64,000 nucleotides of DNA from an uncultured bacterium. GTDB taxonomy: Bacteria > Acidobacteriota > HRBIN11 > JAKEFK01. The notes below the pieces were generated by a model. The model saw nothing but the letters and a program-made list of their open reading frames with translations. It had not been told where the DNA came from and searched no databases. Position numbers and translations under genes: made by a program. The DNA lies in NCBI GenBank assembly GCA_963777505.1, contig CAVZQN010000004.1:1024001-1088000 (forward strand). Reading direction: 5' to 3'. How positions within the stretch are numbered: position 1 is the stretch's first letter; every line of letters begins with the position of its first letter. Of the stretch, positions 1-64,000 are shown piece after piece.

Positions 1-1223
1 AAAGTATAAGGATGAATCGCTGCTCCATTGAGTTCGTTGAAACTTGCTTTGATGCGATTTTCATTTCCACGAAAAATTCCTGAATGCCTTTCTAATGCCT
101 CACAAAGCGCGCCGGTTGCTGAACTCTGAGGCGTCAGACCCTTTCCCATGCTTGTTCTTTTCAAACGTAAAACTAACGGATACTCCTTTTCTGGCGGAAT
201 CACAAAGGCGTGTTTGGCTGTCGCCGAATAGAATGCAGTATTCGATTCGGCAAAAGTAATTTCATGCACGATCCCTGTTAAGGGACTGATCAGATGTTTA
301 TATTTTTCAAACGTTTGTTCAGCACTTGCTGAGCGGTGGTTCGTGCCCGGTCGCTGGCTTTTTAGAGTGATTTTGGGCGACCGCAAGCTTTTCTTCTTAG
401 AGCAAAAACTGCATTGATCCGATCGCGTTATCAAGTGAGTCTCAAGCTTCATCGTTTTGAGGTCGAGCGTTTGGATAGTGGACGTCTCTGAGTCTTGTGA
501 CTTGAGATTTTTCAAAATGTGGATGGCCGCCAAATCAAATGCTGCAGAAACTTGTAAAAGTTTTTGTTTTGAATTTCTTTCAAGGCCATTTGGAAAAGTT
601 TGAGCTTTTAAATTTTCAGTGAGTCGTCGTGCCGTGCATTCCCAACAAGGAGGATGTTGATAAGCAAATGCCGGACCTGACCAGAACACTGTTCCAGTCG
701 GTTTAATAAGCATCCATCTCATCTTTTTTCGGATCGCTTTTTCATTGAACGCCATCAATTCATGTCTAAGATAGCTGTCTGTTAAAACAACGGTAAATTC
801 AGCTTTTTCTGTGATCTTGATTCCAAGGTTTTGGATGGTTGAGCGGAAAGGCTCAGGTGAAACGTGACCAAACGTAACAAGGTTAATCCTTGATCTCTTT
901 ATCTCATTCTCGAAAATCTTCGCCGTAATCCCTAAGACTTCGGAAAATAAATCGAATCCCTGGACGGATTCATCCATTGACTCTTCAAAAAATCCTTCAT
1001 CTTCCAGTAACAGCAACAGACATTCCAGATCGAAACTTGTAAGCTCGGCTTTTAACTTTCGTGCAATAGTAGAAACGGAATTTTTGCCGTTGATGAGAGG
1101 GGCAATCAGGCAGATTAAATGGCTCTCAAGAACTTCATAACCGGTTTCATGAAAAAAGAAGCAAAGATCGGGCGGAACTATTTTGATCCGAATGTCATTT
1201 CTAAATACAGGTATTCTGTTCAA
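1..1223 (-). CDS. Fused E1-like (TOMM leader-binding)/YcaO cyclodehydratase, 3' end outside the window
   Basis: Not in the ORF track because it runs off the edge. Manual translation of segments from TTG at 1223 gives LNRIPVFRNDIRIKIVPPD..., WSGPAFAYQHPPCWECTARRL (E1-like GP..CxxC motif) and SMGKGLTPQSSATGALCEALERHSGIFRGNE...AIHP (YcaO GKG/EAxER motif). All three segments are in one frame. Confidence 0.85.
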   Translation of the reverse strand, partial: MNRIPVFRNDIRIKIVPPDLCFFFHETGYEVLESHLICLIAPLINGKNSVSTIARKLKAELTSFDLECLLLLLEDEGFFEESMDESVQGFDLFSEVLGITAKIFENEIKRSRINLVTFGHVSPEPFRSTIQNLGIKITEKAEFTVVLTDSYLRHELMAFNEKAIRKKMRWMLIKPTGTVFWSGPAFAYQHPPCWECTARRLTENLKAQTFPNGLERNSKQKLLQVSAAFDLAAIHILKNLKSQDSETSTIQTLDLKTMKLETHLITRSDQCSFCSKKKSLRSPKITLKSQRPGTNHRSASAEQTFEKYKHLISPLTGIVHEITFAESNTAFYSATAKHAFVIPPEKEYPLVLRLKRTSMGKGLTPQSSATGALCEALERHSGIFRGNENRIKASFNELNGAAIHPYT

Positions 1224-1312
1224 AATGAAAAATGGAAAATGAAAAGATCAAAGTTAAGCTCTCACAAGCTGCTCCTAATCTTCTATTTTTGATTTTATAT
1301 TTTCGATCTTTA
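1222..1312. repeat. Heptamer-period repeat tract with a degenerate inverted counterpart
   Basis: AAAATGA AAAATGG AAAATGA AAAGATC at 1222-1249; T-rich, roughly complementary units TTCTATTTTTGATTTTATATTTTCGATCTTT at ~1281-1311. Confidence 0.5.
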
Positions 1313-1341
1313 TTCTATACTCAATCATTCCTGGAGGTTAT

Positions 1342-1875
1342 ATGAAGCCATTAAAGACAATTTTAATTTCCGCAATGTTTTTGTTGTCAACGTTCTCTGC
1401 GTTTGCAGAACAAGCTCCGCCATCCGAAGGGAGTGCCGCGCCTGAATTTTCATTAACAACGAACGAAGGCAAACCGGCGAGTTTAAAAGATTATCGAGGA
1501 AAGTGGGTTGTTCTTTATTTTTATCCCAAAGATTTCACAAGCGGCTGCACGATTGAGGCAAGAAACTTTCAAAAGGATATTGCAAAATATGATCAAGCAA
1601 ATGCGGTGATCCTTGGTGTAAGTGTTGACAGTGCTGAATCGCACAAAGATTTCTGCACGAAGGAAGGGTTAAACTTCAAGCTATTATCTGATCCTGACGG
1701 CGCGGTTTCTTCACAGTATGGTTCCATCATGGAATACAACGGAAGCAAATTATCGGCTCGCAATACTTTTCTGATCGATCCGGAAGGCAACATCGCAAAA
1801 GTATTTATCAAAGTGAAACCTGACGTTCATAGCGGCGAAGTGCTTTCCACGCTTGCCGAAAAGCAAAAGAGTTAA
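1342..1875 (+). CDS. bcp: Exported peroxiredoxin, BCP/PrxQ (AhpC-TSA) family
   Basis: Signal peptide; VVLYFYPKDFTSGCTIEA peroxidatic motif; GGAGG ribosome-binding site. Confidence 0.9.
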   Translation: MKPLKTILISAMFLLSTFSAFAEQAPPSEGSAAPEFSLTTNEGKPASLKDYRGKWVVLYFYPKDFTSGCTIEARNFQKDIAKYDQANAVILGVSVDSAESHKDFCTKEGLNFKLLSDPDGAVSSQYGSIMEYNGSKLSARNTFLIDPEGNIAKVFIKVKPDVHSGEVLSTLAEKQKS

Positions 1876-1889
1876 AAGGGAGAGATTTC

Positions 1890-2225
1890 ATGATCGTTGT
1901 ATCGAACAGGATTTGTGTCGCCGAAGGTTATGAACAGGAATTTGAAAAACGTTTTGAAGGACGCGCCCGTCTCGTTGAAAAACATCCAGGGTTTGTGCGA
2001 TTGGAAATTCTTCGTCCGCAGAAAGTTTCATTGCATGGCAATGAGCAAGGCGGATCTGAATATTATGTCGTTTTAACCTACTGGCAAACGGCAGAAGATT
2101 TTACGAATTGGACCGCGAGTGATGCATTTCGAGAAGCTCATTCAAATCGTCCACCAAAGGAAATGTTTTCCGGGCCCAATGTTTTCGAAATGCACGAAAT
2201 CATTCAACTCGTCGAAGCAAAGTAG
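1890..2225 (+). CDS. ABM-domain monooxygenase (IsdG/HmoA-like heme-degrading family)
   Basis: NRI.V..G.E.EFEKRF, PGF, YVVLTYW...DF..W..SDAFREAH pattern. Confidence 0.8.
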   Translation: MIVVSNRICVAEGYEQEFEKRFEGRARLVEKHPGFVRLEILRPQKVSLHGNEQGGSEYYVVLTYWQTAEDFTNWTASDAFREAHSNRPPKEMFSGPNVFEMHEIIQLVEAK

Positions 2226-2339
2226 TTCCTCAAATGTAGGTTCAGCGATTTGTAACGCCGGCATGTTGCCGGCTCCTAATTGTTTTTTACCGCCGAGTTC
2301 GCCGAGATGATAAGCGGCCAACAGAATAGGGAGAAAAAT

Positions 2340-2732
2340 ATGAAACGATCTTTTGTTTTTGGAATGCTCTTGGGTGCAGCAATAACGGCCATTGCTATTG
2401 CTTCATCATCCGATATGACATCGACTCTTGATCCGGTGAAAGTATCACCTCAATATTACAAGGTTTTGTTTGAGAACGAACAGGTGCGAGTACTCGAATA
2501 CCATCTAAAACCGGGTGAAAAAGAGAGTATGCATACACATCCTGCAGGTATTGTGTACACCTTCAATGATGGCCGGTTTAAAAATACCGTCCAGGGTAGT
2601 TCTAGTAGTAGAGAAGTTGAAGCAAAGGCCGAAGACGTACTTTGGCGCGATTCTTTGACACATTCTCTGGAGAACGTAGGGAATACTGAGCTTCATTCAC
2701 TTGCAATTGAATTAAAGAAGACGTGCAACTAA
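2340..2732 (+). CDS. Cupin-fold protein
   Basis: DPVKVSPQYYKVLFENEQVRVLEY.LKPGEK..MHTHP...H..EN motif. Start moved to ATG 2340, which follows AGGGAG. Confidence 0.75.
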   Translation: MKRSFVFGMLLGAAITAIAIASSSDMTSTLDPVKVSPQYYKVLFENEQVRVLEYHLKPGEKESMHTHPAGIVYTFNDGRFKNTVQGSSSSREVEAKAEDVLWRDSLTHSLENVGNTELHSLAIELKKTCN

Positions 2733-2775
2733 TCTCTATTGATTGTGACTTGCAGCAATAAGTCGTTCGAAGAAA

Positions 2776-2974
2776 ATGAGACTTAAGAATCCTGCTGTTA
2801 GAGTTCTTACGCTTTTCAATGGCGCATGGTTGATCATCACCGTTTTATGTCAGTCACCGACAATACAAGCATTCAATCAAGAAGGGTCTTGTTACGATTT
2901 CTGGAAATGCAGGCGATGATGTTGCTCCTGGCACTTTAAACAGCGTTTTAAGACAGGCAGGTTTGAAAAAATGA
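2776..2974 (+). pseudogene. hicA: HicA-family toxin remnant (frameshifted or degenerate N-terminus)
   Basis: 2852-2974 reads SHRQYKHSIKKGLVTISGNAGDDVAPGTLNSVLRQAGLKK*, the HicA C-terminal signature, and overlaps the hicB start (ATGA). The same frame has a TGA just upstream and no usable start. Confidence 0.7.
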
Positions 2975-3186
2975 AACGATTTTTGATAGTCATAGAAAAA
3001 ACATCGACTGGCTATTCGGCATATTCTCCTGACGTCCCTGGTTGCATTGCGACAGCCTCAACTCGTAGATCAGTGGAAAACCGGATTCGTCAAGCGATAC
3101 AATTCCATATCGAGGGATTGCGTCAGGAAGGTTATGACGTTCCAAAACCGAAGAGTTCTTCTTCATATGTAGATGTTCCCGCCTAA
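2971..3186 (+). CDS. hicB: HicB-family antitoxin (short form)
   Basis: IVIEK..TGYSAYSPDVPGCIATA.T......I..AI.FHIEGL..EG..VP.P. Confidence 0.9.
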   Translation: MKRFLIVIEKTSTGYSAYSPDVPGCIATASTRRSVENRIRQAIQFHIEGLRQEGYDVPKPKSSSSYVDVPA

Positions 3187-3212
3187 CATTTAGAACCCTT
3201 CTCCACACTGTC

Positions 3213-3255
3213 TTGAACTTTTCGTTAGATATGACTAAAATACCAAATTGGTCAT
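3213..3255 (+). promoter_or_regulatory. Sigma70-type promoter overlapped by a probable TetR operator
   Basis: TTGAAC(3213)-17 bp-TAAAAT(3236); inverted repeat ATGACTAA...TTGGTCAT at 3231-3255, directly upstream of the tetR gene. Confidence 0.6.
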
Positions 3256-3264
3256 AAGTCAACA

Positions 3265-3897
3265 ATGAGACAAATTGCGCAGCGTCCCGATATTCGAGAC
3301 CTGATTCTGGATGGAGTCGATGTGCTCTTAGCGCGTTATGGCTATCGAAAAATGACAATGGACGATCTAGCGCGTTATGTAGGAATTGGCAAAGGCACGA
3401 TCTATCTTCACTTCCCGAGTAAGGAAGATCTTACACTTTCGCACATTTCTCGAATTGTTGATCGATTGCTGGAAAAGCTTCGCGCGATTGCAGCTGGCAC
3501 TGAATCATTTGAAGTACGGCTGGAAAAGATGATGATGACCCGCGTCTTATTCCGTTTTGATAGTGTTCAGCATTACAAAGAAAGTCTCAATGAGCTTCTC
3601 TCCGATTTGCGTCCAGCACTTTTAGCCAGACGTCAGAACTACTTCCAAAAAGAAGCAGCCGTATTTGCCGATTTGCTTCGTAAAGCAAAAAAGTCAGGCA
3701 CATTTTTCTGTTCAGATCCTTATTCCACTGCATGGGCGATTATTACAGCCACGAATTCACTTTTGCCATATAGCTTGAGTGTTTCCGAACTGGGATCGCG
3801 AAAGGAAACTGAAATTCGCGCAAAACAAGTAGCAAGCTTGCTTCTCAAGGGATTAAAAGCAGAAAAGCCTCAGATCGTCAGGAGATCAAACAAATGA
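3265..3897 (+). CDS. TetR/AcrR family transcriptional regulator
   Basis: N-terminal HTH GYRKMTMDDLARYVGIGKGTIYLHFPSKEDL. Confidence 0.93.
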   Translation: MRQIAQRPDIRDLILDGVDVLLARYGYRKMTMDDLARYVGIGKGTIYLHFPSKEDLTLSHISRIVDRLLEKLRAIAAGTESFEVRLEKMMMTRVLFRFDSVQHYKESLNELLSDLRPALLARRQNYFQKEAAVFADLLRKAKKSGTFFCSDPYSTAWAIITATNSLLPYSLSVSELGSRKETEIRAKQVASLLLKGLKAEKPQIVRRSNK

Positions 3898-5249
3898 AAA
3901 ATCGATCATTACTTATCTGGATTTTCATGTTTTCGATGTTCAATTCGTTCATCGCTTTTGCACAACACACAGCGCACAATACAGCACAGACTTCCAATGA
4001 AACGCTCAATACAAAGTCGCGTGAGGCCATTATTAATGAAACAGCAAAAGGGCTGAATGACAATTACATCTTTTTGGAGACGGCCCAAAAGATGGAAGAA
4101 CGGATCCGGACACAACTAAAAAGCGGTGCCTATGACAAACTCACAAGTCCTGAAGAATTTGCCGCAGCGATCCATAAAGATTTGCACGAAGTCAGTAAGG
4201 ACAAGCATCTTTCTTTTCATTATGATCCGCAAGGAGTCGCAAATATCCAACAATCAAACAGCCAGAACAAAGAAGAAGCGCAAAAAGCAAAAGAAAAACA
4301 ATTGGCTTCAGTACGTCAGGACAATTTTGGATTTCGAAAGGCTGAGCGGTTGGATGGAAATGTCTGCTACTTGAGATTTGATTATTTTGCTTTTGTTGAA
4401 GGTGCCGGCGACGCTGCTTCAGCAGCGATGAATTTCCTTTCGAATTGTGACGCTCTTCTAGTGGATCTAAGAAAAAATGGCGGTGGACATCCCGCGCAGA
4501 TCCAATATATAACAAGCTACTTTTTCGATTCACCCGTTCATCTGAACGATATCTATTCGCGTAAAGACAACAGCACCGAACATTATTGGACCCTTCCTTA
4601 TGTTCCCGGACGAAAGATGGTAAACGCGGATATTTATGTTCTCACGAGCAGCTATACTTTTTCAGGCGCAGAAGAATTTTCTTACAACTTAAAGAATCTG
4701 AAACGCGCAACCATAGTCGGTGAAACCACAGGTGGCGGCGCGCATCCTGTTGAGCCGGTTGTTGTTTCAGCAAAGTATGTGCTTTACGTTCCGTACGCAC
4801 GGGCGATTAATCCGATTACAAAGACGAATTGGGAAGGTACTGGAGTTACACCCGATGTGCCGGTGCCAGCGGATCAAGCATACGATAAAGCATATCGAAT
4901 GGCAGTTGAAAAACTGTTAACGAAAGCTCAAACATCAGATCAAAAAAGCGAATTGGAATGGGTGCAGTTGAGCTTAAAGTCCCGCGAAAATCAAGTGACG
5001 CTCAGCGATTCTATCCAGCAGAAATATGCTGGCGCTTATCAGGACCGCAAGATCTTTTTTGAAAACGGCACACTGTACTATCAGCGCTCAGGTCCGCGAT
5101 ATAAGATGATAGCTCTATCAGACACAATTTTTGAGCTGGAAGGGTTGACCGATTTCCGTTTAGAGTTTGTAGTGAAGGATGGGAAATCCGTCGAAGTCAT
5201 CGGAATTTATCGTGGGGGCTCTAAGGAACCTTCCAAGCGCACCTCTTGA
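3894..5249 (+). CDS. Exported S41 family peptidase (IRBP-like)
   Basis: Signal peptide; DLRKNGGG, TFSGAEEF and VGETTGGGAHP motifs; ATGA overlap with tetR. Confidence 0.9.
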   Translation: MKNRSLLIWIFMFSMFNSFIAFAQHTAHNTAQTSNETLNTKSREAIINETAKGLNDNYIFLETAQKMEERIRTQLKSGAYDKLTSPEEFAAAIHKDLHEVSKDKHLSFHYDPQGVANIQQSNSQNKEEAQKAKEKQLASVRQDNFGFRKAERLDGNVCYLRFDYFAFVEGAGDAASAAMNFLSNCDALLVDLRKNGGGHPAQIQYITSYFFDSPVHLNDIYSRKDNSTEHYWTLPYVPGRKMVNADIYVLTSSYTFSGAEEFSYNLKNLKRATIVGETTGGGAHPVEPVVVSAKYVLYVPYARAINPITKTNWEGTGVTPDVPVPADQAYDKAYRMAVEKLLTKAQTSDQKSELEWVQLSLKSRENQVTLSDSIQQKYAGAYQDRKIFFENGTLYYQRSGPRYKMIALSDTIFELEGLTDFRLEFVVKDGKSVEVIGIYRGGSKEPSKRTS

Positions 5250-5309
5250 AACTCCTCTTCGTGCTTTTTGAATTGATTGAAATATATTGGTTCAATACAG
5301 GAGGTGTTT

Positions 5310-5798
5310 ATGGCCAGTGAAGACCGATTTCAAGAGCTTAAACAAAAGTATGTCAAAGTTCTGAATGTGATCAACAAAGAGGACCTTAACATAGAAAAAA
5401 TGCACGTCGAAAACGACAAGTTATACATCCGGGGGAAGGCGCCATCAGATGATGCGAAGAATCGATTCTGGGATGCAGTTAAAACGATCGATGCGAATTA
5501 TGCAAAGGATTTTACTGCCGAAATCTCGGTAACACCCAAGAAAGAACAAGCAAAAGCTGCTCCCGCGCCTTTAAAGCCTGGAGTTACGCCGGTTTCAGGA
5601 ACAAGTGCTCAAGCCAAACCGGCAGAAGAAACTTACACTGTTGTGAAAGGCGATACACTATCTGCGATTTCGAAACGATTCTATGGCAATGCCAATGAAT
5701 ACATGAAGATATATAACGCAAATCGTGATCAGCTAGACGATCCAGACAAAATCCAAATCGGGCAAGTCCTTAAGATTCCTGCTGATAAAAGCGCTTGA
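5310..5798 (+). CDS. LysM peptidoglycan-binding protein (Kbp/YgaU-like)
   Basis: C-terminal [48 protein letters not shown]; start at ATG 5310 after AGGAGG. Confidence 0.88.
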
Positions 5799-5852
5799 AG
5801 TATTTTCTTAACGCCGAGTTCGCCGAGAATACTTTTTATTCTCGGCGTATGG

Positions 5853-7055
5853 CTAATCGATGTAGCCTGCTCTGTGACGCAGATCCGCTTTGGTTTTTGT
5901 TTTCACCTTAATTTTGTGATATTCGCCGGCTTTTTTATGGTCAGGGGCTTTGTAACAAATTAAGTATTGATGTTCAAGATCTTTCATCACCTGAGCGAAG
6001 CCGAATTTGAAGTTCAAAGAGTTTCGGAATGAAACTCCTCCCGTGTCGTCTGCGACTATATCCATGATTTCCTGGTGATCTCTCAGGTAGTCGTTGTCTT
6101 TCGGATAATACTTTTTGTCAAATTCCAATGTTGTGTCAACAGTACTGATCGGTCCGCGAGTATTAATTGTATAGATCGTCAAATTATTGACATTCATCCT
6201 TCCAATCAGTTCTTTTACTTCTCTTCGAAGGTCCCAACCGATGCCACGCATCCCGCCTAAAGGTAGTCCTTCTTCTGCATCACCGGTTTTGGCTCTGACT
6301 AAATCAAAATACTGTCGTCCTGGTTCAATGTTGAGTCCACCTGATATCAATAGAACGACTGTGTGCTCCGTTTGCTGAAGCTCTTCTATAGTTGATCCGA
6401 ATTTTTTCAGCGCTTCCAATATACTGCGCGCTTGGGCAATCTCCTCCTCTTGATATTGAACTGCATAATCCAGTGCTAATGGAATCAATTGAGGCTTGAA
6501 TGGTTTCTTCTCCAGGATGTTAATAATTTGTTTTCTTTTTAGCATCATTTCTTGATCACGATGCAAATTTCCGGAGAGTTTGTCTAATTGCTCCCGAACT
6601 TCACTGACCTCTTTAGTAAAAGGAACAACCGGCTCATACGGTGGATACACTGCAAGCATCATCTCAAGGTCTTTTTCATCTATTTGATTTAGAAACTCAT
6701 CCAATCTGGATTGCATGTACTGAAATTCGACTTCAGACGTATTAATCTGATCGAAAAAAATTGCCAACCGTTTTCGGGTTAACGGGCCTTGATCTGCTGA
6801 AGATTCTTGAGTTTGTCCTTCACTCGATTCAGTCGAAGCTTCTAAAGGAAGGAGGACTTCTTCAAAACAAGTGGAAGCCATTTTTTTTCCATCTTCTTCA
6901 ATTTCGAAATCATTGACAGTTAGACCTGTGACGGGCTTCCCGTTGCGATCTGCCTTGACCCAAACTTGAATTGTTTTGACTTCTACTTCTTCTTGAGTTT
7001 GTGCAATGAGTGTAAGCGCAATAAAAAATATGCAAAACGTCAGGATGTATTTCAT
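5853..7055 (-). CDS. Exported VWFA-related (acidobacterial-type) domain protein
   Basis: GKPVTGLTVNDFEIEEDG N-terminal motif; IVADDTGG; QYLICY...YHKIKVK...LRHRAGY C-terminus. Confidence 0.8.
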   Translation of the reverse strand: MKYILTFCIFFIALTLIAQTQEEVEVKTIQVWVKADRNGKPVTGLTVNDFEIEEDGKKMASTCFEEVLLPLEASTESSEGQTQESSADQGPLTRKRLAIFFDQINTSEVEFQYMQSRLDEFLNQIDEKDLEMMLAVYPPYEPVVPFTKEVSEVREQLDKLSGNLHRDQEMMLKRKQIINILEKKPFKPQLIPLALDYAVQYQEEEIAQARSILEALKKFGSTIEELQQTEHTVVLLISGGLNIEPGRQYFDLVRAKTGDAEEGLPLGGMRGIGWDLRREVKELIGRMNVNNLTIYTINTRGPISTVDTTLEFDKKYYPKDNDYLRDHQEIMDIVADDTGGVSFRNSLNFKFGFAQVMKDLEHQYLICYKAPDHKKAGEYHKIKVKTKTKADLRHRAGYID

Positions 7056-7082
7056 AGATTGATTCCTTGTAGATTCTCAGGA

Positions 7083-9092
7083 TCATTTAAAGTGTTTTTC
7101 GAACCATTTCATGCTTCGATCAATGATGTCGATTTGATGCTTTGGTTCTAGAATAGCGTGTCCTTCACGTGGGTAACGAACCATGATTGTTTCGACTCCA
7201 ACATCTTTCAGCGCGATATAGAATTGCTCGGACTCAGTGATCGGAACATCCTGATCATTTTCGCCGTGTAAGAGCATGGTTGGCGTTTTTACTTTTGCAA
7301 CATGTTTAAGCGCCGATCGTTCCCAGAGGATATTCATCATATCACCTTGGTGCGGCAACAAACCCCATTCCATTTGTTCGTACATATTGTAATAAGTCGT
7401 GTAGTTATAACTGATGTTGTTGATCACCGGTGCTCCAGCGATTGCAGCTTTGTAGATATGAGTTTGTGTAATGAGCCACGCGGTTAGTTGCCCGCCATAA
7501 CTCCAACCTTCAACTCCGATCCGGTCTCGATCGATCCAGGGGTAGCGTCGCATGGCTGCAAAAGTTCCGTAAAGAACATCCTGCGCTTCATTCCCATTTT
7601 GGTCTGCAAAAACAGCATCCGAAAAATTTTGACCATAGCTGCTTGACCCGCGAAAGTTCACCATCAACGTGGCCCACCCGCGAGCTGCATACGATTGTGC
7701 TTTCAAGTGGAACACTCTTCCGCGTGCGCCATGCGGGCCGCCATGAATATGAACAATTAAGGGATATTTTTTGGTTGGATCGAGGCCGATCGGTTTTGTA
7801 AGGAATGCTTCAATTTCGAATTTGAAATCATTGCTAATGAATTTGAACGATTCGATTTCCGCTACCTTTAAACCATTCACTACTTCTGAATTCAAATCAG
7901 TCAGTTTTCTGGAGCTTCCACTTTGGTCCTTAAGATATAACTGAGCGAGATCCGATTCGGACATATATGTGTATGCGATATCAGAATTTTTTGAAATGGA
8001 GAAGTGCTGTACCTGACCCTCTTCTGTTGTGGCGGGAACTGCTTTTTCACCGTTAACGGTGATTCCGTAAAGTTTTTCACTCCCTCTTTCCGAAACCATG
8101 CAGTAAACGATCGTGCCATCCGGAGACCAAATTGGAAGGTGCTGGCGGTTATCGATACTTTTCCCAATTTCTTTTTTGTCAGATCCATCCGCTTTCATTA
8201 TCCAGATATGGGTATCTTCCATATCTGTTTCCAAATCGGTGAGCCCGCGTCTGGTTCCCATGAATGCGATTGTTGATCCATCGGGTGACCATTGAGGCCA
8301 AAATTCAGCACTTTCCGTGGCCGTCAATCTGCGGATCGATCCATCAGCAACTGTCAGTGCAAAAAGGTCTGGATTGTAAAATAGATCAGGGTCTGGTTCG
8401 CGATTCGAAACAAATGCGATCTCTTTACCGTCAGGAGACCAGTCGATTGAATGTTCTTCGAAATTGCCTGTGGTTTTCTGTTCAACTTTTCCTGATGCAA
8501 CATTCACAATAAAAATGTGACGCCTTCGATTGTCATTGAAACGTGTTGAACCTTCATCATAGCTAGGCTTATATAAATAACGCGTAATCACTACAGGATC
8601 TCCCGTGGCTAGCTCTGTTTCAGGACCGGGCGTTGTTGAAACAAAGGCGATTTGTTTAGAATCGGGTGACCATTCGATTGTCGTTCCTTCATAGGTTAAT
8701 GGACTGTTTGTCCCTTTGATTTCTGAAAGAAAGCGTAGATCGGTCCCGTCTGAACGTACGATCATCAGCCCTTCTTTATCGCCGGTCTTACCGTTCAGTG
8801 CGATCCAAGTACTATCGTTTGACCAATTGGGACCCGATCCAGAATCTTTTTCAGTAAGGAGACGTACGGATTTGCCGTTAGTCAGATCCATAACCCAGAC
8901 TTGATTTGTGGTTTTTCCTGTCTGAGGGTTATTCGCAACTGTGTATGCGATCTTTTTTCCATCAGGGGAGATTTCAGCCTCTTTTACCGATTTCATTTTG
9001 TAAAAGTCTGAACTCTTTAACGTTTGCTGGGCGTTTGCAACAGAAAAGGAAGAAAGAATTAGTAGCAGAAAACATTTCTGAAAAAGATCCAT
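7083..9092 (-). CDS. S9 family peptidase (dipeptidyl aminopeptidase/acylaminoacyl peptidase)
   Basis: PD40-type WSPDG repeats, IHGGPH, GWSYGG nucleophile, HGEND.DVP, YPREGH. Confidence 0.93.
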   Translation of the reverse strand: MDLFQKCFLLLILSSFSVANAQQTLKSSDFYKMKSVKEAEISPDGKKIAYTVANNPQTGKTTNQVWVMDLTNGKSVRLLTEKDSGSGPNWSNDSTWIALNGKTGDKEGLMIVRSDGTDLRFLSEIKGTNSPLTYEGTTIEWSPDSKQIAFVSTTPGPETELATGDPVVITRYLYKPSYDEGSTRFNDNRRRHIFIVNVASGKVEQKTTGNFEEHSIDWSPDGKEIAFVSNREPDPDLFYNPDLFALTVADGSIRRLTATESAEFWPQWSPDGSTIAFMGTRRGLTDLETDMEDTHIWIMKADGSDKKEIGKSIDNRQHLPIWSPDGTIVYCMVSERGSEKLYGITVNGEKAVPATTEEGQVQHFSISKNSDIAYTYMSESDLAQLYLKDQSGSSRKLTDLNSEVVNGLKVAEIESFKFISNDFKFEIEAFLTKPIGLDPTKKYPLIVHIHGGPHGARGRVFHLKAQSYAARGWATLMVNFRGSSSYGQNFSDAVFADQNGNEAQDVLYGTFAAMRRYPWIDRDRIGVEGWSYGGQLTAWLITQTHIYKAAIAGAPVINNISYNYTTYYNMYEQMEWGLLPHQGDMMNILWERSALKHVAKVKTPTMLLHGENDQDVPITESEQFYIALKDVGVETIMVRYPREGHAILEPKHQIDIIDRSMKWFEKHFK

Positions 9093-9223
9093 AACTTACT
9101 CCTGAAGGGTTTTTCAGCTTATAAGGATAGCAGTGAAAGGCGTATAAGGAAGTATCCGTTTTGTTCGACCTTATCGATTTAAATGCCTATTATTAATTCA
9201 CCTCCCCAGGGTGAGTTGGTTTT

Positions 9224-10462
9224 ATGGCTCCTTCTGGCACACTGAATCGTTCTCATTTAATCGCAATTCTGCTTTTTTTCGCTCTCAATCTTGCACTTCT
9301 ATTTGTTTTTCACGAAATTAATTTGCCCCATGTGCTGCTTTTCATAGTCTTCTTCCTTGTTTGGTGTTCACCTGGATACTTCTTTGCGGTCCTTTCGAAC
9401 CGAGAAAATCGTCGTGGCCCGTTTTTCTGGCTCGTTGCGATTGCCGCCGGCTATCATCTCAGTTCCCTGTTAGTCGTTTTTGCCGTAAAAGCGTTCTCTG
9501 TCCCGGCGTGGGGTATAGCCCTCTTTATGGGATCAGTTTTGCTAACTGTATTCCTGATTTTTCATAACAGGATTCTGACTCAAGTAAAAAAATTCCGTCT
9601 GTCGCGATCAGGAATTGATTTTTTCTCGCTGGCTCTGGTTCTCGGTCTTGCGCTCATATTTATCTTTTTTGTAATTTATCCGCATGCTCAGGCAGGCAAA
9701 ACATCTGCTGACGGTTTCCATTACAATGACCTGTTTAGCACAGTTTTTTTCAAACATGTAAGCATTACTGGAGAACTTGCCAGAAATATTCCTCCGGAGA
9801 ATCCTTTTTTTGGCGGCGAGAAGCTGAACTATTACTGGCTTTTTTACATTTTTCCATCTGTTGCACACTCCGCACTTAATATCCCGCTTGAAGAAACTCT
9901 GTACTTACTGACCTGGGCAATTGCAGTTATAGGCCTGTTTTCGATTTTGGTTATGATTCATGCTTTTTCCACTCGCACATCAGACTTAATGATGGCAGTT
10001 ACACCTTTATTGTTTGCCTACAGTTACGATGGCGCTCTCGTACTGGCAAATTTGAAACACGATGAAAAACCATTGTCCGAATTTACTTCAATCAATATTG
10101 ATGCAGCGGGGCGAATGTATCTTGATTCGCCTGAAGTGATCGGTGTGTACCGTGGATTTGTTTTTGATCCACATCATATGTTTGCAATCTGTCTTATGAT
10201 CCTTTCGTTTTTATTGTTCAGGCGAGTGCTTCACAAACCTTCATGGATCGTCGCAGCAGCTGCATTGTTTTTGTTCGGTGGAGTTGCCGGGCATAGCGCT
10301 TTTGTCGCTTATACCGCAGTTTTATGGATTGCCGTCTGGCTATCGATAGAGTTAATCAAAGGACGTGCAGCATATTCTGAAGAACGGAAAATTTCTGGCC
10401 ATTGCTGCGTTCATAGTTTTGTTTTACGCAATTTTTTATTTCAGGTTTCCTGGATTTTATGA
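9224..10462 (+). CDS. Polytopic membrane protein, GT-C-like; N-terminal part of a probably frameshifted gene
   Basis: About 10 hydrophobic segments; PPENPFFGGEKLNYYWLF resembles the loop of DUF2298/YYY-type GT-C proteins. An alternative hydrophobic frame continues near 10360-10460. Confidence 0.6.
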   Translation: MAPSGTLNRSHLIAILLFFALNLALLFVFHEINLPHVLLFIVFFLVWCSPGYFFAVLSNRENRRGPFFWLVAIAAGYHLSSLLVVFAVKAFSVPAWGIALFMGSVLLTVFLIFHNRILTQVKKFRLSRSGIDFFSLALVLGLALIFIFFVIYPHAQAGKTSADGFHYNDLFSTVFFKHVSITGELARNIPPENPFFGGEKLNYYWLFYIFPSVAHSALNIPLEETLYLLTWAIAVIGLFSILVMIHAFSTRTSDLMMAVTPLLFAYSYDGALVLANLKHDEKPLSEFTSINIDAAGRMYLDSPEVIGVYRGFVFDPHHMFAICLMILSFLLFRRVLHKPSWIVAAAALFLFGGVAGHSAFVAYTAVLWIAVWLSIELIKGRAAYSEERKISGHCCVHSFVLRNFLFQVSWIL

Positions 10463-11667
10463 AATGGAAAAGTCGGGATCTGGACATCGGCATGTCATCG
10501 CAGACCCCATTGTTTCTATTAATTGATTTTGGGGCATTGCTGATTCTTGGAACGCTCGGACTTGTTTTAGGCATTAAGAAAAAGGATGGACGAATTCTTC
10601 CAGTTGCCGTTTTACTTCTAATCGGTTTTTCGCAGCTTCTCTTTACCTTTTTTCCGGAATGGCCACATGATCTAAGTATGAAAACAGGGCATTCGATTTC
10701 TATTGCTCTTGCTTGTTTAAGTGCGCACTTTTTTTCAAAGCAAGCAGCAGGAACTGTCCGTAGAAGAATTGCGAAACTAGGATTTGCTTTTATTATTTTT
10801 CCAGCATTACCAACACTTGCAATGGACTGGTATAACTTGCAGCAATCCGACAGCGAACAATCCGATACATTAATAACAAATGAAGATCTTGCGGCCTGCA
10901 AGTGGATTAATAAAAATGTACCCGAGGATGCCGTAGTGCAATCATTTCCGTTCCGTGACGGAATTGCATTCTATTCATTGATTCCAACTTTTGCTGAAAG
11001 AAGAACAGCGCTCGGCGATTTGATGCATTCGCGCATCTTTCAAGGAGACACTGAACGGAACAAGAATCGCCGTAAGTTAATCAATCTTATGTTTTTGACT
11101 GAATCTCCTGAACAAACATGGTCAATAGGGCAAAACCTGGGGATCGAATACATTTACAACGGTCCAACTGAAAGGAAACTGTTTAGCGATAAGCAGTCGA
11201 AGTTCAGGGATCAAAACCTCTTCGAAAGAGTTTATGCAAATCGCCTTGTACGTATTTATAAGTTAAATCCGCGCCTCGAAGTTCAATCTGATTCCTATAA
11301 TGAAGACCAGGATCAAAGTATTGTTGATGTGGAACTCGCAACCGGTTTTAACACGATGTGGTCCGAAAATACCTGGAGGGCTGTGGAGTGGAGCGGCGTT
11401 TCCGGATCAACACTTTCTTTGAATACACCTCACGAGTTTTCAGGCATTCTTATGTTTCGGATCAGAGCACCGAAACCTGTCCGGCTTGAAGTTCATTACG
11501 GCGACTCTCATGAAGCGATTAAGATCGAACCAACCTGGCAATGGATTGAGTTAGATAATTTATCCCTGACAAAAGGTACCAACAATATTCAGTTTATGCT
11601 TCCAAATAACAACAATCAGAGATTTCTGATTTCGGAAGTGTTCTTCTTCGGCCACCAAATTCACTGA
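10459..11667 (+). CDS. C-terminal part of the GT-C-like membrane protein with a periplasmic domain
   Basis: TM helices, then DLAACKWI..NVPEDAVV, IPTFAERRTALG and IEYIYNGPTER, typical of GT-C C-terminal domains. Confidence 0.6.
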   Translation: MKWKSRDLDIGMSSQTPLFLLIDFGALLILGTLGLVLGIKKKDGRILPVAVLLLIGFSQLLFTFFPEWPHDLSMKTGHSISIALACLSAHFFSKQAAGTVRRRIAKLGFAFIIFPALPTLAMDWYNLQQSDSEQSDTLITNEDLAACKWINKNVPEDAVVQSFPFRDGIAFYSLIPTFAERRTALGDLMHSRIFQGDTERNKNRRKLINLMFLTESPEQTWSIGQNLGIEYIYNGPTERKLFSDKQSKFRDQNLFERVYANRLVRIYKLNPRLEVQSDSYNEDQDQSIVDVELATGFNTMWSENTWRAVEWSGVSGSTLSLNTPHEFSGILMFRIRAPKPVRLEVHYGDSHEAIKIEPTWQWIELDNLSLTKGTNNIQFMLPNNNNQRFLISEVFFFGHQIH

Positions 11668-11841
11668 GTTTTTGTAGTTAGGTATGCAGTCGCCGAAGGC
11701 AACAGTACCGTAAAGCTTTGTGTCACGGCACTGCCTCGCATTTGCTCGGCTGCGTGCCTTACTTCAAATTCAAAAAAAACTTGCCTTTTCCAATTGAAGC
11801 CTATCCATATAAGTGATAGCAAAAAAACAATGGAGGATAAT

Positions 11842-12300
11842 ATGAAGAAACCCCGTTTTATGGTGGTTGCATTTGTTGCAGCGATCAGCATGTTAGTCTC
11901 TGGCTTTTCCTGGGCTGTACCTCAAACAAGATTCGCAGTGCTGAATGGTGGAGTTGAGGTGAATGATGATGGAGTAGCTGGAGCAGGAGATACCAATGGT
12001 CGTGGCTCAGCAACGATCGTGTTCGATCCTGCAAACGGACAATTGTGCTTTGCGATTGCTGTTACAGCAATTGGAACTCCCGTTGCTGCACACATCCATC
12101 GCGCGGCAGCTGGCGTCAATGGAGGAATTGTTGTTACTCTGACACCTCCTTCTTCTGGTTCGCCCGGTGCTTCGAGTGGATGTGTAACAGGTGTTGCACA
12201 AAGTCTACTCCAGAATATTCAGAATAATCCGTCAAACTTCTACGTTAACGTTCACACTGAAGATTTTCCGGCTGGTGCAGTTCGCGGACAATTATTCTGA
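11842..12300 (+). CDS. Exported CHRD domain protein
   Basis: AAHIHRAAAGVNGGIVV and FYVNVHTEDFPAGAVRGQL motifs; GGAGG before ATG 11842. Confidence 0.9.
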   Translation: MKKPRFMVVAFVAAISMLVSGFSWAVPQTRFAVLNGGVEVNDDGVAGAGDTNGRGSATIVFDPANGQLCFAIAVTAIGTPVAAHIHRAAAGVNGGIVVTLTPPSSGSPGASSGCVTGVAQSLLQNIQNNPSNFYVNVHTEDFPAGAVRGQLF

Positions 12301-12310
12301 GTAACTTTAG

Positions 12311-12360
12311 CACTCACAACCGCCAATGAACATAAGTGGAGGCTTGGCGGTTGGGGAGTG
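12311..12360 (+). terminator. Long-loop hairpin after the CHRD gene (possible terminator or 3' stabilizer)
   Basis: CACTC-ACAACCGCCAA ... TTGGCGGTTG-GGGAGTG inverted repeat; no clear U-tract. Confidence 0.4.
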
Positions 12361-12414
12361 ATTGCGCTGTTATCAGGAGTAAACCTTTTTGTTTTATTGT
12401 TGGTCTAAACCGTC

Positions 12415-14856
12415 ATGTTGGATACCGCACGACGGGAATTCCGCCATTCCATTCGGATCCTCAAGACCCGGCCTGGTTTTAGTGCTGCTGTTATACTGAC
12501 GATCGCACTCGGGATATCTTCAAATACCACAATTTTTTCAGCAATCGATACTGTTCTTTTACGATCGTTGCCATACAAAGATTCTGATCGAATCATTACG
12601 ATCTGGAATCGTTACGGTAAGACTGAAGAGACAAGGTTCAGATCTTCCATTTCACCTCCCGATTATTTTGATCGTGTAGAACAAAGTAAGACCCTTGAAT
12701 CTGTTGCCGCCTTGACGATGTCAACCCTGGATTTAACCGGTAGCGGTGAGCCCAAACGGATTCAGTCGTGTCCTGTAACCGCATCCTTTTTTCCATTACT
12801 TGGAGTTCAACCATTGCGAGGGCGTTTCCCTACGGTTGAAGAAGATCAGACTGGCAAAAACAATGTTGTTGTTATCAGCCATAACACATGGAATGGAATT
12901 TTTGGAAGAGATCCTGAAATCATCGGGCGACAAATAAATCTCAGTGGAAATGTTCACACAGTTATCGGCGTCATGCCTCCTTCCTTCCGTTTTCCAACTC
13001 CGGAAATTGGCATCTGGTATCCGATTGCTTTTAAACCGGAACAAAAAGGGGATGACAATCGTGGGAATGAATACCTGTTAATGATTGGACGAATCAAAAA
13101 GGGTATTACTCTCAGCCAGGCTGTAACCGAGATGGAAGTCATTGCTGCACGAGTGCCAGTCAATGTTCCGGCACGACGTGATTTCTTACTGGGTGGAGGT
13201 TGGGGTTCAATTGTGATCCCCCTTCATGAATTTTTAGTATCGGATATAAAGCCTGCCTTACTTGTTTTAATGGGAGCGGTATTTTGCGTGTTCCTTATTG
13301 TTTGCGCAAACGTTTCGCATCTGATGCTTGTCCGATATTCAGAACGTCGCAAAGATATTGCGATCCGAGCAGCTTTGGGTGCAGATCGCTGGCAGCTTAT
13401 TCGTACACTGCTTTTCGAGAGTCTTATTTTGAGTCTGGCTGGCGGAGCAGTCGGCCTGATTCTGGCGCGATGGGGTCTGCACTTATTGACCTTTATTACA
13501 CCTGTCGATGTTTCCTTTTTTGGTGAAATTCAAATCGACCTTCGAGTTCTTGCATTCGTAGTTGTGCTGTCTTTTTTAACTGCTTTCGTGCTTGCACTGG
13601 TTCCACTCATTCAATTTAACAAAACGAATATACAGCTGTTCATCAAGGAGACATCACTGAATGCCTCGGGTAGATCCCGGCGTCATTATGCGTTGGTAAC
13701 CATTGAAGTCGGATTGGCTTTGATTCTTTTTTCGTGCGGAATCATTTTGATGAAAAGTTTTCTTTTGCTTTTGGAAGAAAAACCGGGATTTGAGCCGAAG
13801 GATCGAGTGACTCTTTCACTTTCAACTCCGGCTTCAAGATATCCGGCGGAGAGCCATCAAGCTGAATTCTATAAAGAACTCCTTCAACGGATCAGATCGC
13901 TTCCAGAAGTTAAATCAGTGGGAGCCAGCGGAACGTTGCCTTTAACGGGTGAAAATTGGACGGCTACCTTTTCGGTTCAAGGGCATAGACCGGCTCCTGG
14001 CGGAGTAAGCCCAGGATTTGAATATCGCGTTGTAACACCAGGTTGGGTGAAAACGATGGGAATACCGATTCAATTCGGGCGGGATTTTAATGACCGAGAT
14101 ACCAGCGATTCGCCGCTTGTTGTGCTCATCGATGAACAATTAGCTGCCCGTTATTGGAAAGGAGCCGATGCAATTGGAAAAAAGATTGGATTTGGAAGTG
14201 ACGAAGGTACGATAAAGTACCGTGAAATTGTGGGGATTATAGGATCTGTTAAAAATCTGAATTTGCAATCGCCAGGGAAAGAGCAGGTTTATTTACCCCA
14301 CTCACAATTGGTGATCCGTTCAATGTTTGTGGTCGTTCATACTAAAGTAAGTCCGCTGACTGTAATTCCTGCAATTCGAAGCCGTGTATCAAATTTAGAT
14401 TCGAATTTACCAATCGATCGCATAAGAACGATGGAGCAGATAGTTCACGATTCCGTTGCACGTCCCAGGTTTCAAACATGGGTACTTGGATTCTTTGCAA
14501 TCTTGTCGTTTGTTCTGGCCATCATCGGAATTTATGGCGTTATCTCATATTCAGTCCGGCAGCAAACTCGCGAGATTGGCATCCGCATGGCGCTGGGTGC
14601 TACGCAAGAAAATGTTACCTTTCACATTGTCTGGTACGGCTTAAAAGCAGCTTTGCTCGGAATTGTTTTTGGAGTAGTCGGTGCATTGGCTTTATCCAGG
14701 CTCCTATCATCGCTCGTCTTTAAAGTGCGCCCAGGCGATCCAGTGATCATGATCGGGACCGCGATTCTGATGTTTATTGTGGCCTTCCTTGCCTGTTATA
14801 TCCCTGCGCGGCGAGCAGCAAAAGTAAATCCCGTAATTGCCCTCCGTTACGAGTAA
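12415..14856 (+). CDS. ABC transporter permease, duplicated MacB/FtsX (acidobacterial duplicated orphan permease type)
   Basis: RPGFSAAVILTIALGI, two MacB_PCD/FtsX units, REIGIRMALGA, YIPARRAAKVNPVIALRYE. Confidence 0.92.
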   Translation: MLDTARREFRHSIRILKTRPGFSAAVILTIALGISSNTTIFSAIDTVLLRSLPYKDSDRIITIWNRYGKTEETRFRSSISPPDYFDRVEQSKTLESVAALTMSTLDLTGSGEPKRIQSCPVTASFFPLLGVQPLRGRFPTVEEDQTGKNNVVVISHNTWNGIFGRDPEIIGRQINLSGNVHTVIGVMPPSFRFPTPEIGIWYPIAFKPEQKGDDNRGNEYLLMIGRIKKGITLSQAVTEMEVIAARVPVNVPARRDFLLGGGWGSIVIPLHEFLVSDIKPALLVLMGAVFCVFLIVCANVSHLMLVRYSERRKDIAIRAALGADRWQLIRTLLFESLILSLAGGAVGLILARWGLHLLTFITPVDVSFFGEIQIDLRVLAFVVVLSFLTAFVLALVPLIQFNKTNIQLFIKETSLNASGRSRRHYALVTIEVGLALILFSCGIILMKSFLLLLEEKPGFEPKDRVTLSLSTPASRYPAESHQAEFYKELLQRIRSLPEVKSVGASGTLPLTGENWTATFSVQGHRPAPGGVSPGFEYRVVTPGWVKTMGIPIQFGRDFNDRDTSDSPLVVLIDEQLAARYWKGADAIGKKIGFGSDEGTIKYREIVGIIGSVKNLNLQSPGKEQVYLPHSQLVIRSMFVVVHTKVSPLTVIPAIRSRVSNLDSNLPIDRIRTMEQIVHDSVARPRFQTWVLGFFAILSFVLAIIGIYGVISYSVRQQTREIGIRMALGATQENVTFHIVWYGLKAALLGIVFGVVGALALSRLLSSLVFKVRPGDPVIMIGTAILMFIVAFLACYIPARRAAKVNPVIALRYE

Positions 14857-14879
14857 TCTTTGTGTCTTTGCGGCAGTCA

Positions 14880-15034
14880 TAGCCCCCGGCGTGAGCCGGG
14901 GGATAACGGATTGGTGAAATAAACCAGCCCGCTTCAAGCGGGCGAAAGACCGTTTTACTATGACTGTCTTACGCCCGCCTTGAGCGGGCTAAATCTTTAT
15001 GTGGCCCTTAACCCCCGGCTTACGCCGGGGGCTA
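14880..15034. repeat. REPIN/MITE-like nested palindromic element
   Basis: Terminal TAGCCCCCGGCGTGAGCCGGGGG and CCCCCGGCTTACGCCGGGGGCTA are inverted copies; inner pair GCCCGCTTCAAGCGGGC / GCCCGCCTTGAGCGGGC. Confidence 0.75.
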
Positions 15035-15083
15035 AAAGCAATTTAAATTTGCATTTCGATTTCCCAGAAATATTAGTTTCTAC

Positions 15084-16235
15084 ATGAAAAAACTAATCTG
15101 GGTGATTTTCACATTTTACAATTTAGCGTTATTTGCCGATGTAGAGGTCAAGGAAGTCAATGATGGCTTCCGGGAAAGCTGCATTAAGCGCGCACAAGTT
15201 TGGAGACCTACTGAAGTTTCAAAGATGGATATTATGGCAGGCCCGCAGAATGAGATTTCTGTACCACCTGGAGCGGAATTTGTGTGTACATATGTTGAGC
15301 CAAAAGAAAAGTTAGCGGGAGTTACTCAGAAATTTTTATGTAAAACGGAGTCAGGTGATATCGTCCGCGTCAAATATGGCAAGGAGAACAAAGAAATGTA
15401 TGCGGAGATCGCAGCCACCAGACTTTTTTGGGCGCTTGGCTTTTATGCTGATGAAGTTTATCCGGTGAAGCTGAAATGCCTGGGTTGTCCGGAAAATAAT
15501 CCTTCCAATCCGGAACCAGGTGAAAAGCGCATGGATGGAACTTTGGAGTATGCATCCATTGAACGTAATTTTTCCGGAGCAAATATTGAAGTGAAAGAGG
15601 ATCAGGGTTGGGACTGGGAGGAATTGGATAAAATTTCCGAAAAGGATGGAGGCGCACCGCGCAGTCATGTTGATGCATTAAAGTTGCTTGCAGTTTTTAT
15701 TCAGCACGCCGATTCAAAATCAGCAAATCAGCGTCTTGGTTGTTATCCGGAAGATGTTTTGGATCAAAACAAAGATGGTGTCGTGCACTGTAAAAGGCCC
15801 GTCATGATGATTCAAGATCTGGGTTCAACATTCGGTTCAGGAACCACTGAGCTCAATGTCAGCAAAATCAGTTTTGATCAATGGAAAGGCCAGGAAGTTT
15901 GGAATGTTCCCAAACAAGCAAATTCCATCAAAGATACAGTTAAGCCGGTGTGTTATGGAAAGATCACTGCATCAAGAGCGGCAGGGGAGTATGGACTCTC
16001 GGATCCTGCGATTTCAGAAGAAGGACGAAAATTTCTTGCCGATCTTTTGAAACAACTAACACGCGAGCAAATCGTAGATATTTTTCGTGTGACCGGCGTT
16101 GAGAGGATGGATGAATTTGTAGAAGAAAACGGCGTTAAGCGGCGTCTTGGTGCGAATGATTGGGCAGAGATTTTTATTGAAAAGCGAAAAGAAATTATCG
16201 AACATGACTGTCCCGTTTTGTCTGCTGAAAAATAG
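15084..16235 (+). CDS. Exported hypothetical protein with atypical kinase-like motifs
   Basis: Signal peptide; VRVKYG, AEIAATRLFWALGF, QHADSKSANQ and IQDLGSTFG motifs. Confidence 0.6.
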   Translation: MKKLIWVIFTFYNLALFADVEVKEVNDGFRESCIKRAQVWRPTEVSKMDIMAGPQNEISVPPGAEFVCTYVEPKEKLAGVTQKFLCKTESGDIVRVKYGKENKEMYAEIAATRLFWALGFYADEVYPVKLKCLGCPENNPSNPEPGEKRMDGTLEYASIERNFSGANIEVKEDQGWDWEELDKISEKDGGAPRSHVDALKLLAVFIQHADSKSANQRLGCYPEDVLDQNKDGVVHCKRPVMMIQDLGSTFGSGTTELNVSKISFDQWKGQEVWNVPKQANSIKDTVKPVCYGKITASRAAGEYGLSDPAISEEGRKFLADLLKQLTREQIVDIFRVTGVERMDEFVEENGVKRRLGANDWAEIFIEKRKEIIEHDCPVLSAEK

Positions 16236-16242
16236 AAATCCA

Positions 16243-17904
16243 TTATTCGTCATCCACTGAAGAAGGCTCATTTTCAGGATCGATTGTTGTTAGTTCCGCA
16301 ACAACAAGACGTTCTCCAGTTTTTGCGTCACAGGCATGCGGCGGAGGCGGCATCGCTTTTTCTCCAACACGATTTGCGATCTTTCCGGGGAGCCAGAATA
16401 CTATGACAAGCGCCAAAGCAGATGTGATCATTGCTAAGCGAAAAACATGTGTCAATCCTTCCGAAAGTGCATCCTTCAGTACCTGAAGTTTCGAGGGTTG
16501 AATTTTTGAGCGCTCCAATGGATCGATGAGTGCGTTCGGATTTGCAGAAAGTTTCTCAGCATCATCATGCGTGATTATAGAATTGGGAAGGTTTGCCGCT
16601 TCTTTAAGATTTGTTGCCATTCCCGCTGACAGAAAAGCGCCCATAATTGCAACTCCGACGGCTCCTCCAATCGATCGCGAAAATTGATTCAACGAAGTTG
16701 CAGTTCCCAAAATCTCTCGCGGAACTGCTTGCTGAACAGCAATGAGAAGGGTCAACATTGTCAGTCCCAGGCCTGCACCGATCAATACAAGATCCAGATA
16801 CAACAAAGACTTTGATGTGTGCGCATCAAATGTAGAAAGCAACGCAAAAGCTAATGTCAGCAGGATGCCTCCTGTAATCACAGTCGGACGATATCCAGCT
16901 TTCAACAAAATGCGTCCACCGATGACCGATAGACTCACCCAGCTCAACATCAACGGTGTCAACAATGAACCTGCTTCGGTTGCTGTGGCTCCGCGAGTAC
17001 CTTGCGCGTAAAGTGGGATGAATGAAATGGATCCAAACATTGCGATACCAATCAGAAATCCAGCAGCAACTGCGATACTGACAACACGATTTTTGAACAA
17101 GCTGAATGGCAGGACTGGCTCTTTTGCTGAACGTTCAATTCGTACAAAAACAGCTGCAAGAAATGCAGAGCCCGAAAGTAATAACAGATTTCGCACTGTG
17201 AAAAGCTTTTGCACTGTCCCGCTGTCAACAAGAGCAAGCATTAACAAGGTCACTGATGACATCAGAGCAAGTGCTCCGGCATAATCAATTTCAGGATGTC
17301 GATTCAGTTGTGGTTCTTTCAAGCTGGAACCGATGATCAAAGATGATAGCAATCCGAAAGGAACGTTAATGAAGAATACCCATCGCCATGAAAATTGATC
17401 TGTAACAAACCCGCCAACAATCGGACCTACAATACTTGCAAGTCCCCATACACCGCTGAAAAGAGCTTGCATCCTGGCGCGTTCCTGCAACGTGTAGATA
17501 TCGCCAACGATCGTCATTGCAAGAGGCACCAGGGCTCCTGCGCCTAAACCTTGAATTGCGCGAAAAATAATCAGTTGAAACATCGAAGTGGAAATTCCGG
17601 ACAGAATTGAACCGAGCAAGAAAATTCCAACACCAATTTGATAAAGACGCCTTCTTCCGTATAAGTCCGAAAGTTTTCCCCAAACAGGAACGGTCACGGT
17701 TGAAGTCAGTAGATAGGCCGAAAAGACCCAGCTATAATGCTGAAGCCCTCCTAAAGAAGCGATGACTGTTGGCATTGCTGTGCCCACGACGGTCGCTTCC
17801 AATGCTGCAAGGAACATGCCGGTCATAACTCCGGCAGTTACGACCATTCTTTGTTTGCGAGGTAGGGCGAGAAGCGGCGTTGCAGCACGAGAATCGGTGT
17901 TCAT
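16243..17904 (-). CDS. MFS drug:H+ antiporter, DHA2 (14 TMS) family
   Basis: FLAALEATVVGTAMPT, GKLSDLYGRR, FRAIQGLGAG, WRWVFFINVP. Confidence 0.93.
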   Translation of the reverse strand: MNTDSRAATPLLALPRKQRMVVTAGVMTGMFLAALEATVVGTAMPTVIASLGGLQHYSWVFSAYLLTSTVTVPVWGKLSDLYGRRRLYQIGVGIFLLGSILSGISTSMFQLIIFRAIQGLGAGALVPLAMTIVGDIYTLQERARMQALFSGVWGLASIVGPIVGGFVTDQFSWRWVFFINVPFGLLSSLIIGSSLKEPQLNRHPEIDYAGALALMSSVTLLMLALVDSGTVQKLFTVRNLLLLSGSAFLAAVFVRIERSAKEPVLPFSLFKNRVVSIAVAAGFLIGIAMFGSISFIPLYAQGTRGATATEAGSLLTPLMLSWVSLSVIGGRILLKAGYRPTVITGGILLTLAFALLSTFDAHTSKSLLYLDLVLIGAGLGLTMLTLLIAVQQAVPREILGTATSLNQFSRSIGGAVGVAIMGAFLSAGMATNLKEAANLPNSIITHDDAEKLSANPNALIDPLERSKIQPSKLQVLKDALSEGLTHVFRLAMITSALALVIVFWLPGKIANRVGEKAMPPPPHACDAKTGERLVVAELTTIDPENEPSSVDDE

Positions 17905-18019
17905 TCTTTGAAGATTATTTTCGATTAAACGCTAAATCTAGATTGCCTATTAATGATACAGAGTATATTAATAGTGGGATGCAAGATAGATGTTTTGCCT
18001 CCATAGGGGGATGGAGTTT

Positions 18020-19823
18020 ATGTCACAAACCTACAGAGTCTATAAGGGACCACCTAAAACGAATACAATAACAAACTTTTCTCTACCTATTTTTCCTGAG
18101 AGCAGCCTTTCCCCGCTAATCGATACATCTCTGGACAAAGAGATGCTTGAAGAAAAGATGTCAAAGTTGATTCATGGAGACCATACCTGTTCTTTTTACG
18201 ACTCCATGAATGAGCAAGATGCAGTGCTTCTATCGTTCGTGAAGGCTGGCTTAAAACGCGGTGAACGTTGCATTTGTGTTGTAGACGATCGATCTGTTGA
18301 AGGTTTTGTCGAAAGAGCTTCAAAGTGTGAATATCGATGTCAAGAAAGAACAAGAAAGCGGTGCTTTGACATTTGTAAGCAAAGAACAATGGCGCAATCC
18401 CGGCGTCTTTGATATTCCTATCATGGCAGAGGGAATAAAGAAGCTAATCAATGAATCATTGACACCATCCTGGAAGGGTTTATGGATCGCGGTGGAAATG
18501 ACCTGGACACTGAGTCCGGACATTGATGCAGATCTTCTTGGAGCCTGGGAATCTTTTTGGAATAAACTGATTGAAGGAATGCCTGCAGTGTTGCTCTGTC
18601 AGTACAACAGGCACAGAATTCCACCCGCTGCTGTCTACCATGCTTTAAAAACGCATCCGCTTGTCGCAACAAGTGAAGATATTTATCAGAATTTTTATTA
18701 CGAACCTCCTGACCTTTTTTCTAATGCTCTTGCGCACACTGATCGTGCGAATTGGATCTTAGAACAATTTCATAGGAACCGTGCACTTGAACAAGAGCGA
18801 AGCCAACGGCTTCAAGCGCAAACTGTTCGCATTCAGGCGGAAGAAGGTCATCGAAGGCTTACGACGATTCTTGAAAGTATTACAGATGGCTTTGTTGCTC
18901 TGGATTCCCAATGGTGCTTTTCTTACATCAATGGTCATGCGGCTTCAGTTGCCGAAAGGCTTCACAAGAAGGCGTCTGGTTTAATTGGAAAAAATTTTTG
19001 GGAGGAATTTCCCGAAATAAAAGGAACTACCCTTGAAGAAAAGTTCCGTGTGGCAATGACGCAGCAAATTCCCATCCATTTTGAAGTATTTTATGCTCAA
19101 CTGAAATCATGGTTTGAAGTCAGGGCATATCCTTCTTCTGAAGGCGTCTCTTTTTACTTTCAGGATATTACTGTACGAAAACAAACTGAAGAAGAGCTTC
19201 GCCACTCGCTTCTAGAAAAGGACATTCTACTCAAAGAAATTCATCACAGGGTGAAAAATAACTTGCAGGTTATTGCAAGCCTGCTGGGATTGCAGTCTGC
19301 CAATATAGATGATCCCTACACTAAATCTTTGTTTAAGGAGAGTCAGGACCGGATCCGTTCCATGGCGCTTGTTCATGCGAAGCTAAACGGTTCCGAAAAT
19401 CTAACTGAAATCGATTTAGGTGTTTACATTGAAGATCTTGCAAATGATTTGTTGAATTCGTATGGATTGGATCGCAACAAAATTTCATTAAAGATCACAG
19501 TTCGTGGCGTATTGCTGCCGCTTGAAAGGGCGATATCATGCGCTATGATTTTGCATGAATTGATTTCAAATTCCTTGAAATATGCTTTCCCTGGCGATAA
19601 AAAAGGCAAAATCCATGTGGCTCTATATGAAGAGCGTACTGGAATCGCAGTGTTAACCGTCAGTGATGATGGAGTCGGGTTGCCGGAAGGATTTGAAGTA
19701 ACCCAGGCAAAATCATTAGGATTGCGGCTTGTAAACCTGCTCGCCAAACAATTACATGGAGCCATGACAATCACTCGCAAAGATGGTCTTACATTCCATC
19801 TCACCTTCCCCTGCAACTCCTAA
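18020..19823 (+). CDS. MEDS-PAS-HisKA_2 sensor histidine kinase, broken by one indel near 18300
   Basis: MEDS GDHTCSFYD...LCQYNR...ALKTHP is split across ORFs 17990-18412 and 18297-19823. Then PAS (ESITDGFVALD), EIHHRVKNNLQ, HELISNSLKYAF, DDGVGLP. Start position uncertain. Confidence 0.82.
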
Positions 19824-19887
19824 GATTCTCTGCGCCTCAGCGGTAAATCCTACTAACTTAAGGTAGGATTAAGCGAGGAGAGTGATG

Positions 19888-20295
19888 ATGATGAAGAGAA
19901 TGCTGATTTCGATTCTTGTGATTTTCATAATGGCAGTTGGCCTGGGTTTTTTAGTTCATGCCACACTTCTAGGACCAGACTATGCGAGGCTTTCAACTCT
20001 TTATCGAATCCCTTCAGATCAAGAAAGCCATTTTCCTTTCATGTTACTTGCGCAACTTCTATTCGCGATTGGTTTTGTCTGGGTTTATAACAAGGGAAAA
20101 GAAGCAAAACCCTGGGTTGTACAAGGTATCCGTTACGGAATTACGATCGCGGTGTTAACGATCATCCCTCATTATTTGATTTACTATGCAGTGCAACCTA
20201 TGCCCGGGATGCTGGTGGCAAAGCAAATCATTTTCGGTACGATCGGCACGGTCTTAATGGGACTTGTTGTTGCAGCCTTGGATCAACAAGCTTGA
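19888..20295 (+). CDS. Four-TM hypothetical membrane protein
   Basis: Four hydrophobic helices; GAGGAG ribosome-binding site. Confidence 0.7.
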   Translation: MMKRMLISILVIFIMAVGLGFLVHATLLGPDYARLSTLYRIPSDQESHFPFMLLAQLLFAIGFVWVYNKGKEAKPWVVQGIRYGITIAVLTIIPHYLIYYAVQPMPGMLVAKQIIFGTIGTVLMGLVVAALDQQA

Positions 20296-20332
20296 TTCTT
20301 TTTTTTAGCCGAATCCCGCTAGAATATCAGGC

Positions 20333-21964
20333 ATGTTGAAACGGGCGTGCCTTTTTTCCTTATTGTTGTATCTTGCGATTGCAGGAACGTATTGGTACTT
20401 TCTTCGACTTTCAATCCCACCTGTTCCGGCAGTATTAGTCTCCTTGTTTTTGGCGCTCTTTGCTGCTGCAGGAATCGGCGTCATTCGGACAAGCCTTCAA
20501 ATCAATAAAACAGCGCGCTTGTTTTCTGATGCTGAAGCTGGTGCGCCGCTTCAAGATGGAAAGAAGATGGTCATAGCAGGCCGTATTAATCCCCAAGGCT
20601 TTCCAGGACGGACTCCGTTTCAGGAAAAAGATTGTGTGTTATACGAATATGAAATTAAGTATTCCAAACAAGATGCTGAAGATACTGCCAGCGACTTTGT
20701 TGGAATTAAGATGGTTCCGTGTTCAATTCATTCGAGCCGGGGAAATGTTCGTTTGATCGGCTTTCCACATCTGGATCATATCGAATATGAATCTGCACAC
20801 GAGCCGGAGGCACAGGAAACCGCCAGACGGTTTGTGCAAAGCACAAAATTTGAAAAGGCTTCGCTTCTTTCAGTAGGCAAAATGCTATCCGGTCTTATCG
20901 ATGCGTGGCGGGATGACGATGGAGTGGTTCAAAAGGATTGGCGCATTACAAAGGATGAGAATTTCAAAGAAGGAAGCACGTTGAAAGAAAGGTACCTTTC
21001 ACCAGGTGATTCCGTTGCAGCCATTGGAGTTTATTCGGCTGCGCAGAATGGATTGATTGCACCCAAAGACGACAGCATTGATATTGTTCGCGGTGATTTA
21101 CGATCCGCACGCGAAACGTTTATTGAAAAGAAAAAGGGAAATATAACCACCGGAATCGTTTTCTTTCTCGCTGCGCAATTCTTTTTTGGAGTGCTTTACT
21201 TCATATCGGAAAAACGTGAAGCGTTCCAGTCACCGCAAGAGCAATCGGCGACTCTGCATCAAGCTGCCTCATCTAGAGATTACAAACTTCTTGCGAAATT
21301 GAAAAGAAATGGTGTGAGCTTAGACATGCCTGATGCATCAGGAAAAACTCCACTGATGAATACGATTGAACCGGAGGTGGCAAAATTTCTTCTTGAAAAC
21401 GGGGCGAATGTGAATGCAGTTGATCCTCAAACAGGTGAAACTGCCATCTTTAATGCTGCCAGAAACGGATGGGAAGAATTGCTGCGGCTATACATAAAAC
21501 ATGGAGCCGATGTTCAAGCAGTCAGTAAAATTCCATGGGAGCATTCACCAATTCACACTGCAATTGAATCAGGACTGCCGCAACTTGTTTCCATTTTGAG
21601 GGAGCATGGAGCACGCGATGATAGAGTGGATTCAATCAATGGCAAGGCTCTCACTGAAGGCGCACAGCAATTCGAGATCATTCGGAACTATCACATTGCG
21701 ATTCAAGAGCAAGATTTAGAAGAATTGAAACGTTTGACCACTACTCGACAATCAGGCTTTTTTGAGAATGTCGACTTTAATGTGTGGAAGTATTATTACC
21801 CCATCGAAATGGAATTTGTGGATGGATTCGCCAATGATTCAGCTGCAACAGTGACAATCCAAATAATTACACCTGATAATACCTCTCAGCGATGGGTATA
21901 TCAGTTAGTGCGAAATAGTGATGAATGGAAGATTGCGCGCGTCTGGGAAACCCGTGATTACTAA
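20333..21964 (+). CDS. Membrane-anchored ankyrin repeat protein
   Basis: Three TM segments; ankyrin motifs GKTPLM, LLENGANVNA, GETAIFNAA, HGADV, SPIHTA. Confidence 0.8.
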   Translation: MLKRACLFSLLLYLAIAGTYWYFLRLSIPPVPAVLVSLFLALFAAAGIGVIRTSLQINKTARLFSDAEAGAPLQDGKKMVIAGRINPQGFPGRTPFQEKDCVLYEYEIKYSKQDAEDTASDFVGIKMVPCSIHSSRGNVRLIGFPHLDHIEYESAHEPEAQETARRFVQSTKFEKASLLSVGKMLSGLIDAWRDDDGVVQKDWRITKDENFKEGSTLKERYLSPGDSVAAIGVYSAAQNGLIAPKDDSIDIVRGDLRSARETFIEKKKGNITTGIVFFLAAQFFFGVLYFISEKREAFQSPQEQSATLHQAASSRDYKLLAKLKRNGVSLDMPDASGKTPLMNTIEPEVAKFLLENGANVNAVDPQTGETAIFNAARNGWEELLRLYIKHGADVQAVSKIPWEHSPIHTAIESGLPQLVSILREHGARDDRVDSINGKALTEGAQQFEIIRNYHIAIQEQDLEELKRLTTTRQSGFFENVDFNVWKYYYPIEMEFVDGFANDSAATVTIQIITPDNTSQRWVYQLVRNSDEWKIARVWETRDY

Positions 21965-21970
21965 ATGAAG

Positions 21971-22029
21971 AGAGGATAGAGGATAGAAGAAGAGGATAGA
22001 GGATAGAGGATAGAAGATAGAGGATAGAA
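21971..22029. repeat. Tandem heptamer repeat (AGAGGAT) x ~8
   Basis: AGAGGAT/AGAAGAT units fill the gap between two convergent stop codons. Confidence 0.85.
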
Positions 22030-25000
22030 TCAGATTCTATTTGTTTCGGTCAGGATAGGTGTTTCGGGGAGTGCAATTCCATCGCGAAACGTAACAATGC
22101 TGCGAGAGTTTGCAGCGATCCGCTCACCTGGCACGATAATCCCGACAAGGTTTAATGGATCTGCGGCGGATACTGAAACGATTTCACCTGAAGGTTCAAC
22201 CTTACGGTTCGCACGAAGTGAATCGACTGCAAGTGGAAGTGCAAATTGTTCACCGACAAATCCGCTCACAAATCTGCCGCCACGAACTTCGCCTCGATCT
22301 TCCATTCTTCGAAATTCAATAAGCAATTCCCGCCATCGTGGTAACAGAGTTTCTCTTTGAACCAGATCTCGAAAAACAACGCCATATCGTGTCAGCAGCA
22401 TTTTGCATACAGCTTCTGTAGTTTTTTCAGTTGAGAGTTCATCATTTCCATAGAGTAAAGACCATCGGCCAGCGCCTGAACGGCCTGTCCCGCGAGTTTT
22501 TCTGCGATGATCAAGGAGCGAACGAAGACTATCAAAACCATCTGCCGTCACAAGACCTGCAGTGACGAGTTCCCATAATGCTGCTTCAACTTCGGATTTA
22601 CGTAAATTGCTAAGTCGAACAAGTTCAGAAAGGAACGAAGCACCGCGCTGCTTTAGAGACTGATATATTTGTGCCGCTTCTTTGCTCAATTCAGAAAAAC
22701 GGTCTTGAGTGACTTCTGCGGGACGCAGCCAGTTGCAATCTTCTCTGAGAAAAAATGTAATCGGCGCGGCACTTCCTGGAATTCTACGCGAAGGAGAAAG
22801 TGCTGAAGGCGAAGAGAATCTGCCCCAGCCAAGTATGCCGCTCCAGCAAAGTTTGTCCAGCATCGCGGGATCGTAACCAACGATTCTGCGAGCCAGCACA
22901 TCGGGTTCCCATGCGCGTGCAGGAATTTCCAAACCTTGGAGCTGTCGAAGAATTTCTGATAATCCTCTTTCGCCATGCAATTGCGTTCCGGGTGTGACAT
23001 GCTGCCATCGAAACAACCATCGCATGAATTGTGCTGCAGTTACCGGCTCAATCTGTTTTCGCAAGTGTTCCGAGAGTCAGTCTATGGATCCGTGCAAGTA
23101 CGCGGCGATCGCACCATTCAATTTCATCGGCAACTCTGCGATTGAATTTTCCACGCAATACTGCGCCGGAAGATTCAATTCTCAACAATGCAGCATCAAT
23201 CGCATCTTTAGATAAATGCAAAACATTGGCGAGAGCTTGTTGCAGTGACGGGGCCGCAATAGGGCATCCAACCACGAACGATCATCCAGATTGCATCTTC
23301 TTGAGTTGTTTCCGATTGTTCAACTTGTGCTGGCGTGAGAAGAATCTCAGCATCAGGATAGGCGATTTGAAATGTGTTGAATTTTTCAGCAGTAAACCAA
23401 AATTCCTGATCTTGAAATTTCGCGATACCTACCCTGTGTTGAAGAATGAGCTGTTGTAAATATTCCTGCCATAAATCTTTTGGGAACCTTTCGAATGCTT
23501 CCATGTTTGCAGGGATGACAATCATGGATAGCATCGCATCATGCAATTCATCGGCTGTTCGAAGATCGGGCCAGCATTGATCTGATACTTGTTTGATTGC
23601 AGCCGGATCCAGCATGGCTGCTTCGGAAAGTGATTCCGGTAAAATTCGCCGCATTGAAACCGCACGTGCACGGCGTTCTTCTAAAGGCGCATCATCAAGA
23701 TATGCATATGGATTCGCATTCAGAATTTCATGTGAGAAGGCGGATGGAACTGCCGTATCCACAGCGACACATTGAATTTCTCCTGACGTAATTTGATGCA
23801 AAACATTTTGAAGTCCTGCAAGATCCATCGCTTCTTGAAGCACATCCTTCATCGTTTCATTAACGAGAGGATGATCCGGTGGATGAATCTCACCTACAAC
23901 ATTGTCCTGGCATGCTGCAGCTTCAGGAAACACGGAAGCGAGAAGATCTTCGGCTCGCATTCTTAAGATATTCAAAGGCACTTTTTTGCCGCGATAAAAT
24001 CTCATGAGAGCCAGTGAACGCATTGCATCCCATCGCCAACGTGTTCCAAACAGCGGTGATGCGAATGCTGCTTGGGTTAAAACACCTTCTACGCTGTTGG
24101 GGTGCAGGAATTTAAAAACATCTGCAAGTGGAAAGCTATGTTGCTCAGTTAGGGAGATGTTGATTCCATCATCGGTTGCAGAAGCTTGAAGTTCGAGATT
24201 GAAGGATCTGCAGAAGCGTTTACGTAAAGCGAGTCCCCATGCCTTGTTGATTCGGGCGCCAAAGGGTGCGTGAATAACAAGTTGCATTCCTCCGGCTTCA
24301 TCAAAAAAGCGTTCAGCAATGATTGTCTTTTGCGATGGGACTGTACCGAGTATCGCGCGTCCTTCAATAATGTAGCTGACAATCTGTTCAGCTCCTGAAC
24401 TATCCAATCCACATTCCTCATTCAACCAGCCAATGGCCGCACTTACTTCGGGTTGAGATTTGTCTGGATCAAGTGGAGTTGATGCGGGAAGCATCGTATC
24501 CATCTGAATGCGCAAGTTCGCTACATGTTCTGACAATTCAGGGGTTCGCGAAGGAGCTTCACCGCGCCAGAATGGAACAGTGGGTGGTGCACCATGTGCA
24601 TCGACAACCTGGACACGTGCAATCGAAGATTGAACACGTTGAATAATCCATGAAGTGTTGCCAAGAAGAATGATGTCGCCCTGATTACTTTCGACTGCGA
24701 AGTCTTCATCCAGAGTCCCAACGACATTTTCGTCAGGTTGCGCAACCACAGTATAGAGGCCCGTTTCTGGAATAGCGCCGCCGCTCATGATTGCAATCAT
24801 CCGTGTTCCGCGGCGAGGACGGATCATTCCTTGAACGCGATCGCGATGTAAATGAGCGCCATATCGTCCGCGTGTTGAGGAAATTCCCTCCGATAACATT
24901 TCTAAAATTGAATTAAATTGATCACGCGTAAGATTCCTATATGGATAAGCGCTCTTAACCAATTCAAACAAACGATTTTCTTCCCATTCTTCCGCCGAAC

Positions 25001-26249
25001 AAATTGCGGCAATTTGCTGTGAAAGAATATCGAGCGGCGCTTCAGGAATTACTAAACGATCCAGATCACCCATGCGTACAGCGCGGACCAGTGCCGCACA
25101 TTCTACGAGTTCATCGCGAGTTGTTGGAAAGAATCGTCCTTTTGGTATTGCGCCGCGCCAGTGGCCTGAACGCCCGACCCGCTGCAACCCAACTGCAATG
25201 GAACGAGGTGAACCGATCTGGCAAACGAGATCGATTGCACCAATGTCGATTCCAAGTTCGAGTGAAGCCGTTGCAACCAGCGCTTTCAGTTCACCATTCT
25301 TTAACTTTTTTTCGGCAGCAAGTCTGAGTTTTCTTGAAAGGCTTCCATGATGCGATGTGACGGCATCTTCGCCGAGCTTCTTGATCAGTCTGTGAGCTGT
25401 GCGTTCAGCCAGTTTTCGCGTGTTCACGAAAATCAATGTTGAGCGATGCTGATTTACGAGTTGCGCAATCCGTTCATGGATTTCATCCCACAATTCGTGT
25501 GATGCAACGGGAGCTAGTTCGCTTGCAGGAACTTCAACTGCAAGATCCATTGGACGTTTGTGTCCCACATCAACAATGACAGGATCCGGACGTTCTGCAC
25601 CGGAAAGGAATCGTGCCACTTCATCGATCGGCTTCTGCGTTGCAGAGAGGCCGATCCGTACAGGCTTTTTCAATGCGAGCTGTTCGAGCCTTTCCAGTGA
25701 AAGCGAAAGATGCGCGCCTCGTTTGTCATCAGCTACGGCATGAATTTCATCTACGATGACTGTTTCAACAGTCTTTAAAATGGCTCTGCTTTTTTCTGCG
25801 GTTAGCAAGATGTATAAAGATTCGGGCGTGGTCACCAGTATGTGAGGCGGACGCCGGAGCATGGCTTGTCTTTCACGTTGGAGTGTATCTCCGGTGCGAA
25901 GCGCTGTCCGGATATCGCTCATCATGTAGCCATGTTTCCAGGCAAGCATGTAAATTTCACTGAGCGGTGTTTGCAGATTTTTCTGAATATCATTACTCAG
26001 TGCGCGCAGTGGCGAAACATACAACACCTGAGTTTGATCTTTTAACTCACCTGTGAGGGCTTTACGAACCAAGCGATCAATACATGTTAAGAAAGCTGCC
26101 AGTGTTTTGCCAGAACCTGTTGGCGCGGAGATTAAGGTAGTTCGTCCCGCCACAATATGCGGCCAGCCAAATTCTTGTGGCTCTGTAGGTGATCCGAACT
26201 GGTTCTCAAACCATTCGCGGACAATTGGATGCGCCCAATCTAAATACAT
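22030..26249 (-). CDS. lhr: Lhr-family ATP-dependent helicase, split into three frames by two indels (~23255, ~23065)
   Basis: APTGSGKTLAAF, DEIH, SATQ, HHGSLS, ELGIDIG, QRVGRSGH. The C-terminal winged-helix part (GEVRGGRFVSGFVGEQFALP) is in ORF 22030-23064, bridged by ORF 23048-23275. Confidence 0.88.
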
Positions 26250-26315
26250 AATGATCTATTTTAGTATAGAAATTTGCGCTTATCTTTGCGAGCTTGGCGT
26301 ACTCTGCGGTTAATC

Positions 26316-28205
26316 TTAAACGGCGGGCATTTTCAGGATGGAACTTTTTTCCTGTTGTAGATAGGCTTTCATAATTTCGAATTCATTTTCAAGCCTCGTA
26401 ATCAATGCTTTCGAAGACCCCATGTCTTTGTTGATTCCTAATTTTTCAAGTTGTGCACAAAGATCCGCAATTCGATTCGCACCGATATACAAACTGGAGC
26501 CTTTCAATGAATGCGCATGCATTCTTAAATAGTCAGGCCGGGACTGTGAACTAGCGTGCTTCATTCCTGAAATATATTGTCTGCAAGAACCTAAGAATTC
26601 ATCAATCAGTGATGCAATCTCATGAGGTTCCATCATCTCAGCCAGATCCTGTAATTTTCTCGAAATATGTACATCGACAGTCCTTTCTATTGCGATTGGA
26701 GGAATTTGAGCTTGAAAAGTTTCGGGCTCCTGAACTGTAGTTTGAGGCGCCCAATCCTTCAAAATAGACTCAAAATCTTCAGGGCTTACTGGCTTACTCA
26801 AATATGCATCCATTCCTGCAGCCAGACACTTTTCTCGATCACCTTTCAATGCGCGGGCAGTCATCGCAATAATCGGAATATTCTTCCTTGGATTCAGTTT
26901 TCGAATCTGCTGAGTCGCTTCAAAACCATCCAGAACGGGCATTTCACAATCCATAAATACAAGGTCGTAAGGCATCACATTGATAATTTCTACAGCTTCC
27001 TTGCCATTTCCTGCCACATTCACGCTGCAGCCCAGACGTTCAAGATTGTGCTTTGCCACTTTCTGATTGATGATGTTATCTTCTACAACCAGCACACGCG
27101 CACTAAAGCGTTGTCTTTTTGACGAATGCAATAAAAATTTGGTCTGTTGTGAGGCCGGCGCGATCATCTGCTTTCTTTCTTGAACAATCCCACTCAGTAC
27201 GTCCATTAATTGAGATGCGCGAAATGGTTTTGCGAGGCATGCTTCGAAACGAGATTCTCTTGGTACGCTATCCCGGTTTGTGATCGATCCAAGCAAAATC
27301 AGTTTTGTAGTTCGGAGCGCTGGATTTGCTTTAAAATTTTGCGCCAGCATTCCAATCTCTGAATCTGCGACGCTGACGATGGCAACATCGTATGGATCTC
27401 CCGCACGTGAAGCGGACTGAAGATCTTCGATTAACTCCTGCAAGCCAGTTACCGAATCATTTCGCATCCCCCAACTTGTGAGAAGTTCCTGCAAAACGTC
27501 GCGGCTAACTTCATTTTCATCCAGAACAAGAATCCGCAAATTGCGAATGTCCGGCTGGAGTAACGAAGGCAACCGAACATTATTTACTTCTGGTGGTATC
27601 GGTTCGAGCACTAATTTCCCAGCTTCCAATTTTGAGTAGTCCAAAATTTCATTAAAAATATCGAGCAAAGATTCTGCGCTTAACCTTGCTGTATTTGCAA
27701 GATCTCGCTGTTCATTTGTTAGATTCGTATCAAGCAGCAATTCCAGCATTCCAAGAACACCGTTCATAGGCGTGCGGATTTTATGGCTCACTGCTGCTAC
27801 AAATTCATTTCTGATTTCGCTGGCTTTTTCTGACTCATCAGAAGATGGGACGGTTTTGTCTTCTGTGATCTCTTCGAGCGGTTGTACTTGTACTTCAATT
27901 TCCGCTTCATCTCTGTTCACTTGGAACTGAGTCTGAATTTCAGTGGTTTTCATCATTTCTTTTTGGTTGTTGCGGACCGAAAGCCAAAGGATGAGGCCAC
28001 AAATCGTGTTGCCAAGAACAAACGCAAGCCAGATTCCACTCCATGCTTTAAAGGAAATTAGCAGGACAACTGAGATTCCTGCCAGGGATTGAATGGCTAA
28101 AAATACACAAAACAACTGATCGGTACGTTGATGAAGTTGTTGTTCGCGCTGCTTGGAAAGTTCAAGCTGGCGTTTTTTGATTTCTGGAGAAAAATCAAAG
28201 CGCAT
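26316..28205 (-). CDS. Degenerate hybrid two-component protein: TM-HisKA-(pseudo)REC-REC-Hpt, no HATPase domain
   Basis: SHKIRTPMNGVLG dimerization domain followed almost directly by a receiver. Second REC has VFMDCEMP; Hpt has HAHSLKGSS. Confidence 0.82.
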   Translation of the reverse strand: MRFDFSPEIKKRQLELSKQREQQLHQRTDQLFCVFLAIQSLAGISVVLLISFKAWSGIWLAFVLGNTICGLILWLSVRNNQKEMMKTTEIQTQFQVNRDEAEIEVQVQPLEEITEDKTVPSSDESEKASEIRNEFVAAVSHKIRTPMNGVLGMLELLLDTNLTNEQRDLANTARLSAESLLDIFNEILDYSKLEAGKLVLEPIPPEVNNVRLPSLLQPDIRNLRILVLDENEVSRDVLQELLTSWGMRNDSVTGLQELIEDLQSASRAGDPYDVAIVSVADSEIGMLAQNFKANPALRTTKLILLGSITNRDSVPRESRFEACLAKPFRASQLMDVLSGIVQERKQMIAPASQQTKFLLHSSKRQRFSARVLVVEDNIINQKVAKHNLERLGCSVNVAGNGKEAVEIINVMPYDLVFMDCEMPVLDGFEATQQIRKLNPRKNIPIIAMTARALKGDREKCLAAGMDAYLSKPVSPEDFESILKDWAPQTTVQEPETFQAQIPPIAIERTVDVHISRKLQDLAEMMEPHEIASLIDEFLGSCRQYISGMKHASSQSRPDYLRMHAHSLKGSSLYIGANRIADLCAQLEKLGINKDMGSSKALITRLENEFEIMKAYLQQEKSSILKMPAV

Positions 28206-28210
28206 AATTG

Positions 28211-28396
28211 TTACTTGGTGAAATCAACTTGAGCTTTATTTGCGGATTTTGGTATTTGTGGACCTGAATTGTTCCAAACGATTCTAATTCCTGCGTACAA
28301 CAACAGAGCCCATAAGGCGATTGTCAAAATCGGAAAAGATAATTTCCGTGTGAAAGCCTTTTTTGTAGATGCAGAATGAATAATCGTCGCGTTCAT
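28211..28396 (-). CDS. Small single-TM hypothetical protein
   Basis: 61 aa, one TM helix, GAGGGGG ribosome-binding site, ends 5 bp before the hybrid regulator start. Confidence 0.55.
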   Translation of the reverse strand: MNATIIHSASTKKAFTRKLSFPILTIALWALLLYAGIRIVWNNSGPQIPKSANKAQVDFTK

Positions 28397-28523
28397 GTAC
28401 CCCCCTCGTTTTCCCCACTAAAATATGAGCAAAGGATATGCCAGAGCAGAGCTCCGTCGAGAACGCCGGAAATGTACGTTTATTGGTGGTTAAATATCAG
28501 GCAGATGTCGGAAAAATATGCAA

Positions 28524-28826
28524 TCAAATCTTTGAAAAGACAGACCGTTTTATCGCTCTAATTGATGCTTCATTCCGCTTGTAGAACGTCCATTGTTTGA
28601 TCCTTTTTGCCTGAAGAAATCCTGCATTGCATAGTATTTTTAAATGTTCACTGGCGGTAGGCTGACTGACTTTGAGTTTCTCAGCGATGAAGACTCCACA
28701 GACACCGTCTTTGACACGATCACCATAGACCTGTGGGGGGAAATTTTTTACAGGATCTTTTAGCCATTCCAGGATTTGTAATCTTTTTTCACTTGCAAGT
28801 GAGCGCAGTGCGCGTTCGTTAGTCAT
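28524..28826 (-). CDS. ArsR/SmtB family transcriptional regulator
   Basis: ALRSLASEKRLQIL..., GVCGVFIAEKLKVSQPTASEHLKIL..AGFL. Confidence 0.88.
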   Translation of the reverse strand: MTNERALRSLASEKRLQILEWLKDPVKNFPPQVYGDRVKDGVCGVFIAEKLKVSQPTASEHLKILCNAGFLQAKRIKQWTFYKRNEASIRAIKRSVFSKI

Positions 28827-28827
28827 A

Positions 28828-28857
28828 TTGACAATTAGCTAATTAACTAATTATACT
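28828..28857 (+). promoter_or_regulatory. Sigma70 promoter for the dehydratase-ridA genes, overlapped by a probable ArsR operator
   Basis: TTGACA(28828)-18 bp-TATACT(28852); near-perfect palindrome AATTAGCTAATTAACTAATT at 28833-28852. Confidence 0.65.
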
Positions 28858-28874
28858 ACAAAACGATCGTATTG

Positions 28875-28948
28875 GTAGGGGCGGCCCTTGTGGCTGCCCG
28901 CCGAATCCTTTTCAGTGAACACGGGCGACCACAAGGGTCGCCCCTAAC
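28875..28948. repeat. GTAG-family REP doublet
   Basis: GTAGGGGCGGCCCTTGTGGCTGCCCG ... CGGGCGACCACAAGGGTCGCCCCTAAC inverted pair. Confidence 0.75.
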
Positions 28949-28961
28949 AACGTACTGAACC

Positions 28962-29927
28962 ATGCAAGATCAACAAACGATTCATCGCGACAAGATCCGT
29001 CAGGCCGAACAATTAGTGCGTCCGTTTATCAGGCAGACACCAATCGTCACAATGGATGCATCCGATCTAGGATTGCAATCAAATCAAATGATATTAAAAC
29101 TTGAGTTGTTGCAGCATTCCGGTTCATTCAAAGCGCGTGGCGCATTTGCAAATATGTTGATGCGCAAGGTGCCTGATGCTGGAGTTGTAGCCGCTTCCGG
29201 TGGAAACCATGGCGCTGCTGTTGCATTTGCTGCCATGAAACTCGGAAAGCCTGCAAAAATATTTGTACCGGCTGTAGCCTCTCCTGCAAAGATGGATCTT
29301 ATTCGCAGCTATGGTGCTGATCTCGTTATTTCAGGCGATCGTTATAGCACCGCACTTGAAACAAGCAAGCAATGGGCTTCTGAATCGGGTGCATTAGAAA
29401 TTCATGCATACGATCAGGTAGAAACAATTTTGGGTCAAGGCACAACCGGTTACGAATTGCAGCAACAGGATCCCAACCTGGATTCACTTCTTGTTGCGGT
29501 TGGTGGCGGAGGATTCATCGGAGGGATTGCAGCCTGGTATCGCAACGACTTAAAGATTATTGGAGTCGAGCCGGAAGCTGCACCTACGTTGAAATACGCT
29601 CTGGATGCAGGCAAGCCTGTCGATGCACCGGCGGGTGGTATTGCAGCAGATTCATTGGCACCAAAGCGGGTCGGGGAATTGATGTTTCCGATTGCGCAAG
29701 AATTTGTTCGCGAAGTCGTGCTTGTTACAGATGATGAAATAGTTCAAGCACAACAGCTTCTCTGGGAAAAGATTCGAATTGTTGCAGAGCCTGGCGGTGC
29801 TGCCGCCCTTGCTGCTCTTTTGTCACGCCGGTATTTACCTGAAAAAGGGGAACGCGTCGGTGTGGTAATTTGCGGAGGCAATACGGATGCTGTCGACTTC
29901 AAGAAAAGAAAAACCAGTGCAACCTGA
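28962..29927 (+). CDS. PLP-dependent threonine/serine dehydratase (fold type II)
   Basis: LKLELLQHSGSFKARGA (PLP lysine), ASGGNHG, VGGGG, VAEPGGAA, ICGGN. Confidence 0.9.
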   Translation: MQDQQTIHRDKIRQAEQLVRPFIRQTPIVTMDASDLGLQSNQMILKLELLQHSGSFKARGAFANMLMRKVPDAGVVAASGGNHGAAVAFAAMKLGKPAKIFVPAVASPAKMDLIRSYGADLVISGDRYSTALETSKQWASESGALEIHAYDQVETILGQGTTGYELQQQDPNLDSLLVAVGGGGFIGGIAAWYRNDLKIIGVEPEAAPTLKYALDAGKPVDAPAGGIAADSLAPKRVGELMFPIAQEFVREVVLVTDDEIVQAQQLLWEKIRIVAEPGGAAALAALLSRRYLPEKGERVGVVICGGNTDAVDFKKRKTSAT

Positions 29928-29941
29928 AATAGGAGATTCGA

Positions 29942-30398
29942 ATGTCTGTGTATGATCGCTTGAAAGTCACTCAACATAACTCTGGCGGAAGTTACAGCGC
30001 CGGTTGCAGCTTTTAAACCTTTTGTCATTTCAGGGAATCTAGTTTTTTTGTCAGGACATATTGCAAAGAAAGAAGGCAAAACCTGGACAGGCAAACTCGG
30101 TGAAGAATTGGATGTCGCCGAAGGGAAACTTGCAGCACGCGCAGTCGCGATTGATCTCTTAAGCACTTTGCATGCAGCAACGGGTGATCTGAATAAAATT
30201 AAGCGTATTGTCAAACTTCTGGTGCTTGTAAATTCCACACCTTCCTTTATCGAACAACATCTTGTTGCGAATGGCGCTTCTGAGCTCTTGCTGGAAGTAT
30301 TTGGGGATTTAGGGGCCCATGCTCGCGCTGCTTTTGGAGTTGCCCAAATTCCGTTCAATTCCTGCGTTGAAATTGATCTGATTGCAGAGCTATCCTAG
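29942..30398 (+). CDS. RidA/YjgF family protein (extra A near 29963 breaks the N-terminus)
   Basis: Removing one A gives MSVYDRLKSLNITLAEVTAPVAAFKPFVISGNLVFLSGH, continuous with ORF 30048-30398 (ANGASELL, HARAAFGVAQIP, VEID). AGGAG ribosome-binding site. Confidence 0.85.
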
Positions 30399-30445
30399 AG
30401 GGGCTCATTTAGTAACAAATCAAAATCGAGAGCCAGGGGTGTGCG

Positions 30446-32502
30446 ATGCGGAAAGAAACGATGGGTTTTCTTTTCTCTGTTTTGTTTGTTCTCTGCCTCC
30501 TTGTTTGCAGAAAAACCGCGACTCACTGTTGACGATGTTTTTCAGTTGGAGATTGCATCAGATCCACAAATTTCGCCATCAGGAAGCTCTGTCAGTTTAT
30601 GTTCGTTCATTTGCGGATAGCAAAACGGATAAACGTTATTCGAATCTCTGGGTTGTTGAAACGAATGGAACGCCAATCATCGTCCACTAACCTTTGGCAA
30701 TTACAGCGATTCAACAGCAAGATGGTCGCCGGATGGTTCAAAAATTGCGTTCATTTCAAACCGTGATGGTTCAGGGCAAATTTATTTACTCTGGTCCGCA
30801 AACCGGACAGATTGCTAAAATCACAAATCTGATAATTCAGATCCATCGCAGATCTCATGGTCCCCTGATGGAAAATGGCTTGCCTATATTGCATTGGTGA
30901 AAGGAAAAAAAACTTCACTGATCACAAAACTGCCTGAAAAATCGGAAGGGCATACATGGGCAGATCCTGCTCAAGTTTATGATCGTCTTGAGTACCGTTT
31001 TAACCGGGTGGGTTATCTTCCACATGGCTTTTCACATGTATTTGTGATTTCAGCAGAAGGTGGAACACCTCGTCAAATCTCGCAGGGTGATTATCATCAC
31101 ACAAGCTATTACTCCGACACTGGTGCGCCTGTTTGGACTCCGGATGGGAAATTCTTATTGATCTCAGCAAACAGAAGAGAGGATTGGGATTATGAACCAT
31201 TGGATACCGAAGTACATGAGTTCAATATTGAGACTGGCTCTGTTCGATCATTAACAAATCGCCGAGGCCCTGATGACATGCCTGCCATATCGCCTGACGG
31301 CAAAACGATAGCATACGTAGGGTTCGATGATCGTTACCAGGGATATCAAGTCACGAAACTCTATCTTGCGAATAGAGATGGTTCATCACCTCGCGTTCTC
31401 TCTGCTTCACTCGATCGGGGTATTCAAAATCCCACCTGGTCTCCCGATGGAAACGGAATTTACTTTAGCTATGAGGATCAAGGAATAACAAAACTTGGAT
31501 TTTTTACTCTGAATGGAAAGCTACAGTCGATTGCAACTGATCTTGGCAGCGGACCTTCCAGCTATACGGGTGGAGGTTCATTTTCAATTGCTCGAAATGG
31601 GGCAATAGCCTACGCACTGAAAAAGTGGAATGTTCCCGGGGATGTTGCATATATAGCAAACTCTCGGCAAAATTCGACAACACTGACTGCGATAAACAAT
31701 GATTTATTTGATCAGCGGCAGTTGGGCGTTGTTGAAGAGCTCTGGGTTGAGTCTTCTAAAGATAAGCGGAAGGTTCAATCGTGGCTTATTAAGCCCCCGT
31801 ATTTCGATGCATCCAAGAAATATCCATTAATTTTGGAAATTCACGGCGGACCTTTCGCTGCTTATGGCCCGATCTTCGATCTTGAAAAGCAGATTTGGGC
31901 AGCAAAAGATTATGTTGTGTTGTATGTGAACCCACGCGGAAGCACAAGTTACGGCGAGGAATTTGGCAATCTAATTCATCATGCATATCCTGGGGACGAT
32001 TTTTATGATTTGAATTCCGCTGTTGATGCAGTTATCCAAAAAGGATTTATAGATGAAAATAATCTTTTTGTAACTGGCGGGAGTGGAGGTGGTGTCCTGA
32101 CCTGCTGGATGGATCGGGAAGACCGATCGTTTTCGTGCGGCTGTTTCTGCATATCCAGTAATCAACTGGATCAGCTGGGTTCTCACTTCGGATGTTCCAG
32201 CATTTGGAGCTAAATACTGGTTTCCAGGATATCCGTGGGAGTATACGGATCATTACATGAAGCGTTCACTTTTGTCTGTAGTCGCAAATGTAAAAACTCC
32301 AACCATGGTGATCACAGGTGAGGAGGATTGGCGTACACCAATTTCAGAATCAGAACAGTACTATACGGCTTTGAAATTGCGCAAGGTAGAGTCTGTTCTT
32401 GTTCGCGTTCCTGGTGAACCACATGGTATCCGAGTTCGGCCAAGCCACCATATTTCAAAAATATTGCACATCGTGACCTGGTTTGATAAACACAAAAAAT
32501 AA
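30446..32502 (+). CDS. S9 family peptidase, fragmented by several indels
   Basis: Fragments carry WSPDG/PD40 repeats, EIHGGPFAAYG, NPRGSTSYG, TGGSGGG nucleophile and GEEDWRTP...GEPHGI across ORFs 30382, 30694, 30894 and 32257. Confidence 0.8.
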
Positions 32503-32597
32503 TGAGGATGGAAGAGAGAAGTCCCGCTCGTAACTTTCTAAGTTCCACTTAAGTCGAAATCTTTGACATTATCCGGTAGATACCGTTCAATCAGCCA

Positions 32598-33560
32598 ATG
32601 CGGAACGGAATAATCCTACTCTTGCTTATCATTGCCTCAACAGTGAGTGCGCAGCTTCAAGAAGAAGTGAGTGTTGACCTTGTTGAAGTCTATGTTTCTG
32701 CACTCAATTCAAGTGATCTTCCTGTAACGGACCTAAAGCAGGAGGATTTTGTTGTGAAAGAAGATGGTGTTCCTCAACAAATTTCGTATTTCACAAGACT
32801 TCTTGATGCTGACAGCCAGATTCCACTAACAATTGGATTTCTTGTCGATACGAGCGGCAGTATGAGTCGTGGCGACGATAAGCTGAAACGGATCGACATC
32901 GCTCGTAACTTTGCTTCTTTATTTTTGAAAGAAGTAAAACCAGCCGACACGCTTCGAATTTTTGCATTCGATAATGTATATCGTGCATTAAACCCATCGA
33001 GTTCTGATCTGCAGTCTATAGAAGATGCGCTATCCAAACTAAAAATAGACACAGCAGAGAGTCCGGGCACCGCATTATTACTTTCTGTGGATTTGACAAT
33101 TAAACAGCTTGAATCGAATTTCGGAAGAAAGATTATCGTTGTGTGTTCTGATGGCCAAAATAACATTCCAGGTCCTTCACCCGAAGTTTTGATTGAGACG
33201 CTAAAGAAAAAAGATATTACTGTGCTCACATTAACGACTGTGCGAGATGAAGATGTCAAAGCAACCGGCTCAATCGCATTAAATGCCTTGGGTGTCAGGC
33301 AAGAAAAAACGAAGGAAGCGAAAGACGCGCGAAAATTGATGAAGATGTTGGCTGAAGAATCAGGCGGATATGCATTTTTCCCCAAGAATGATTCAAAGCT
33401 AAATGAATCAATTGAACAACTCCGGTCGATTATACGGAGTCAATATGCAATTTCCTTCAAACCGAATACTCGATCGGGATCTTCATGGCGGAAAATAGAT
33501 GTAGAGTGCAAACGAAAAGGAATAAAGTTGCAGTACAGACAAGGTTATTTTATGGAGTAG
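32598..33560 (+). CDS. Exported VWA domain protein (acidobacterial type)
   Basis: PVTDLKQEDFVVKEDGVPQ, MIDAS DTSGS, CSDG, LAEESGG, SQY, YRQGY. Confidence 0.87.
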   Translation: MRNGIILLLLIIASTVSAQLQEEVSVDLVEVYVSALNSSDLPVTDLKQEDFVVKEDGVPQQISYFTRLLDADSQIPLTIGFLVDTSGSMSRGDDKLKRIDIARNFASLFLKEVKPADTLRIFAFDNVYRALNPSSSDLQSIEDALSKLKIDTAESPGTALLLSVDLTIKQLESNFGRKIIVVCSDGQNNIPGPSPEVLIETLKKKDITVLTLTTVRDEDVKATGSIALNALGVRQEKTKEAKDARKLMKMLAEESGGYAFFPKNDSKLNESIEQLRSIIRSQYAISFKPNTRSGSSWRKIDVECKRKGIKLQYRQGYFME

Positions 33561-33582
33561 GGATAGGTCTAGACCGCCCGAC

Positions 33583-35572
33583 TTAAGGAGTACTGCTCAA
33601 TCTGCGGATGGCTTCGTTAGCTCTTTGGCGTTGTTCAGGGAAGTTTTTTTCGGAAGAAAGTTCAAGAAATTTTTGATACGCGTGAAGAGCCTCTTCAGTC
33701 TTTTTCATTTTTTCAGCTTGAACAGCGAGGTTGAAATATGGACTTGGATTTTCCGGATCATTATTAACGGCTTGCCGAAAGAATTTGATTGCATCCTCAT
33801 CGCGCCTTAAAGCTGAGTAAGTCATCGCAAGACCATTCATGGCAAAAACGTAACGTGGATTAATTTGCAATGCCTTTTGATATTCCGTCAGCGCTTGTTC
33901 GTGCTTTCCGGTCGCTCGCATCAAATTGGCAAAAGAATAATGGGCCAAAACATTTTGGTCATCCATCGCCAATGCGATTCGGAATTCTTTTTCTGCAAGA
34001 TCATAACGTTTCTCCATGTGATTGATCTGGCCCAGGTTCACATGCAGCGAAGCAAAATCAACCCGATTTGAAATCGCATTCTGAATGCAGGATTTCGCGC
34101 GATCATATTGTTCCAACTTGATATGAGCAGAACAAAGATGATCGTAAACGATTCGTGTGTATTTTTCAGTTTTAAGAACTGATTCAAAAGTGTTAATTGC
34201 GTCTTTGTAATTCTGACTTCCGAATTGATAAATGCCTTTTTGAATTTCATTCCAAACTTGAATCTTGTCTTTGGGATCGATGCCCGAAGAACTTTTCGAA
34301 GAGCTTCCCGATCCGGAAACGTAACCAAGACTCGCGAGGCGTTCTTTTGTTTCCGGGTCCATCTCTTCATTCGAAGAAGAAATTTGTCCTTTTTGTGTTT
34401 TATATAAACGATCGATTTCGGCTTTTAATTTCCTGCCTATATCCGGAAATCTGTGAATTTGATTTTGTGTTTCTGCAGAATCGTTTATCAAATCGTAGAG
34501 TTCGGGTTTCGGGGCATCAATGTAGTGATGTTTTTCAGTCTCAATTCCATGTAATTCACTCCAGCCCAAATTTATTTTCGGATAAAACGACTCACTGAAG
34601 CTGTAAAGAGATAGGTCTTTTGTTTTCTCAAGCGCTGATTTAAGACTCACTCCGCTGCCGGCTAGTGTGGTTTTGATTTGTGCATACTCAAGCAAAGTTG
34701 GACCAAGATCGATCAATCGGCTCAGCCCTGGAAAATTGGAATCGGGCGGAATTACTCCAGGCGCAACCAGGATCATTGGAATATGAAGCGTAGAGTTGTA
34801 AATGAGCAGAGAATGAGTTTGTTCCTGATGTTCCCCCAAACCTTCGCCATGATCTCCTGCGATGGCAATGATGTTGTTGTTGAATTGTTTGGCCTTCAAA
34901 TCCCTGAAAATCTTTCCGATCACATGATCGGTGTAGGCAATTTCGCCGGCATAAAGATCGTTTGAATATTGTGTACGAAAGGGTTCAGGAGGGTTATAAG
35001 GAGCGTGAGGATCGTAAAGGTGAATCCAAACAAAAAAAGGTGACTGATTGTTTACGCTGGGAAGCCACTTTGAAAACGCTGCATAGACTGCATCTGCATT
35101 GCGTTCCGCTTCTTGACTCTCCAGCATTCCAATAGGCATCGCATCATCGAATGTGTCAAATCCTTGATTGAGTCCAAAACGATGATCCAGCACAAAGCTG
35201 CCAACAAAGGCGGCCGGTGCGGTAGCCCTGGCTTTTAAAAAGTTCGGCGATCGTTGAATGCTTAGTTGCGAGCTTGTTTCCATTGTCACGAACCCCGTGT
35301 TGAACCGGATACAACGCTGTCATTAATGATGCATGTGAGGGAAGAGTCAGTGGTACTGGTGCGCGTGCGCGTGTGAAATTTACACCTTGCTTCGCGAGTG
35401 AATCAAGATTCGGAGTTTTTGCTTTTGTTGAACCATTGATGCCAATAGCATCTCCGCGCAAGGTGTCAATTGTGATTAGAATCACATTCCTTTGTGTCTC
35501 TGCGGTAGATTGTGCAAAGACTTCTGATAATTGGGTATTGAATAGGATGATTAAAAATAAAATTCTAAGCAT
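33583..35572 (-). CDS. Sulfatase-like (alkaline phosphatase superfamily) hydrolase/transferase with C-terminal TPRs; one indel near 35215
   Basis: ITIDTLRGD and PLTLPSHAS (ORF 35156-35572) continue into WIHLYDPH, GDHGEGLGEH, RLASLGY and TPRs (ORF 33583-35289). Confidence 0.85.
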
Positions 35573-35631
35573 GTCTTCTAATTTTTACCACAGAGACGCA
35601 GAGGAGTTCGCGAGAAGGATCAAATGGAAGT

Positions 35632-35665
35632 GAAGAAATGAAGGGGCGAGGGAATGCCTCGCCCC
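35632..35665 (-). terminator. Probable intrinsic terminator after TonB-dependent receptor 1
   Basis: Minus strand GGGGCGAGG-CATTC-CCTCGCCCC-TTCATTTCTT. Confidence 0.65.
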
Positions 35666-35675
35666 AATGAAAATG

Positions 35676-38504
35676 CTAGAAACCGAAACCGAGACGAACT
35701 TCAAGCCGTCGTGGTTGGGACCAGTAATTTGGAAGGAATGTTTGCTCGGCACTCTGGATTCTTAACGAAGCAAGGCTCAACTCATTATCAGAGTTCAATA
35801 CGTTGTAGATGGTACCGTCGAGTCTAACGAACATTTCCTGACCGAGGTTAAACCTTTTTCCTACTGTAACATCGATTGATTCAATGTTTGCCAACCGAAA
35901 GTCTCGTTCCATGATAATGTCCGTTCCGCCCTGATTTAGACCGGTTTGACGGAAAATTCGTGTATGGTGACGTCCGCTTGAGAAGTCAGCAATGACTGAT
36001 GCCGTCATACCCCACCATATTTCCTGAAATACCGATTGCAAACGGAACATATGCGGCCGATCACCTTGCAAATTCCCTTCAGCATTGAGGTAATGATTCA
36101 CCAGATCGCTGCTGTCACGTGATCCATAAAAGGGATTGAATTGAGTTTGAGTTAACGGTCTTGGAATCAATCCTTCAGAACGTGACCATGTATAGCTCGC
36201 ATTCAAAGCCCAGTTGCTGGACAATCTCTTTTCAAAATTGAGCATAACACCATGATAGGTCTGGAAATAATCAAGATCGCCGTTCTGGCATGCTGAAGCT
36301 TCTGGAAGCTGGTTGCAGAAATTGCCAGGATCATTTCCTTTCGAAATGGTCGGTGCTTCAACGAAGTTGAAGATTGTATATTCTTGTCCTGTGACTGGAT
36401 CGACAAGAGTAAAGGGTTCGAAAACTCCACCATTGGCTGTCCAACCGATCAAATCCTGAGTGTCTTTATAGACATATTGAACACCAAAAGCGATAGAATC
36501 TCCGACTTGCTGTTCATAGCCGATCGAATAGTTTAGCGCTTTCGGCGGATCGAGATTTTGAGGCACAACTAACGTATTTTCAGCAAGACCTACTGGTTCA
36601 AACTGACCTGTTTCCTCATTAAACAGGAACGTCGTGATTGGTGGCAGCTCGGGCGGTGGATAATCCCAGTTTCCAGAGACATTGTGGTCATAGTAAACAC
36701 CGAATGATCCCTGAATTTTTGAACGTCCATCGGCAGTCGGTTGATAAGTGAAACCAATGCGCGGTGAGACGATGTTCCAATTTGATGCTTCCAAGCCCGG
36801 AATGATCTCGCCTGTTCCGGTGAAATTTCCTGCCGGTGAAATGGAAGGTGTTCCAGCTCTTAAACGTTCATAATCCGGAATTGTGCCGGTGTTATGATCA
36901 AAACGAAGACCAACATTCAACGTAAAACGATCATTTACAGTGATTGTGTCATCAACAAAAATACCTAATTCTCTGTTGTCTGCGCCATATTGAAATGGAG
37001 CCTGGTACACTTTATATAAATAACCGCCGTAGTTATATTGATAGAAACCATTCACACCGATTCCGATGTTGGTGTTTGCGGATCCTCGGGAATATTGAAC
37101 GCCGAATTTGAATTCGTGGTCGCTCTTCAGGAAGTGGTCCGCATAATATGTTGCTTTGCCCTTAAAGGTGCTTCTCCAGGTTTTATAATCCCATGGATAC
37201 AAAACACCGCCGGAATACACAGCAGGTCCGCCGCCTGGAGGCGTGTAATCAATAAAAGCATCTTCTAATGGTGCGCCAACAACAGAATCATAAACGTCAT
37301 TGGACCACCATCCAGAATACCCTGCTTCTAGCAGCAGATTTTCTGTCCATGTGGAAGTCCAGTTTGCACCCCATGCCGGGTTCTTACCACCTTCACCTGG
37401 TAAAGCTGAAGGTGCAATAAAAGGATCTGGAGCATTCGGACTATCCCATTTGTCGTAATGGAAGAAGCCGTAAAATTCATGGTTATCACCAGCCAGTGCA
37501 TTGATTTTCACATCGTATTTATCGCTCTTATACGGCGCGTCTGCGGCAAACTCTGGATCGACACCAGGCATGCTGAATGCATCGCGATACGATTGAATAC
37601 CGCCGAAAAACCAGATTCTATCTTTAATGATTGGACCGCCAATTTGAGCGGTGACCTGGCGATAATCCAAACGTTCATATTCAGCGGAGTTAGGGTCTAC
37701 TGTCGGATCGAATTCGCGATAATCGACATTGCTATCTGTCAATGCATCATCCAACAGGTAGTAGTTGGCGCCGCCATGAAAATCATTTCCGCCTTTTTTC
37801 GTAACAACGTTAAATACGGCTCCTGTATGGTTCCCATATTCAGCGCTTGCGCCTGCAATGACCTGAATTTCCTCAATAAGGTCAGGATTGACCGTGTACC
37901 ATACTGAACCTGTTTCTGGTGCGGAAAGGTCAACACCATCAGCAAGCCATGCATTCGATTGCATATTGGAGCCAAAAGCAATCGTACGATCGCCGTTTGC
38001 GTCTCCTGTGCTGGCGCTGACGCCCGGAGTATTTTGCATCAACGTAAACTGAGAATGCTGAGTCGGAATTTCTTCCAACAACACTCCGCTGAAGTTCGTA
38101 GCAATACCCGTTTCAGTTACATCGATAAGCGGCGTTTCGCCGATTAGAGTTACCGATTCTTCAAGTCTTCCTATTTGCATTGTTACTGGAACGGTTGCAG
38201 TTGTTTCCAACCCGACTTTAACGTTTTCTACAAGAACTTTGTCAAACCCACCCATCGTGATGTCTAACGAGTAACTTCCAATAGGTAAGGCTGGAAATCG
38301 GAAATCACCTGACTCGTTTGTGTATGTAGTGCGGCTTTGACCCAGCAATACCTTGCTGCTCGCAATTACAGTTACACCAGGAAGAGGTTTACCTTCACTA
38401 TCGACAACTTGTCCGCGAATACTTCCTGTCGTTTGTGCCCATGCAGAAATGCTGAAAACCAACAACAGGCATAACAGCGGAAAGAGTGTCCTCTTGCTTA
38501 ACAT
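35676..38504 (-). CDS. TonB-dependent receptor 1 (Oar-like, N-terminal carboxypeptidase-regulatory-like domain)
   Basis: Signal peptide, GSIRGQVVD..GKPLPGVTV, plug SAEYG..TGAVFNVVTKKGGNDFHG, LNVGLRFD, SPRIGF, C-terminal F. Confidence 0.9.
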   Translation of the reverse strand: MLSKRTLFPLLCLLLVFSISAWAQTTGSIRGQVVDSEGKPLPGVTVIASSKVLLGQSRTTYTNESGDFRFPALPIGSYSLDITMGGFDKVLVENVKVGLETTATVPVTMQIGRLEESVTLIGETPLIDVTETGIATNFSGVLLEEIPTQHSQFTLMQNTPGVSASTGDANGDRTIAFGSNMQSNAWLADGVDLSAPETGSVWYTVNPDLIEEIQVIAGASAEYGNHTGAVFNVVTKKGGNDFHGGANYYLLDDALTDSNVDYREFDPTVDPNSAEYERLDYRQVTAQIGGPIIKDRIWFFGGIQSYRDAFSMPGVDPEFAADAPYKSDKYDVKINALAGDNHEFYGFFHYDKWDSPNAPDPFIAPSALPGEGGKNPAWGANWTSTWTENLLLEAGYSGWWSNDVYDSVVGAPLEDAFIDYTPPGGGPAVYSGGVLYPWDYKTWRSTFKGKATYYADHFLKSDHEFKFGVQYSRGSANTNIGIGVNGFYQYNYGGYLYKVYQAPFQYGADNRELGIFVDDTITVNDRFTLNVGLRFDHNTGTIPDYERLRAGTPSISPAGNFTGTGEIIPGLEASNWNIVSPRIGFTYQPTADGRSKIQGSFGVYYDHNVSGNWDYPPPELPPITTFLFNEETGQFEPVGLAENTLVVPQNLDPPKALNYSIGYEQQVGDSIAFGVQYVYKDTQDLIGWTANGGVFEPFTLVDPVTGQEYTIFNFVEAPTISKGNDPGNFCNQLPEASACQNGDLDYFQTYHGVMLNFEKRLSSNWALNASYTWSRSEGLIPRPLTQTQFNPFYGSRDSSDLVNHYLNAEGNLQGDRPHMFRLQSVFQEIWWGMTASVIADFSSGRHHTRIFRQTGLNQGGTDIIMERDFRLANIESIDVTVGKRFNLGQEMFVRLDGTIYNVLNSDNELSLASLRIQSAEQTFLPNYWSQPRRLEVRLGFGF

Positions 38505-38543
38505 AGAGCGCCTCCTTATTGTTGTTGTCCCATAAAGGCTGTT

Positions 38544-38560
38544 GATGCAGGAAAATAAGA
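38544..38560 (-). promoter_or_regulatory. Conserved leader element TCTTATTTTCCTGCATC (copy 1)
   Basis: Identical 17-mer at 43957-43973 in the leader of the paralogous receptor. Confidence 0.55.
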
Positions 38561-38625
38561 GTTTGGTTCGAAGTGGTGGAAGATCTTTTGCCCTTTTAAC
38601 AGTCCAACAGGTCTCACTGAAGAAA

Positions 38626-38634
38626 ATTATAGCA
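38626..38634 (-). promoter_or_regulatory. Extended -10 element (TGCTATAAT) of receptor 1
   Basis: GCGTGCTATAATT on the minus strand, repeated upstream of receptor 2. Confidence 0.65.
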
Positions 38635-38673
38635 CGCTATTCCTTTCCGCTTGCAACACACTTTTAACACCAA

Positions 38674-38690
38674 GTTTTACAATGTGAAAC
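38674..38690. promoter_or_regulatory. Palindromic operator-like site GTTTTACAATGTGAAAC
   Basis: Matches sites at 44087-44103 and 53869-53887. Confidence 0.6.
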
Positions 38691-38837
38691 GTAGGCTTAT
38701 CAGCTAGAGTCGCACAAAAATTAATGAAGATATTGCCTCATTCAACTCGTCGAAGTAATTGGACAAGACACAACCTGGGATTTAAGATTCATTTTCATAA
38801 CCATTGATTTGATTTCAAAACGTTGTTCCTGAAAACA

Positions 38838-41012
38838 ATGACCCGAAAAACAGTAATTGCACTTGTTACAGGCATTGCCTTAGTAACAGGCGCATATTTT
38901 TTCTGGAAACAGTCCTCAAGCAAAATTCAGCAATCTACGAGCAAAATTCAATCTGGCAATTTTAGTGAAGCCAACATCGTATTGATCACGATCGATACAC
39001 TTCGGGCTGATCATTTACCGGCTTACGGCTACGAAAAAATAAAGACGCCGTCCTTTGACCGTCTTGCTGCTGAGAGCATCCTTTTTGAAGATGCAGTAGC
39101 CCATGCTCCGATGACCCTTCCATCGCATGCTTCGATTCTGACCGGTTTGCTTCCGATCTCACACCGCGTGCACGATAACGCCGGCTTCATTCTGAACGCA
39201 AACATAACCACGCTTCCTGAAATTCTGAAGCAAAAAGGATATGTGACAGCGGCTTTTGTTTCTGCGTTTGTTCTCGATTCACAATTTAAGTTGGATCAGG
39301 GATTCGATCTTTATTCGGATGATCTGGCGCTGGCGGAAGCAAAAGTTTCTAGCATGGATCTATATAGACGTGCGGCGGATACTCAGTTGGAAGTCGAAGC
39401 CTGGCTTACGAAAAACAGCGATCGAAAGTTCTTTTTATGGATTCATTATTATGATCCTCATGATCCCTACGAACCGCCTGAACCATATCGCTCAAATTAC
39501 GCAAAGTCCTTATACGATGGTGAAATTGCGTATACAGATCAGGTGCTTGGACAGTTACTCAACCATCTCGATTCGTCCGGATTGAAAGAAAAAACGATTG
39601 TGGTACTGACAAGCGACCATGGAGAGGGATTGGGAGAACATCACGAACAAACGCATTCATTATTTATATATAACGCTACGCAGCATGTGCCATTGATGTT
39701 CCGGCTTCCGGGTGTTCCTGCAGGTAGAAGGAAAGAAGTTGTTGCGCATATCGATATTGCTCCTACTTTGTTGGACCTCATCGGAATCGCGCCAGATCCG
39801 GGAATGCAAGGAAGAACCCTGCGGGCTCAACTGAATGGCGAACAGCCTAATTCAAGATCTGTTTATGCAGAAAGCCGTCTGGCTGAATTACATTACGGCT
39901 GGTCTCCGCTGAGAAGCCTTACCACAACAGAGCATCGCTTTATCGAAGCGCCAACCGCTGAGTTATATGACCGCCGAACGGATCGATCAGAAACGAAAAA
40001 TATAGCCGATCAAAAACCGGAAATCGTTCAAACTCTCCGTAAAGAGTTAAACGTAATTCTTCAGACCAGTTCGCAATCGAATGCTGATCCCGGAAAAATA
40101 GATCCGGATACAGAGGAAAAGTTGAGAGCCCTTGGTTACGTTGGGACAACCGTAAAAAGCACTCCAGAGAGCCGGCGCAGCGATCCGAAAGATAAAATGG
40201 GAGTGTTGAATGCACTTAATGATGCGAAAAAGGCCAATGAATCTAAAAATTATCCGCTTGTTATCACCATTTTGACAGGGATTCTGCAGCAAGAACCGCA
40301 ACTTGTCGATGCTCACTACATGGCCGCAAACGCTCATTTACATTTGGGAAACACGGAACTCGCTTTGCAGGAATTTCTGACCGTGATCAAACTGAAACCG
40401 GATCATACGCAGACGCTATACAATCTGGGCTTTTTCTATCACGTGCAGGAAAATTTACAGGCCGCCGAATACTGGTATAAACAACTATTGAAGTATGAAC
40501 CGGAACACCTTTTTGGAAATCTCAATCTGGCAAGCTTATACAGGCAAAAAGGGGAGACGGAGAAAGCACAACCAATTGTGGAAAAGATTGTCAGTGATTA
40601 TGAACGATCTATTGAAACCGCAGCCTCACCTGAGATCCGCTCAAAATTGCTGGAAAAACTTTCTGAAATCCGTTTTAAAACCGGAGATACCGCGCAAAGC
40701 AAACTCGATCTAGAAGAATCGGTAAAAGCGGACAGCAAAAATTATCAGGCTTGGTGGAAGCTTGGCGCGCTTTATAGGCAGGAAAAAAGATTTCAGGATG
40801 CGATCCAATGCTTCGAAAAAGCAATCGAATTGAATGAGCAATTTTATCCCGCGTATTATTCTCTCTCAGCTTTATATCTTGCGACCGATACGAAACTGCA
40901 GGAAGCATTGCGTCTTGTAGAAAAAGCCAATGCAGAAGAAGGAACGAAGCAGGGAGAACAGATCCGTGCGGCAATTGTTGCGAAATTGCAACGGAAAAAG
41001 CAAGATCAATGA
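38838..41012 (+). CDS. Sulfatase-like (alkaline phosphatase superfamily) hydrolase/transferase with C-terminal TPRs
   Basis: N-terminal anchor, ITIDTLRAD, PMTLPSHAS, WIHYYDPH, SDHGEGLGEH, KLRALGY, TPR repeats. Confidence 0.9.
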   Translation: MTRKTVIALVTGIALVTGAYFFWKQSSSKIQQSTSKIQSGNFSEANIVLITIDTLRADHLPAYGYEKIKTPSFDRLAAESILFEDAVAHAPMTLPSHASILTGLLPISHRVHDNAGFILNANITTLPEILKQKGYVTAAFVSAFVLDSQFKLDQGFDLYSDDLALAEAKVSSMDLYRRAADTQLEVEAWLTKNSDRKFFLWIHYYDPHDPYEPPEPYRSNYAKSLYDGEIAYTDQVLGQLLNHLDSSGLKEKTIVVLTSDHGEGLGEHHEQTHSLFIYNATQHVPLMFRLPGVPAGRRKEVVAHIDIAPTLLDLIGIAPDPGMQGRTLRAQLNGEQPNSRSVYAESRLAELHYGWSPLRSLTTTEHRFIEAPTAELYDRRTDRSETKNIADQKPEIVQTLRKELNVILQTSSQSNADPGKIDPDTEEKLRALGYVGTTVKSTPESRRSDPKDKMGVLNALNDAKKANESKNYPLVITILTGILQQEPQLVDAHYMAANAHLHLGNTELALQEFLTVIKLKPDHTQTLYNLGFFYHVQENLQAAEYWYKQLLKYEPEHLFGNLNLASLYRQKGETEKAQPIVEKIVSDYERSIETAASPEIRSKLLEKLSEIRFKTGDTAQSKLDLEESVKADSKNYQAWWKLGALYRQEKRFQDAIQCFEKAIELNEQFYPAYYSLSALYLATDTKLQEALRLVEKANAEEGTKQGEQIRAAIVAKLQRKKQDQ

Positions 41013-41044
41013 CAGCGAAATCTGCTTTGCGTCTCTGCGGTAAT

Positions 41045-41083
41045 AAAAAAGGCGGTTCAGGAATTTTTCCTAAACCGCCTTTT
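41045..41083. terminator. Bidirectional intrinsic terminator
   Basis: AAAAAAGGCGGTT...AACCGCCTTTT between convergent genes. Confidence 0.8.
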
Positions 41084-41097
41084 GAAAAAAATCTGAA

Positions 41098-43923
41098 TTA
41101 GAAATCTACGCCTAAACCAATCTCAAGGCGTCGCGGTTGCGTCCATGTATCAACCACGATGATACCGCGGCGATACAGGGAATCTGTGAATGCCAGTTCC
41201 GTATCTGCGTTGAGTATGTTGTAGAAAGTTCCGGACAACTTGAACCCAAAGTCCGGACCAAGACTGAATCTCCGGCCTACGCCTATATCGATCGCTTTAA
41301 CCATACCCAGGCGGAAATCTCGTTCCGCGGTGATGGTTCTTGCTCCTTGATTCAGTATACTGCCAGGAACTCGAACCGGGCGGTTGTGGTATTTGCCGGA
41401 TTCAAAATCAGCCGTTACGGATCCCTGTAGCTTGCCGGGCAGATTAAAGAAGGCTGCCTGGATCCGGAACATATGTGGACGATCGCCCGCGAGGGGTCCG
41501 ACACTGTTTACATAATTGTTCGGATCGGACCCATCTGTTCCACCATAAAACGGATTGAATTGGATGGAGGAAAGTAGACGTGGTATCGTTCCTTCTGAAC
41601 GGGACCAGGTATAGTTCGCGTTCAACGCCCAGCTGTTTGCAAAGCGCTTCTCAAACGTGAGAAGAACAGCATCGTAATTCTGGAAATAATCCGGTGTTCC
41701 GCCTGCACAAGCGCTTCCACTCGGCATGATGCTGCAGAAATCTCCAGGATTGTTTCCTTTTGTCAGAATTGGCGATTCAACCACATTGAACAGCGTAAAA
41801 ACATTACTGGGATCTGCCGGATCCACAAATGTGACCGGCTCGTAGGCTCCGCCTAATATCTGCCATCCGATCAGGTCATCCGTATCCTTTCGTACATACT
41901 GGATCCCTGCTGACATATCTGTACCAAACTGTTGCTCATATCCGACCGAATACTGCAGGGTGCGAGGCGGATCCAGATTTGTATTGATTACTGTATTGTT
42001 AATGATTTCCCCGAAGGGGATATCAAATTGACCAGTGTCCGGATTAAACCCAAAAGAGAGTAGAGGAGAAAGTTCGGGTGGTGGATAGTCCCAATTCCCC
42101 GTGACATTGTGATCGTAATAAACTCCAACGGATCCTTGAATCTTCGATCTTCCATCCGATGTAGGTTGAAATACAAAACCGAACCTGGGTGACCACACAT
42201 TCCAGTCGACAACATCCACGCCGGGGATGGTGCCGCCCGCATCCGCAAAATTGCCGACAGGTGTGAGCGATGGAGTGCCAACAATTAGACGTTCATATTC
42301 CGGAATGGATCCGGCGTTGTGGTCGAATCTTAACCCGAAGTTCAGAGTCAACCGGTCATTGACTGTAATTGAATCGTCAAAGAAAATTCCGATTTCATTC
42401 GTATCGGCTCCGTATTGCCAGGGATCTTGAATGTAACGCGAGTAGGGAGCACCATAGTAAGTGTAAGTATAGAAGCCGTTTACTCCCAGGCCATTGATGG
42501 AAGTATTGTGTCCCACGGTGTACTGCACGCCGAATTTGAACTCATGCTCGCTGTTCAAAAAATTATCGGCATAATGAGTTGCTTTACCACGGAATGAATG
42601 TCTCCAGGTTTTGTATTCCCATGGATAATACGAGCCGCCTTGATAAATCGGTTCACCCGGCCCAGGCGCTATTTCGATTACCGGATCTTCAAAAGGAGCT
42701 TCAATGACCGAATCGTAAAGGTCCAGCGCATCCCAACCAGAGTATCCTGCTTCCAACAGTAGATTCTGGGAACGCGTAGAAGTCCAGGTTGCTCCCCATG
42801 CCTGTGTGTCTCCGCCTTCTCCAGTGAGCGCGGACAACTCAAAATCTGGTGTCAGAGTGTTGGGAGAATCCCAGTTTTCCCAGTGGAAGAATCCGGAAAT
42901 CTCATTGCTGTCATTGATCATCGCGCTAACTTTTCCACCATATTTATCGCTTTTATACGGGATTCCTTCCTGCAATTCTGGAAGGGTGCCAGGGGTGCTT
43001 GCAGTATCGCGGTACGTTTGAATACCACCATGGAACCACACTCTATCTTTAATGATTGGACCTCCAACACTACCAAAGATGTTCCGGTATTCGAGCCGCT
43101 CAAACGTTGCCGCTTCTTCGGGCACATCAGTCAATTCGATGTTGTCTCCCGTGAGACTGTCTGTCAGAATAAACCAATTGGCAGAGCCATTGATTTCGTT
43201 TCCACCTTTCTTTGTGACCACGTTAAACACGGCTCCTGTATGGTTGCCGTATTCGGCAGGGGCTCCCACACCAAGCACCTGAATTTCTTCAACCATATCG
43301 GAATTCACGCTGAACCAGACAGAACCTGTTTCCGGCGCAGAGAGATCCATTCCATCCACGTGCCATGCGTTCGATTGCTGATTCGATCCAAAAGCAATAG
43401 TACGATCGGATAATGCATCGCCGTAGCTTGCGGTTACTCCCGGAGCCATTTGCATCAAGGTAAATTGTGAATGTTGTGTTGGTACTTCTTCCAGTATTGC
43501 CCCTGAGTAACTTGTGCTTACACCTGATTCTTTAACATCGATCAACGGTGTTTCACCGATAACTGTTAATTCCTCAGCTGTTCCTTCCAAACCCATCGTA
43601 ACCGGGACATTTGCAGTCCCATCCAGAGAAACATTGACACGTTCCACATGGATCTTGGAAAAGCCGGTAAGTTCTAAGTCTACCGAATAAGTGCCAACCG
43701 GTAGAGAAGCAAAGCGGAAAACTCCCATTTCATTTGTTGTTACTGTACGTGTACCACTGATGATCGCTTTGCTGCTGATCGTAACATTCACACCAGGTAA
43801 CGGTTTGCCTTCCGGATCAAGAACAGTTCCTCGTATGTCACCACCGGTAACTTGTGCGAATGTTATCGCAGTAATTGCAACGAAGAAGAGCACAGATAGC
43901 GCTAATGTCAGTTTCTTAATCAT
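41098..43923 (-). CDS. TonB-dependent receptor 2 (paralog of 35676-38504)
   Basis: Same architecture; shares blocks such as DRTIAFGSN.QSNAW, AEYGNHTGAVFNVVTKKGGN, GVYYDHNV.GNWDYPPPEL, YTWSRSEG; C-terminal F. Confidence 0.9.
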   Translation of the reverse strand: MIKKLTLALSVLFFVAITAITFAQVTGGDIRGTVLDPEGKPLPGVNVTISSKAIISGTRTVTTNEMGVFRFASLPVGTYSVDLELTGFSKIHVERVNVSLDGTANVPVTMGLEGTAEELTVIGETPLIDVKESGVSTSYSGAILEEVPTQHSQFTLMQMAPGVTASYGDALSDRTIAFGSNQQSNAWHVDGMDLSAPETGSVWFSVNSDMVEEIQVLGVGAPAEYGNHTGAVFNVVTKKGGNEINGSANWFILTDSLTGDNIELTDVPEEAATFERLEYRNIFGSVGGPIIKDRVWFHGGIQTYRDTASTPGTLPELQEGIPYKSDKYGGKVSAMINDSNEISGFFHWENWDSPNTLTPDFELSALTGEGGDTQAWGATWTSTRSQNLLLEAGYSGWDALDLYDSVIEAPFEDPVIEIAPGPGEPIYQGGSYYPWEYKTWRHSFRGKATHYADNFLNSEHEFKFGVQYTVGHNTSINGLGVNGFYTYTYYGAPYSRYIQDPWQYGADTNEIGIFFDDSITVNDRLTLNFGLRFDHNAGSIPEYERLIVGTPSLTPVGNFADAGGTIPGVDVVDWNVWSPRFGFVFQPTSDGRSKIQGSVGVYYDHNVTGNWDYPPPELSPLLSFGFNPDTGQFDIPFGEIINNTVINTNLDPPRTLQYSVGYEQQFGTDMSAGIQYVRKDTDDLIGWQILGGAYEPVTFVDPADPSNVFTLFNVVESPILTKGNNPGDFCSIMPSGSACAGGTPDYFQNYDAVLLTFEKRFANSWALNANYTWSRSEGTIPRLLSSIQFNPFYGGTDGSDPNNYVNSVGPLAGDRPHMFRIQAAFFNLPGKLQGSVTADFESGKYHNRPVRVPGSILNQGARTITAERDFRLGMVKAIDIGVGRRFSLGPDFGFKLSGTFYNILNADTELAFTDSLYRRGIIVVDTWTQPRRLEIGLGVDF

Positions 43924-43956
43924 AACTACGCCCTCCAGATTGAAGAGATCTGCTTG

Positions 43957-43973
43957 GATGCAGGAAAATAAGA
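43957..43973 (-). promoter_or_regulatory. Conserved leader element TCTTATTTTCCTGCATC (copy 2)
   Basis: Identical to 38544-38560. Confidence 0.55.
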
Positions 43974-44037
43974 TTTACGGTTTGCAGTGGAAAAATTTTT
44001 TTCCTCGTTTAACGATTCTAAAGATCTTCTGACGAGA

Positions 44038-44046
44038 ATTATAGCA
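44038..44046 (-). promoter_or_regulatory. Extended -10 element (TGCTATAAT) of receptor 2
   Basis: GCGTGCTATAATT, as upstream of receptor 1. Confidence 0.65.
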
Positions 44047-44086
44047 CGCGATACATCTTCCATGTGCATCTTAGATGTAACACGAC

Positions 44087-44103
44087 ATTTTACAATGTGG
44101 AAC
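44087..44103. promoter_or_regulatory. Palindromic operator-like site ATTTTACAATGTGGAAC
   Basis: Same motif and nearly the same offset from the -10 element as at 38674. Confidence 0.55.
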
Positions 44104-44241
44104 GTAGCGCAATTTCTACTGCCAATCATGGCTTGTTTGGGACGAAACGGACTAAATTCGGTATGAACTTGTAAGCAAAAAATGTGTGATATTTTCAAAA
44201 ACCAAGAAAAAATCGGTTTCTCGGAAAAATAAAACGAACTT

Positions 44242-46197
44242 TTATTTTGATATCTTACAGAGTGAAGAGAGAAGTTCTAATTGATTACGATACAACTCCA
44301 TATCTTTAGGATTCTTAAGTTGGGTTGCCACTTCCAACCGGAGTTTTATTGCTTCGACTTCATAAGGCGATTTGAATAAAACTTTATCCAATATAGAAGC
44401 CGCATTTTGAAATTCTTTTGCATTTAAGTAGAGCTGACTAAGGGCTAATAAATCTTCTTTTTCTGCAACACCTTGTTTGTCAATTCTTGAATAATGTTCT
44501 ATCGCCTGATTGTGATCTCCCTTTTGAATTGCATCTTTAGCTTCCTGCCTAATTCGAAACGCCTGATTCATAATCGTCCATTCGTTTCGCTCTTCGGTTT
44601 TCAATTCTTCAAATCGCGTCATCGCCTTTAATGCTGCCGTTTCATTTTCTTCCCTTGTATAAATCAGACCAAGGTTGTAATAGACCTGCGAATTTTTTGG
44701 CGCCAGTTTTTCCACTTGAAGCAAATATTGTTTTGCTTTTTCAAAGTTGTTCTGATTCAGATACAAAACGCCAAGACTGTATAGAGTGTTAATGTTTTCA
44801 GGATGATTGGCTGCATGTTTTTCAAGAATTTCTCTCAGTTGAACAGAATCGGATGCAGTTAGTACAGCTAGAGCAAAGGAAGCAATATCTTCGGCAGCTT
44901 CAGGATTTTTTTCAATGGCTGATTCAAGAGCTTCCATTGCTTGTGAAATATCCATCTTTTCGTAATAAAGATTTCCTAAAGTTACGTATGCTGCTGCTTC
45001 CTGAAAGCCAAGTTCAATCGCGTGTTTACATGCTTCGATCGCTTCAGTTATCTTTCCTTTCTGCTTCAGAATTGTTGCCAGAATGTAATGAAGTGAAGCT
45101 TCTTCAGGCTTTGCACTGATTGCTTTTCGAATTGAGCATTCGGCTGCTTCATTGGCTTGCATATTTCTTGCGAGAATCGCAAGGCGAGTGGAAATCGCCG
45201 GAACATCGGAAAGCCATTGCATAAGCTGCTTATAAGTCGCCAGAGCCTCCCAATTTTTTTGCTGCTTTTCAGCTGCTTCAACTTGAATCAGCAAAGCGGG
45301 AACATGCATCGGTCTGTCTGCAATGATTTGCTGAGCGAGCTTTTCAGCCTCTTCAAAATTCTTCTGATTCAATGCATTCGAAGCGAGTGCCATAATCTGA
45401 ATCACACGAGGACTCAAGATTGAAAAATCAGGAATACTTTTTCCTGATTTCTTAAGAAAGAGATGGATCACAGGGTTTTGGTCATCAATGTGATAGGCGA
45501 TTTCCAATAATGCATCTGATTTGAAATGAATTCCTGCTGCAAGATAAGCGTCAGCGGAACCCAGGTTTTCTCCCAGTAAAATCTTGATGTTTTTGTCGGC
45601 TGCTGGTCCTCCTTTCATGGCGTGAATGAAGAGTCCTGCTGCTGTTGTTTCATCCATGCCTGACAGAATCTGTAGTGCGGTTTGGCGATTGTTTTGATAA
45701 ACAAAGACTTCCGCTAAAAGGAGTTCTGCTTCGCTGTCATTTACTCTTTGCAAATCTTCAATCGCAGGATCGAATTGGTTCAAAAATAAATTTGCGCGTG
45801 CACGCCATTGAATTGCCGGCAAAAAATTCGGAGAGGCTTTCAATGATTCATCAAAAGATTCACGTGCCTTTTCATATTGATGTTGAAGGAGTTGAGCTTT
45901 TCCAAGCAAATGCCATGCAAGATGGATCCGTTGAGGCTGCGAGGCAACTGCAATCTCAAGATGTTCTTGCGCGAGCTTCGCATCGCCTTGTTCCAGTGCA
46001 ATTTGACCAAGCATCAAGCGGGCAGGTCCATGTTTCGGTTCTTCCTTGATAATTTCTTCAAATAAAGCGGTGGCTGATGCAACATCACCTGAAGAAAACA
46101 CACGTAGAGCTTCTTGCATCTTTGCTGCGACACTTGATTGTGATGTGGCCGTGTTACAGAGAAGAATAACCGCAAAGGCTCGGAGAAAAACTCTCAC
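44242..46197 (-). CDS. Exported tetratricopeptide repeat protein
   Basis: Signal peptide; many TPR-like units (AWHLLGKA, AYVTLGNLY, TLYSLGVLY, VYYNLGLIY). Confidence 0.87.
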   Translation of the reverse strand: MRVFLRAFAVILLCNTATSQSSVAAKMQEALRVFSSGDVASATALFEEIIKEEPKHGPARLMLGQIALEQGDAKLAQEHLEIAVASQPQRIHLAWHLLGKAQLLQHQYEKARESFDESLKASPNFLPAIQWRARANLFLNQFDPAIEDLQRVNDSEAELLLAEVFVYQNNRQTALQILSGMDETTAAGLFIHAMKGGPAADKNIKILLGENLGSADAYLAAGIHFKSDALLEIAYHIDDQNPVIHLFLKKSGKSIPDFSILSPRVIQIMALASNALNQKNFEEAEKLAQQIIADRPMHVPALLIQVEAAEKQQKNWEALATYKQLMQWLSDVPAISTRLAILARNMQANEAAECSIRKAISAKPEEASLHYILATILKQKGKITEAIEACKHAIELGFQEAAAYVTLGNLYYEKMDISQAMEALESAIEKNPEAAEDIASFALAVLTASDSVQLREILEKHAANHPENINTLYSLGVLYLNQNNFEKAKQYLLQVEKLAPKNSQVYYNLGLIYTREENETAALKAMTRFEELKTEERNEWTIMNQAFRIRQEAKDAIQKGDHNQAIEHYSRIDKQGVAEKEDLLALSQLYLNAKEFQNAASILDKVLFKSPYEVEAIKLRLEVATQLKNPKDMELYRNQLELLSSLCKISK

Positions 46198-47906
46198 CTC
46201 TGCTCCTCTGCACCCCTGCTCCCCTGCAGATTCGGTTTGGCACCGCGCTTAATAATGTAGAAATTATCTGCTTGAATCCCGTTGTGGACTTCCACGCCAC
46301 CATCGGGCCAGCGGATTTCTATCCGTTCAACTGTTGCAGAATTTCCCAATCCATAATGAAGACGCAAATCGGATTGTGATGCATAGCTGCCACCAGAAGA
46401 AATCTGGCGATGTTGAGAAACGCCACCTGCAGTAACGATTATGCGCGCTCCCATTGCAAGCGGGCTACCTTTTGTATCGATCAATTGTAAGTTGATCCAA
46501 TGAGTACCAGTTAACTGGGTTCGATTTTCCAGATAGGTCGGCTTTTCATCTTGATTGCTGATAATAAAATCGAGATCGCCATCGTTGTCAAAATCAGCGT
46601 ACGCGCCACCGCGTCCTGATTTCTTCAACTGAAAGCCTGGTCCAGCATCGGGTGTCCTATCACGGAAACGGCGATTGCCTTCATTCAAAAAAATTGTATT
46701 TCTTTGGCGGTAAGTTTCATGAAGATCGGGATCCTGATCAACTTGAGGATAAATATGCCCGTTGGCAATAAAAATATCCAAATCGCGATCGTGATCTAGA
46801 TCCAAAAAGAGAGTCGCCCATGCAAGCGGAACAAAAGTTGGAATTGCAATTCCTGCTGCGAATGATTCATCTGTAAAAAATTTTCCATTCTGGTTCTTAT
46901 AAAGCGTGTCGTAATCATGAGCAAAATTTGTGACGATCAGATCAAACCATCCATCATTGTCATAATCGCCAAAAGCGATCCCCATACTTCCTTGTTCTTC
47001 GCCATCTGCATTGTATGCGGTGCCGGTAGGTGTACCGACTTCTTCGAATGTACCATTGCCGCGGTTTCGATAAAGACAATTCGGGGTGCTGTCATTCGCG
47101 ACGTAGAGATCGACGTCTCCATCATTGTCATAATCGAAGCTCACAACAGACATGCCGTAGAATTCACTTCCTTTTTTCAAACCCGATTTTTCGCTTGCTT
47201 CGGTGAACGTTCCGTTTCCGTTGTTGATATAAAAACTATCGATACTTCCTGGAAGTCCTTTGGGGCCATCTAATACAGGAACTTTTCCACGCCAAAGTCG
47301 TGTTCGCTTTGCAGAGTGAATTTCTTCCCAGGTGGCATCAACGTAATTGGCTACATATAAATCATGATCGCCATCACGATCGGCATCAAAAAAAGTACAG
47401 CCAATACTCCAGCGTGGATCCCCCACGTTGGCTGATGCAGTAATATCAGCAAAAGTTCCATCACCATTATTTTTGTAAAGAATGTCTGGTCCGAAGTTCG
47501 TTACAAAAAGATCCGGATGACCATCATTATTGATATCTCCAATGCATCCACCTTGACCGTATACAGCTGCGCCAACGCCGGCTGACTTTGTCACATCTGT
47601 AAATTTTCCCTTACCCTCATTCCGATAGAGCACATTGGAGTGTGGCCCGGTTTTTCCTTTTGCGGGGAAGCTGAATGCATTCACGAAATAAACATCTTGA
47701 TCGAAATCGCCATCGAAATCGAAAACGATGACTCCGTTTCCTGTTGACTCAAGAATGTGATTCTTTTCCGCGCCGCCCGTGTATGTGATTACCGAAAAAT
47801 TCGCAGATGCAGAAGAGTCAACAAAATTCAACTTGATTGGTGTAGCCGTTGCGCCAATCAGTACGATGGAGCTGAAAACAATTAAGGATTTGAGAAGGAA
47901 TTTCAT
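46194..47906 (-). CDS. CRTAC1-family protein (FG-GAP repeats plus ASPIC/UnbV domain)
   Basis: DxDxDGDxD FG-GAP loops, LYRNxGxGxF repeats, GGSYASQSDLRLHYGLG...IEIRWPDG. Confidence 0.9.
   Translation of the reverse strand: MKFLLKSLIVFSSIVLIGATATPIKLNFVDSSASANFSVITYTGGAEKNHILESTGNGVIVFDFDGDFDQDVYFVNAFSFPAKGKTGPHSNVLYRNEGKGKFTDVTKSAGVGAAVYGQGGCIGDINNDGHPDLFVTNFGPDILYKNNGDGTFADITASANVGDPRWSIGCTFFDADRDGDHDLYVANYVDATWEEIHSAKRTRLWRGKVPVLDGPKGLPGSIDSFYINNGNGTFTEASEKSGLKKGSEFYGMSVVSFDYDNDGDVDLYVANDSTPNCLYRNRGNGTFEEVGTPTGTAYNADGEEQGSMGIAFGDYDNDGWFDLIVTNFAHDYDTLYKNQNGKFFTDESFAAGIAIPTFVPLAWATLFLDLDHDRDLDIFIANGHIYPQVDQDPDLHETYRQRNTIFLNEGNRRFRDRTPDAGPGFQLKKSGRGGAYADFDNDGDLDFIISNQDEKPTYLENRTQLTGTHWINLQLIDTKGSPLAMGARIIVTAGGVSQHRQISSGGSYASQSDLRLHYGLGNSATVERIEIRWPDGGVEVHNGIQADNFYIIKRGAKPNLQGSRGAEEQR
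46195..46226. repeat. Four tandem octamers CAGRGGWG (minus strand)
   Basis: CAGGGGAG CAGGGGTG CAGAGGAG CAGAGGTG at the CRTAC1/TPR gene junction. Confidence 0.65.
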
Positions 47907-48012
47907 AACAGACTATTAGAGCCCTACTGTAACATCGAGATTAGGGAAAAGAAATCTTTACATTTACGCTATTCGAAACGGCCGTTTTTTTACCACAGAG
48001 TCACAGAGAAGT

Positions 48013-51000
48013 CTAAGGTTCTTGTGATTGCATTTGGCTTTGGCCGGACCAGTTGGGGTCGATGCGTGGGAGTTTGTGTTCTACGCGGCGGGTGTTGTAC
48101 TTCCGCAAATACTCTTGATGATCAGCATCCTGCGGGTAATTTTCATCTTCACTATATGGATACCGGGTCATACCATGAAAAGGCAATGGTTCTACGGTAT
48201 TCGAGGTAGCAGTATTTAAGTCTCCATCTTTTAACCAGCCAACTGTGTAGATTAGATAATCGCGTGTCCAGCCATCCGGAAGTTTTGGAAGGGTAGTGGC
48301 ATCAAATTCTACAGCGATTTCATCGCCTGCATTGAAGATTACATATTTGCTATCGGAGTCTGTCAGTAGTGAGTTTACATCGCCAAATTTTGTATAGTTG
48401 CCGGCCAAATCGCGCCATAAAGGTTCTTTGCGAACGCTGTTGTAGTCAAACCAATGCGGGCCATAAAGGCCTTTGCGGTAAAGTTTGGAGAAGCCGCGAT
48501 AATGCAAATCACTGGAAACTGCTTTCAATGGAGTCTGAGTTATCGGCGAAGTCTGATCCGTTTCAGCAAAAAAGATTTGATCCCAATAAACTTCCATACT
48601 GCTGCGAATTCTGATCTTTGAACCGCCATCCATTTTTCCGCTGAGATCTACGACAACCGTTTTATCTTTTCCGCCCGGAAAGCCAACAGATGCTACCTGT
48701 TTCCAATTTCCATTTTGATCCAGCACTTCAACATACGGAGCTGTGGCGCGTTCCGATTTGCCTTGACCCAAACCGGTGTTAATGCTTGCATCACTTGGAA
48801 AAATCCATCCATTCAGAAAAAGGATCAAACGATCCGATTTTGCAGTCGGACCCGCATCCAGAATCAAATCATGCATCGATGTGATTCCCTGAAACTTTGC
48901 CGGGATCAAATTCGGAGTATAAGAATCATCCTTATTAAGGATGTATGGCAAAAGATCATCGCCTCGGTCATTTATAGCCGTGCGAGGAACAATTTTTTCG
49001 GTGACCTTATATATATGAAGCGGTGGAAATGGTGGCGGGATAAACTTTTCGTCAACAAAAATGTCGGAGTCACCAGGATGATCGACTGCAACTAACGTAA
49101 CTTCATCCAGATAAGGCGTTTCCCATAACTCTTCGGTAATCCTCAAAGAAAGCTTTCCATCTTTTGGCTGGAGCTGTCTTGACGATATCTTTACATATTC
49201 TCTGGACGCATCCGCAAATGCGTAGGTGGTGGAATTTCCCATAATTCCAAGTGGCATTCCTAATGCGCTCCGCCACAAAACATCTGTGACAAACTCATAT
49301 TGTTTTCCATTCCACGCATATAAAAATGCACAGGATCCTTTTAATATTTGTTCTTCTACGATTGTCTGGTTGGCATTTGCAAGAATTCGATTTTGGGGAA
49401 CTCCATTCGTCCAAACGACGCGTACAACATCGGCCGTTAAATAAGAACCCAAACCGAAATGTGTGAAAGGCTCCATCACAACACGTTTTTGATAAAGTTC
49501 CCCGGTTAGTATTTCAACCGAGGCGCCGATTGCGAAACGATTATTTTTACCGCTTCCTGTACCGAGTCCTTTAAGATTTATGTTGAGCCAGCGATTCGCG
49601 TTTCCTCCGGAGTTTTTCAAAAGTCTTGTGCCGTTTGCATCTGACATCAATACATCAAGATCTCCATCGGAATCGATATCAGAAATTGCCCAATCTTCAA
49701 CTGCTTGAAGGTTTTTTGGCAAGACAGAGGACTGGTCTTCATATTTTGCCCCGCCAGTATTTCGGAACAACATTGGAATTGGTGCTGCAATTAGAAGATC
49801 GAGATATCCATCATTATCAAAATCCGCGTACGCTGTTTTTGTGATTCTTGAGTTTGCTGAAAGGTTAATCCCACGCGAAGAAGATGTTTCTGCATTCAAT
49901 TTCTCATTCTGATTTCTGTAGAATCGTGATTCGTTTCCGTTTGCAGCAAAAACATCTAAGTATCCCTGGTTGTCATCATCTCCCGCAGCAAGTACCACCG
50001 CAGCTTTTGGGCCCGTGAGAGCTGTTGAAGTTTCATCCTGAAATCGGCCTTCGCGCAAATTGGAATAGAGTTTGATTGACTCTTCGCCCGATACAATCAG
50101 ATCCAGATCCCCATCTTCATCAAAGTCAAAAAAGATTCCATCGTGTTGATTTTCTCCCGCAAGACCCATTGGATCGGAGCGTTCTGTAAAAGTACCATCG
50201 CCATTGTTTCTATAAGCCGCATTTTTTCCGTAACCGACTTTGAAAAAATCAAGATCTCCATCTTGATCAAAATCAAAAATCAATGTTTTGGAAGAGCCGA
50301 TACTTTCCGGGAACCCTAATGTCTTTGTTACATTCGACCAATTTCCGTTACGGTCATTTCTGTGGACCATCTGAAAATCAGCACCTGCCTGATATAAATC
50401 AAGATCGCCATCATTGTCGTAATCTGCAAAAGCGGAAAAAGTGGATGGTTTTTCACTTCCCAATTTCAGCACTTCAGAGAATTTACCTTTTTCGTTTTGA
50501 AAGAGACGTCCACCTGCAAATAGATCGGGATCGCCATCGGAATCATAATCACCTAACGCGAGTGCGCCTTGTGCCGTTAGGTGAACACCACTGTCTTCGA
50601 ATGAAAATGGAATCGAACGAGACGCCAGAACTTGTTTTTGAAATGTTGGATCAAAAAAAAGCAAAGGGAATCCAATAAAAGGAGCTCCAGGTCCTTTTAG
50701 CTCTGTGATCCCCGCGCGGTAATACGCCGTAGGTTTTAAAACATTATGAAGCATCACAGACAACGTAACAGCCTCTTGCGGATTCTTATGAAGTGCGTCT
50801 AAAGTATTTTGAATCAGTTCATTTGTCGTTTCTTCGAGTTCAGGTAATTGCTGACGAAGCTGTTGTAGTAGTCTGATTGCATCTTCTGTGCGACCCGCGC
50901 GAATCAATATTTCAAGATATTGCAACTGAACGGCGATATTACCTGGTTGTTGATCGGATAGCGTTTCAAGTTGGAGCAATACCTTGGAAGAGTCTGCCGA

Positions 51001-51462
51001 ATTTCGAAGAAGCAACTGAATTAATTTATGCCGGCAGCGCGCATGCTGCGGATGTGCTGAAACCGTTTTTTCCAATAACGCAATCGCTTCAGGAATTTTG
51101 TTTGATTGTTCGTAAACTTCAGCAGCAATCAAAGCTGCATCCGGATTGTCCGGAGATTTTTCAAGACCTTTCCTGGCCTGTTCTTCAGCCTCACCATATT
51201 TTCCGGATCGAAGATAAACGAGGGCGAGATTTGCATAGCCAATCGGCTGATCTTGAGCGAGACGGATCAACTCACGGAATTCTTTTTCCGCTTCATCAAG
51301 CCGCATTTCTTCCAAATAGGCGAGCCCAAGATTTCTATGGCGAAAAACAGCTGAACTGTCTGCAGCGGGGGCGGTTTTTTCTTTTTTGAACCGTTGTATC
51401 AAAAGGTAGCCGGCTGCAAAGAGTGCAAGCAGCAAAATGAGCAGGATAAATTTTTGTCTCAT
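48013..51462 (-). CDS. Membrane-anchored TPR + FG-GAP + ASPIC/UnbV protein with an uncharacterised C-terminal domain
   Basis: N-terminal TM, TPRs (RNLGLAYLE, YANLALVY), DYDSDGDPD-type repeats, THFGLG...RVVWTNG, then a KGSCAFLYAWNG domain. Confidence 0.85.
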   Translation of the reverse strand: MRQKFILLILLLALFAAGYLLIQRFKKEKTAPAADSSAVFRHRNLGLAYLEEMRLDEAEKEFRELIRLAQDQPIGYANLALVYLRSGKYGEAEEQARKGLEKSPDNPDAALIAAEVYEQSNKIPEAIALLEKTVSAHPQHARCRHKLIQLLLRNSADSSKVLLQLETLSDQQPGNIAVQLQYLEILIRAGRTEDAIRLLQQLRQQLPELEETTNELIQNTLDALHKNPQEAVTLSVMLHNVLKPTAYYRAGITELKGPGAPFIGFPLLFFDPTFQKQVLASRSIPFSFEDSGVHLTAQGALALGDYDSDGDPDLFAGGRLFQNEKGKFSEVLKLGSEKPSTFSAFADYDNDGDLDLYQAGADFQMVHRNDRNGNWSNVTKTLGFPESIGSSKTLIFDFDQDGDLDFFKVGYGKNAAYRNNGDGTFTERSDPMGLAGENQHDGIFFDFDEDGDLDLIVSGEESIKLYSNLREGRFQDETSTALTGPKAAVVLAAGDDDNQGYLDVFAANGNESRFYRNQNEKLNAETSSSRGINLSANSRITKTAYADFDNDGYLDLLIAAPIPMLFRNTGGAKYEDQSSVLPKNLQAVEDWAISDIDSDGDLDVLMSDANGTRLLKNSGGNANRWLNINLKGLGTGSGKNNRFAIGASVEILTGELYQKRVVMEPFTHFGLGSYLTADVVRVVWTNGVPQNRILANANQTIVEEQILKGSCAFLYAWNGKQYEFVTDVLWRSALGMPLGIMGNSTTYAFADASREYVKISSRQLQPKDGKLSLRITEELWETPYLDEVTLVAVDHPGDSDIFVDEKFIPPPFPPLHIYKVTEKIVPRTAINDRGDDLLPYILNKDDSYTPNLIPAKFQGITSMHDLILDAGPTAKSDRLILFLNGWIFPSDASINTGLGQGKSERATAPYVEVLDQNGNWKQVASVGFPGGKDKTVVVDLSGKMDGGSKIRIRSSMEVYWDQIFFAETDQTSPITQTPLKAVSSDLHYRGFSKLYRKGLYGPHWFDYNSVRKEPLWRDLAGNYTKFGDVNSLLTDSDSKYVIFNAGDEIAVEFDATTLPKLPDGWTRDYLIYTVGWLKDGDLNTATSNTVEPLPFHGMTRYPYSEDENYPQDADHQEYLRKYNTRRVEHKLPRIDPNWSGQSQMQSQEP

Positions 51463-51511
51463 TGATGAACCTAAACTTTAGCATTGAGCTTTTGGAAAAG
51501 GAATGTGCATT

Positions 51512-51607
51512 AAGGCCCGGCCCTGCGGATATGGGGTGCGAGGGCCGGGCCTTTGTTTGTGAATTGAGGCTCGGCTTTCGAACCCCACCACCGCAAAGCC
51601 GAGCCTC
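51512..51607. repeat. Two inverted 42-nt hairpins with compensatory stem substitutions
   Basis: 51512-51553 AAGGCCCGGCCCT-GCGGATATGGGGTGCG-AGGGCCGGGCCTT; reverse complement of 51566-51607 is GAGGCTCGGCTTT-GCGGTGGTGGGGTTCG-AAAGCCGAGCCTC. Confidence 0.7.
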
Positions 51608-51652
51608 GACTAAGGTAGTCAAATACTCCTCAAAGGCCTAGTTTTTATAACG

Positions 51653-52240
51653 ATGAGATTTTGGTTTGCAATTTTGATCATTTGTCTTTTCCCAATAACG
51701 CTGCTGGCTGATGATACAGATGTCTGGAATCTTCATCTTTTTGGTGGTGGCGTTACATACTGCGATGAAGATGGATGTTTTGGTCCGACTGGTGTCGCTT
51801 TTGGTGGGACTTTCGGTAGAAGCATAAACGAGCGGCTGAGTCTTGAGGGCGAATTTACATATGCCTGTACGTGGGAAGATCTGGAACCGCAAATCGATCC
51901 CGTAACGGGCGCTTCATATATAACAGAGCTCGAACGAGAAAGGATTTGGTCCGGCGGATCTCTTTTGATTCGTTTAAGCGATCCAGAAGTTAGGTCTGAC
52001 TTTTATGCAATCATCGGTGCCGTCGGTGCGCACGAAGTACAAAAGAGAGTGCCACCAGAAGGAATTCCTGCACCTCCTGATGTCGATACCAGTATTCGTT
52101 TTGGAATTGCAACCGGGGTTGGTTACAACTGGTGGTTTGCGGAAAATTGGGGAATACGTCCTGAAGCCCGATTCTACTGGATTTTTCAGGATGATCTTTC
52201 AGCGTTGCGATACACTGCAGGCCTATTACGCAGATTTTAA
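51653..52240 (+). CDS. Outer membrane beta-barrel protein (8-strand type)
   Basis: Signal peptide; alternating beta-strands (LSLEGEFTY, GVGYNWWF, GIRPEARFY); C-terminal F. Confidence 0.75.
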   Translation: MRFWFAILIICLFPITLLADDTDVWNLHLFGGGVTYCDEDGCFGPTGVAFGGTFGRSINERLSLEGEFTYACTWEDLEPQIDPVTGASYITELERERIWSGGSLLIRLSDPEVRSDFYAIIGAVGAHEVQKRVPPEGIPAPPDVDTSIRFGIATGVGYNWWFAENWGIRPEARFYWIFQDDLSALRYTAGLLRRF

Positions 52241-52792
52241 CTATTGAATCGGCTCTGTTCGCCAGGTTCCTTGAATGATGTAAGTTGTATCTACGTATCC
52301 ACCTTGATTAAGATCCAAAGGTTCACAGGACCATGTACCGGAACCAATACCTGCTTCATTAACAAATCCATCAAAACTTGACATAGCGCGCCAAAAACGC
52401 CCATCGGCAGTTCTATTAATAGGAATCAAAAGATTCAATATTCCTGTTTGTGTCAACAACTGCGCTTGAACTTCTCCAAAGACATCTGCATGAAATGCGA
52501 ATCCCGCGCCAGTTTCATCAAGGATTCTACGGAACACCTCACCGCCATGAACACCTGCATAGTTTACAGACTGCTGACTCCGGCCGGTTTCATTTCTCAA
52601 TTCAAAGATCAAGTCGAGGCTGCAGTTAATAACAAATCCATCCGGTTGTGTACTTTCAGCTTCCCCTGTCAGTCTGAATTGTGTTGGTAAATTTTGAACG
52701 ATCTGGGGTGCGACAACTGAATCATTGTTGCATCCAGATAAGAAAACGGTTGATGCTAAAAGAAGAAGAATCAAGATGCGCGAAAAAATCAT
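52241..52792 (-). CDS. Hypothetical lipoprotein
   Basis: Hydrophobic leader ending in an LSGC lipobox. Confidence 0.7.
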   Translation of the reverse strand: MIFSRILILLLLASTVFLSGCNNDSVVAPQIVQNLPTQFRLTGEAESTQPDGFVINCSLDLIFELRNETGRSQQSVNYAGVHGGEVFRRILDETGAGFAFHADVFGEVQAQLLTQTGILNLLIPINRTADGRFWRAMSSFDGFVNEAGIGSGTWSCEPLDLNQGGYVDTTYIIQGTWRTEPIQ

Positions 52793-52910
52793 TGGCAACG
52801 TCCTTTTGTTTATTGGATACGAATCGTTGCCCGGGCAGCCAACGAACTTTAATCGTGCCGTACAACACAGAGTGCTGTCAAGACCAAATCCTCTGTTTCT
52901 CTGTGGTGAA

Positions 52911-53798
52911 TTAGTGCTCCGGAAAATAGAAGGCTTTTTGGAAGCGGACTTTCAGCTCTGGGTTTTTGGTTCGGATTTGAATTTCCGGCTTTTGATCCTT
53001 TGAGTAATCACTGGTGGATTGATAATACAAAGTAATCCGATGCGCGAGATCCGTTGCGATTTTTTCGTACGCAGCTTTTAATCTTGGAAAATCATCTTCC
53101 AAAACAAAATGAGTCCCACCGGTTTGTTCAGCCAATTTGTACATAACATATAAATCAGCTCCGCCTTTTTGAAGAATTAATGAATAGATCAAAGTCTTAT
53201 TCTGTTGAGCCGTTCGAATCACATCTGATAAATCGTACTTGCCCAAAGAGTTTACGCCATCAGAAATGAGGAATACGGCTCGTTGAGGGTGGGCCGATTG
53301 CTTCAACCTGTTGAGTCCCGACATCAAACCTTCATATAAACGTGTGCGCTCTCCATAACGTAGTGAAAGAAAATCAGGAGGAACTGCTTTTGAGGCAATT
53401 TGCATTTCATGAGTCATTTTGACTTTGTCATCAAACGTCATCACAAAAAATTCATCTTCAGGTTTCAATGAGCTTACAAAGTCTTTTGCAGCACGCCCGA
53501 TTCGAAGAAACTGCGATTGCATGCTGCTGCTCGTATCGACAATGATTCCGATTGAAAATGGCTGGCGTTGTAGTTCGAGATCCAAAACTTGTTGATTGAT
53601 TCCATTTTCAAAAACAAGAAAATCTTCGGGCGCTAAATCTGTATAAAAATTATTGGATCGATCAATGACTGATATCTGCAATTCAACGACTTGAACCTCA
53701 ACATCGTACTCAAGTTGCTTCGGTGTTGTTGCGACTTGCGAGGCGGGCAGGTTGTGGAAGCTGGCAAACAAAAGTGCAATTGTGATGAAGTACTTCAT
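52911..53798 (-). CDS. Exported VWA domain protein (acidobacterial type)
   Basis: DLAPEDFLVFENG, MIDAS DTSSS, TRLYE, ISDG, LAEQTGG. Confidence 0.87.
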   Translation of the reverse strand: MKYFITIALLFASFHNLPASQVATTPKQLEYDVEVQVVELQISVIDRSNNFYTDLAPEDFLVFENGINQQVLDLELQRQPFSIGIIVDTSSSMQSQFLRIGRAAKDFVSSLKPEDEFFVMTFDDKVKMTHEMQIASKAVPPDFLSLRYGERTRLYEGLMSGLNRLKQSAHPQRAVFLISDGVNSLGKYDLSDVIRTAQQNKTLIYSLILQKGGADLYVMYKLAEQTGGTHFVLEDDFPRLKAAYEKIATDLAHRITLYYQSTSDYSKDQKPEIQIRTKNPELKVRFQKAFYFPEH

Positions 53799-53868
53799 AC
53801 TACTGCCTTCTATACCTATTATTTAATCAGAAAACTAGAAATCTACTGCATTCTTGGAATATCCTCCT

Positions 53869-53919
53869 TGTTTCACATTGTGAAACATCGTTTCAATATT
53901 TTGAGGTGTATGTTAAGAT
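53869..53919 (+). promoter_or_regulatory. Palindromic operator TGTTTCACATTGTGAAACA, a weaker adjacent site, and an extended -10 (TGTTAAGAT)
   Basis: 9-1-9 perfect inverted repeat at 53869-53887; GTTTCAATATTTTGAG at 53890-53905; TGnTAAGAT at 53911-53919, upstream of the methyltransferase operon. Confidence 0.65.
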
Positions 53920-53970
53920 TTAGAGCACAACCACAAAGCTCGCGAAGCTTCGTGGTTTATAAAGGGGTCC

Positions 53971-55428
53971 ATGCGTCCAACTATCACTGTTTTAGAAAAG
54001 AATTTAATTGAGCAGATCATCGACCAGGCTTTCATCGTTCTGGAGAAGAGCGGTGTTCACATCGAAGATGAGCACGCGCTTAAGAAGCTTGAAAAAATAG
54101 GGCTTACTTCTGATAAAGAAACGAATCGTGTCACATTTCCCCGGAAGGTCGTTGAAAAAGCTATCTCGGATGCGCCATCTTCAATCACCTTGTATGATCG
54201 TGATGGCACTGAAGTAACAAAGCTTGAAGGGGACAATGTCCATTTTGTTCCAGCTTCATCCGCTTTGCGGATTTTGGATCGTAAGACTCAAAAGGTCAGA
54301 AATCCGAATACACCCGATTTCGTTGAATATGTAAAACTGGCTGATGGTTTGAAAAACATTGCTTATCTTTCCACGGCATTCATTCCGAAAGACATTCCGC
54401 AGGACATGGCTGATGCATGGCGTCTTTATCTTGTGCTTTCCCATTCGAAGCGTCCAATTGTTTCTGGCGCATTCACATCATATGGTGTGCCGCGAATGGG
54501 TGAGGTTATGGCGATGTTTCGGGATGGGAAGGAAGATTTAATTAAACGTCCGATGTCCATTTTTACATGTTGTCCGAATACACCATTGCGTTGGGGTGAA
54601 GATCCGATTGCAAACATTATGGATTGTGCAGAATGGGGAATTCCAATCGAAATTGTTCCCGTTCTGTTATTGGGAATGATTTCGCCGGCAACGACAATTG
54701 GTGCTCTTGTGCTTCACACAGCAGAAGTTCTTTCTGGTCTCACGATTGCTCAGATTGTTCGGCCAGGATCGCCCGTCGTTTTTGGCGGCGCTCCTGCATC
54801 ATTTCATATGCAGTTAATGACGAATCCGATGACGGCTGTTGAAGCTTTACAAATGTATTGCGGTTATGCGCAGGTTGCAAAACATTTGAAATTGCCATGC
54901 CAGGCTTACATGGCATTATCTGATTCAAAATTTAATGATCCGCAAGCAGGAATGGAAACAGGTGTCGGAGCATTCCTTGCAGCGTCTGCCGGATTCAATT
55001 CTATTTCAGGTCCGGGGATGCTGGATTACGTAAATTGTTTCAGCTTAGAAAAACTTGTTTTTGATGATGAAGTCGTCGCACATGCAAAACGTTTTGTGCG
55101 TCCGGTAGAAGTTCGAGATGATCTTCCTGCCGCCGATTTAATTGCTGAACTTGTTCGTGAAAAACATCTCTTAACTTCAGAACATACATTGCAGCACTGG
55201 CCTGAAGAATTGTATTTGCCTGGTCCGATGGTTGACCGCACAAATTGGGATCAATGGGAAGATCAAGGTTCGCGCGATTGGCGTAAACGTGCCAATGAAA
55301 TTATTGATGAATTATTAGCGGGATATGAAGTAGAACCGCTGGATGAAAAAATTCATAAGGAAATTCAAGATCTTTTCCATCGCACCTGTTCTGATAAAGA
55401 TGCGAAATTTCCTTCTTTCACGGAGTGA
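53971..55428 (+). CDS. Trimethylamine methyltransferase (MttB) superfamily protein, non-pyrrolysine
   Basis: AFIVLEKSGV, P.TT.GALV...AEVLSGL...Q..RPG.PV..GG, LSDSKFNDPQAGME, GPGMLD...FSLEKLV.D.E. No in-frame amber codon. Confidence 0.9.
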   Translation: MRPTITVLEKNLIEQIIDQAFIVLEKSGVHIEDEHALKKLEKIGLTSDKETNRVTFPRKVVEKAISDAPSSITLYDRDGTEVTKLEGDNVHFVPASSALRILDRKTQKVRNPNTPDFVEYVKLADGLKNIAYLSTAFIPKDIPQDMADAWRLYLVLSHSKRPIVSGAFTSYGVPRMGEVMAMFRDGKEDLIKRPMSIFTCCPNTPLRWGEDPIANIMDCAEWGIPIEIVPVLLLGMISPATTIGALVLHTAEVLSGLTIAQIVRPGSPVVFGGAPASFHMQLMTNPMTAVEALQMYCGYAQVAKHLKLPCQAYMALSDSKFNDPQAGMETGVGAFLAASAGFNSISGPGMLDYVNCFSLEKLVFDDEVVAHAKRFVRPVEVRDDLPAADLIAELVREKHLLTSEHTLQHWPEELYLPGPMVDRTNWDQWEDQGSRDWRKRANEIIDELLAGYEVEPLDEKIHKEIQDLFHRTCSDKDAKFPSFTE

Positions 55429-56108
55429 ATATGGTTGATTACGCTGTCATGAACCAATTGTTGTTTGAGGGAAAGCATGAACCCGTCAAAAAGATGACTG
55501 AAGATGCACTCGCGGAAGGTCGAACGCCTATGGAAGTTCTCGATGAGGGACTGATTGCGGGTATGCGTGTTGTCGGTGAAGACTTCAAACACAATCGTGT
55601 TTTCGTACCGGAAGTTCTTTTAGCAGCACGCGCAATGAAAGCTGGAATGGCTGTATTGAAGCCATTACTGATCGAACGGAATGATGATTCGAGTAAATCA
55701 TCGGCTGTCATCGTGATGGGTACAGTAAAAGGCGATCTTCATGACATTGGAAAGAATCTTGTGGGAATGATGGCTGAAGGCGCTGGATTTACGATCGTAG
55801 ATTTAGGAACAGATACTTCCGCTGAAAAATTTATTGCAGCAGTTCGTGAACACGGTGCGCGCATTATGGGCATGAGTGCTTTGTTAACAACAACGATGGT
55901 TTATATGCGGACAGTTGTTCAAAAAGTCCGTGAAACCGACCTGAATGTAAAAATTTGTATCGGGGGAGCGCCTACCAGTTCCGATTGGGCAACTGAAATC
56001 GGAGCCGACGGTTATGCGGCCGATGCATCCAGTGCAGTTGAATTATTCCACCGGTTAATCGCAGAACAGGATGCAGAGCAGGTTCAACAAAAAGTAGCCG
56101 CTTCGTGA
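55425..56108 (+). CDS. Cobalamin-binding corrinoid protein (MttC/MtbC-like)
   Basis: B12 cap (FVPEVLLAARAMKAG), GTVKGDLHDIGKNLV (DxHxxG), SALLTTT, IGGA. Confidence 0.93.
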   Translation: MNMVDYAVMNQLLFEGKHEPVKKMTEDALAEGRTPMEVLDEGLIAGMRVVGEDFKHNRVFVPEVLLAARAMKAGMAVLKPLLIERNDDSSKSSAVIVMGTVKGDLHDIGKNLVGMMAEGAGFTIVDLGTDTSAEKFIAAVREHGARIMGMSALLTTTMVYMRTVVQKVRETDLNVKICIGGAPTSSDWATEIGADGYAADASSAVELFHRLIAEQDAEQVQQKVAAS

Positions 56109-57757
56109 TCATGACTACCGCTCAACCGTCCCGAACTACCTCCAAAGTCACAATCGATGGAGTCGAAGGTACCGCCGAAGTTGGGACAACACTTTTTGAT
56201 TTCGCTGAATCGGTTGGCATCAATGTTCCTACCTCCTGCTTCAAACAGGGCAAATGTCGCGAATGTCTCGTTGAAGTCGAAGAAGGATCGGAATTATTAA
56301 GTCCTCCTGCTCCGCAAGAGAGTCATCTTGGAGGAAAATTCCGTCTTGCTTGCAGAACAACACTTGACGTTGCTGGTGAAGTTTTGTGCCACACGCTCAA
56401 GCGCGGCACACTCAGGATTGAAACAGAAACTCAAGGCTTGTCTGAACTAAATGACACGCTGGATCCGGCTGTTACTCGCGACGGTTCGCACATTCTCCTT
56501 GATGGAGAAATCATTTCCGATTCAGGCGGTCCGATTCACGGAATCGCAATCGATATTGGGACTACGACAGTAGCCTTGCGTCTTTACAATCTAGAGAGCG
56601 GACAACGTATCGCAACTCAGTCGTTTGAAAACCCGCAGCGATTCGGCGGATCCGATATCATGGCTCGCATCCGTTTTGATGGCGAACAGCGCGGAAAATT
56701 ATTACAACGCACTTTATTAGGATATCTTACCCGGGCAATCATGGATTTACCGGTCGATCCAAACACAATTTATGAAGCCGTTGTTGCCGGCAATCCAACA
56801 ATGCGTGATCTCTTTTTCGGATTGGATGTTCAAGGCATCGGCGTAATTCCTTATCGATCCACTACAGAAGTTGCTTTTCATGAAGGTCGTTCTGAAACTA
56901 CAAGCCTTACTTTAACCGGCAGACGGCTCAGGCTTCCGATTCATCCTGATGCGCGCGTTTATGGTTTGCCAATCATCGCAAGTCATGTCGGTTCAGATGC
57001 CGCTGCGTGCGTACTTGCAACAGGTCTTGCGCAACGTGAAGAGATTTGCGCAATTCTGGATATCGGAACGAACACAGAAGCTTTCATTGGTAATCGCGAT
57101 CATATTATGGCTGCATCTTGTCCGGCCGGTCCGGCTTTCGAAGGTGGCGGCGTGACATTTGGTATGTCAGCACTGGATGGTGCGATTGAGCGCATCCATA
57201 TAAATGAAGAAGGAATCGCTGAAATTCATGTAATCGGCGATGGAGTTCCTGCCGGAATTTGTGGTTCGGGTCTTGTCGATTTACTTTCTGAACTTCGACG
57301 AACAAATCGCATGAACGAACAGGGAAGATTTCTGGATGACATTTCAGCTTTTACTGTAAATCAGAAACCGGACCTGTTTTTGAGTGAATCCGATATTAAT
57401 GAACTCGCGCAAGCAAAAGGCGCCAATGCTGCAGGTCTTCGAGTTCTGGGTGAGAATTATGGTATTTCGATGGATCGGATCGATAAACTTTATCTTGCTG
57501 GCGGATTTTCACGCCACATCGATGTCGATGCAGCCTGCAGAATCGGACTCGTTCCTGATCTTCCGCGTGAACGCATTCAAAAAATAGGGAATGCTGCGTT
57601 GCATGGTGCATCGATTGCTCTGCTTTCACGAACAAAACGCAAAGAACTGGAACAGATTGTAAAGCGCATTGAGCATGTTCGGCTTGAAACGCATCCACGG
57701 TTTTTTGATTTTTTCGTTGAAGGATGTCAATTTGCACCTTTTGGTCATACTGCATGA
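56105..57757 (+). CDS. ASKHA-family ATP-dependent corrinoid reductive activator with N-terminal 2Fe-2S domain (RACo/RamA-like)
   Basis: C...GKCRECLV...RLAC, IDIGTTT, GNPTM, HVGSD, DIGTNTE, SCPAGPAFEG, GICGSG, LAGGF, GNAAL. Confidence 0.9.
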   Translation: MIMTTAQPSRTTSKVTIDGVEGTAEVGTTLFDFAESVGINVPTSCFKQGKCRECLVEVEEGSELLSPPAPQESHLGGKFRLACRTTLDVAGEVLCHTLKRGTLRIETETQGLSELNDTLDPAVTRDGSHILLDGEIISDSGGPIHGIAIDIGTTTVALRLYNLESGQRIATQSFENPQRFGGSDIMARIRFDGEQRGKLLQRTLLGYLTRAIMDLPVDPNTIYEAVVAGNPTMRDLFFGLDVQGIGVIPYRSTTEVAFHEGRSETTSLTLTGRRLRLPIHPDARVYGLPIIASHVGSDAAACVLATGLAQREEICAILDIGTNTEAFIGNRDHIMAASCPAGPAFEGGGVTFGMSALDGAIERIHINEEGIAEIHVIGDGVPAGICGSGLVDLLSELRRTNRMNEQGRFLDDISAFTVNQKPDLFLSESDINELAQAKGANAAGLRVLGENYGISMDRIDKLYLAGGFSRHIDVDAACRIGLVPDLPRERIQKIGNAALHGASIALLSRTKRKELEQIVKRIEHVRLETHPRFFDFFVEGCQFAPFGHTA

Positions 57758-58509
57758 TTCCATCAACATTTTATTCACTGAAAGGCGAAGAAATTACGGC
57801 TGCAATAAAACCCAAGGAATATTTGCGGCTGCTTGGTTTGCCTCGCAGCCATACTTTGGAAGGCGCAATGCTGGAACGTGCGCAAACTGCACGTTCCTGG
57901 TATATACGTTATGGAAAACCATTTGCAGCATCAAGAAGAGTTGATTTACAAAAAATAGATTCTCCGAAAGTTCAGCTTTCCAGCGGACACGAATTGAATA
58001 GCGCTGCTCTTGCGTATCGCTTAAACAATGGCGACGCTCATGCATTGATGATTATTGCAGCAAGTGCAGGACAAGAAGTCGCAAAAGAAGTTGCGCGGCT
58101 TTGGGCTGAAGGAAAACCGGATGAAGCATTTTTTCTAGATCGCTTAGCGGTTGCAGTTGCTGAACATTTAGTTTTTCATTCTGCAGGAGAACTTTGCCGC
58201 TCGAGTGAACCTGTCAATGAAACTTTAATGCCGCATCTTTCACCCGGTTGTGGGACCTGGGATCTTTCGGATCAACATAAACTGATGGAACTCCTGGCAG
58301 GATCTGACAGCGGTGAGCTGGGTCCATTGAAGATGTTGTCTTCAGGAGCTATTGAACCGCAGCATTCGGTACTTGCTGTGATGGGCGTTACGCATCGCAA
58401 TTTTGCCTTCACTCCTGAACATCTTTGCCGGAGTTGTGATCTGAGTCCTTGTGCATTTCGTAGAGCCCCATTCTCAAGCGAATTATTTCAATCGATGGAT
58501 ACACAATGA
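57754..58509 (+). CDS. Stand-alone methionine synthase activation-domain-like protein
   Basis: AFFLDRLAVAVAE, LSPGCGTWDLSDQ, MLSSGAIEPQHSVLAVMG, C-terminal CxxCxxxxCxFR; ATGA coupling to the upstream gene. Confidence 0.75.
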   Translation: MIPSTFYSLKGEEITAAIKPKEYLRLLGLPRSHTLEGAMLERAQTARSWYIRYGKPFAASRRVDLQKIDSPKVQLSSGHELNSAALAYRLNNGDAHALMIIAASAGQEVAKEVARLWAEGKPDEAFFLDRLAVAVAEHLVFHSAGELCRSSEPVNETLMPHLSPGCGTWDLSDQHKLMELLAGSDSGELGPLKMLSSGAIEPQHSVLAVMGVTHRNFAFTPEHLCRSCDLSPCAFRRAPFSSELFQSMDTQ

Positions 58510-59402
58510 AGCGATCGAATCTACTTGAAGCAATACAAACACGCGTTCTGCTGAGTGATGGAGCAATGGGTACACAGCTTCAGTATGCCGGACTTGAATC
58601 CGGTGGTTGCGGTGAAGCATGGAACCTGGATCATCCCGAACGTATTTTGAAAATTCAACGAGCCTACGTTGAAGCAGGGTCTGATTGTTTACTTACAAAT
58701 ACTTTTGGCGCCTGTCGAATCATGTTGAACCGTCATGATGAAGGAGAACGAACGGTTGAGATTAATCGTGCCGCTGTGGCAATTGCGCGTGAAGCACTGG
58801 GCGAAAACGGTTTTGTGCTTGGCGATATCGGCCCATTTGGTGGTTTGATGGAACCGTATGGGGAAATTCAACGCGCGGATGTAGAGTCCGCTTTTCGTGA
58901 ACAAGCCAAAGCACTGATTGATGGTGGAGCGGATGCAATCATCATTGAAACACAAACTGCACTTGAAGAACTTGAAATCGCTATTGAAGCAGCCAAAGAA
59001 GCCGGCGCGCCGTGCATCATAGGATCAGTCGCGTTCGATCGAATGCTGGATGAAGATGATGTCCGCACCATGATGGGAATTAGTCCTGAACAGGCAGCAC
59101 AATTTATGGCTGAGCACGGATGTCACATTGCTGCGCTCAATTGTGGAACAGGTGTTGATATGCGTGTGGCTGCGAATATTGTAGAAAGATATCGTAAGAC
59201 CGGCGGCCTACCAGTGATGGCGCAGCCGAATGCAGGGCAGCCTGTCTTAATCAATATGAAGGTGCTATACAATGAAACGCCTGAAGAAATGGCAGCTGGA
59301 CTTCCTGGAGTGCTTGCTGCTGGCGCACGAATTGTAGGCGGTTGCTGCGGAAGTACGCCAGATCACATCCGCCTTTTTAGAAAAATAATGAATAATGCGT
59401 AA
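58506..59402 (+). CDS. Homocysteine S-methyltransferase domain protein
   Basis: DGAMGTQL, YVEAGSD.LLTNTFG, GADAIIIET, LNC, QPNAG.P, GGCCGSTPDHI (zinc-binding cysteines). Confidence 0.93.
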   Translation: MKRSNLLEAIQTRVLLSDGAMGTQLQYAGLESGGCGEAWNLDHPERILKIQRAYVEAGSDCLLTNTFGACRIMLNRHDEGERTVEINRAAVAIAREALGENGFVLGDIGPFGGLMEPYGEIQRADVESAFREQAKALIDGGADAIIIETQTALEELEIAIEAAKEAGAPCIIGSVAFDRMLDEDDVRTMMGISPEQAAQFMAEHGCHIAALNCGTGVDMRVAANIVERYRKTGGLPVMAQPNAGQPVLINMKVLYNETPEEMAAGLPGVLAAGARIVGGCCGSTPDHIRLFRKIMNNA

Positions 59403-59455
59403 TACGTAATTAGCTCTCAGCTATCAACGTAATTACGAATTACAGATTACGGAAT
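59402..59455. repeat. Degenerate heptamer-period repeat (ATTACGA-like)
   Basis: ...ACGTAATTACGAATTACAGATTACGGA in the intergenic gap. Confidence 0.4.
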
Positions 59456-59461
59456 AGAAAA

Positions 59462-59794
59462 ATGAGAGTTACGATACCTGTAGACCAAGCACTTGCTGAT
59501 TCACATCTTCCTGAAAACAAGGCTGATGGCTCCGGTGTGGGAGTGAATTATGCCGATCAAATCTTAAAGCCTTTTAAGATGACTCTTGAAGATGGTCGTA
59601 AAATGATGGCCAAACGGAAAGGTTTAAAGATTACGATCACGATCGGCGACAAGCAGGGTGAAGCGATCTTGCGCCGGCTGGATCATGGTCCTGAAGTAAA
59701 GGAAATGTTCAAAAAAGCGCTCGAGGAAGCTGCTAGAAATGTCGGCGCATCAGTTACTTTTGAAACCGGGGCTATCCATCTGGATTATGATTAA
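59462..59794 (+). CDS. Hypothetical protein, 110 aa
   Basis: Clean ORF with typical composition, directly downstream of the corrinoid operon; no motif recognised. Confidence 0.7.
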   Translation: MRVTIPVDQALADSHLPENKADGSGVGVNYADQILKPFKMTLEDGRKMMAKRKGLKITITIGDKQGEAILRRLDHGPEVKEMFKKALEEAARNVGASVTFETGAIHLDYD

Positions 59795-59800
59795 TTTGTG

Positions 59801-59848
59801 GTAGGGCGACATCGTCGTCGGTCGACTGGCCACAAAAGCGTTCCCTAC
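59801..59848. repeat. Degenerate GTAG-family REP element
   Basis: GTAGGG ... CCCTAC termini with an internal imperfect palindrome. Confidence 0.45.
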
Positions 59849-59919
59849 GATGCCTCTTGAAGCATCGAGGGAGCACTGTTATCATCATCGATACAGTCCC
59901 AGGCATTTTTGGGGGGAAA

Positions 59920-62900
59920 ATGAAGAATACCCCTGGTTATTCAGGGCGTAAGACTCTGCATTATGAAGAGGTAGAGAGGCAAAAGGGGAACGAAAACGAA
60001 TATCAGGCTCTATTTGAGATTAATCCGAATCCAACCTGGATATTTGATCTTGCCACTTTAGCCTTTGTCGCAGCAAACGACGCTGCCCTCGCTTTATTCG
60101 GCATTCAAAGAAGTGATTTTCTTAGTCTGAATCTGAAAGATTTATTGACTGAGGAAGAAATTTCGAAATTTTCAAGCAACGAAGAACCTGCGTTGTGGCC
60201 GCATAAAAAACAGAATGGCGAAGTAATCGAAATTTCTGTACATTGCCGTTCCATCGCTTTTCAAGGAAATCCCGCACGCATGGTGGTTGCCTCCCCGAAC
60301 GTAAAATCAAAAAATCCTGATGTCTTTCATCAGGAAATGCGGCTCTTGATGGAACAGTTGCCGCAGATCCTTTGGACAACAGATAGCGATTTGCGTTTTA
60401 CATCAACAACAGGTGCAGGTCTTGCGGGTTTACATTTAAAACCGAATCAATTGGTCGGAAAAACTCTTTTTGAATATTTCAACACAGATGATCGTGATTT
60501 TGAGCCAATCCTTGCACATCGAAGAGCATTAATCGGCGAATCGACTTCCTTTATTACAGAGTGGCAAGGACGCACATTCCAATCTCATGTTGAGCCTTTG
60601 ATGGATCCCGGCGGAAATATCACCGGCACAATGGGTGTCGCTCTTGATATTACTGAACACAAACTGGTCGAAAAGAAACTCAGGGAAGCTGAAGCAAAGC
60701 TGCGGAATATTGTTGAACGAATTCCAGCAATTACATACATCGCAGAATTTGGCAGCTCAGGAAAATGGACTTATGTGAGCCCGCAAATTGAAAAAATTTT
60801 GGGCTTTACTCAGTCAGAATGGACCAATGACTCAAAGTTCTGGATCAATCATGTTTTTTTTGCAGATAGAGAGCGAGTTATAGAAGTAGAAAAGAACTGT
60901 CTTAAAACTGGCGACCCATTTCACTGTGAATACAGGGTCACAGACAAGAACGGACAGATTGTTTGGCTTGGAGATGATGCAGTTGTTGAACGCGGTCCCT
61001 CAGGTGGGCCAGCATTTTTGCATGGCGTGTTGTATGACATTTCAGACCGCAAACGCGCAGAAGATGCCGTACGTGAAAGCGAACTCCGTCTACGGATGAT
61101 TCTTGACACTGCGCTTGATGCAGTCGTTACTATCGATGCAACGGGAATTATCAACGGTTGGAACAAACAAGCTGAATCTTTATTTGGATGGAAGCGGGAT
61201 GAAGCAATCGGAAGGCAATTAACTCAAACCATTATTCCAAAACGCTACCGTGAAGCTCACCGCGCGGGACTTCAACGCTATATTGAAACCGGAAAATCTA
61301 CCATTATCGGTCAACGTGTAGAAGTTTCAGCACTTCATCGGAATGGTCATGAAATCATGGTTGAACTGAGTATTTCACCGATGAAGTCGGACAAGAGTAT
61401 CGCTTTCAGCGCCTTCCTGCGTGATATTACAGAAAACAAAAAATCACAAACGCAGCAAGCCGCTTTGTATCAAATCGCGGAGAGAGCAAATCTTGCTGAA
61501 GATCTTCAGGAATTTTATCGAGCCATCCACAATATTGTTGGAGAGCTGATACAAACAAAGAATTTTTACATTGCACTTCTTGATAGCGACTCAGAGATGC
61601 TCACATTCCCATACTTCGTAGATGAAATAGATCCTGTGCCTGATCCGCGCCCGCTGGGAAAAGGATTGACAGAGTATGTTCTTCGAACCGGTCAGACTTC
61701 TCTCATTTCGCCTGCAACATTTGAGGAACTTATTAAAGCTGGCGAAGTTGAATCGGTTGGAACGGCTTCCGTTGATTGGCTTGGTGTGCCTTTAAAAGCA
61801 GGTGAGAAAACGTTCGGTGTGCTGGTTGTCCAAAGTTATACCTCAGGTAGAAGATTTGGAGAGAAGGAGAAAGAGGTACTTACGTTTGTTTCACAACACA
61901 TTGCGAGCACGCTTGAGCGGAAACGTTCGGAAGAAACAATCCGTCATCAGGCCTATCATGATGCTCTTACAAAATTGCCAAATCGGGTCTTATTCAGAGA
62001 TCGAATGACGCAGGCGCTTGCGCATGCGAGACGTAGAAAAGAAATGGCAGCTATGCTTTTTCTCGATCTGGATCGCTTTAAGATCATCAACGATACATTG
62101 GGCCATGCTGTCGGAGATAAGTTGTTGCAAGGAGTGGCTTACCGTTTGCGCGAGTGTCTACGCAAAGAGGACACAGTCGCACGTCTGGGTGGAGATGAAT
62201 TCATGCTTCTACTCGGCGGTGTGAATCAAGTTGAAGATGCAGCAAGAATTGCGGAAAAAGTTTTGAATGCAATCAGGCCGCCATTTCAAATCGATTCACA
62301 TGAGCTGTACATCAATACAAGTATTGGAATCAGTTTGTATCCACACGATGGTGAGGATGCAGAAACTCTCGTAAAGAACGCCGACATCGCTCTGTACAGA
62401 GCAAAAGAAAAAGGCCGCGATACATATCAATTCTATGCGGCTACGATGAACGAAAAAGCATACGAACAGTTGGAACTTGAAAATAAATTACGCAGAGCAC
62501 TTGAGCGAAATGAATTTGTACTGCACTACCAACCTCAGTTCGATATGCACATGGGAAAAATTATCGGAATGGAAGCTTTGATCCGATGGCAACAGCCAGA
62601 TGGACAGCTTCTTTATCCAATCGATTTTATTGCAATCGCTGAAGATACAGGGATGATTGTTCAGATCGGCGAATGGGTTCTCAAAACTGCATGCGCACAA
62701 AACAAACTCTGGCAGACTTCCGATTTTCTGCCTCTACGTGTTGCTGTAAATCTTTCCGGGCGTCAATTTCACGAAAGCCTGGTTCCTACAATAGCCGACG
62801 TTCTGAAAAGGACAGGACTTGAGCCGCAATTTTTGGAGCTTGAGCTGACAGAAACATCAATCATGAAAAATGACGAGATTGCGGTCAAAATTCTGACTGA

Positions 62901-63276
62901 ACTGAAATCGATGGGAATTCAAATTTGTATCGATGATTTTGGAACAGGCTATTCTTCCTTAAGTTATCTAAAGCGGTTCCCGATCGATACATTAAAAATC
63001 GACCGCAGTTTTATCCGTGAAAGTATGCGTGATGCCGATCATGCAGCGATTGTTGTAGCCATTATTACTATGGCCCATACCTTAAAATTGAAAGTTGTCG
63101 CTGAAGGTGTTGAATCCCCCGAGCAATGGGCTTTTTTGCGCGATCATAATTGCGACAAAATGCAGGGAAATCTTTTCAGCAACCCGCTTCCGGTCGACGC
63201 CTTTACGAGGCTGATTACTGAATTCCGTCAGTTCAAACCGGAAGAAGATGACTTCGAAAGCATCGAAGATTCTTAA
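59920..63276 (+). CDS. Multi-PAS/GAF diguanylate cyclase-phosphodiesterase (GGDEF-EAL)
   Basis: Four PAS-like domains, GAF (DWLGVPLK), HDALTKLPNR, RKEDTVARLGGDEF, EALIRW, DDFGTGYSSL. Confidence 0.93.
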   Translation: MKNTPGYSGRKTLHYEEVERQKGNENEYQALFEINPNPTWIFDLATLAFVAANDAALALFGIQRSDFLSLNLKDLLTEEEISKFSSNEEPALWPHKKQNGEVIEISVHCRSIAFQGNPARMVVASPNVKSKNPDVFHQEMRLLMEQLPQILWTTDSDLRFTSTTGAGLAGLHLKPNQLVGKTLFEYFNTDDRDFEPILAHRRALIGESTSFITEWQGRTFQSHVEPLMDPGGNITGTMGVALDITEHKLVEKKLREAEAKLRNIVERIPAITYIAEFGSSGKWTYVSPQIEKILGFTQSEWTNDSKFWINHVFFADRERVIEVEKNCLKTGDPFHCEYRVTDKNGQIVWLGDDAVVERGPSGGPAFLHGVLYDISDRKRAEDAVRESELRLRMILDTALDAVVTIDATGIINGWNKQAESLFGWKRDEAIGRQLTQTIIPKRYREAHRAGLQRYIETGKSTIIGQRVEVSALHRNGHEIMVELSISPMKSDKSIAFSAFLRDITENKKSQTQQAALYQIAERANLAEDLQEFYRAIHNIVGELIQTKNFYIALLDSDSEMLTFPYFVDEIDPVPDPRPLGKGLTEYVLRTGQTSLISPATFEELIKAGEVESVGTASVDWLGVPLKAGEKTFGVLVVQSYTSGRRFGEKEKEVLTFVSQHIASTLERKRSEETIRHQAYHDALTKLPNRVLFRDRMTQALAHARRRKEMAAMLFLDLDRFKIINDTLGHAVGDKLLQGVAYRLRECLRKEDTVARLGGDEFMLLLGGVNQVEDAARIAEKVLNAIRPPFQIDSHELYINTSIGISLYPHDGEDAETLVKNADIALYRAKEKGRDTYQFYAATMNEKAYEQLELENKLRRALERNEFVLHYQPQFDMHMGKIIGMEALIRWQQPDGQLLYPIDFIAIAEDTGMIVQIGEWVLKTACAQNKLWQTSDFLPLRVAVNLSGRQFHESLVPTIADVLKRTGLEPQFLELELTETSIMKNDEIAVKILTELKSMGIQICIDDFGTGYSSLSYLKRFPIDTLKIDRSFIRESMRDADHAAIVVAIITMAHTLKLKVVAEGVESPEQWAFLRDHNCDKMQGNLFSNPLPVDAFTRLITEFRQFKPEEDDFESIEDS

Positions 63277-63373
63277 ACGTAATACTATAGTTATAGTATT
63301 ACAACCTTCCCCGCAGCCGTAATCTTTTTATCCCTTTAGAACGTCTAAGCGTATCAAAAGGGGGTTTAATTCA

Positions 63374-64000
63374 ATGAAGATGTTGATCCTTTTCCTGCTT
63401 TTGACTTGTTCTCAATTCCTATCGGCCCAAACCGAAGATTGGACTGTTGAGACACATGAATCCGCAGGGTTATCTTCCGAAAAACTGAAAAGCATGGAAG
63501 AAGCAATTCAGAAAAACGATTTCAAAAAAATAACAAGTATTCTCATTGCCCGCCGGGGAAAACTTGTTTATGAAAAGTACTTTGGAGACTTCACAAAGAC
63601 GAGTCTCATGGATACTCGATCCTGCACTAAAACAATAACCTCAATTCTCACAGGCATCGCAATTGAACAAAACAAGGTAAGTTTGAATTCTCCCATCATG
63701 AAGTTTTTTCCTGATAGAAAGGCGGCGAATGCTGATCCGCGCAAAGAAAAAATCACAGTGGAAGATTTCTTAACAATGAGTTCGATCCTTGAGTGTGACG
63801 ATTGGAATGAATACAGCCGTGGAAATGAAGAACGGATGTATCTGATTGAAGATTGGATCCAATTTACGTTGGATTTGCCGGTAAAAGGCTTTCCTTCATG
63901 GGCGGACAAACCTGCAGATGCGCCTTATGGCCGCAGTTTCAGTTACTGTACGGCAGGCGTTACAACTCTGGGTGGTGTACTTGAAACAGCCACAAAAATA
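63374..64000 (+). CDS. Exported serine hydrolase, beta-lactamase class C-like family (3' end outside the window)
   Basis: Manual translation MKMLILFLLL...SILIARRGKLVYEKYF...RSCTKTITS (SxxK)...ITVEDFLTMSS...FSYCT; open to the window end. Confidence 0.85.
   Translation, partial: MKMLILFLLLTCSQFLSAQTEDWTVETHESAGLSSEKLKSMEEAIQKNDFKKITSILIARRGKLVYEKYFGDFTKTSLMDTRSCTKTITSILTGIAIEQNKVSLNSPIMKFFPDRKAANADPRKEKITVEDFLTMSSILECDDWNEYSRGNEERMYLIEDWIQFTLDLPVKGFPSWADKPADAPYGRSFSYCTAGVTTLGGVLETATKI

Follow-up and report, generated by a model that had tools for sequence, protein, structure and literature searches.

A palindromic operator shared by two Oar-like receptor genes and a corrinoid methyl-transfer operon predicts a candidate regulon in a probable member of the Acidobacteriota

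Oar-type TonB-dependent receptors are known from Myxococcus, and Oar-like receptors are very numerous in uncultured Acidobacteriota-like soil bacteria; next to nothing is known of what these receptors carry or of how transcription is controlled in such bacteria. The IclR-family factor KdgR has dispersed targets, including outer-membrane channels, and its biology is that of pectin use. In gamma-proteobacteria, the KdgR box is RWWGAAACGNCGTTTCAKKA (PMC8222616, Table 1). In that survey, the 'GTT-11-AAC' subgroup of IclR group 1, with 54 orthologous groups and 1364 sites, has the consensus GTTYCRYW3RYGRAAC, and three-box sites, in which an added box of alternating direction completes a group-2 pair, are also documented; IclR factors generally control their own gene and one or two operons next to it, from sites typically at -20 to -80 from the start codon, and related factors can recognise differing motifs (PMC8222616). 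Group-1 operators of this 17-bp layout and three-box sites (PcaU, PobR and HmgR type) are catalogued there upstream of catabolic or transport genes (PMC8222616). On the metabolic side, Ruegeria pomeroyi and Phaeobacter possess a split methionine synthase and glycine-betaine methyltransferase formed by MtgB, MtgC, MtgD and MtgE; the excerpted text of that report describes no operator, and the term 'IclR' occurs in it 0 times (PMC12478193).

Here we report a 17-base palindrome upstream of two genes for outer-membrane receptors (TBDR1 and TBDR2) and of a B12-dependent methyl-transfer operon (the mttB operon), all in one 64-kb stretch of DNA, hereafter the window. Its host is of an uncultured low-GC lineage and belongs probably to the Acidobacteriota, a phylum missing from Table 2 of the IclR survey (PMC8222616). 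Since the same site precedes all three, one regulator probably controls all three. The sequences and positions given in an initial annotation of this DNA were confirmed as follows.

38674..38690, minus strand: operator 1, GTTTTACAATGTGAAAC, which reads GTTTCACATTGTAAAAC on the TBDR1 strand
44087..44103, minus strand: operator 2, ATTTTACAATGTGGAAC, which reads GTTCCACATTGTAAAAT on the TBDR2 strand
53869..53887, plus strand: operator 3, TGTTTCACATTGTGAAACA, with perfect 9+9 arms around one central base and the core GTTTCACATTGTGAAAC at 53870-53886

The three sites are real and exceed chance by far: allowing one mismatch in the 14 arm positions, 3 matches were observed in the 64-kb window versus 0.017 expected, and with at most two mismatches 4 versus 0.72, the expected counts coming from 60 first-order Markov simulations, of which 0/60 reached the observed count. 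A looser scan (up to 3 mismatches) returned 12 matches versus 5.97 expected, a number reached by 2 of 100 shuffles. The three operators score 21-30 bits with a position weight matrix (PWM) and everything else in the window at most 8.5 bits, the score of the fourth arm match, which is located at 17189 within an MFS coding frame. All three operators fall in intergenic DNA, which makes up 4.9 kb (7.7%) of the window.

The receptor genes and their upstream elements are arranged as follows.

35676..38504, minus strand: TBDR1, a 942-aa Oar-like TonB-dependent receptor (CarboxypepD_reg, Plug and OMP_b-brl_4)
41098..43923, minus strand: TBDR2, a 941-aa Oar-like TonB-dependent receptor
38665..38670, minus strand: third box GTGTTA of TBDR1, 3 nt promoter-proximal of operator 1
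44078..44083, minus strand: third box GTGTTA of TBDR2, 3 nt promoter-proximal of operator 2
38625..38637, minus strand: extended -10 box GCGTGCTATAATT of TBDR1, 13/13 identical with the TBDR2 copy
44037..44049, minus strand: extended -10 box GCGTGCTATAATT of TBDR2, from the upstream alignment with TBDR1
38544..38560, minus strand: 17-nt leader element TCTTATTTTCCTGCATC of TBDR1, 17/17 identical in both leaders
43957..43973, minus strand: second copy of the leader element, in TBDR2, from a sequence scan
44202..44224, minus strand: terminator-like hairpin ending the TPR/FG-GAP operon upstream of TBDR2

As the two receptor genes run on the minus strand, their GCGTGCTATAATT boxes are obtained by reverse-complementing 38625-37 and 44037-49. 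The centre of operator 1 lies 51 bp upstream of the TATAAT hexamer of the -10 box, at about -63, and that of operator 2 lies 52 bp upstream of the TBDR2 hexamer, in agreement with the one-base spacing difference claimed previously. Both promoters combine a perfect extended -10 with a poor -35, and TBDR2 has its own promoter, since the hairpin closes the operon upstream of it. In the 301-column alignment of the receptor upstream regions, only three stretches of identity exceed 9 positions: CACATTGTAAAA, 12 long and following CTACGTT, the 13-nt -10 box and the 17-nt leader element. Runs in 40 shuffled alignments reached 9 at most. The GTGTTA box is likewise identical in this alignment, yet a run of 6 nt is no more than expected by chance, shuffled runs averaging 6.2. 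The leader element has 3 matches in the window at up to 3 mismatches versus 0.34 expected, and the TBDR1 leader that carries it is unstructured. Judged from their sequences, the two receptors are old paralogs, with 57% protein identity, yet their upstream DNA is only 43% identical outside the conserved islands, versus 50% for aligned shuffles. These figures support the view that the palindrome is a transcription-factor operator and not a relic of duplication.

The third site lies between the mttB operon and a divergent gene.

53971..59794, plus strand: mttB operon, six genes
53890..53895, plus strand: third box GTTTCA of mttB, overlapping the -35 position
53911..53919, plus strand: putative extended -10 box TGTTAAGAT of the mttB operon, read from the sequence
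52911..53798, minus strand: acidobact_VWFA-family (VWA) gene, divergent from mttB

A weaker tandem site had been noted here, and it is found as the third half-site GTTTCA at 53890-95, 3' of the operator 3 palindrome, whose right arm forms with it TGAAACA-T-CGTTTCA, an IclR group-2-like pair. A consensus promoter scanner made no call for the mttB or the receptor promoters, and the transcription starts at all three are guesses. The mttB operator is conserved in the two closest low-GC relatives, L001 (9930-9946) and L002 (9944-9960), whose MttB proteins are 87% and 86% identical to that of the window; in both, a site with at most one arm mismatch is found 41-70 bp upstream of mttB. The window, L001 and L002 all have the pattern GTTTCAC..T.TGAAAC, 2-3 nt, GTTT-N-A without change, between flanks that differ. 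The -10-like hexamer begins 36 bp downstream of the operator centre in the window, 35 bp in L001 and 36 bp in L002, and the centre lies at -93, -63 and -49, respectively, from the mttB start codon. L003, the third closest relative (84% MttB identity), lacks the site, as do 60 further loci whose upstream DNA was inspected, and therefore the ortholog footprint rests on three genomes. Conservation of the motif upstream of orthologs is thus borne out at mttB in L001 and L002 and fails in L003 and the 60 loci. Retention in receptor paralogs and mttB orthologs shows the predicted operators to be under selection.

Scored against the IclR group-1 consensus, the mttB sites of the window and L002 match at 17/17 positions, those of L001 and TBDR1 at 16/17 and that of TBDR2 at 15/17; the exact match at mttB and the apparent three-box layout bear out the resemblance to IclR-type operators noted in the initial annotation (PMC8222616). 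The general IclR consensus has one exact and one one-mismatch match in the window, and a degenerate version with up to 2 mismatches shows no enrichment there (6 versus 3.4 expected). The group-2 pair TGRAACA-N1-2-TGTTYCA is matched at 13/14 positions (with N1) by the window mttB site and at 12/14 by L001 (PMC8222616); L002 has a gap shorter by one base, and the receptor GTGTTA box, shifted 2 nt relative to the third box of mttB, fits the pair less well. Our sites share with the catalogued group-1 operators and three-box sites the 17-bp layout and a place upstream of catabolic or transport genes, and at mttB a third half-site may form a group-2-like pair with the right arm; they differ in that the window holds no adjacent IclR gene and no visible autoregulatory site, and that the receptor sites are unusually far from the start codon (PMC8222616). 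Boxes 2 and 3 of mttB read GAAACATCGTTTC, 12/13 against the core of the KdgR box, a gamma-proteobacterial consensus (PMC8222616), whereas the dominant element here is the opposite half-site pairing (group 1). As stated previously, no IclR-type regulator is encoded in the window: HTH_IclR and IclR domains are absent from the 46 + 7 ORFs scanned, and also from 23 + 9 ORFs of the L001 and L002 loci (two of 21 kb). CRP/FNR-type sites have the form TGTGA-N6-TCACA or TTGAT-N4-ATCAA, and this type was rejected because operator 3 has the order TCACA-N1-TGTGA. LysR-type sites combine a T-N11-A box near -65 with a divergent LysR gene; a T-N11-A is readable and the receptor position of about -63 fits, and the type was rejected because the window has no LysR gene and the mttB position of about -47 does not fit. 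Rfam models for riboswitches or known RNA elements gave 0 matches at gathering thresholds across the whole window.

We put at about 0.5 the probability that the three operators serve one dimeric or tetrameric sequence-specific factor, most likely of the IclR family and encoded outside the window. Each operator would then consist of three boxes, an inverted repeat of the GTTTCAC-N3-GTGAAAC type followed by a promoter-proximal third half-site. At the receptor promoters, the repeat would be centred about -63 from the presumed start, which together with the perfect extended -10 and the poor -35 would fit activation; at the mttB operon, a repeat centred about -47 with the third box covering -35 would fit class-II activation or repression. 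Because the receptor operator is 16 bp further from the -10 than at mttB, control need not share direction. This difference (~1.5 helical turns) and the 2-nt shift of the third box between the promoter families speak against a single factor, and against IclR speaks that the receptor operator centres, at -178 and -172 from the start codon, fall beyond the usual range of -20 to -80 (PMC8222616). Also counting against this reading are the lack of an IclR gene among the scanned ORFs of the window and of the L001 and L002 loci, the missing site in L003 and the 60 other loci, the unenriched degenerate consensus and the guessed transcription starts. The single factor and its family are inferred, as are the points where transcription starts, whether control is positive or negative, and any effector; the regulon prediction for the three promoters is credible.

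In the proximal arm, the two receptor sites have in common a G-to-A change found in 0/3 mttB sites, and therefore two related factors are possible: two or more paralogous regulators, one reading the receptors (…GTAAAA arm, ~-63) and another mttB (…GTGAAAC arm, ~-47), would leave no single regulon. The different spacings to the third box and to the -10, and the precedent of related factors with different motifs (PMC8222616), agree with such a split, which we consider unlikely though worth taking seriously: TBDR1 differs from the mttB core at just 1/17 positions, a match so close that ~0.017 are expected per window, and the three-box layout and its orientation relative to transcription are the same in both families. 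A global regulator of carbon, nitrogen or starvation responses, with a genome-frequent motif that implies no shared pathway, would suit the kinds of target (receptors, hydrolases and methylamine use are typical of global nutrient control), the lack of a cognate regulator gene next to them and the unlinked position of receptor genes and mttB in other genomes. It is quite improbable given that nothing apart from the three promoters exceeds 8.5 bits in 64 kb, that 43 kb of L001 and L002 hold no second site, and that members of the IclR family, which the motif fits, usually have small regulons (PMC8222616).

Operator 3 lies within a 172-bp divergent region, the L001 site is just 33 bp from the VWA start, and a second acidobact_VWFA paralog adjoins the TBDR1 cluster, so that operator 3 might control the VWA gene (52911-53798) and not mttB, giving a regulon of envelope proteins only (Oar-like receptors and acidobact_VWFA). 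We regard this as very unlikely. A VWA ortholog is found in L001 and is absent from L002, where the gene divergent from mttB encodes a beta-lactamase-family protein; since the site persists in L002, 41 bp before mttB, with no VWA gene there, it belongs to mttB. The distance to the mttB -10-like box is, moreover, constant at 35-36 bp in three genomes, and the paralog VWA320 has no upstream site. Operator 3 may act on the VWA gene as a secondary target. A reading of the sites as chance likenesses, or as a palindrome without regulatory role (a repeat element, for instance), can point to the close arm match inside the coding frame at 17189, and is barely credible against 0.017 such matches expected per window, a site kept in paralogs and two other genomes, and the absence of a T-run or repeat-family structure.

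The mttB operon encodes, in order, an MttB-family methyltransferase, an MtgC-like corrinoid protein, a RACo/RamA-type reductive activator, an unknown protein of 261 aa, a homocysteine S-methyltransferase and an unknown protein of 110 aa. Pfam matches are MTTB (274 bits), B12-binding and B12-binding_2, three RACo domains and S-methyl_trans (211 bits), and 49-64 of 68 loci retain the gene set. By these assignments it has what defines an MtgBC(D)E-type system, namely an MttB-family enzyme, a corrinoid protein, a reductive activator and a homocysteine module; no pterin-binding MtgD module was found in the operon. It shares with the described Mtg proteins a pfam06253 methyltransferase and a RamA/RACo-type reactivator, and in both systems the corrinoid protein and the homocysteine-binding module are each separate; it differs in having all genes in one operon, no MtgD and two extra conserved proteins, those of 261 and 110 aa (PMC12478193). 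It looks like a route for methyl transfer from substrate to corrinoid to homocysteine. NCBIfam MtgC models score 188-197 bits (cut-offs 310-370) and trimeth_pyl 338 bits (cut-off 525), and the best solved relatives are nearly tied, glycine betaine methyltransferase at 180 bits and trimethylamine methyltransferase at 171 bits.

TBDR1 and TBDR2 each have a CarboxypepD_reg domain, a plug and a large barrel, the Oar-like architecture shared with Myxococcus Oar, here at ~940 aa, and their scores against curated siderophore, haem and SusC models are far below every cut-off. The earlier proposal was of a pathway in which import and periplasmic ester hydrolysis feed demethylation. Its methyl-transfer part agrees with the operon, but the pathway that joins import, hydrolysis and demethylation is not supported: near mttB, Oar-like receptors occur in only 4/68 loci and sulfatase-TPR genes in 6/68, all at 25-37% identity, the receptors are Oar-like, and the sulfatase-fold protein has an atypical nucleophile motif (below). 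It is decidedly doubtful that a distant single IclR-type regulator would couple Oar-like uptake and Thr-nucleophile alkaline-phosphatase-superfamily/TPR enzymes to B12-dependent demethylation of quaternary amines onto homocysteine. If such a coupled regulon were true, it would represent a path to methionine not described before, starting for example from a phospho-ester of choline or of a similar head group, and the first defined regulon and substrate class for Oar-like receptors. Taken alone, the finding is an ordinary comparative-genomics regulon prediction with a familiar IclR-like palindrome and no new mechanism; the shared operator makes co-regulation of the receptors and the mttB operon a testable prediction, and offers a bait for DNA pull-down and a PWM for regulon reconstruction.

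Two sulfatase-fold genes flank TBDR1.

38823..41012, plus strand: membrane-anchored sulfatase-fold/TPR protein, divergent from TBDR1, nucleophile motif T-L-P-S-H
33583..35572, minus strand: sulfatase-fold/TPR gene adjoining TBDR1 downstream, in two frames (35156-35572 and 33583-35289)

Formylglycine sulfatases have the nucleophile signature C/S-x-P-x-R. The T-L-P-S-H motif aligns with S-G-P-S-R of a solved sulfatase, and a formylglycine sulfatase was rejected because Thr and His (T-x-P-x-H) replace Cys-or-Ser and Arg; choline sulfatase (TIGR03417) was rejected at 145 bits against a 433-bit cut-off. The two frames of the downstream gene reflect either a frameshift or a sequencing error.

All three palindromic sequences that the initial annotation had proposed as one operator joining two TonB-dependent receptor genes (TBDR1 and TBDR2) to mttB, the first gene of an operon for B12-dependent methyl transfer, were found exactly at the positions claimed for them:

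35676-38504, minus strand: TBDR1; site 1 at 38674-38690, reading GTTTCACATTGTAAAAC on the gene strand
41098-43923, minus strand: TBDR2; site 2 at 44087-44103, reading GTTCCACATTGTAAAAT on the gene strand
52911-53798, minus strand: VWA-domain gene, divergent from mttB
53971-55428, plus strand: mttB; site 3 at 53869-53887

Site 3, a perfect palindrome with arms of 9+9 bases and a single central base, is located in the 172-bp divergent region between the VWA-domain gene and mttB. All three sites are intergenic, and intergenic DNA makes up 7.7% of the window. Over 14 arm positions, the whole window contains three matches with at most one mismatch (0.017 expected) and four with at most two (0.72 expected), and these counts were reached in none of 60 first-order Markov simulations; a looser scan, allowing three mismatches, gave 12 matches vs 5.97 expected. 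In the positional weight matrix scan the three sites score 21-30 bits, by construction, and all other positions of the window at most 8.5 bits. An arm match at 17189 (8.5 bits), within the coding frame of an MFS transporter, and a match at 2961, where a small hicB-like ORF begins, were treated as background.

The two receptor proteins are 57% identical, thus their duplication is old, and the alignment of their upstream regions shows 43% identity outside conserved runs vs 50% in aligned shuffles. Long identity is limited to CTACGTT with the CACATTGTAAAA next to it (7 + 12 nt), the -10 box (13 nt) and the leader element TCTTATTTTCCTGCATC (17 nt); no run in 40 shuffled alignments exceeded 9. In both copies the palindrome has a 6-nt run, GTGTTA, 3 nt away on its promoter-proximal side; taken alone, this run is at chance level. 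Both receptor genes carry an identical GCGTGCTATAATT box downstream of the palindrome, and the near-equal spacing reported between site and box, one base apart, was reproduced (51 and 52 bp from the centre to the TATAAT hexamer). GTGCTA..-type extended -10 boxes just upstream of mttB in five relatives (L005, L006, L008, L038, L052) agree with a promoter function of the GCGTGCTATAATT box in this bacterial group. TBDR2 has its own promoter, since a terminator-like hairpin (44202-44224) closes the TPR/FG-GAP operon upstream of it. The 17-nt element (38544-38560 and 43957-43973, minus strand) is identical in both ~115-nt receptor leaders, the flanking leader having diverged, and could be a small RNA or protein binding site. 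An RNA element as explanation of the motif or leader was dropped, because Rfam gave 0 matches in the window, none for the 17-nt element, and the leaders fold no better than shuffles (z = +2.1 and -0.36).

Conservation of the site was assessed in 68 loci retrieved by an MttB search with one genome per species, the source genome not being among them; upstream DNA was inspected in 63 of these, and five (L016, L032, L055, L063, L065) were left out as their match has no N-terminus. Conservation upstream of orthologs, named in the initial annotation as a check of the motif, held for mttB in L001 and L002 and failed in the other 61 of the 63 loci. No locus is closer to the window than L001 and L002 (MttB identity 87% and 86%), and none has a lower G+C (44% and 52%; window 44%); the site was not found upstream of mttB in L003 (84% identical, 53% G+C) or 60 others (56-74% G+C). 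Upstream of mttB in L059 and L060 there is only a half-site-like GTGAAAC, and L034 has an arm match with two mismatches about 5.4 kb downstream of mttB. The block GTTTCAC..T.TGAAAC, 2-3 nt, GTTT-N-A is invariant in the mttB upstream DNA of the window, L001 and L002, where the flanks differ, and in all three a -10-like box follows the operator centre at 35-36 bp (TGTTAAGAT in the window, TGATAAAAT in L001, AACAAT with a TTGACT -35 in L002). These boxes were read by eye and were not called by a simple promoter scanner. A different mttB promoter, with the left arm serving as its -35 (TTCACA-17-AATATT), was rejected as not conserved in L001 or L002. L001 retains a VWA ortholog (67% identical) in divergent orientation to mttB, and in L002 the divergent gene encodes a beta-lactamase-family protein. 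Because L002 keeps the site in the absence of VWA, site 3 belongs to mttB, and VWA was rejected as its target. The mttB leader also contains a hairpin (53925-53955; 11 of 12 pairs, AACCACAAAGCT…AGCTTCGTGGTT) just before the ribosome-binding site, which is absent from the shorter L001 and L002 leaders.

The likeness to IclR-type operators drawn in the initial annotation is supported, as a resemblance of the DNA site only, by the match of the sites to a published consensus. According to an IclR motif survey (PMC8222616), group 1 sites follow GKTYCRYW3-4RYGRAMC, with GTTYCRYW3RYGRAAC as the commonest subgroup, and group 2 sites follow TGRAACA-N1-2-TGTTYCA; three-box sites, known for PcaU, PobR and HmgR, combine two overlapping pairs of boxes, the first fitting group 1 and the second group 2. 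The mttB core and L002 agree with the subgroup consensus at 17/17 positions, L001 and TBDR1 at 16/17, and TBDR2 at 15/17. At mttB, the right arm together with a third half-site on the promoter-proximal side (box 3, GTTTCA, 53890-53895) forms TGAAACA-T-CGTTTCA, which fits group 2 at 13/14 and the KdgR core (Table 1 of the survey) at 12/13. The literature contained no match to the exact 15-mer of the motif, which the supplementary tables of PMC8222616 may list with its targets, and no joint occurrence of IclR, MttB and betaine. Judged by eye, the motif fits neither a sigma-54 nor an ECF-promoter nor a CRP reading.

IclR factors are usually encoded beside their targets, according to PMC8222616. 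Neither the scanned ORFs of the window, in agreement with the initial annotation, nor those of the L001 and L002 loci encode an IclR-domain protein. As binding factors, the products of a TetR gene (3265-3897) and an ArsR gene (28524-28826) were rejected because their own upstream palindromes are unrelated to the motif, and histidine kinases because they have no DNA-binding partner within the window. In L002 alone, the operon is interrupted by a gene for a MEDS-domain hybrid histidine kinase (14678-16744), which separates the reactivation genes from that of the homocysteine methyltransferase. By tblastn, neither the window nor any other locus has a comparable MEDS kinase; the search gave only weak kinase-core and receiver matches in L002, L021, L014 and the window, and the kinase was dropped as a candidate regulator for want of a counterpart beyond L002.

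Placing the -10 hexamer at -12 to -7 puts the predicted centres of the receptor operators near -63 and their box 3 near -50, upstream of promoters with a perfect extended -10 and a poor -35, where an activator would be expected to bind. At mttB the predicted centre falls near -47 and box 3 covers the -35 position, a geometry that would fit class-II activation or repression. The 16-bp offset between receptors and mttB is about 1.5 helical turns, therefore the three promoters need not respond in the same direction.

Based on the sequence comparisons, we predict that the palindrome is a real, selected, IclR-like three-box operator which the mttB operon has in common with both receptor promoters. 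The sites most likely define a single small regulon (probability about 0.5). Of its main rivals, separate recognition of the sites by paralogous regulators is rather unlikely. A global factor is a still more doubtful explanation; the three sites stand apart from all other window positions in score. The shared operator is the sole link between the receptors and the mttB locus, and the metabolic pathway attached to it is unsupported.

The operon downstream of site 3 has the following order:

plus strand, from 53971: MttB-family methyltransferase, MtgC-like corrinoid protein, RACo/RamA-type reductive activator, 261-aa protein, homocysteine S-methyltransferase, 110-aa protein

The methyltransferase gene has no in-frame stop. 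Among the 68 loci, many of them incomplete, the corrinoid protein is kept in 64, RACo in 59, the homocysteine methyltransferase in 50 and the 261-aa and 110-aa proteins both in 49. As MttB relatives of solved structure, a glycine betaine and a trimethylamine methyltransferase are almost level in score. The 261-aa protein has a weak, non-significant match to a methionine-synthase chain (E 0.24). The operon has its counterpart in the split methionine synthase / glycine-betaine methyltransferase described in Ruegeria (PMC12478193), although that system has a pterin module and the operon here does not. By this analogy, methyl groups would pass from a methylamine or quaternary amine to homocysteine. 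The 110-aa protein (59462-59794) ends the operon and has an almost invariant DGSGVGVNY motif. Its confident model (pLDDT 90.6) predicts an alpha/beta fold, for which a PDB fold search gave no match (best E 0.03, TM <=0.25), and the protein has no sequence match in PDB and no match in Pfam, NCBIfam or ESM Atlas. It was rejected as a hidden regulator, having in the model no helix-turn-helix, DNA-binding fold or solved structural relative. Homologs of the MFS transporter (16243-17904), 46% identical, adjoin the mttB operon in L059 and L060 (about 17050-18570), thus it may be the substrate transporter of the operon; its coding frame holds a one-mismatch copy of the palindrome arms (17189-17203).

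The pathway of import, periplasmic hydrolysis and demethylation put forward initially found no support. Near mttB, Oar-like receptors occur in 4 and sulfatase-TPR genes in 6 of the 68 loci, both at 25-37% identity, and a VWA ortholog in one; this neighbourhood is not conserved. The 'sulfatase' domains have T-L-P-S-H where the C/S-x-P-x-R formylglycine signature is expected, score far under choline-sulfatase and arylsulfatase cut-offs, and are probably not sulfatases. A Thr nucleophile in enzymes of the alkaline-phosphatase superfamily suggests that phosphoryl groups, not sulfuryl groups, are transferred. Both receptors show Oar-type architecture and matched none of the curated substrate-specific models. 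Among the TPR-fused domains, the one at 38823-41012, divergent from TBDR1, is membrane-anchored, and that at 35156-35572 carries a signal peptide.

Several genes read as two overlapping frames, namely the sulfatase-TPR gene downstream of TBDR1 (33583-35572), an S9 peptidase (30894-32500), a MEDS histidine kinase (17990-19823), an Lhr helicase (22030-26249) and RACo in L002 (12288-13913); the cause is either a frameshift that made them pseudogenes or the kind of indel error that some assemblies typically contain. The window has a small toxin-antitoxin-like pair, hicA/hicB-like in look (about 2880-3185), and L001 a short antitoxin-like ORF with a 143-aa ORF between a DUF2339 gene and VWA (about 8417-9043). 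A further IclR-like palindrome, GGTCCGCAAACCGGACA (GTCCG-N5-CGGAC), is intergenic at 30793-30809, upstream of the S9 peptidase gene.
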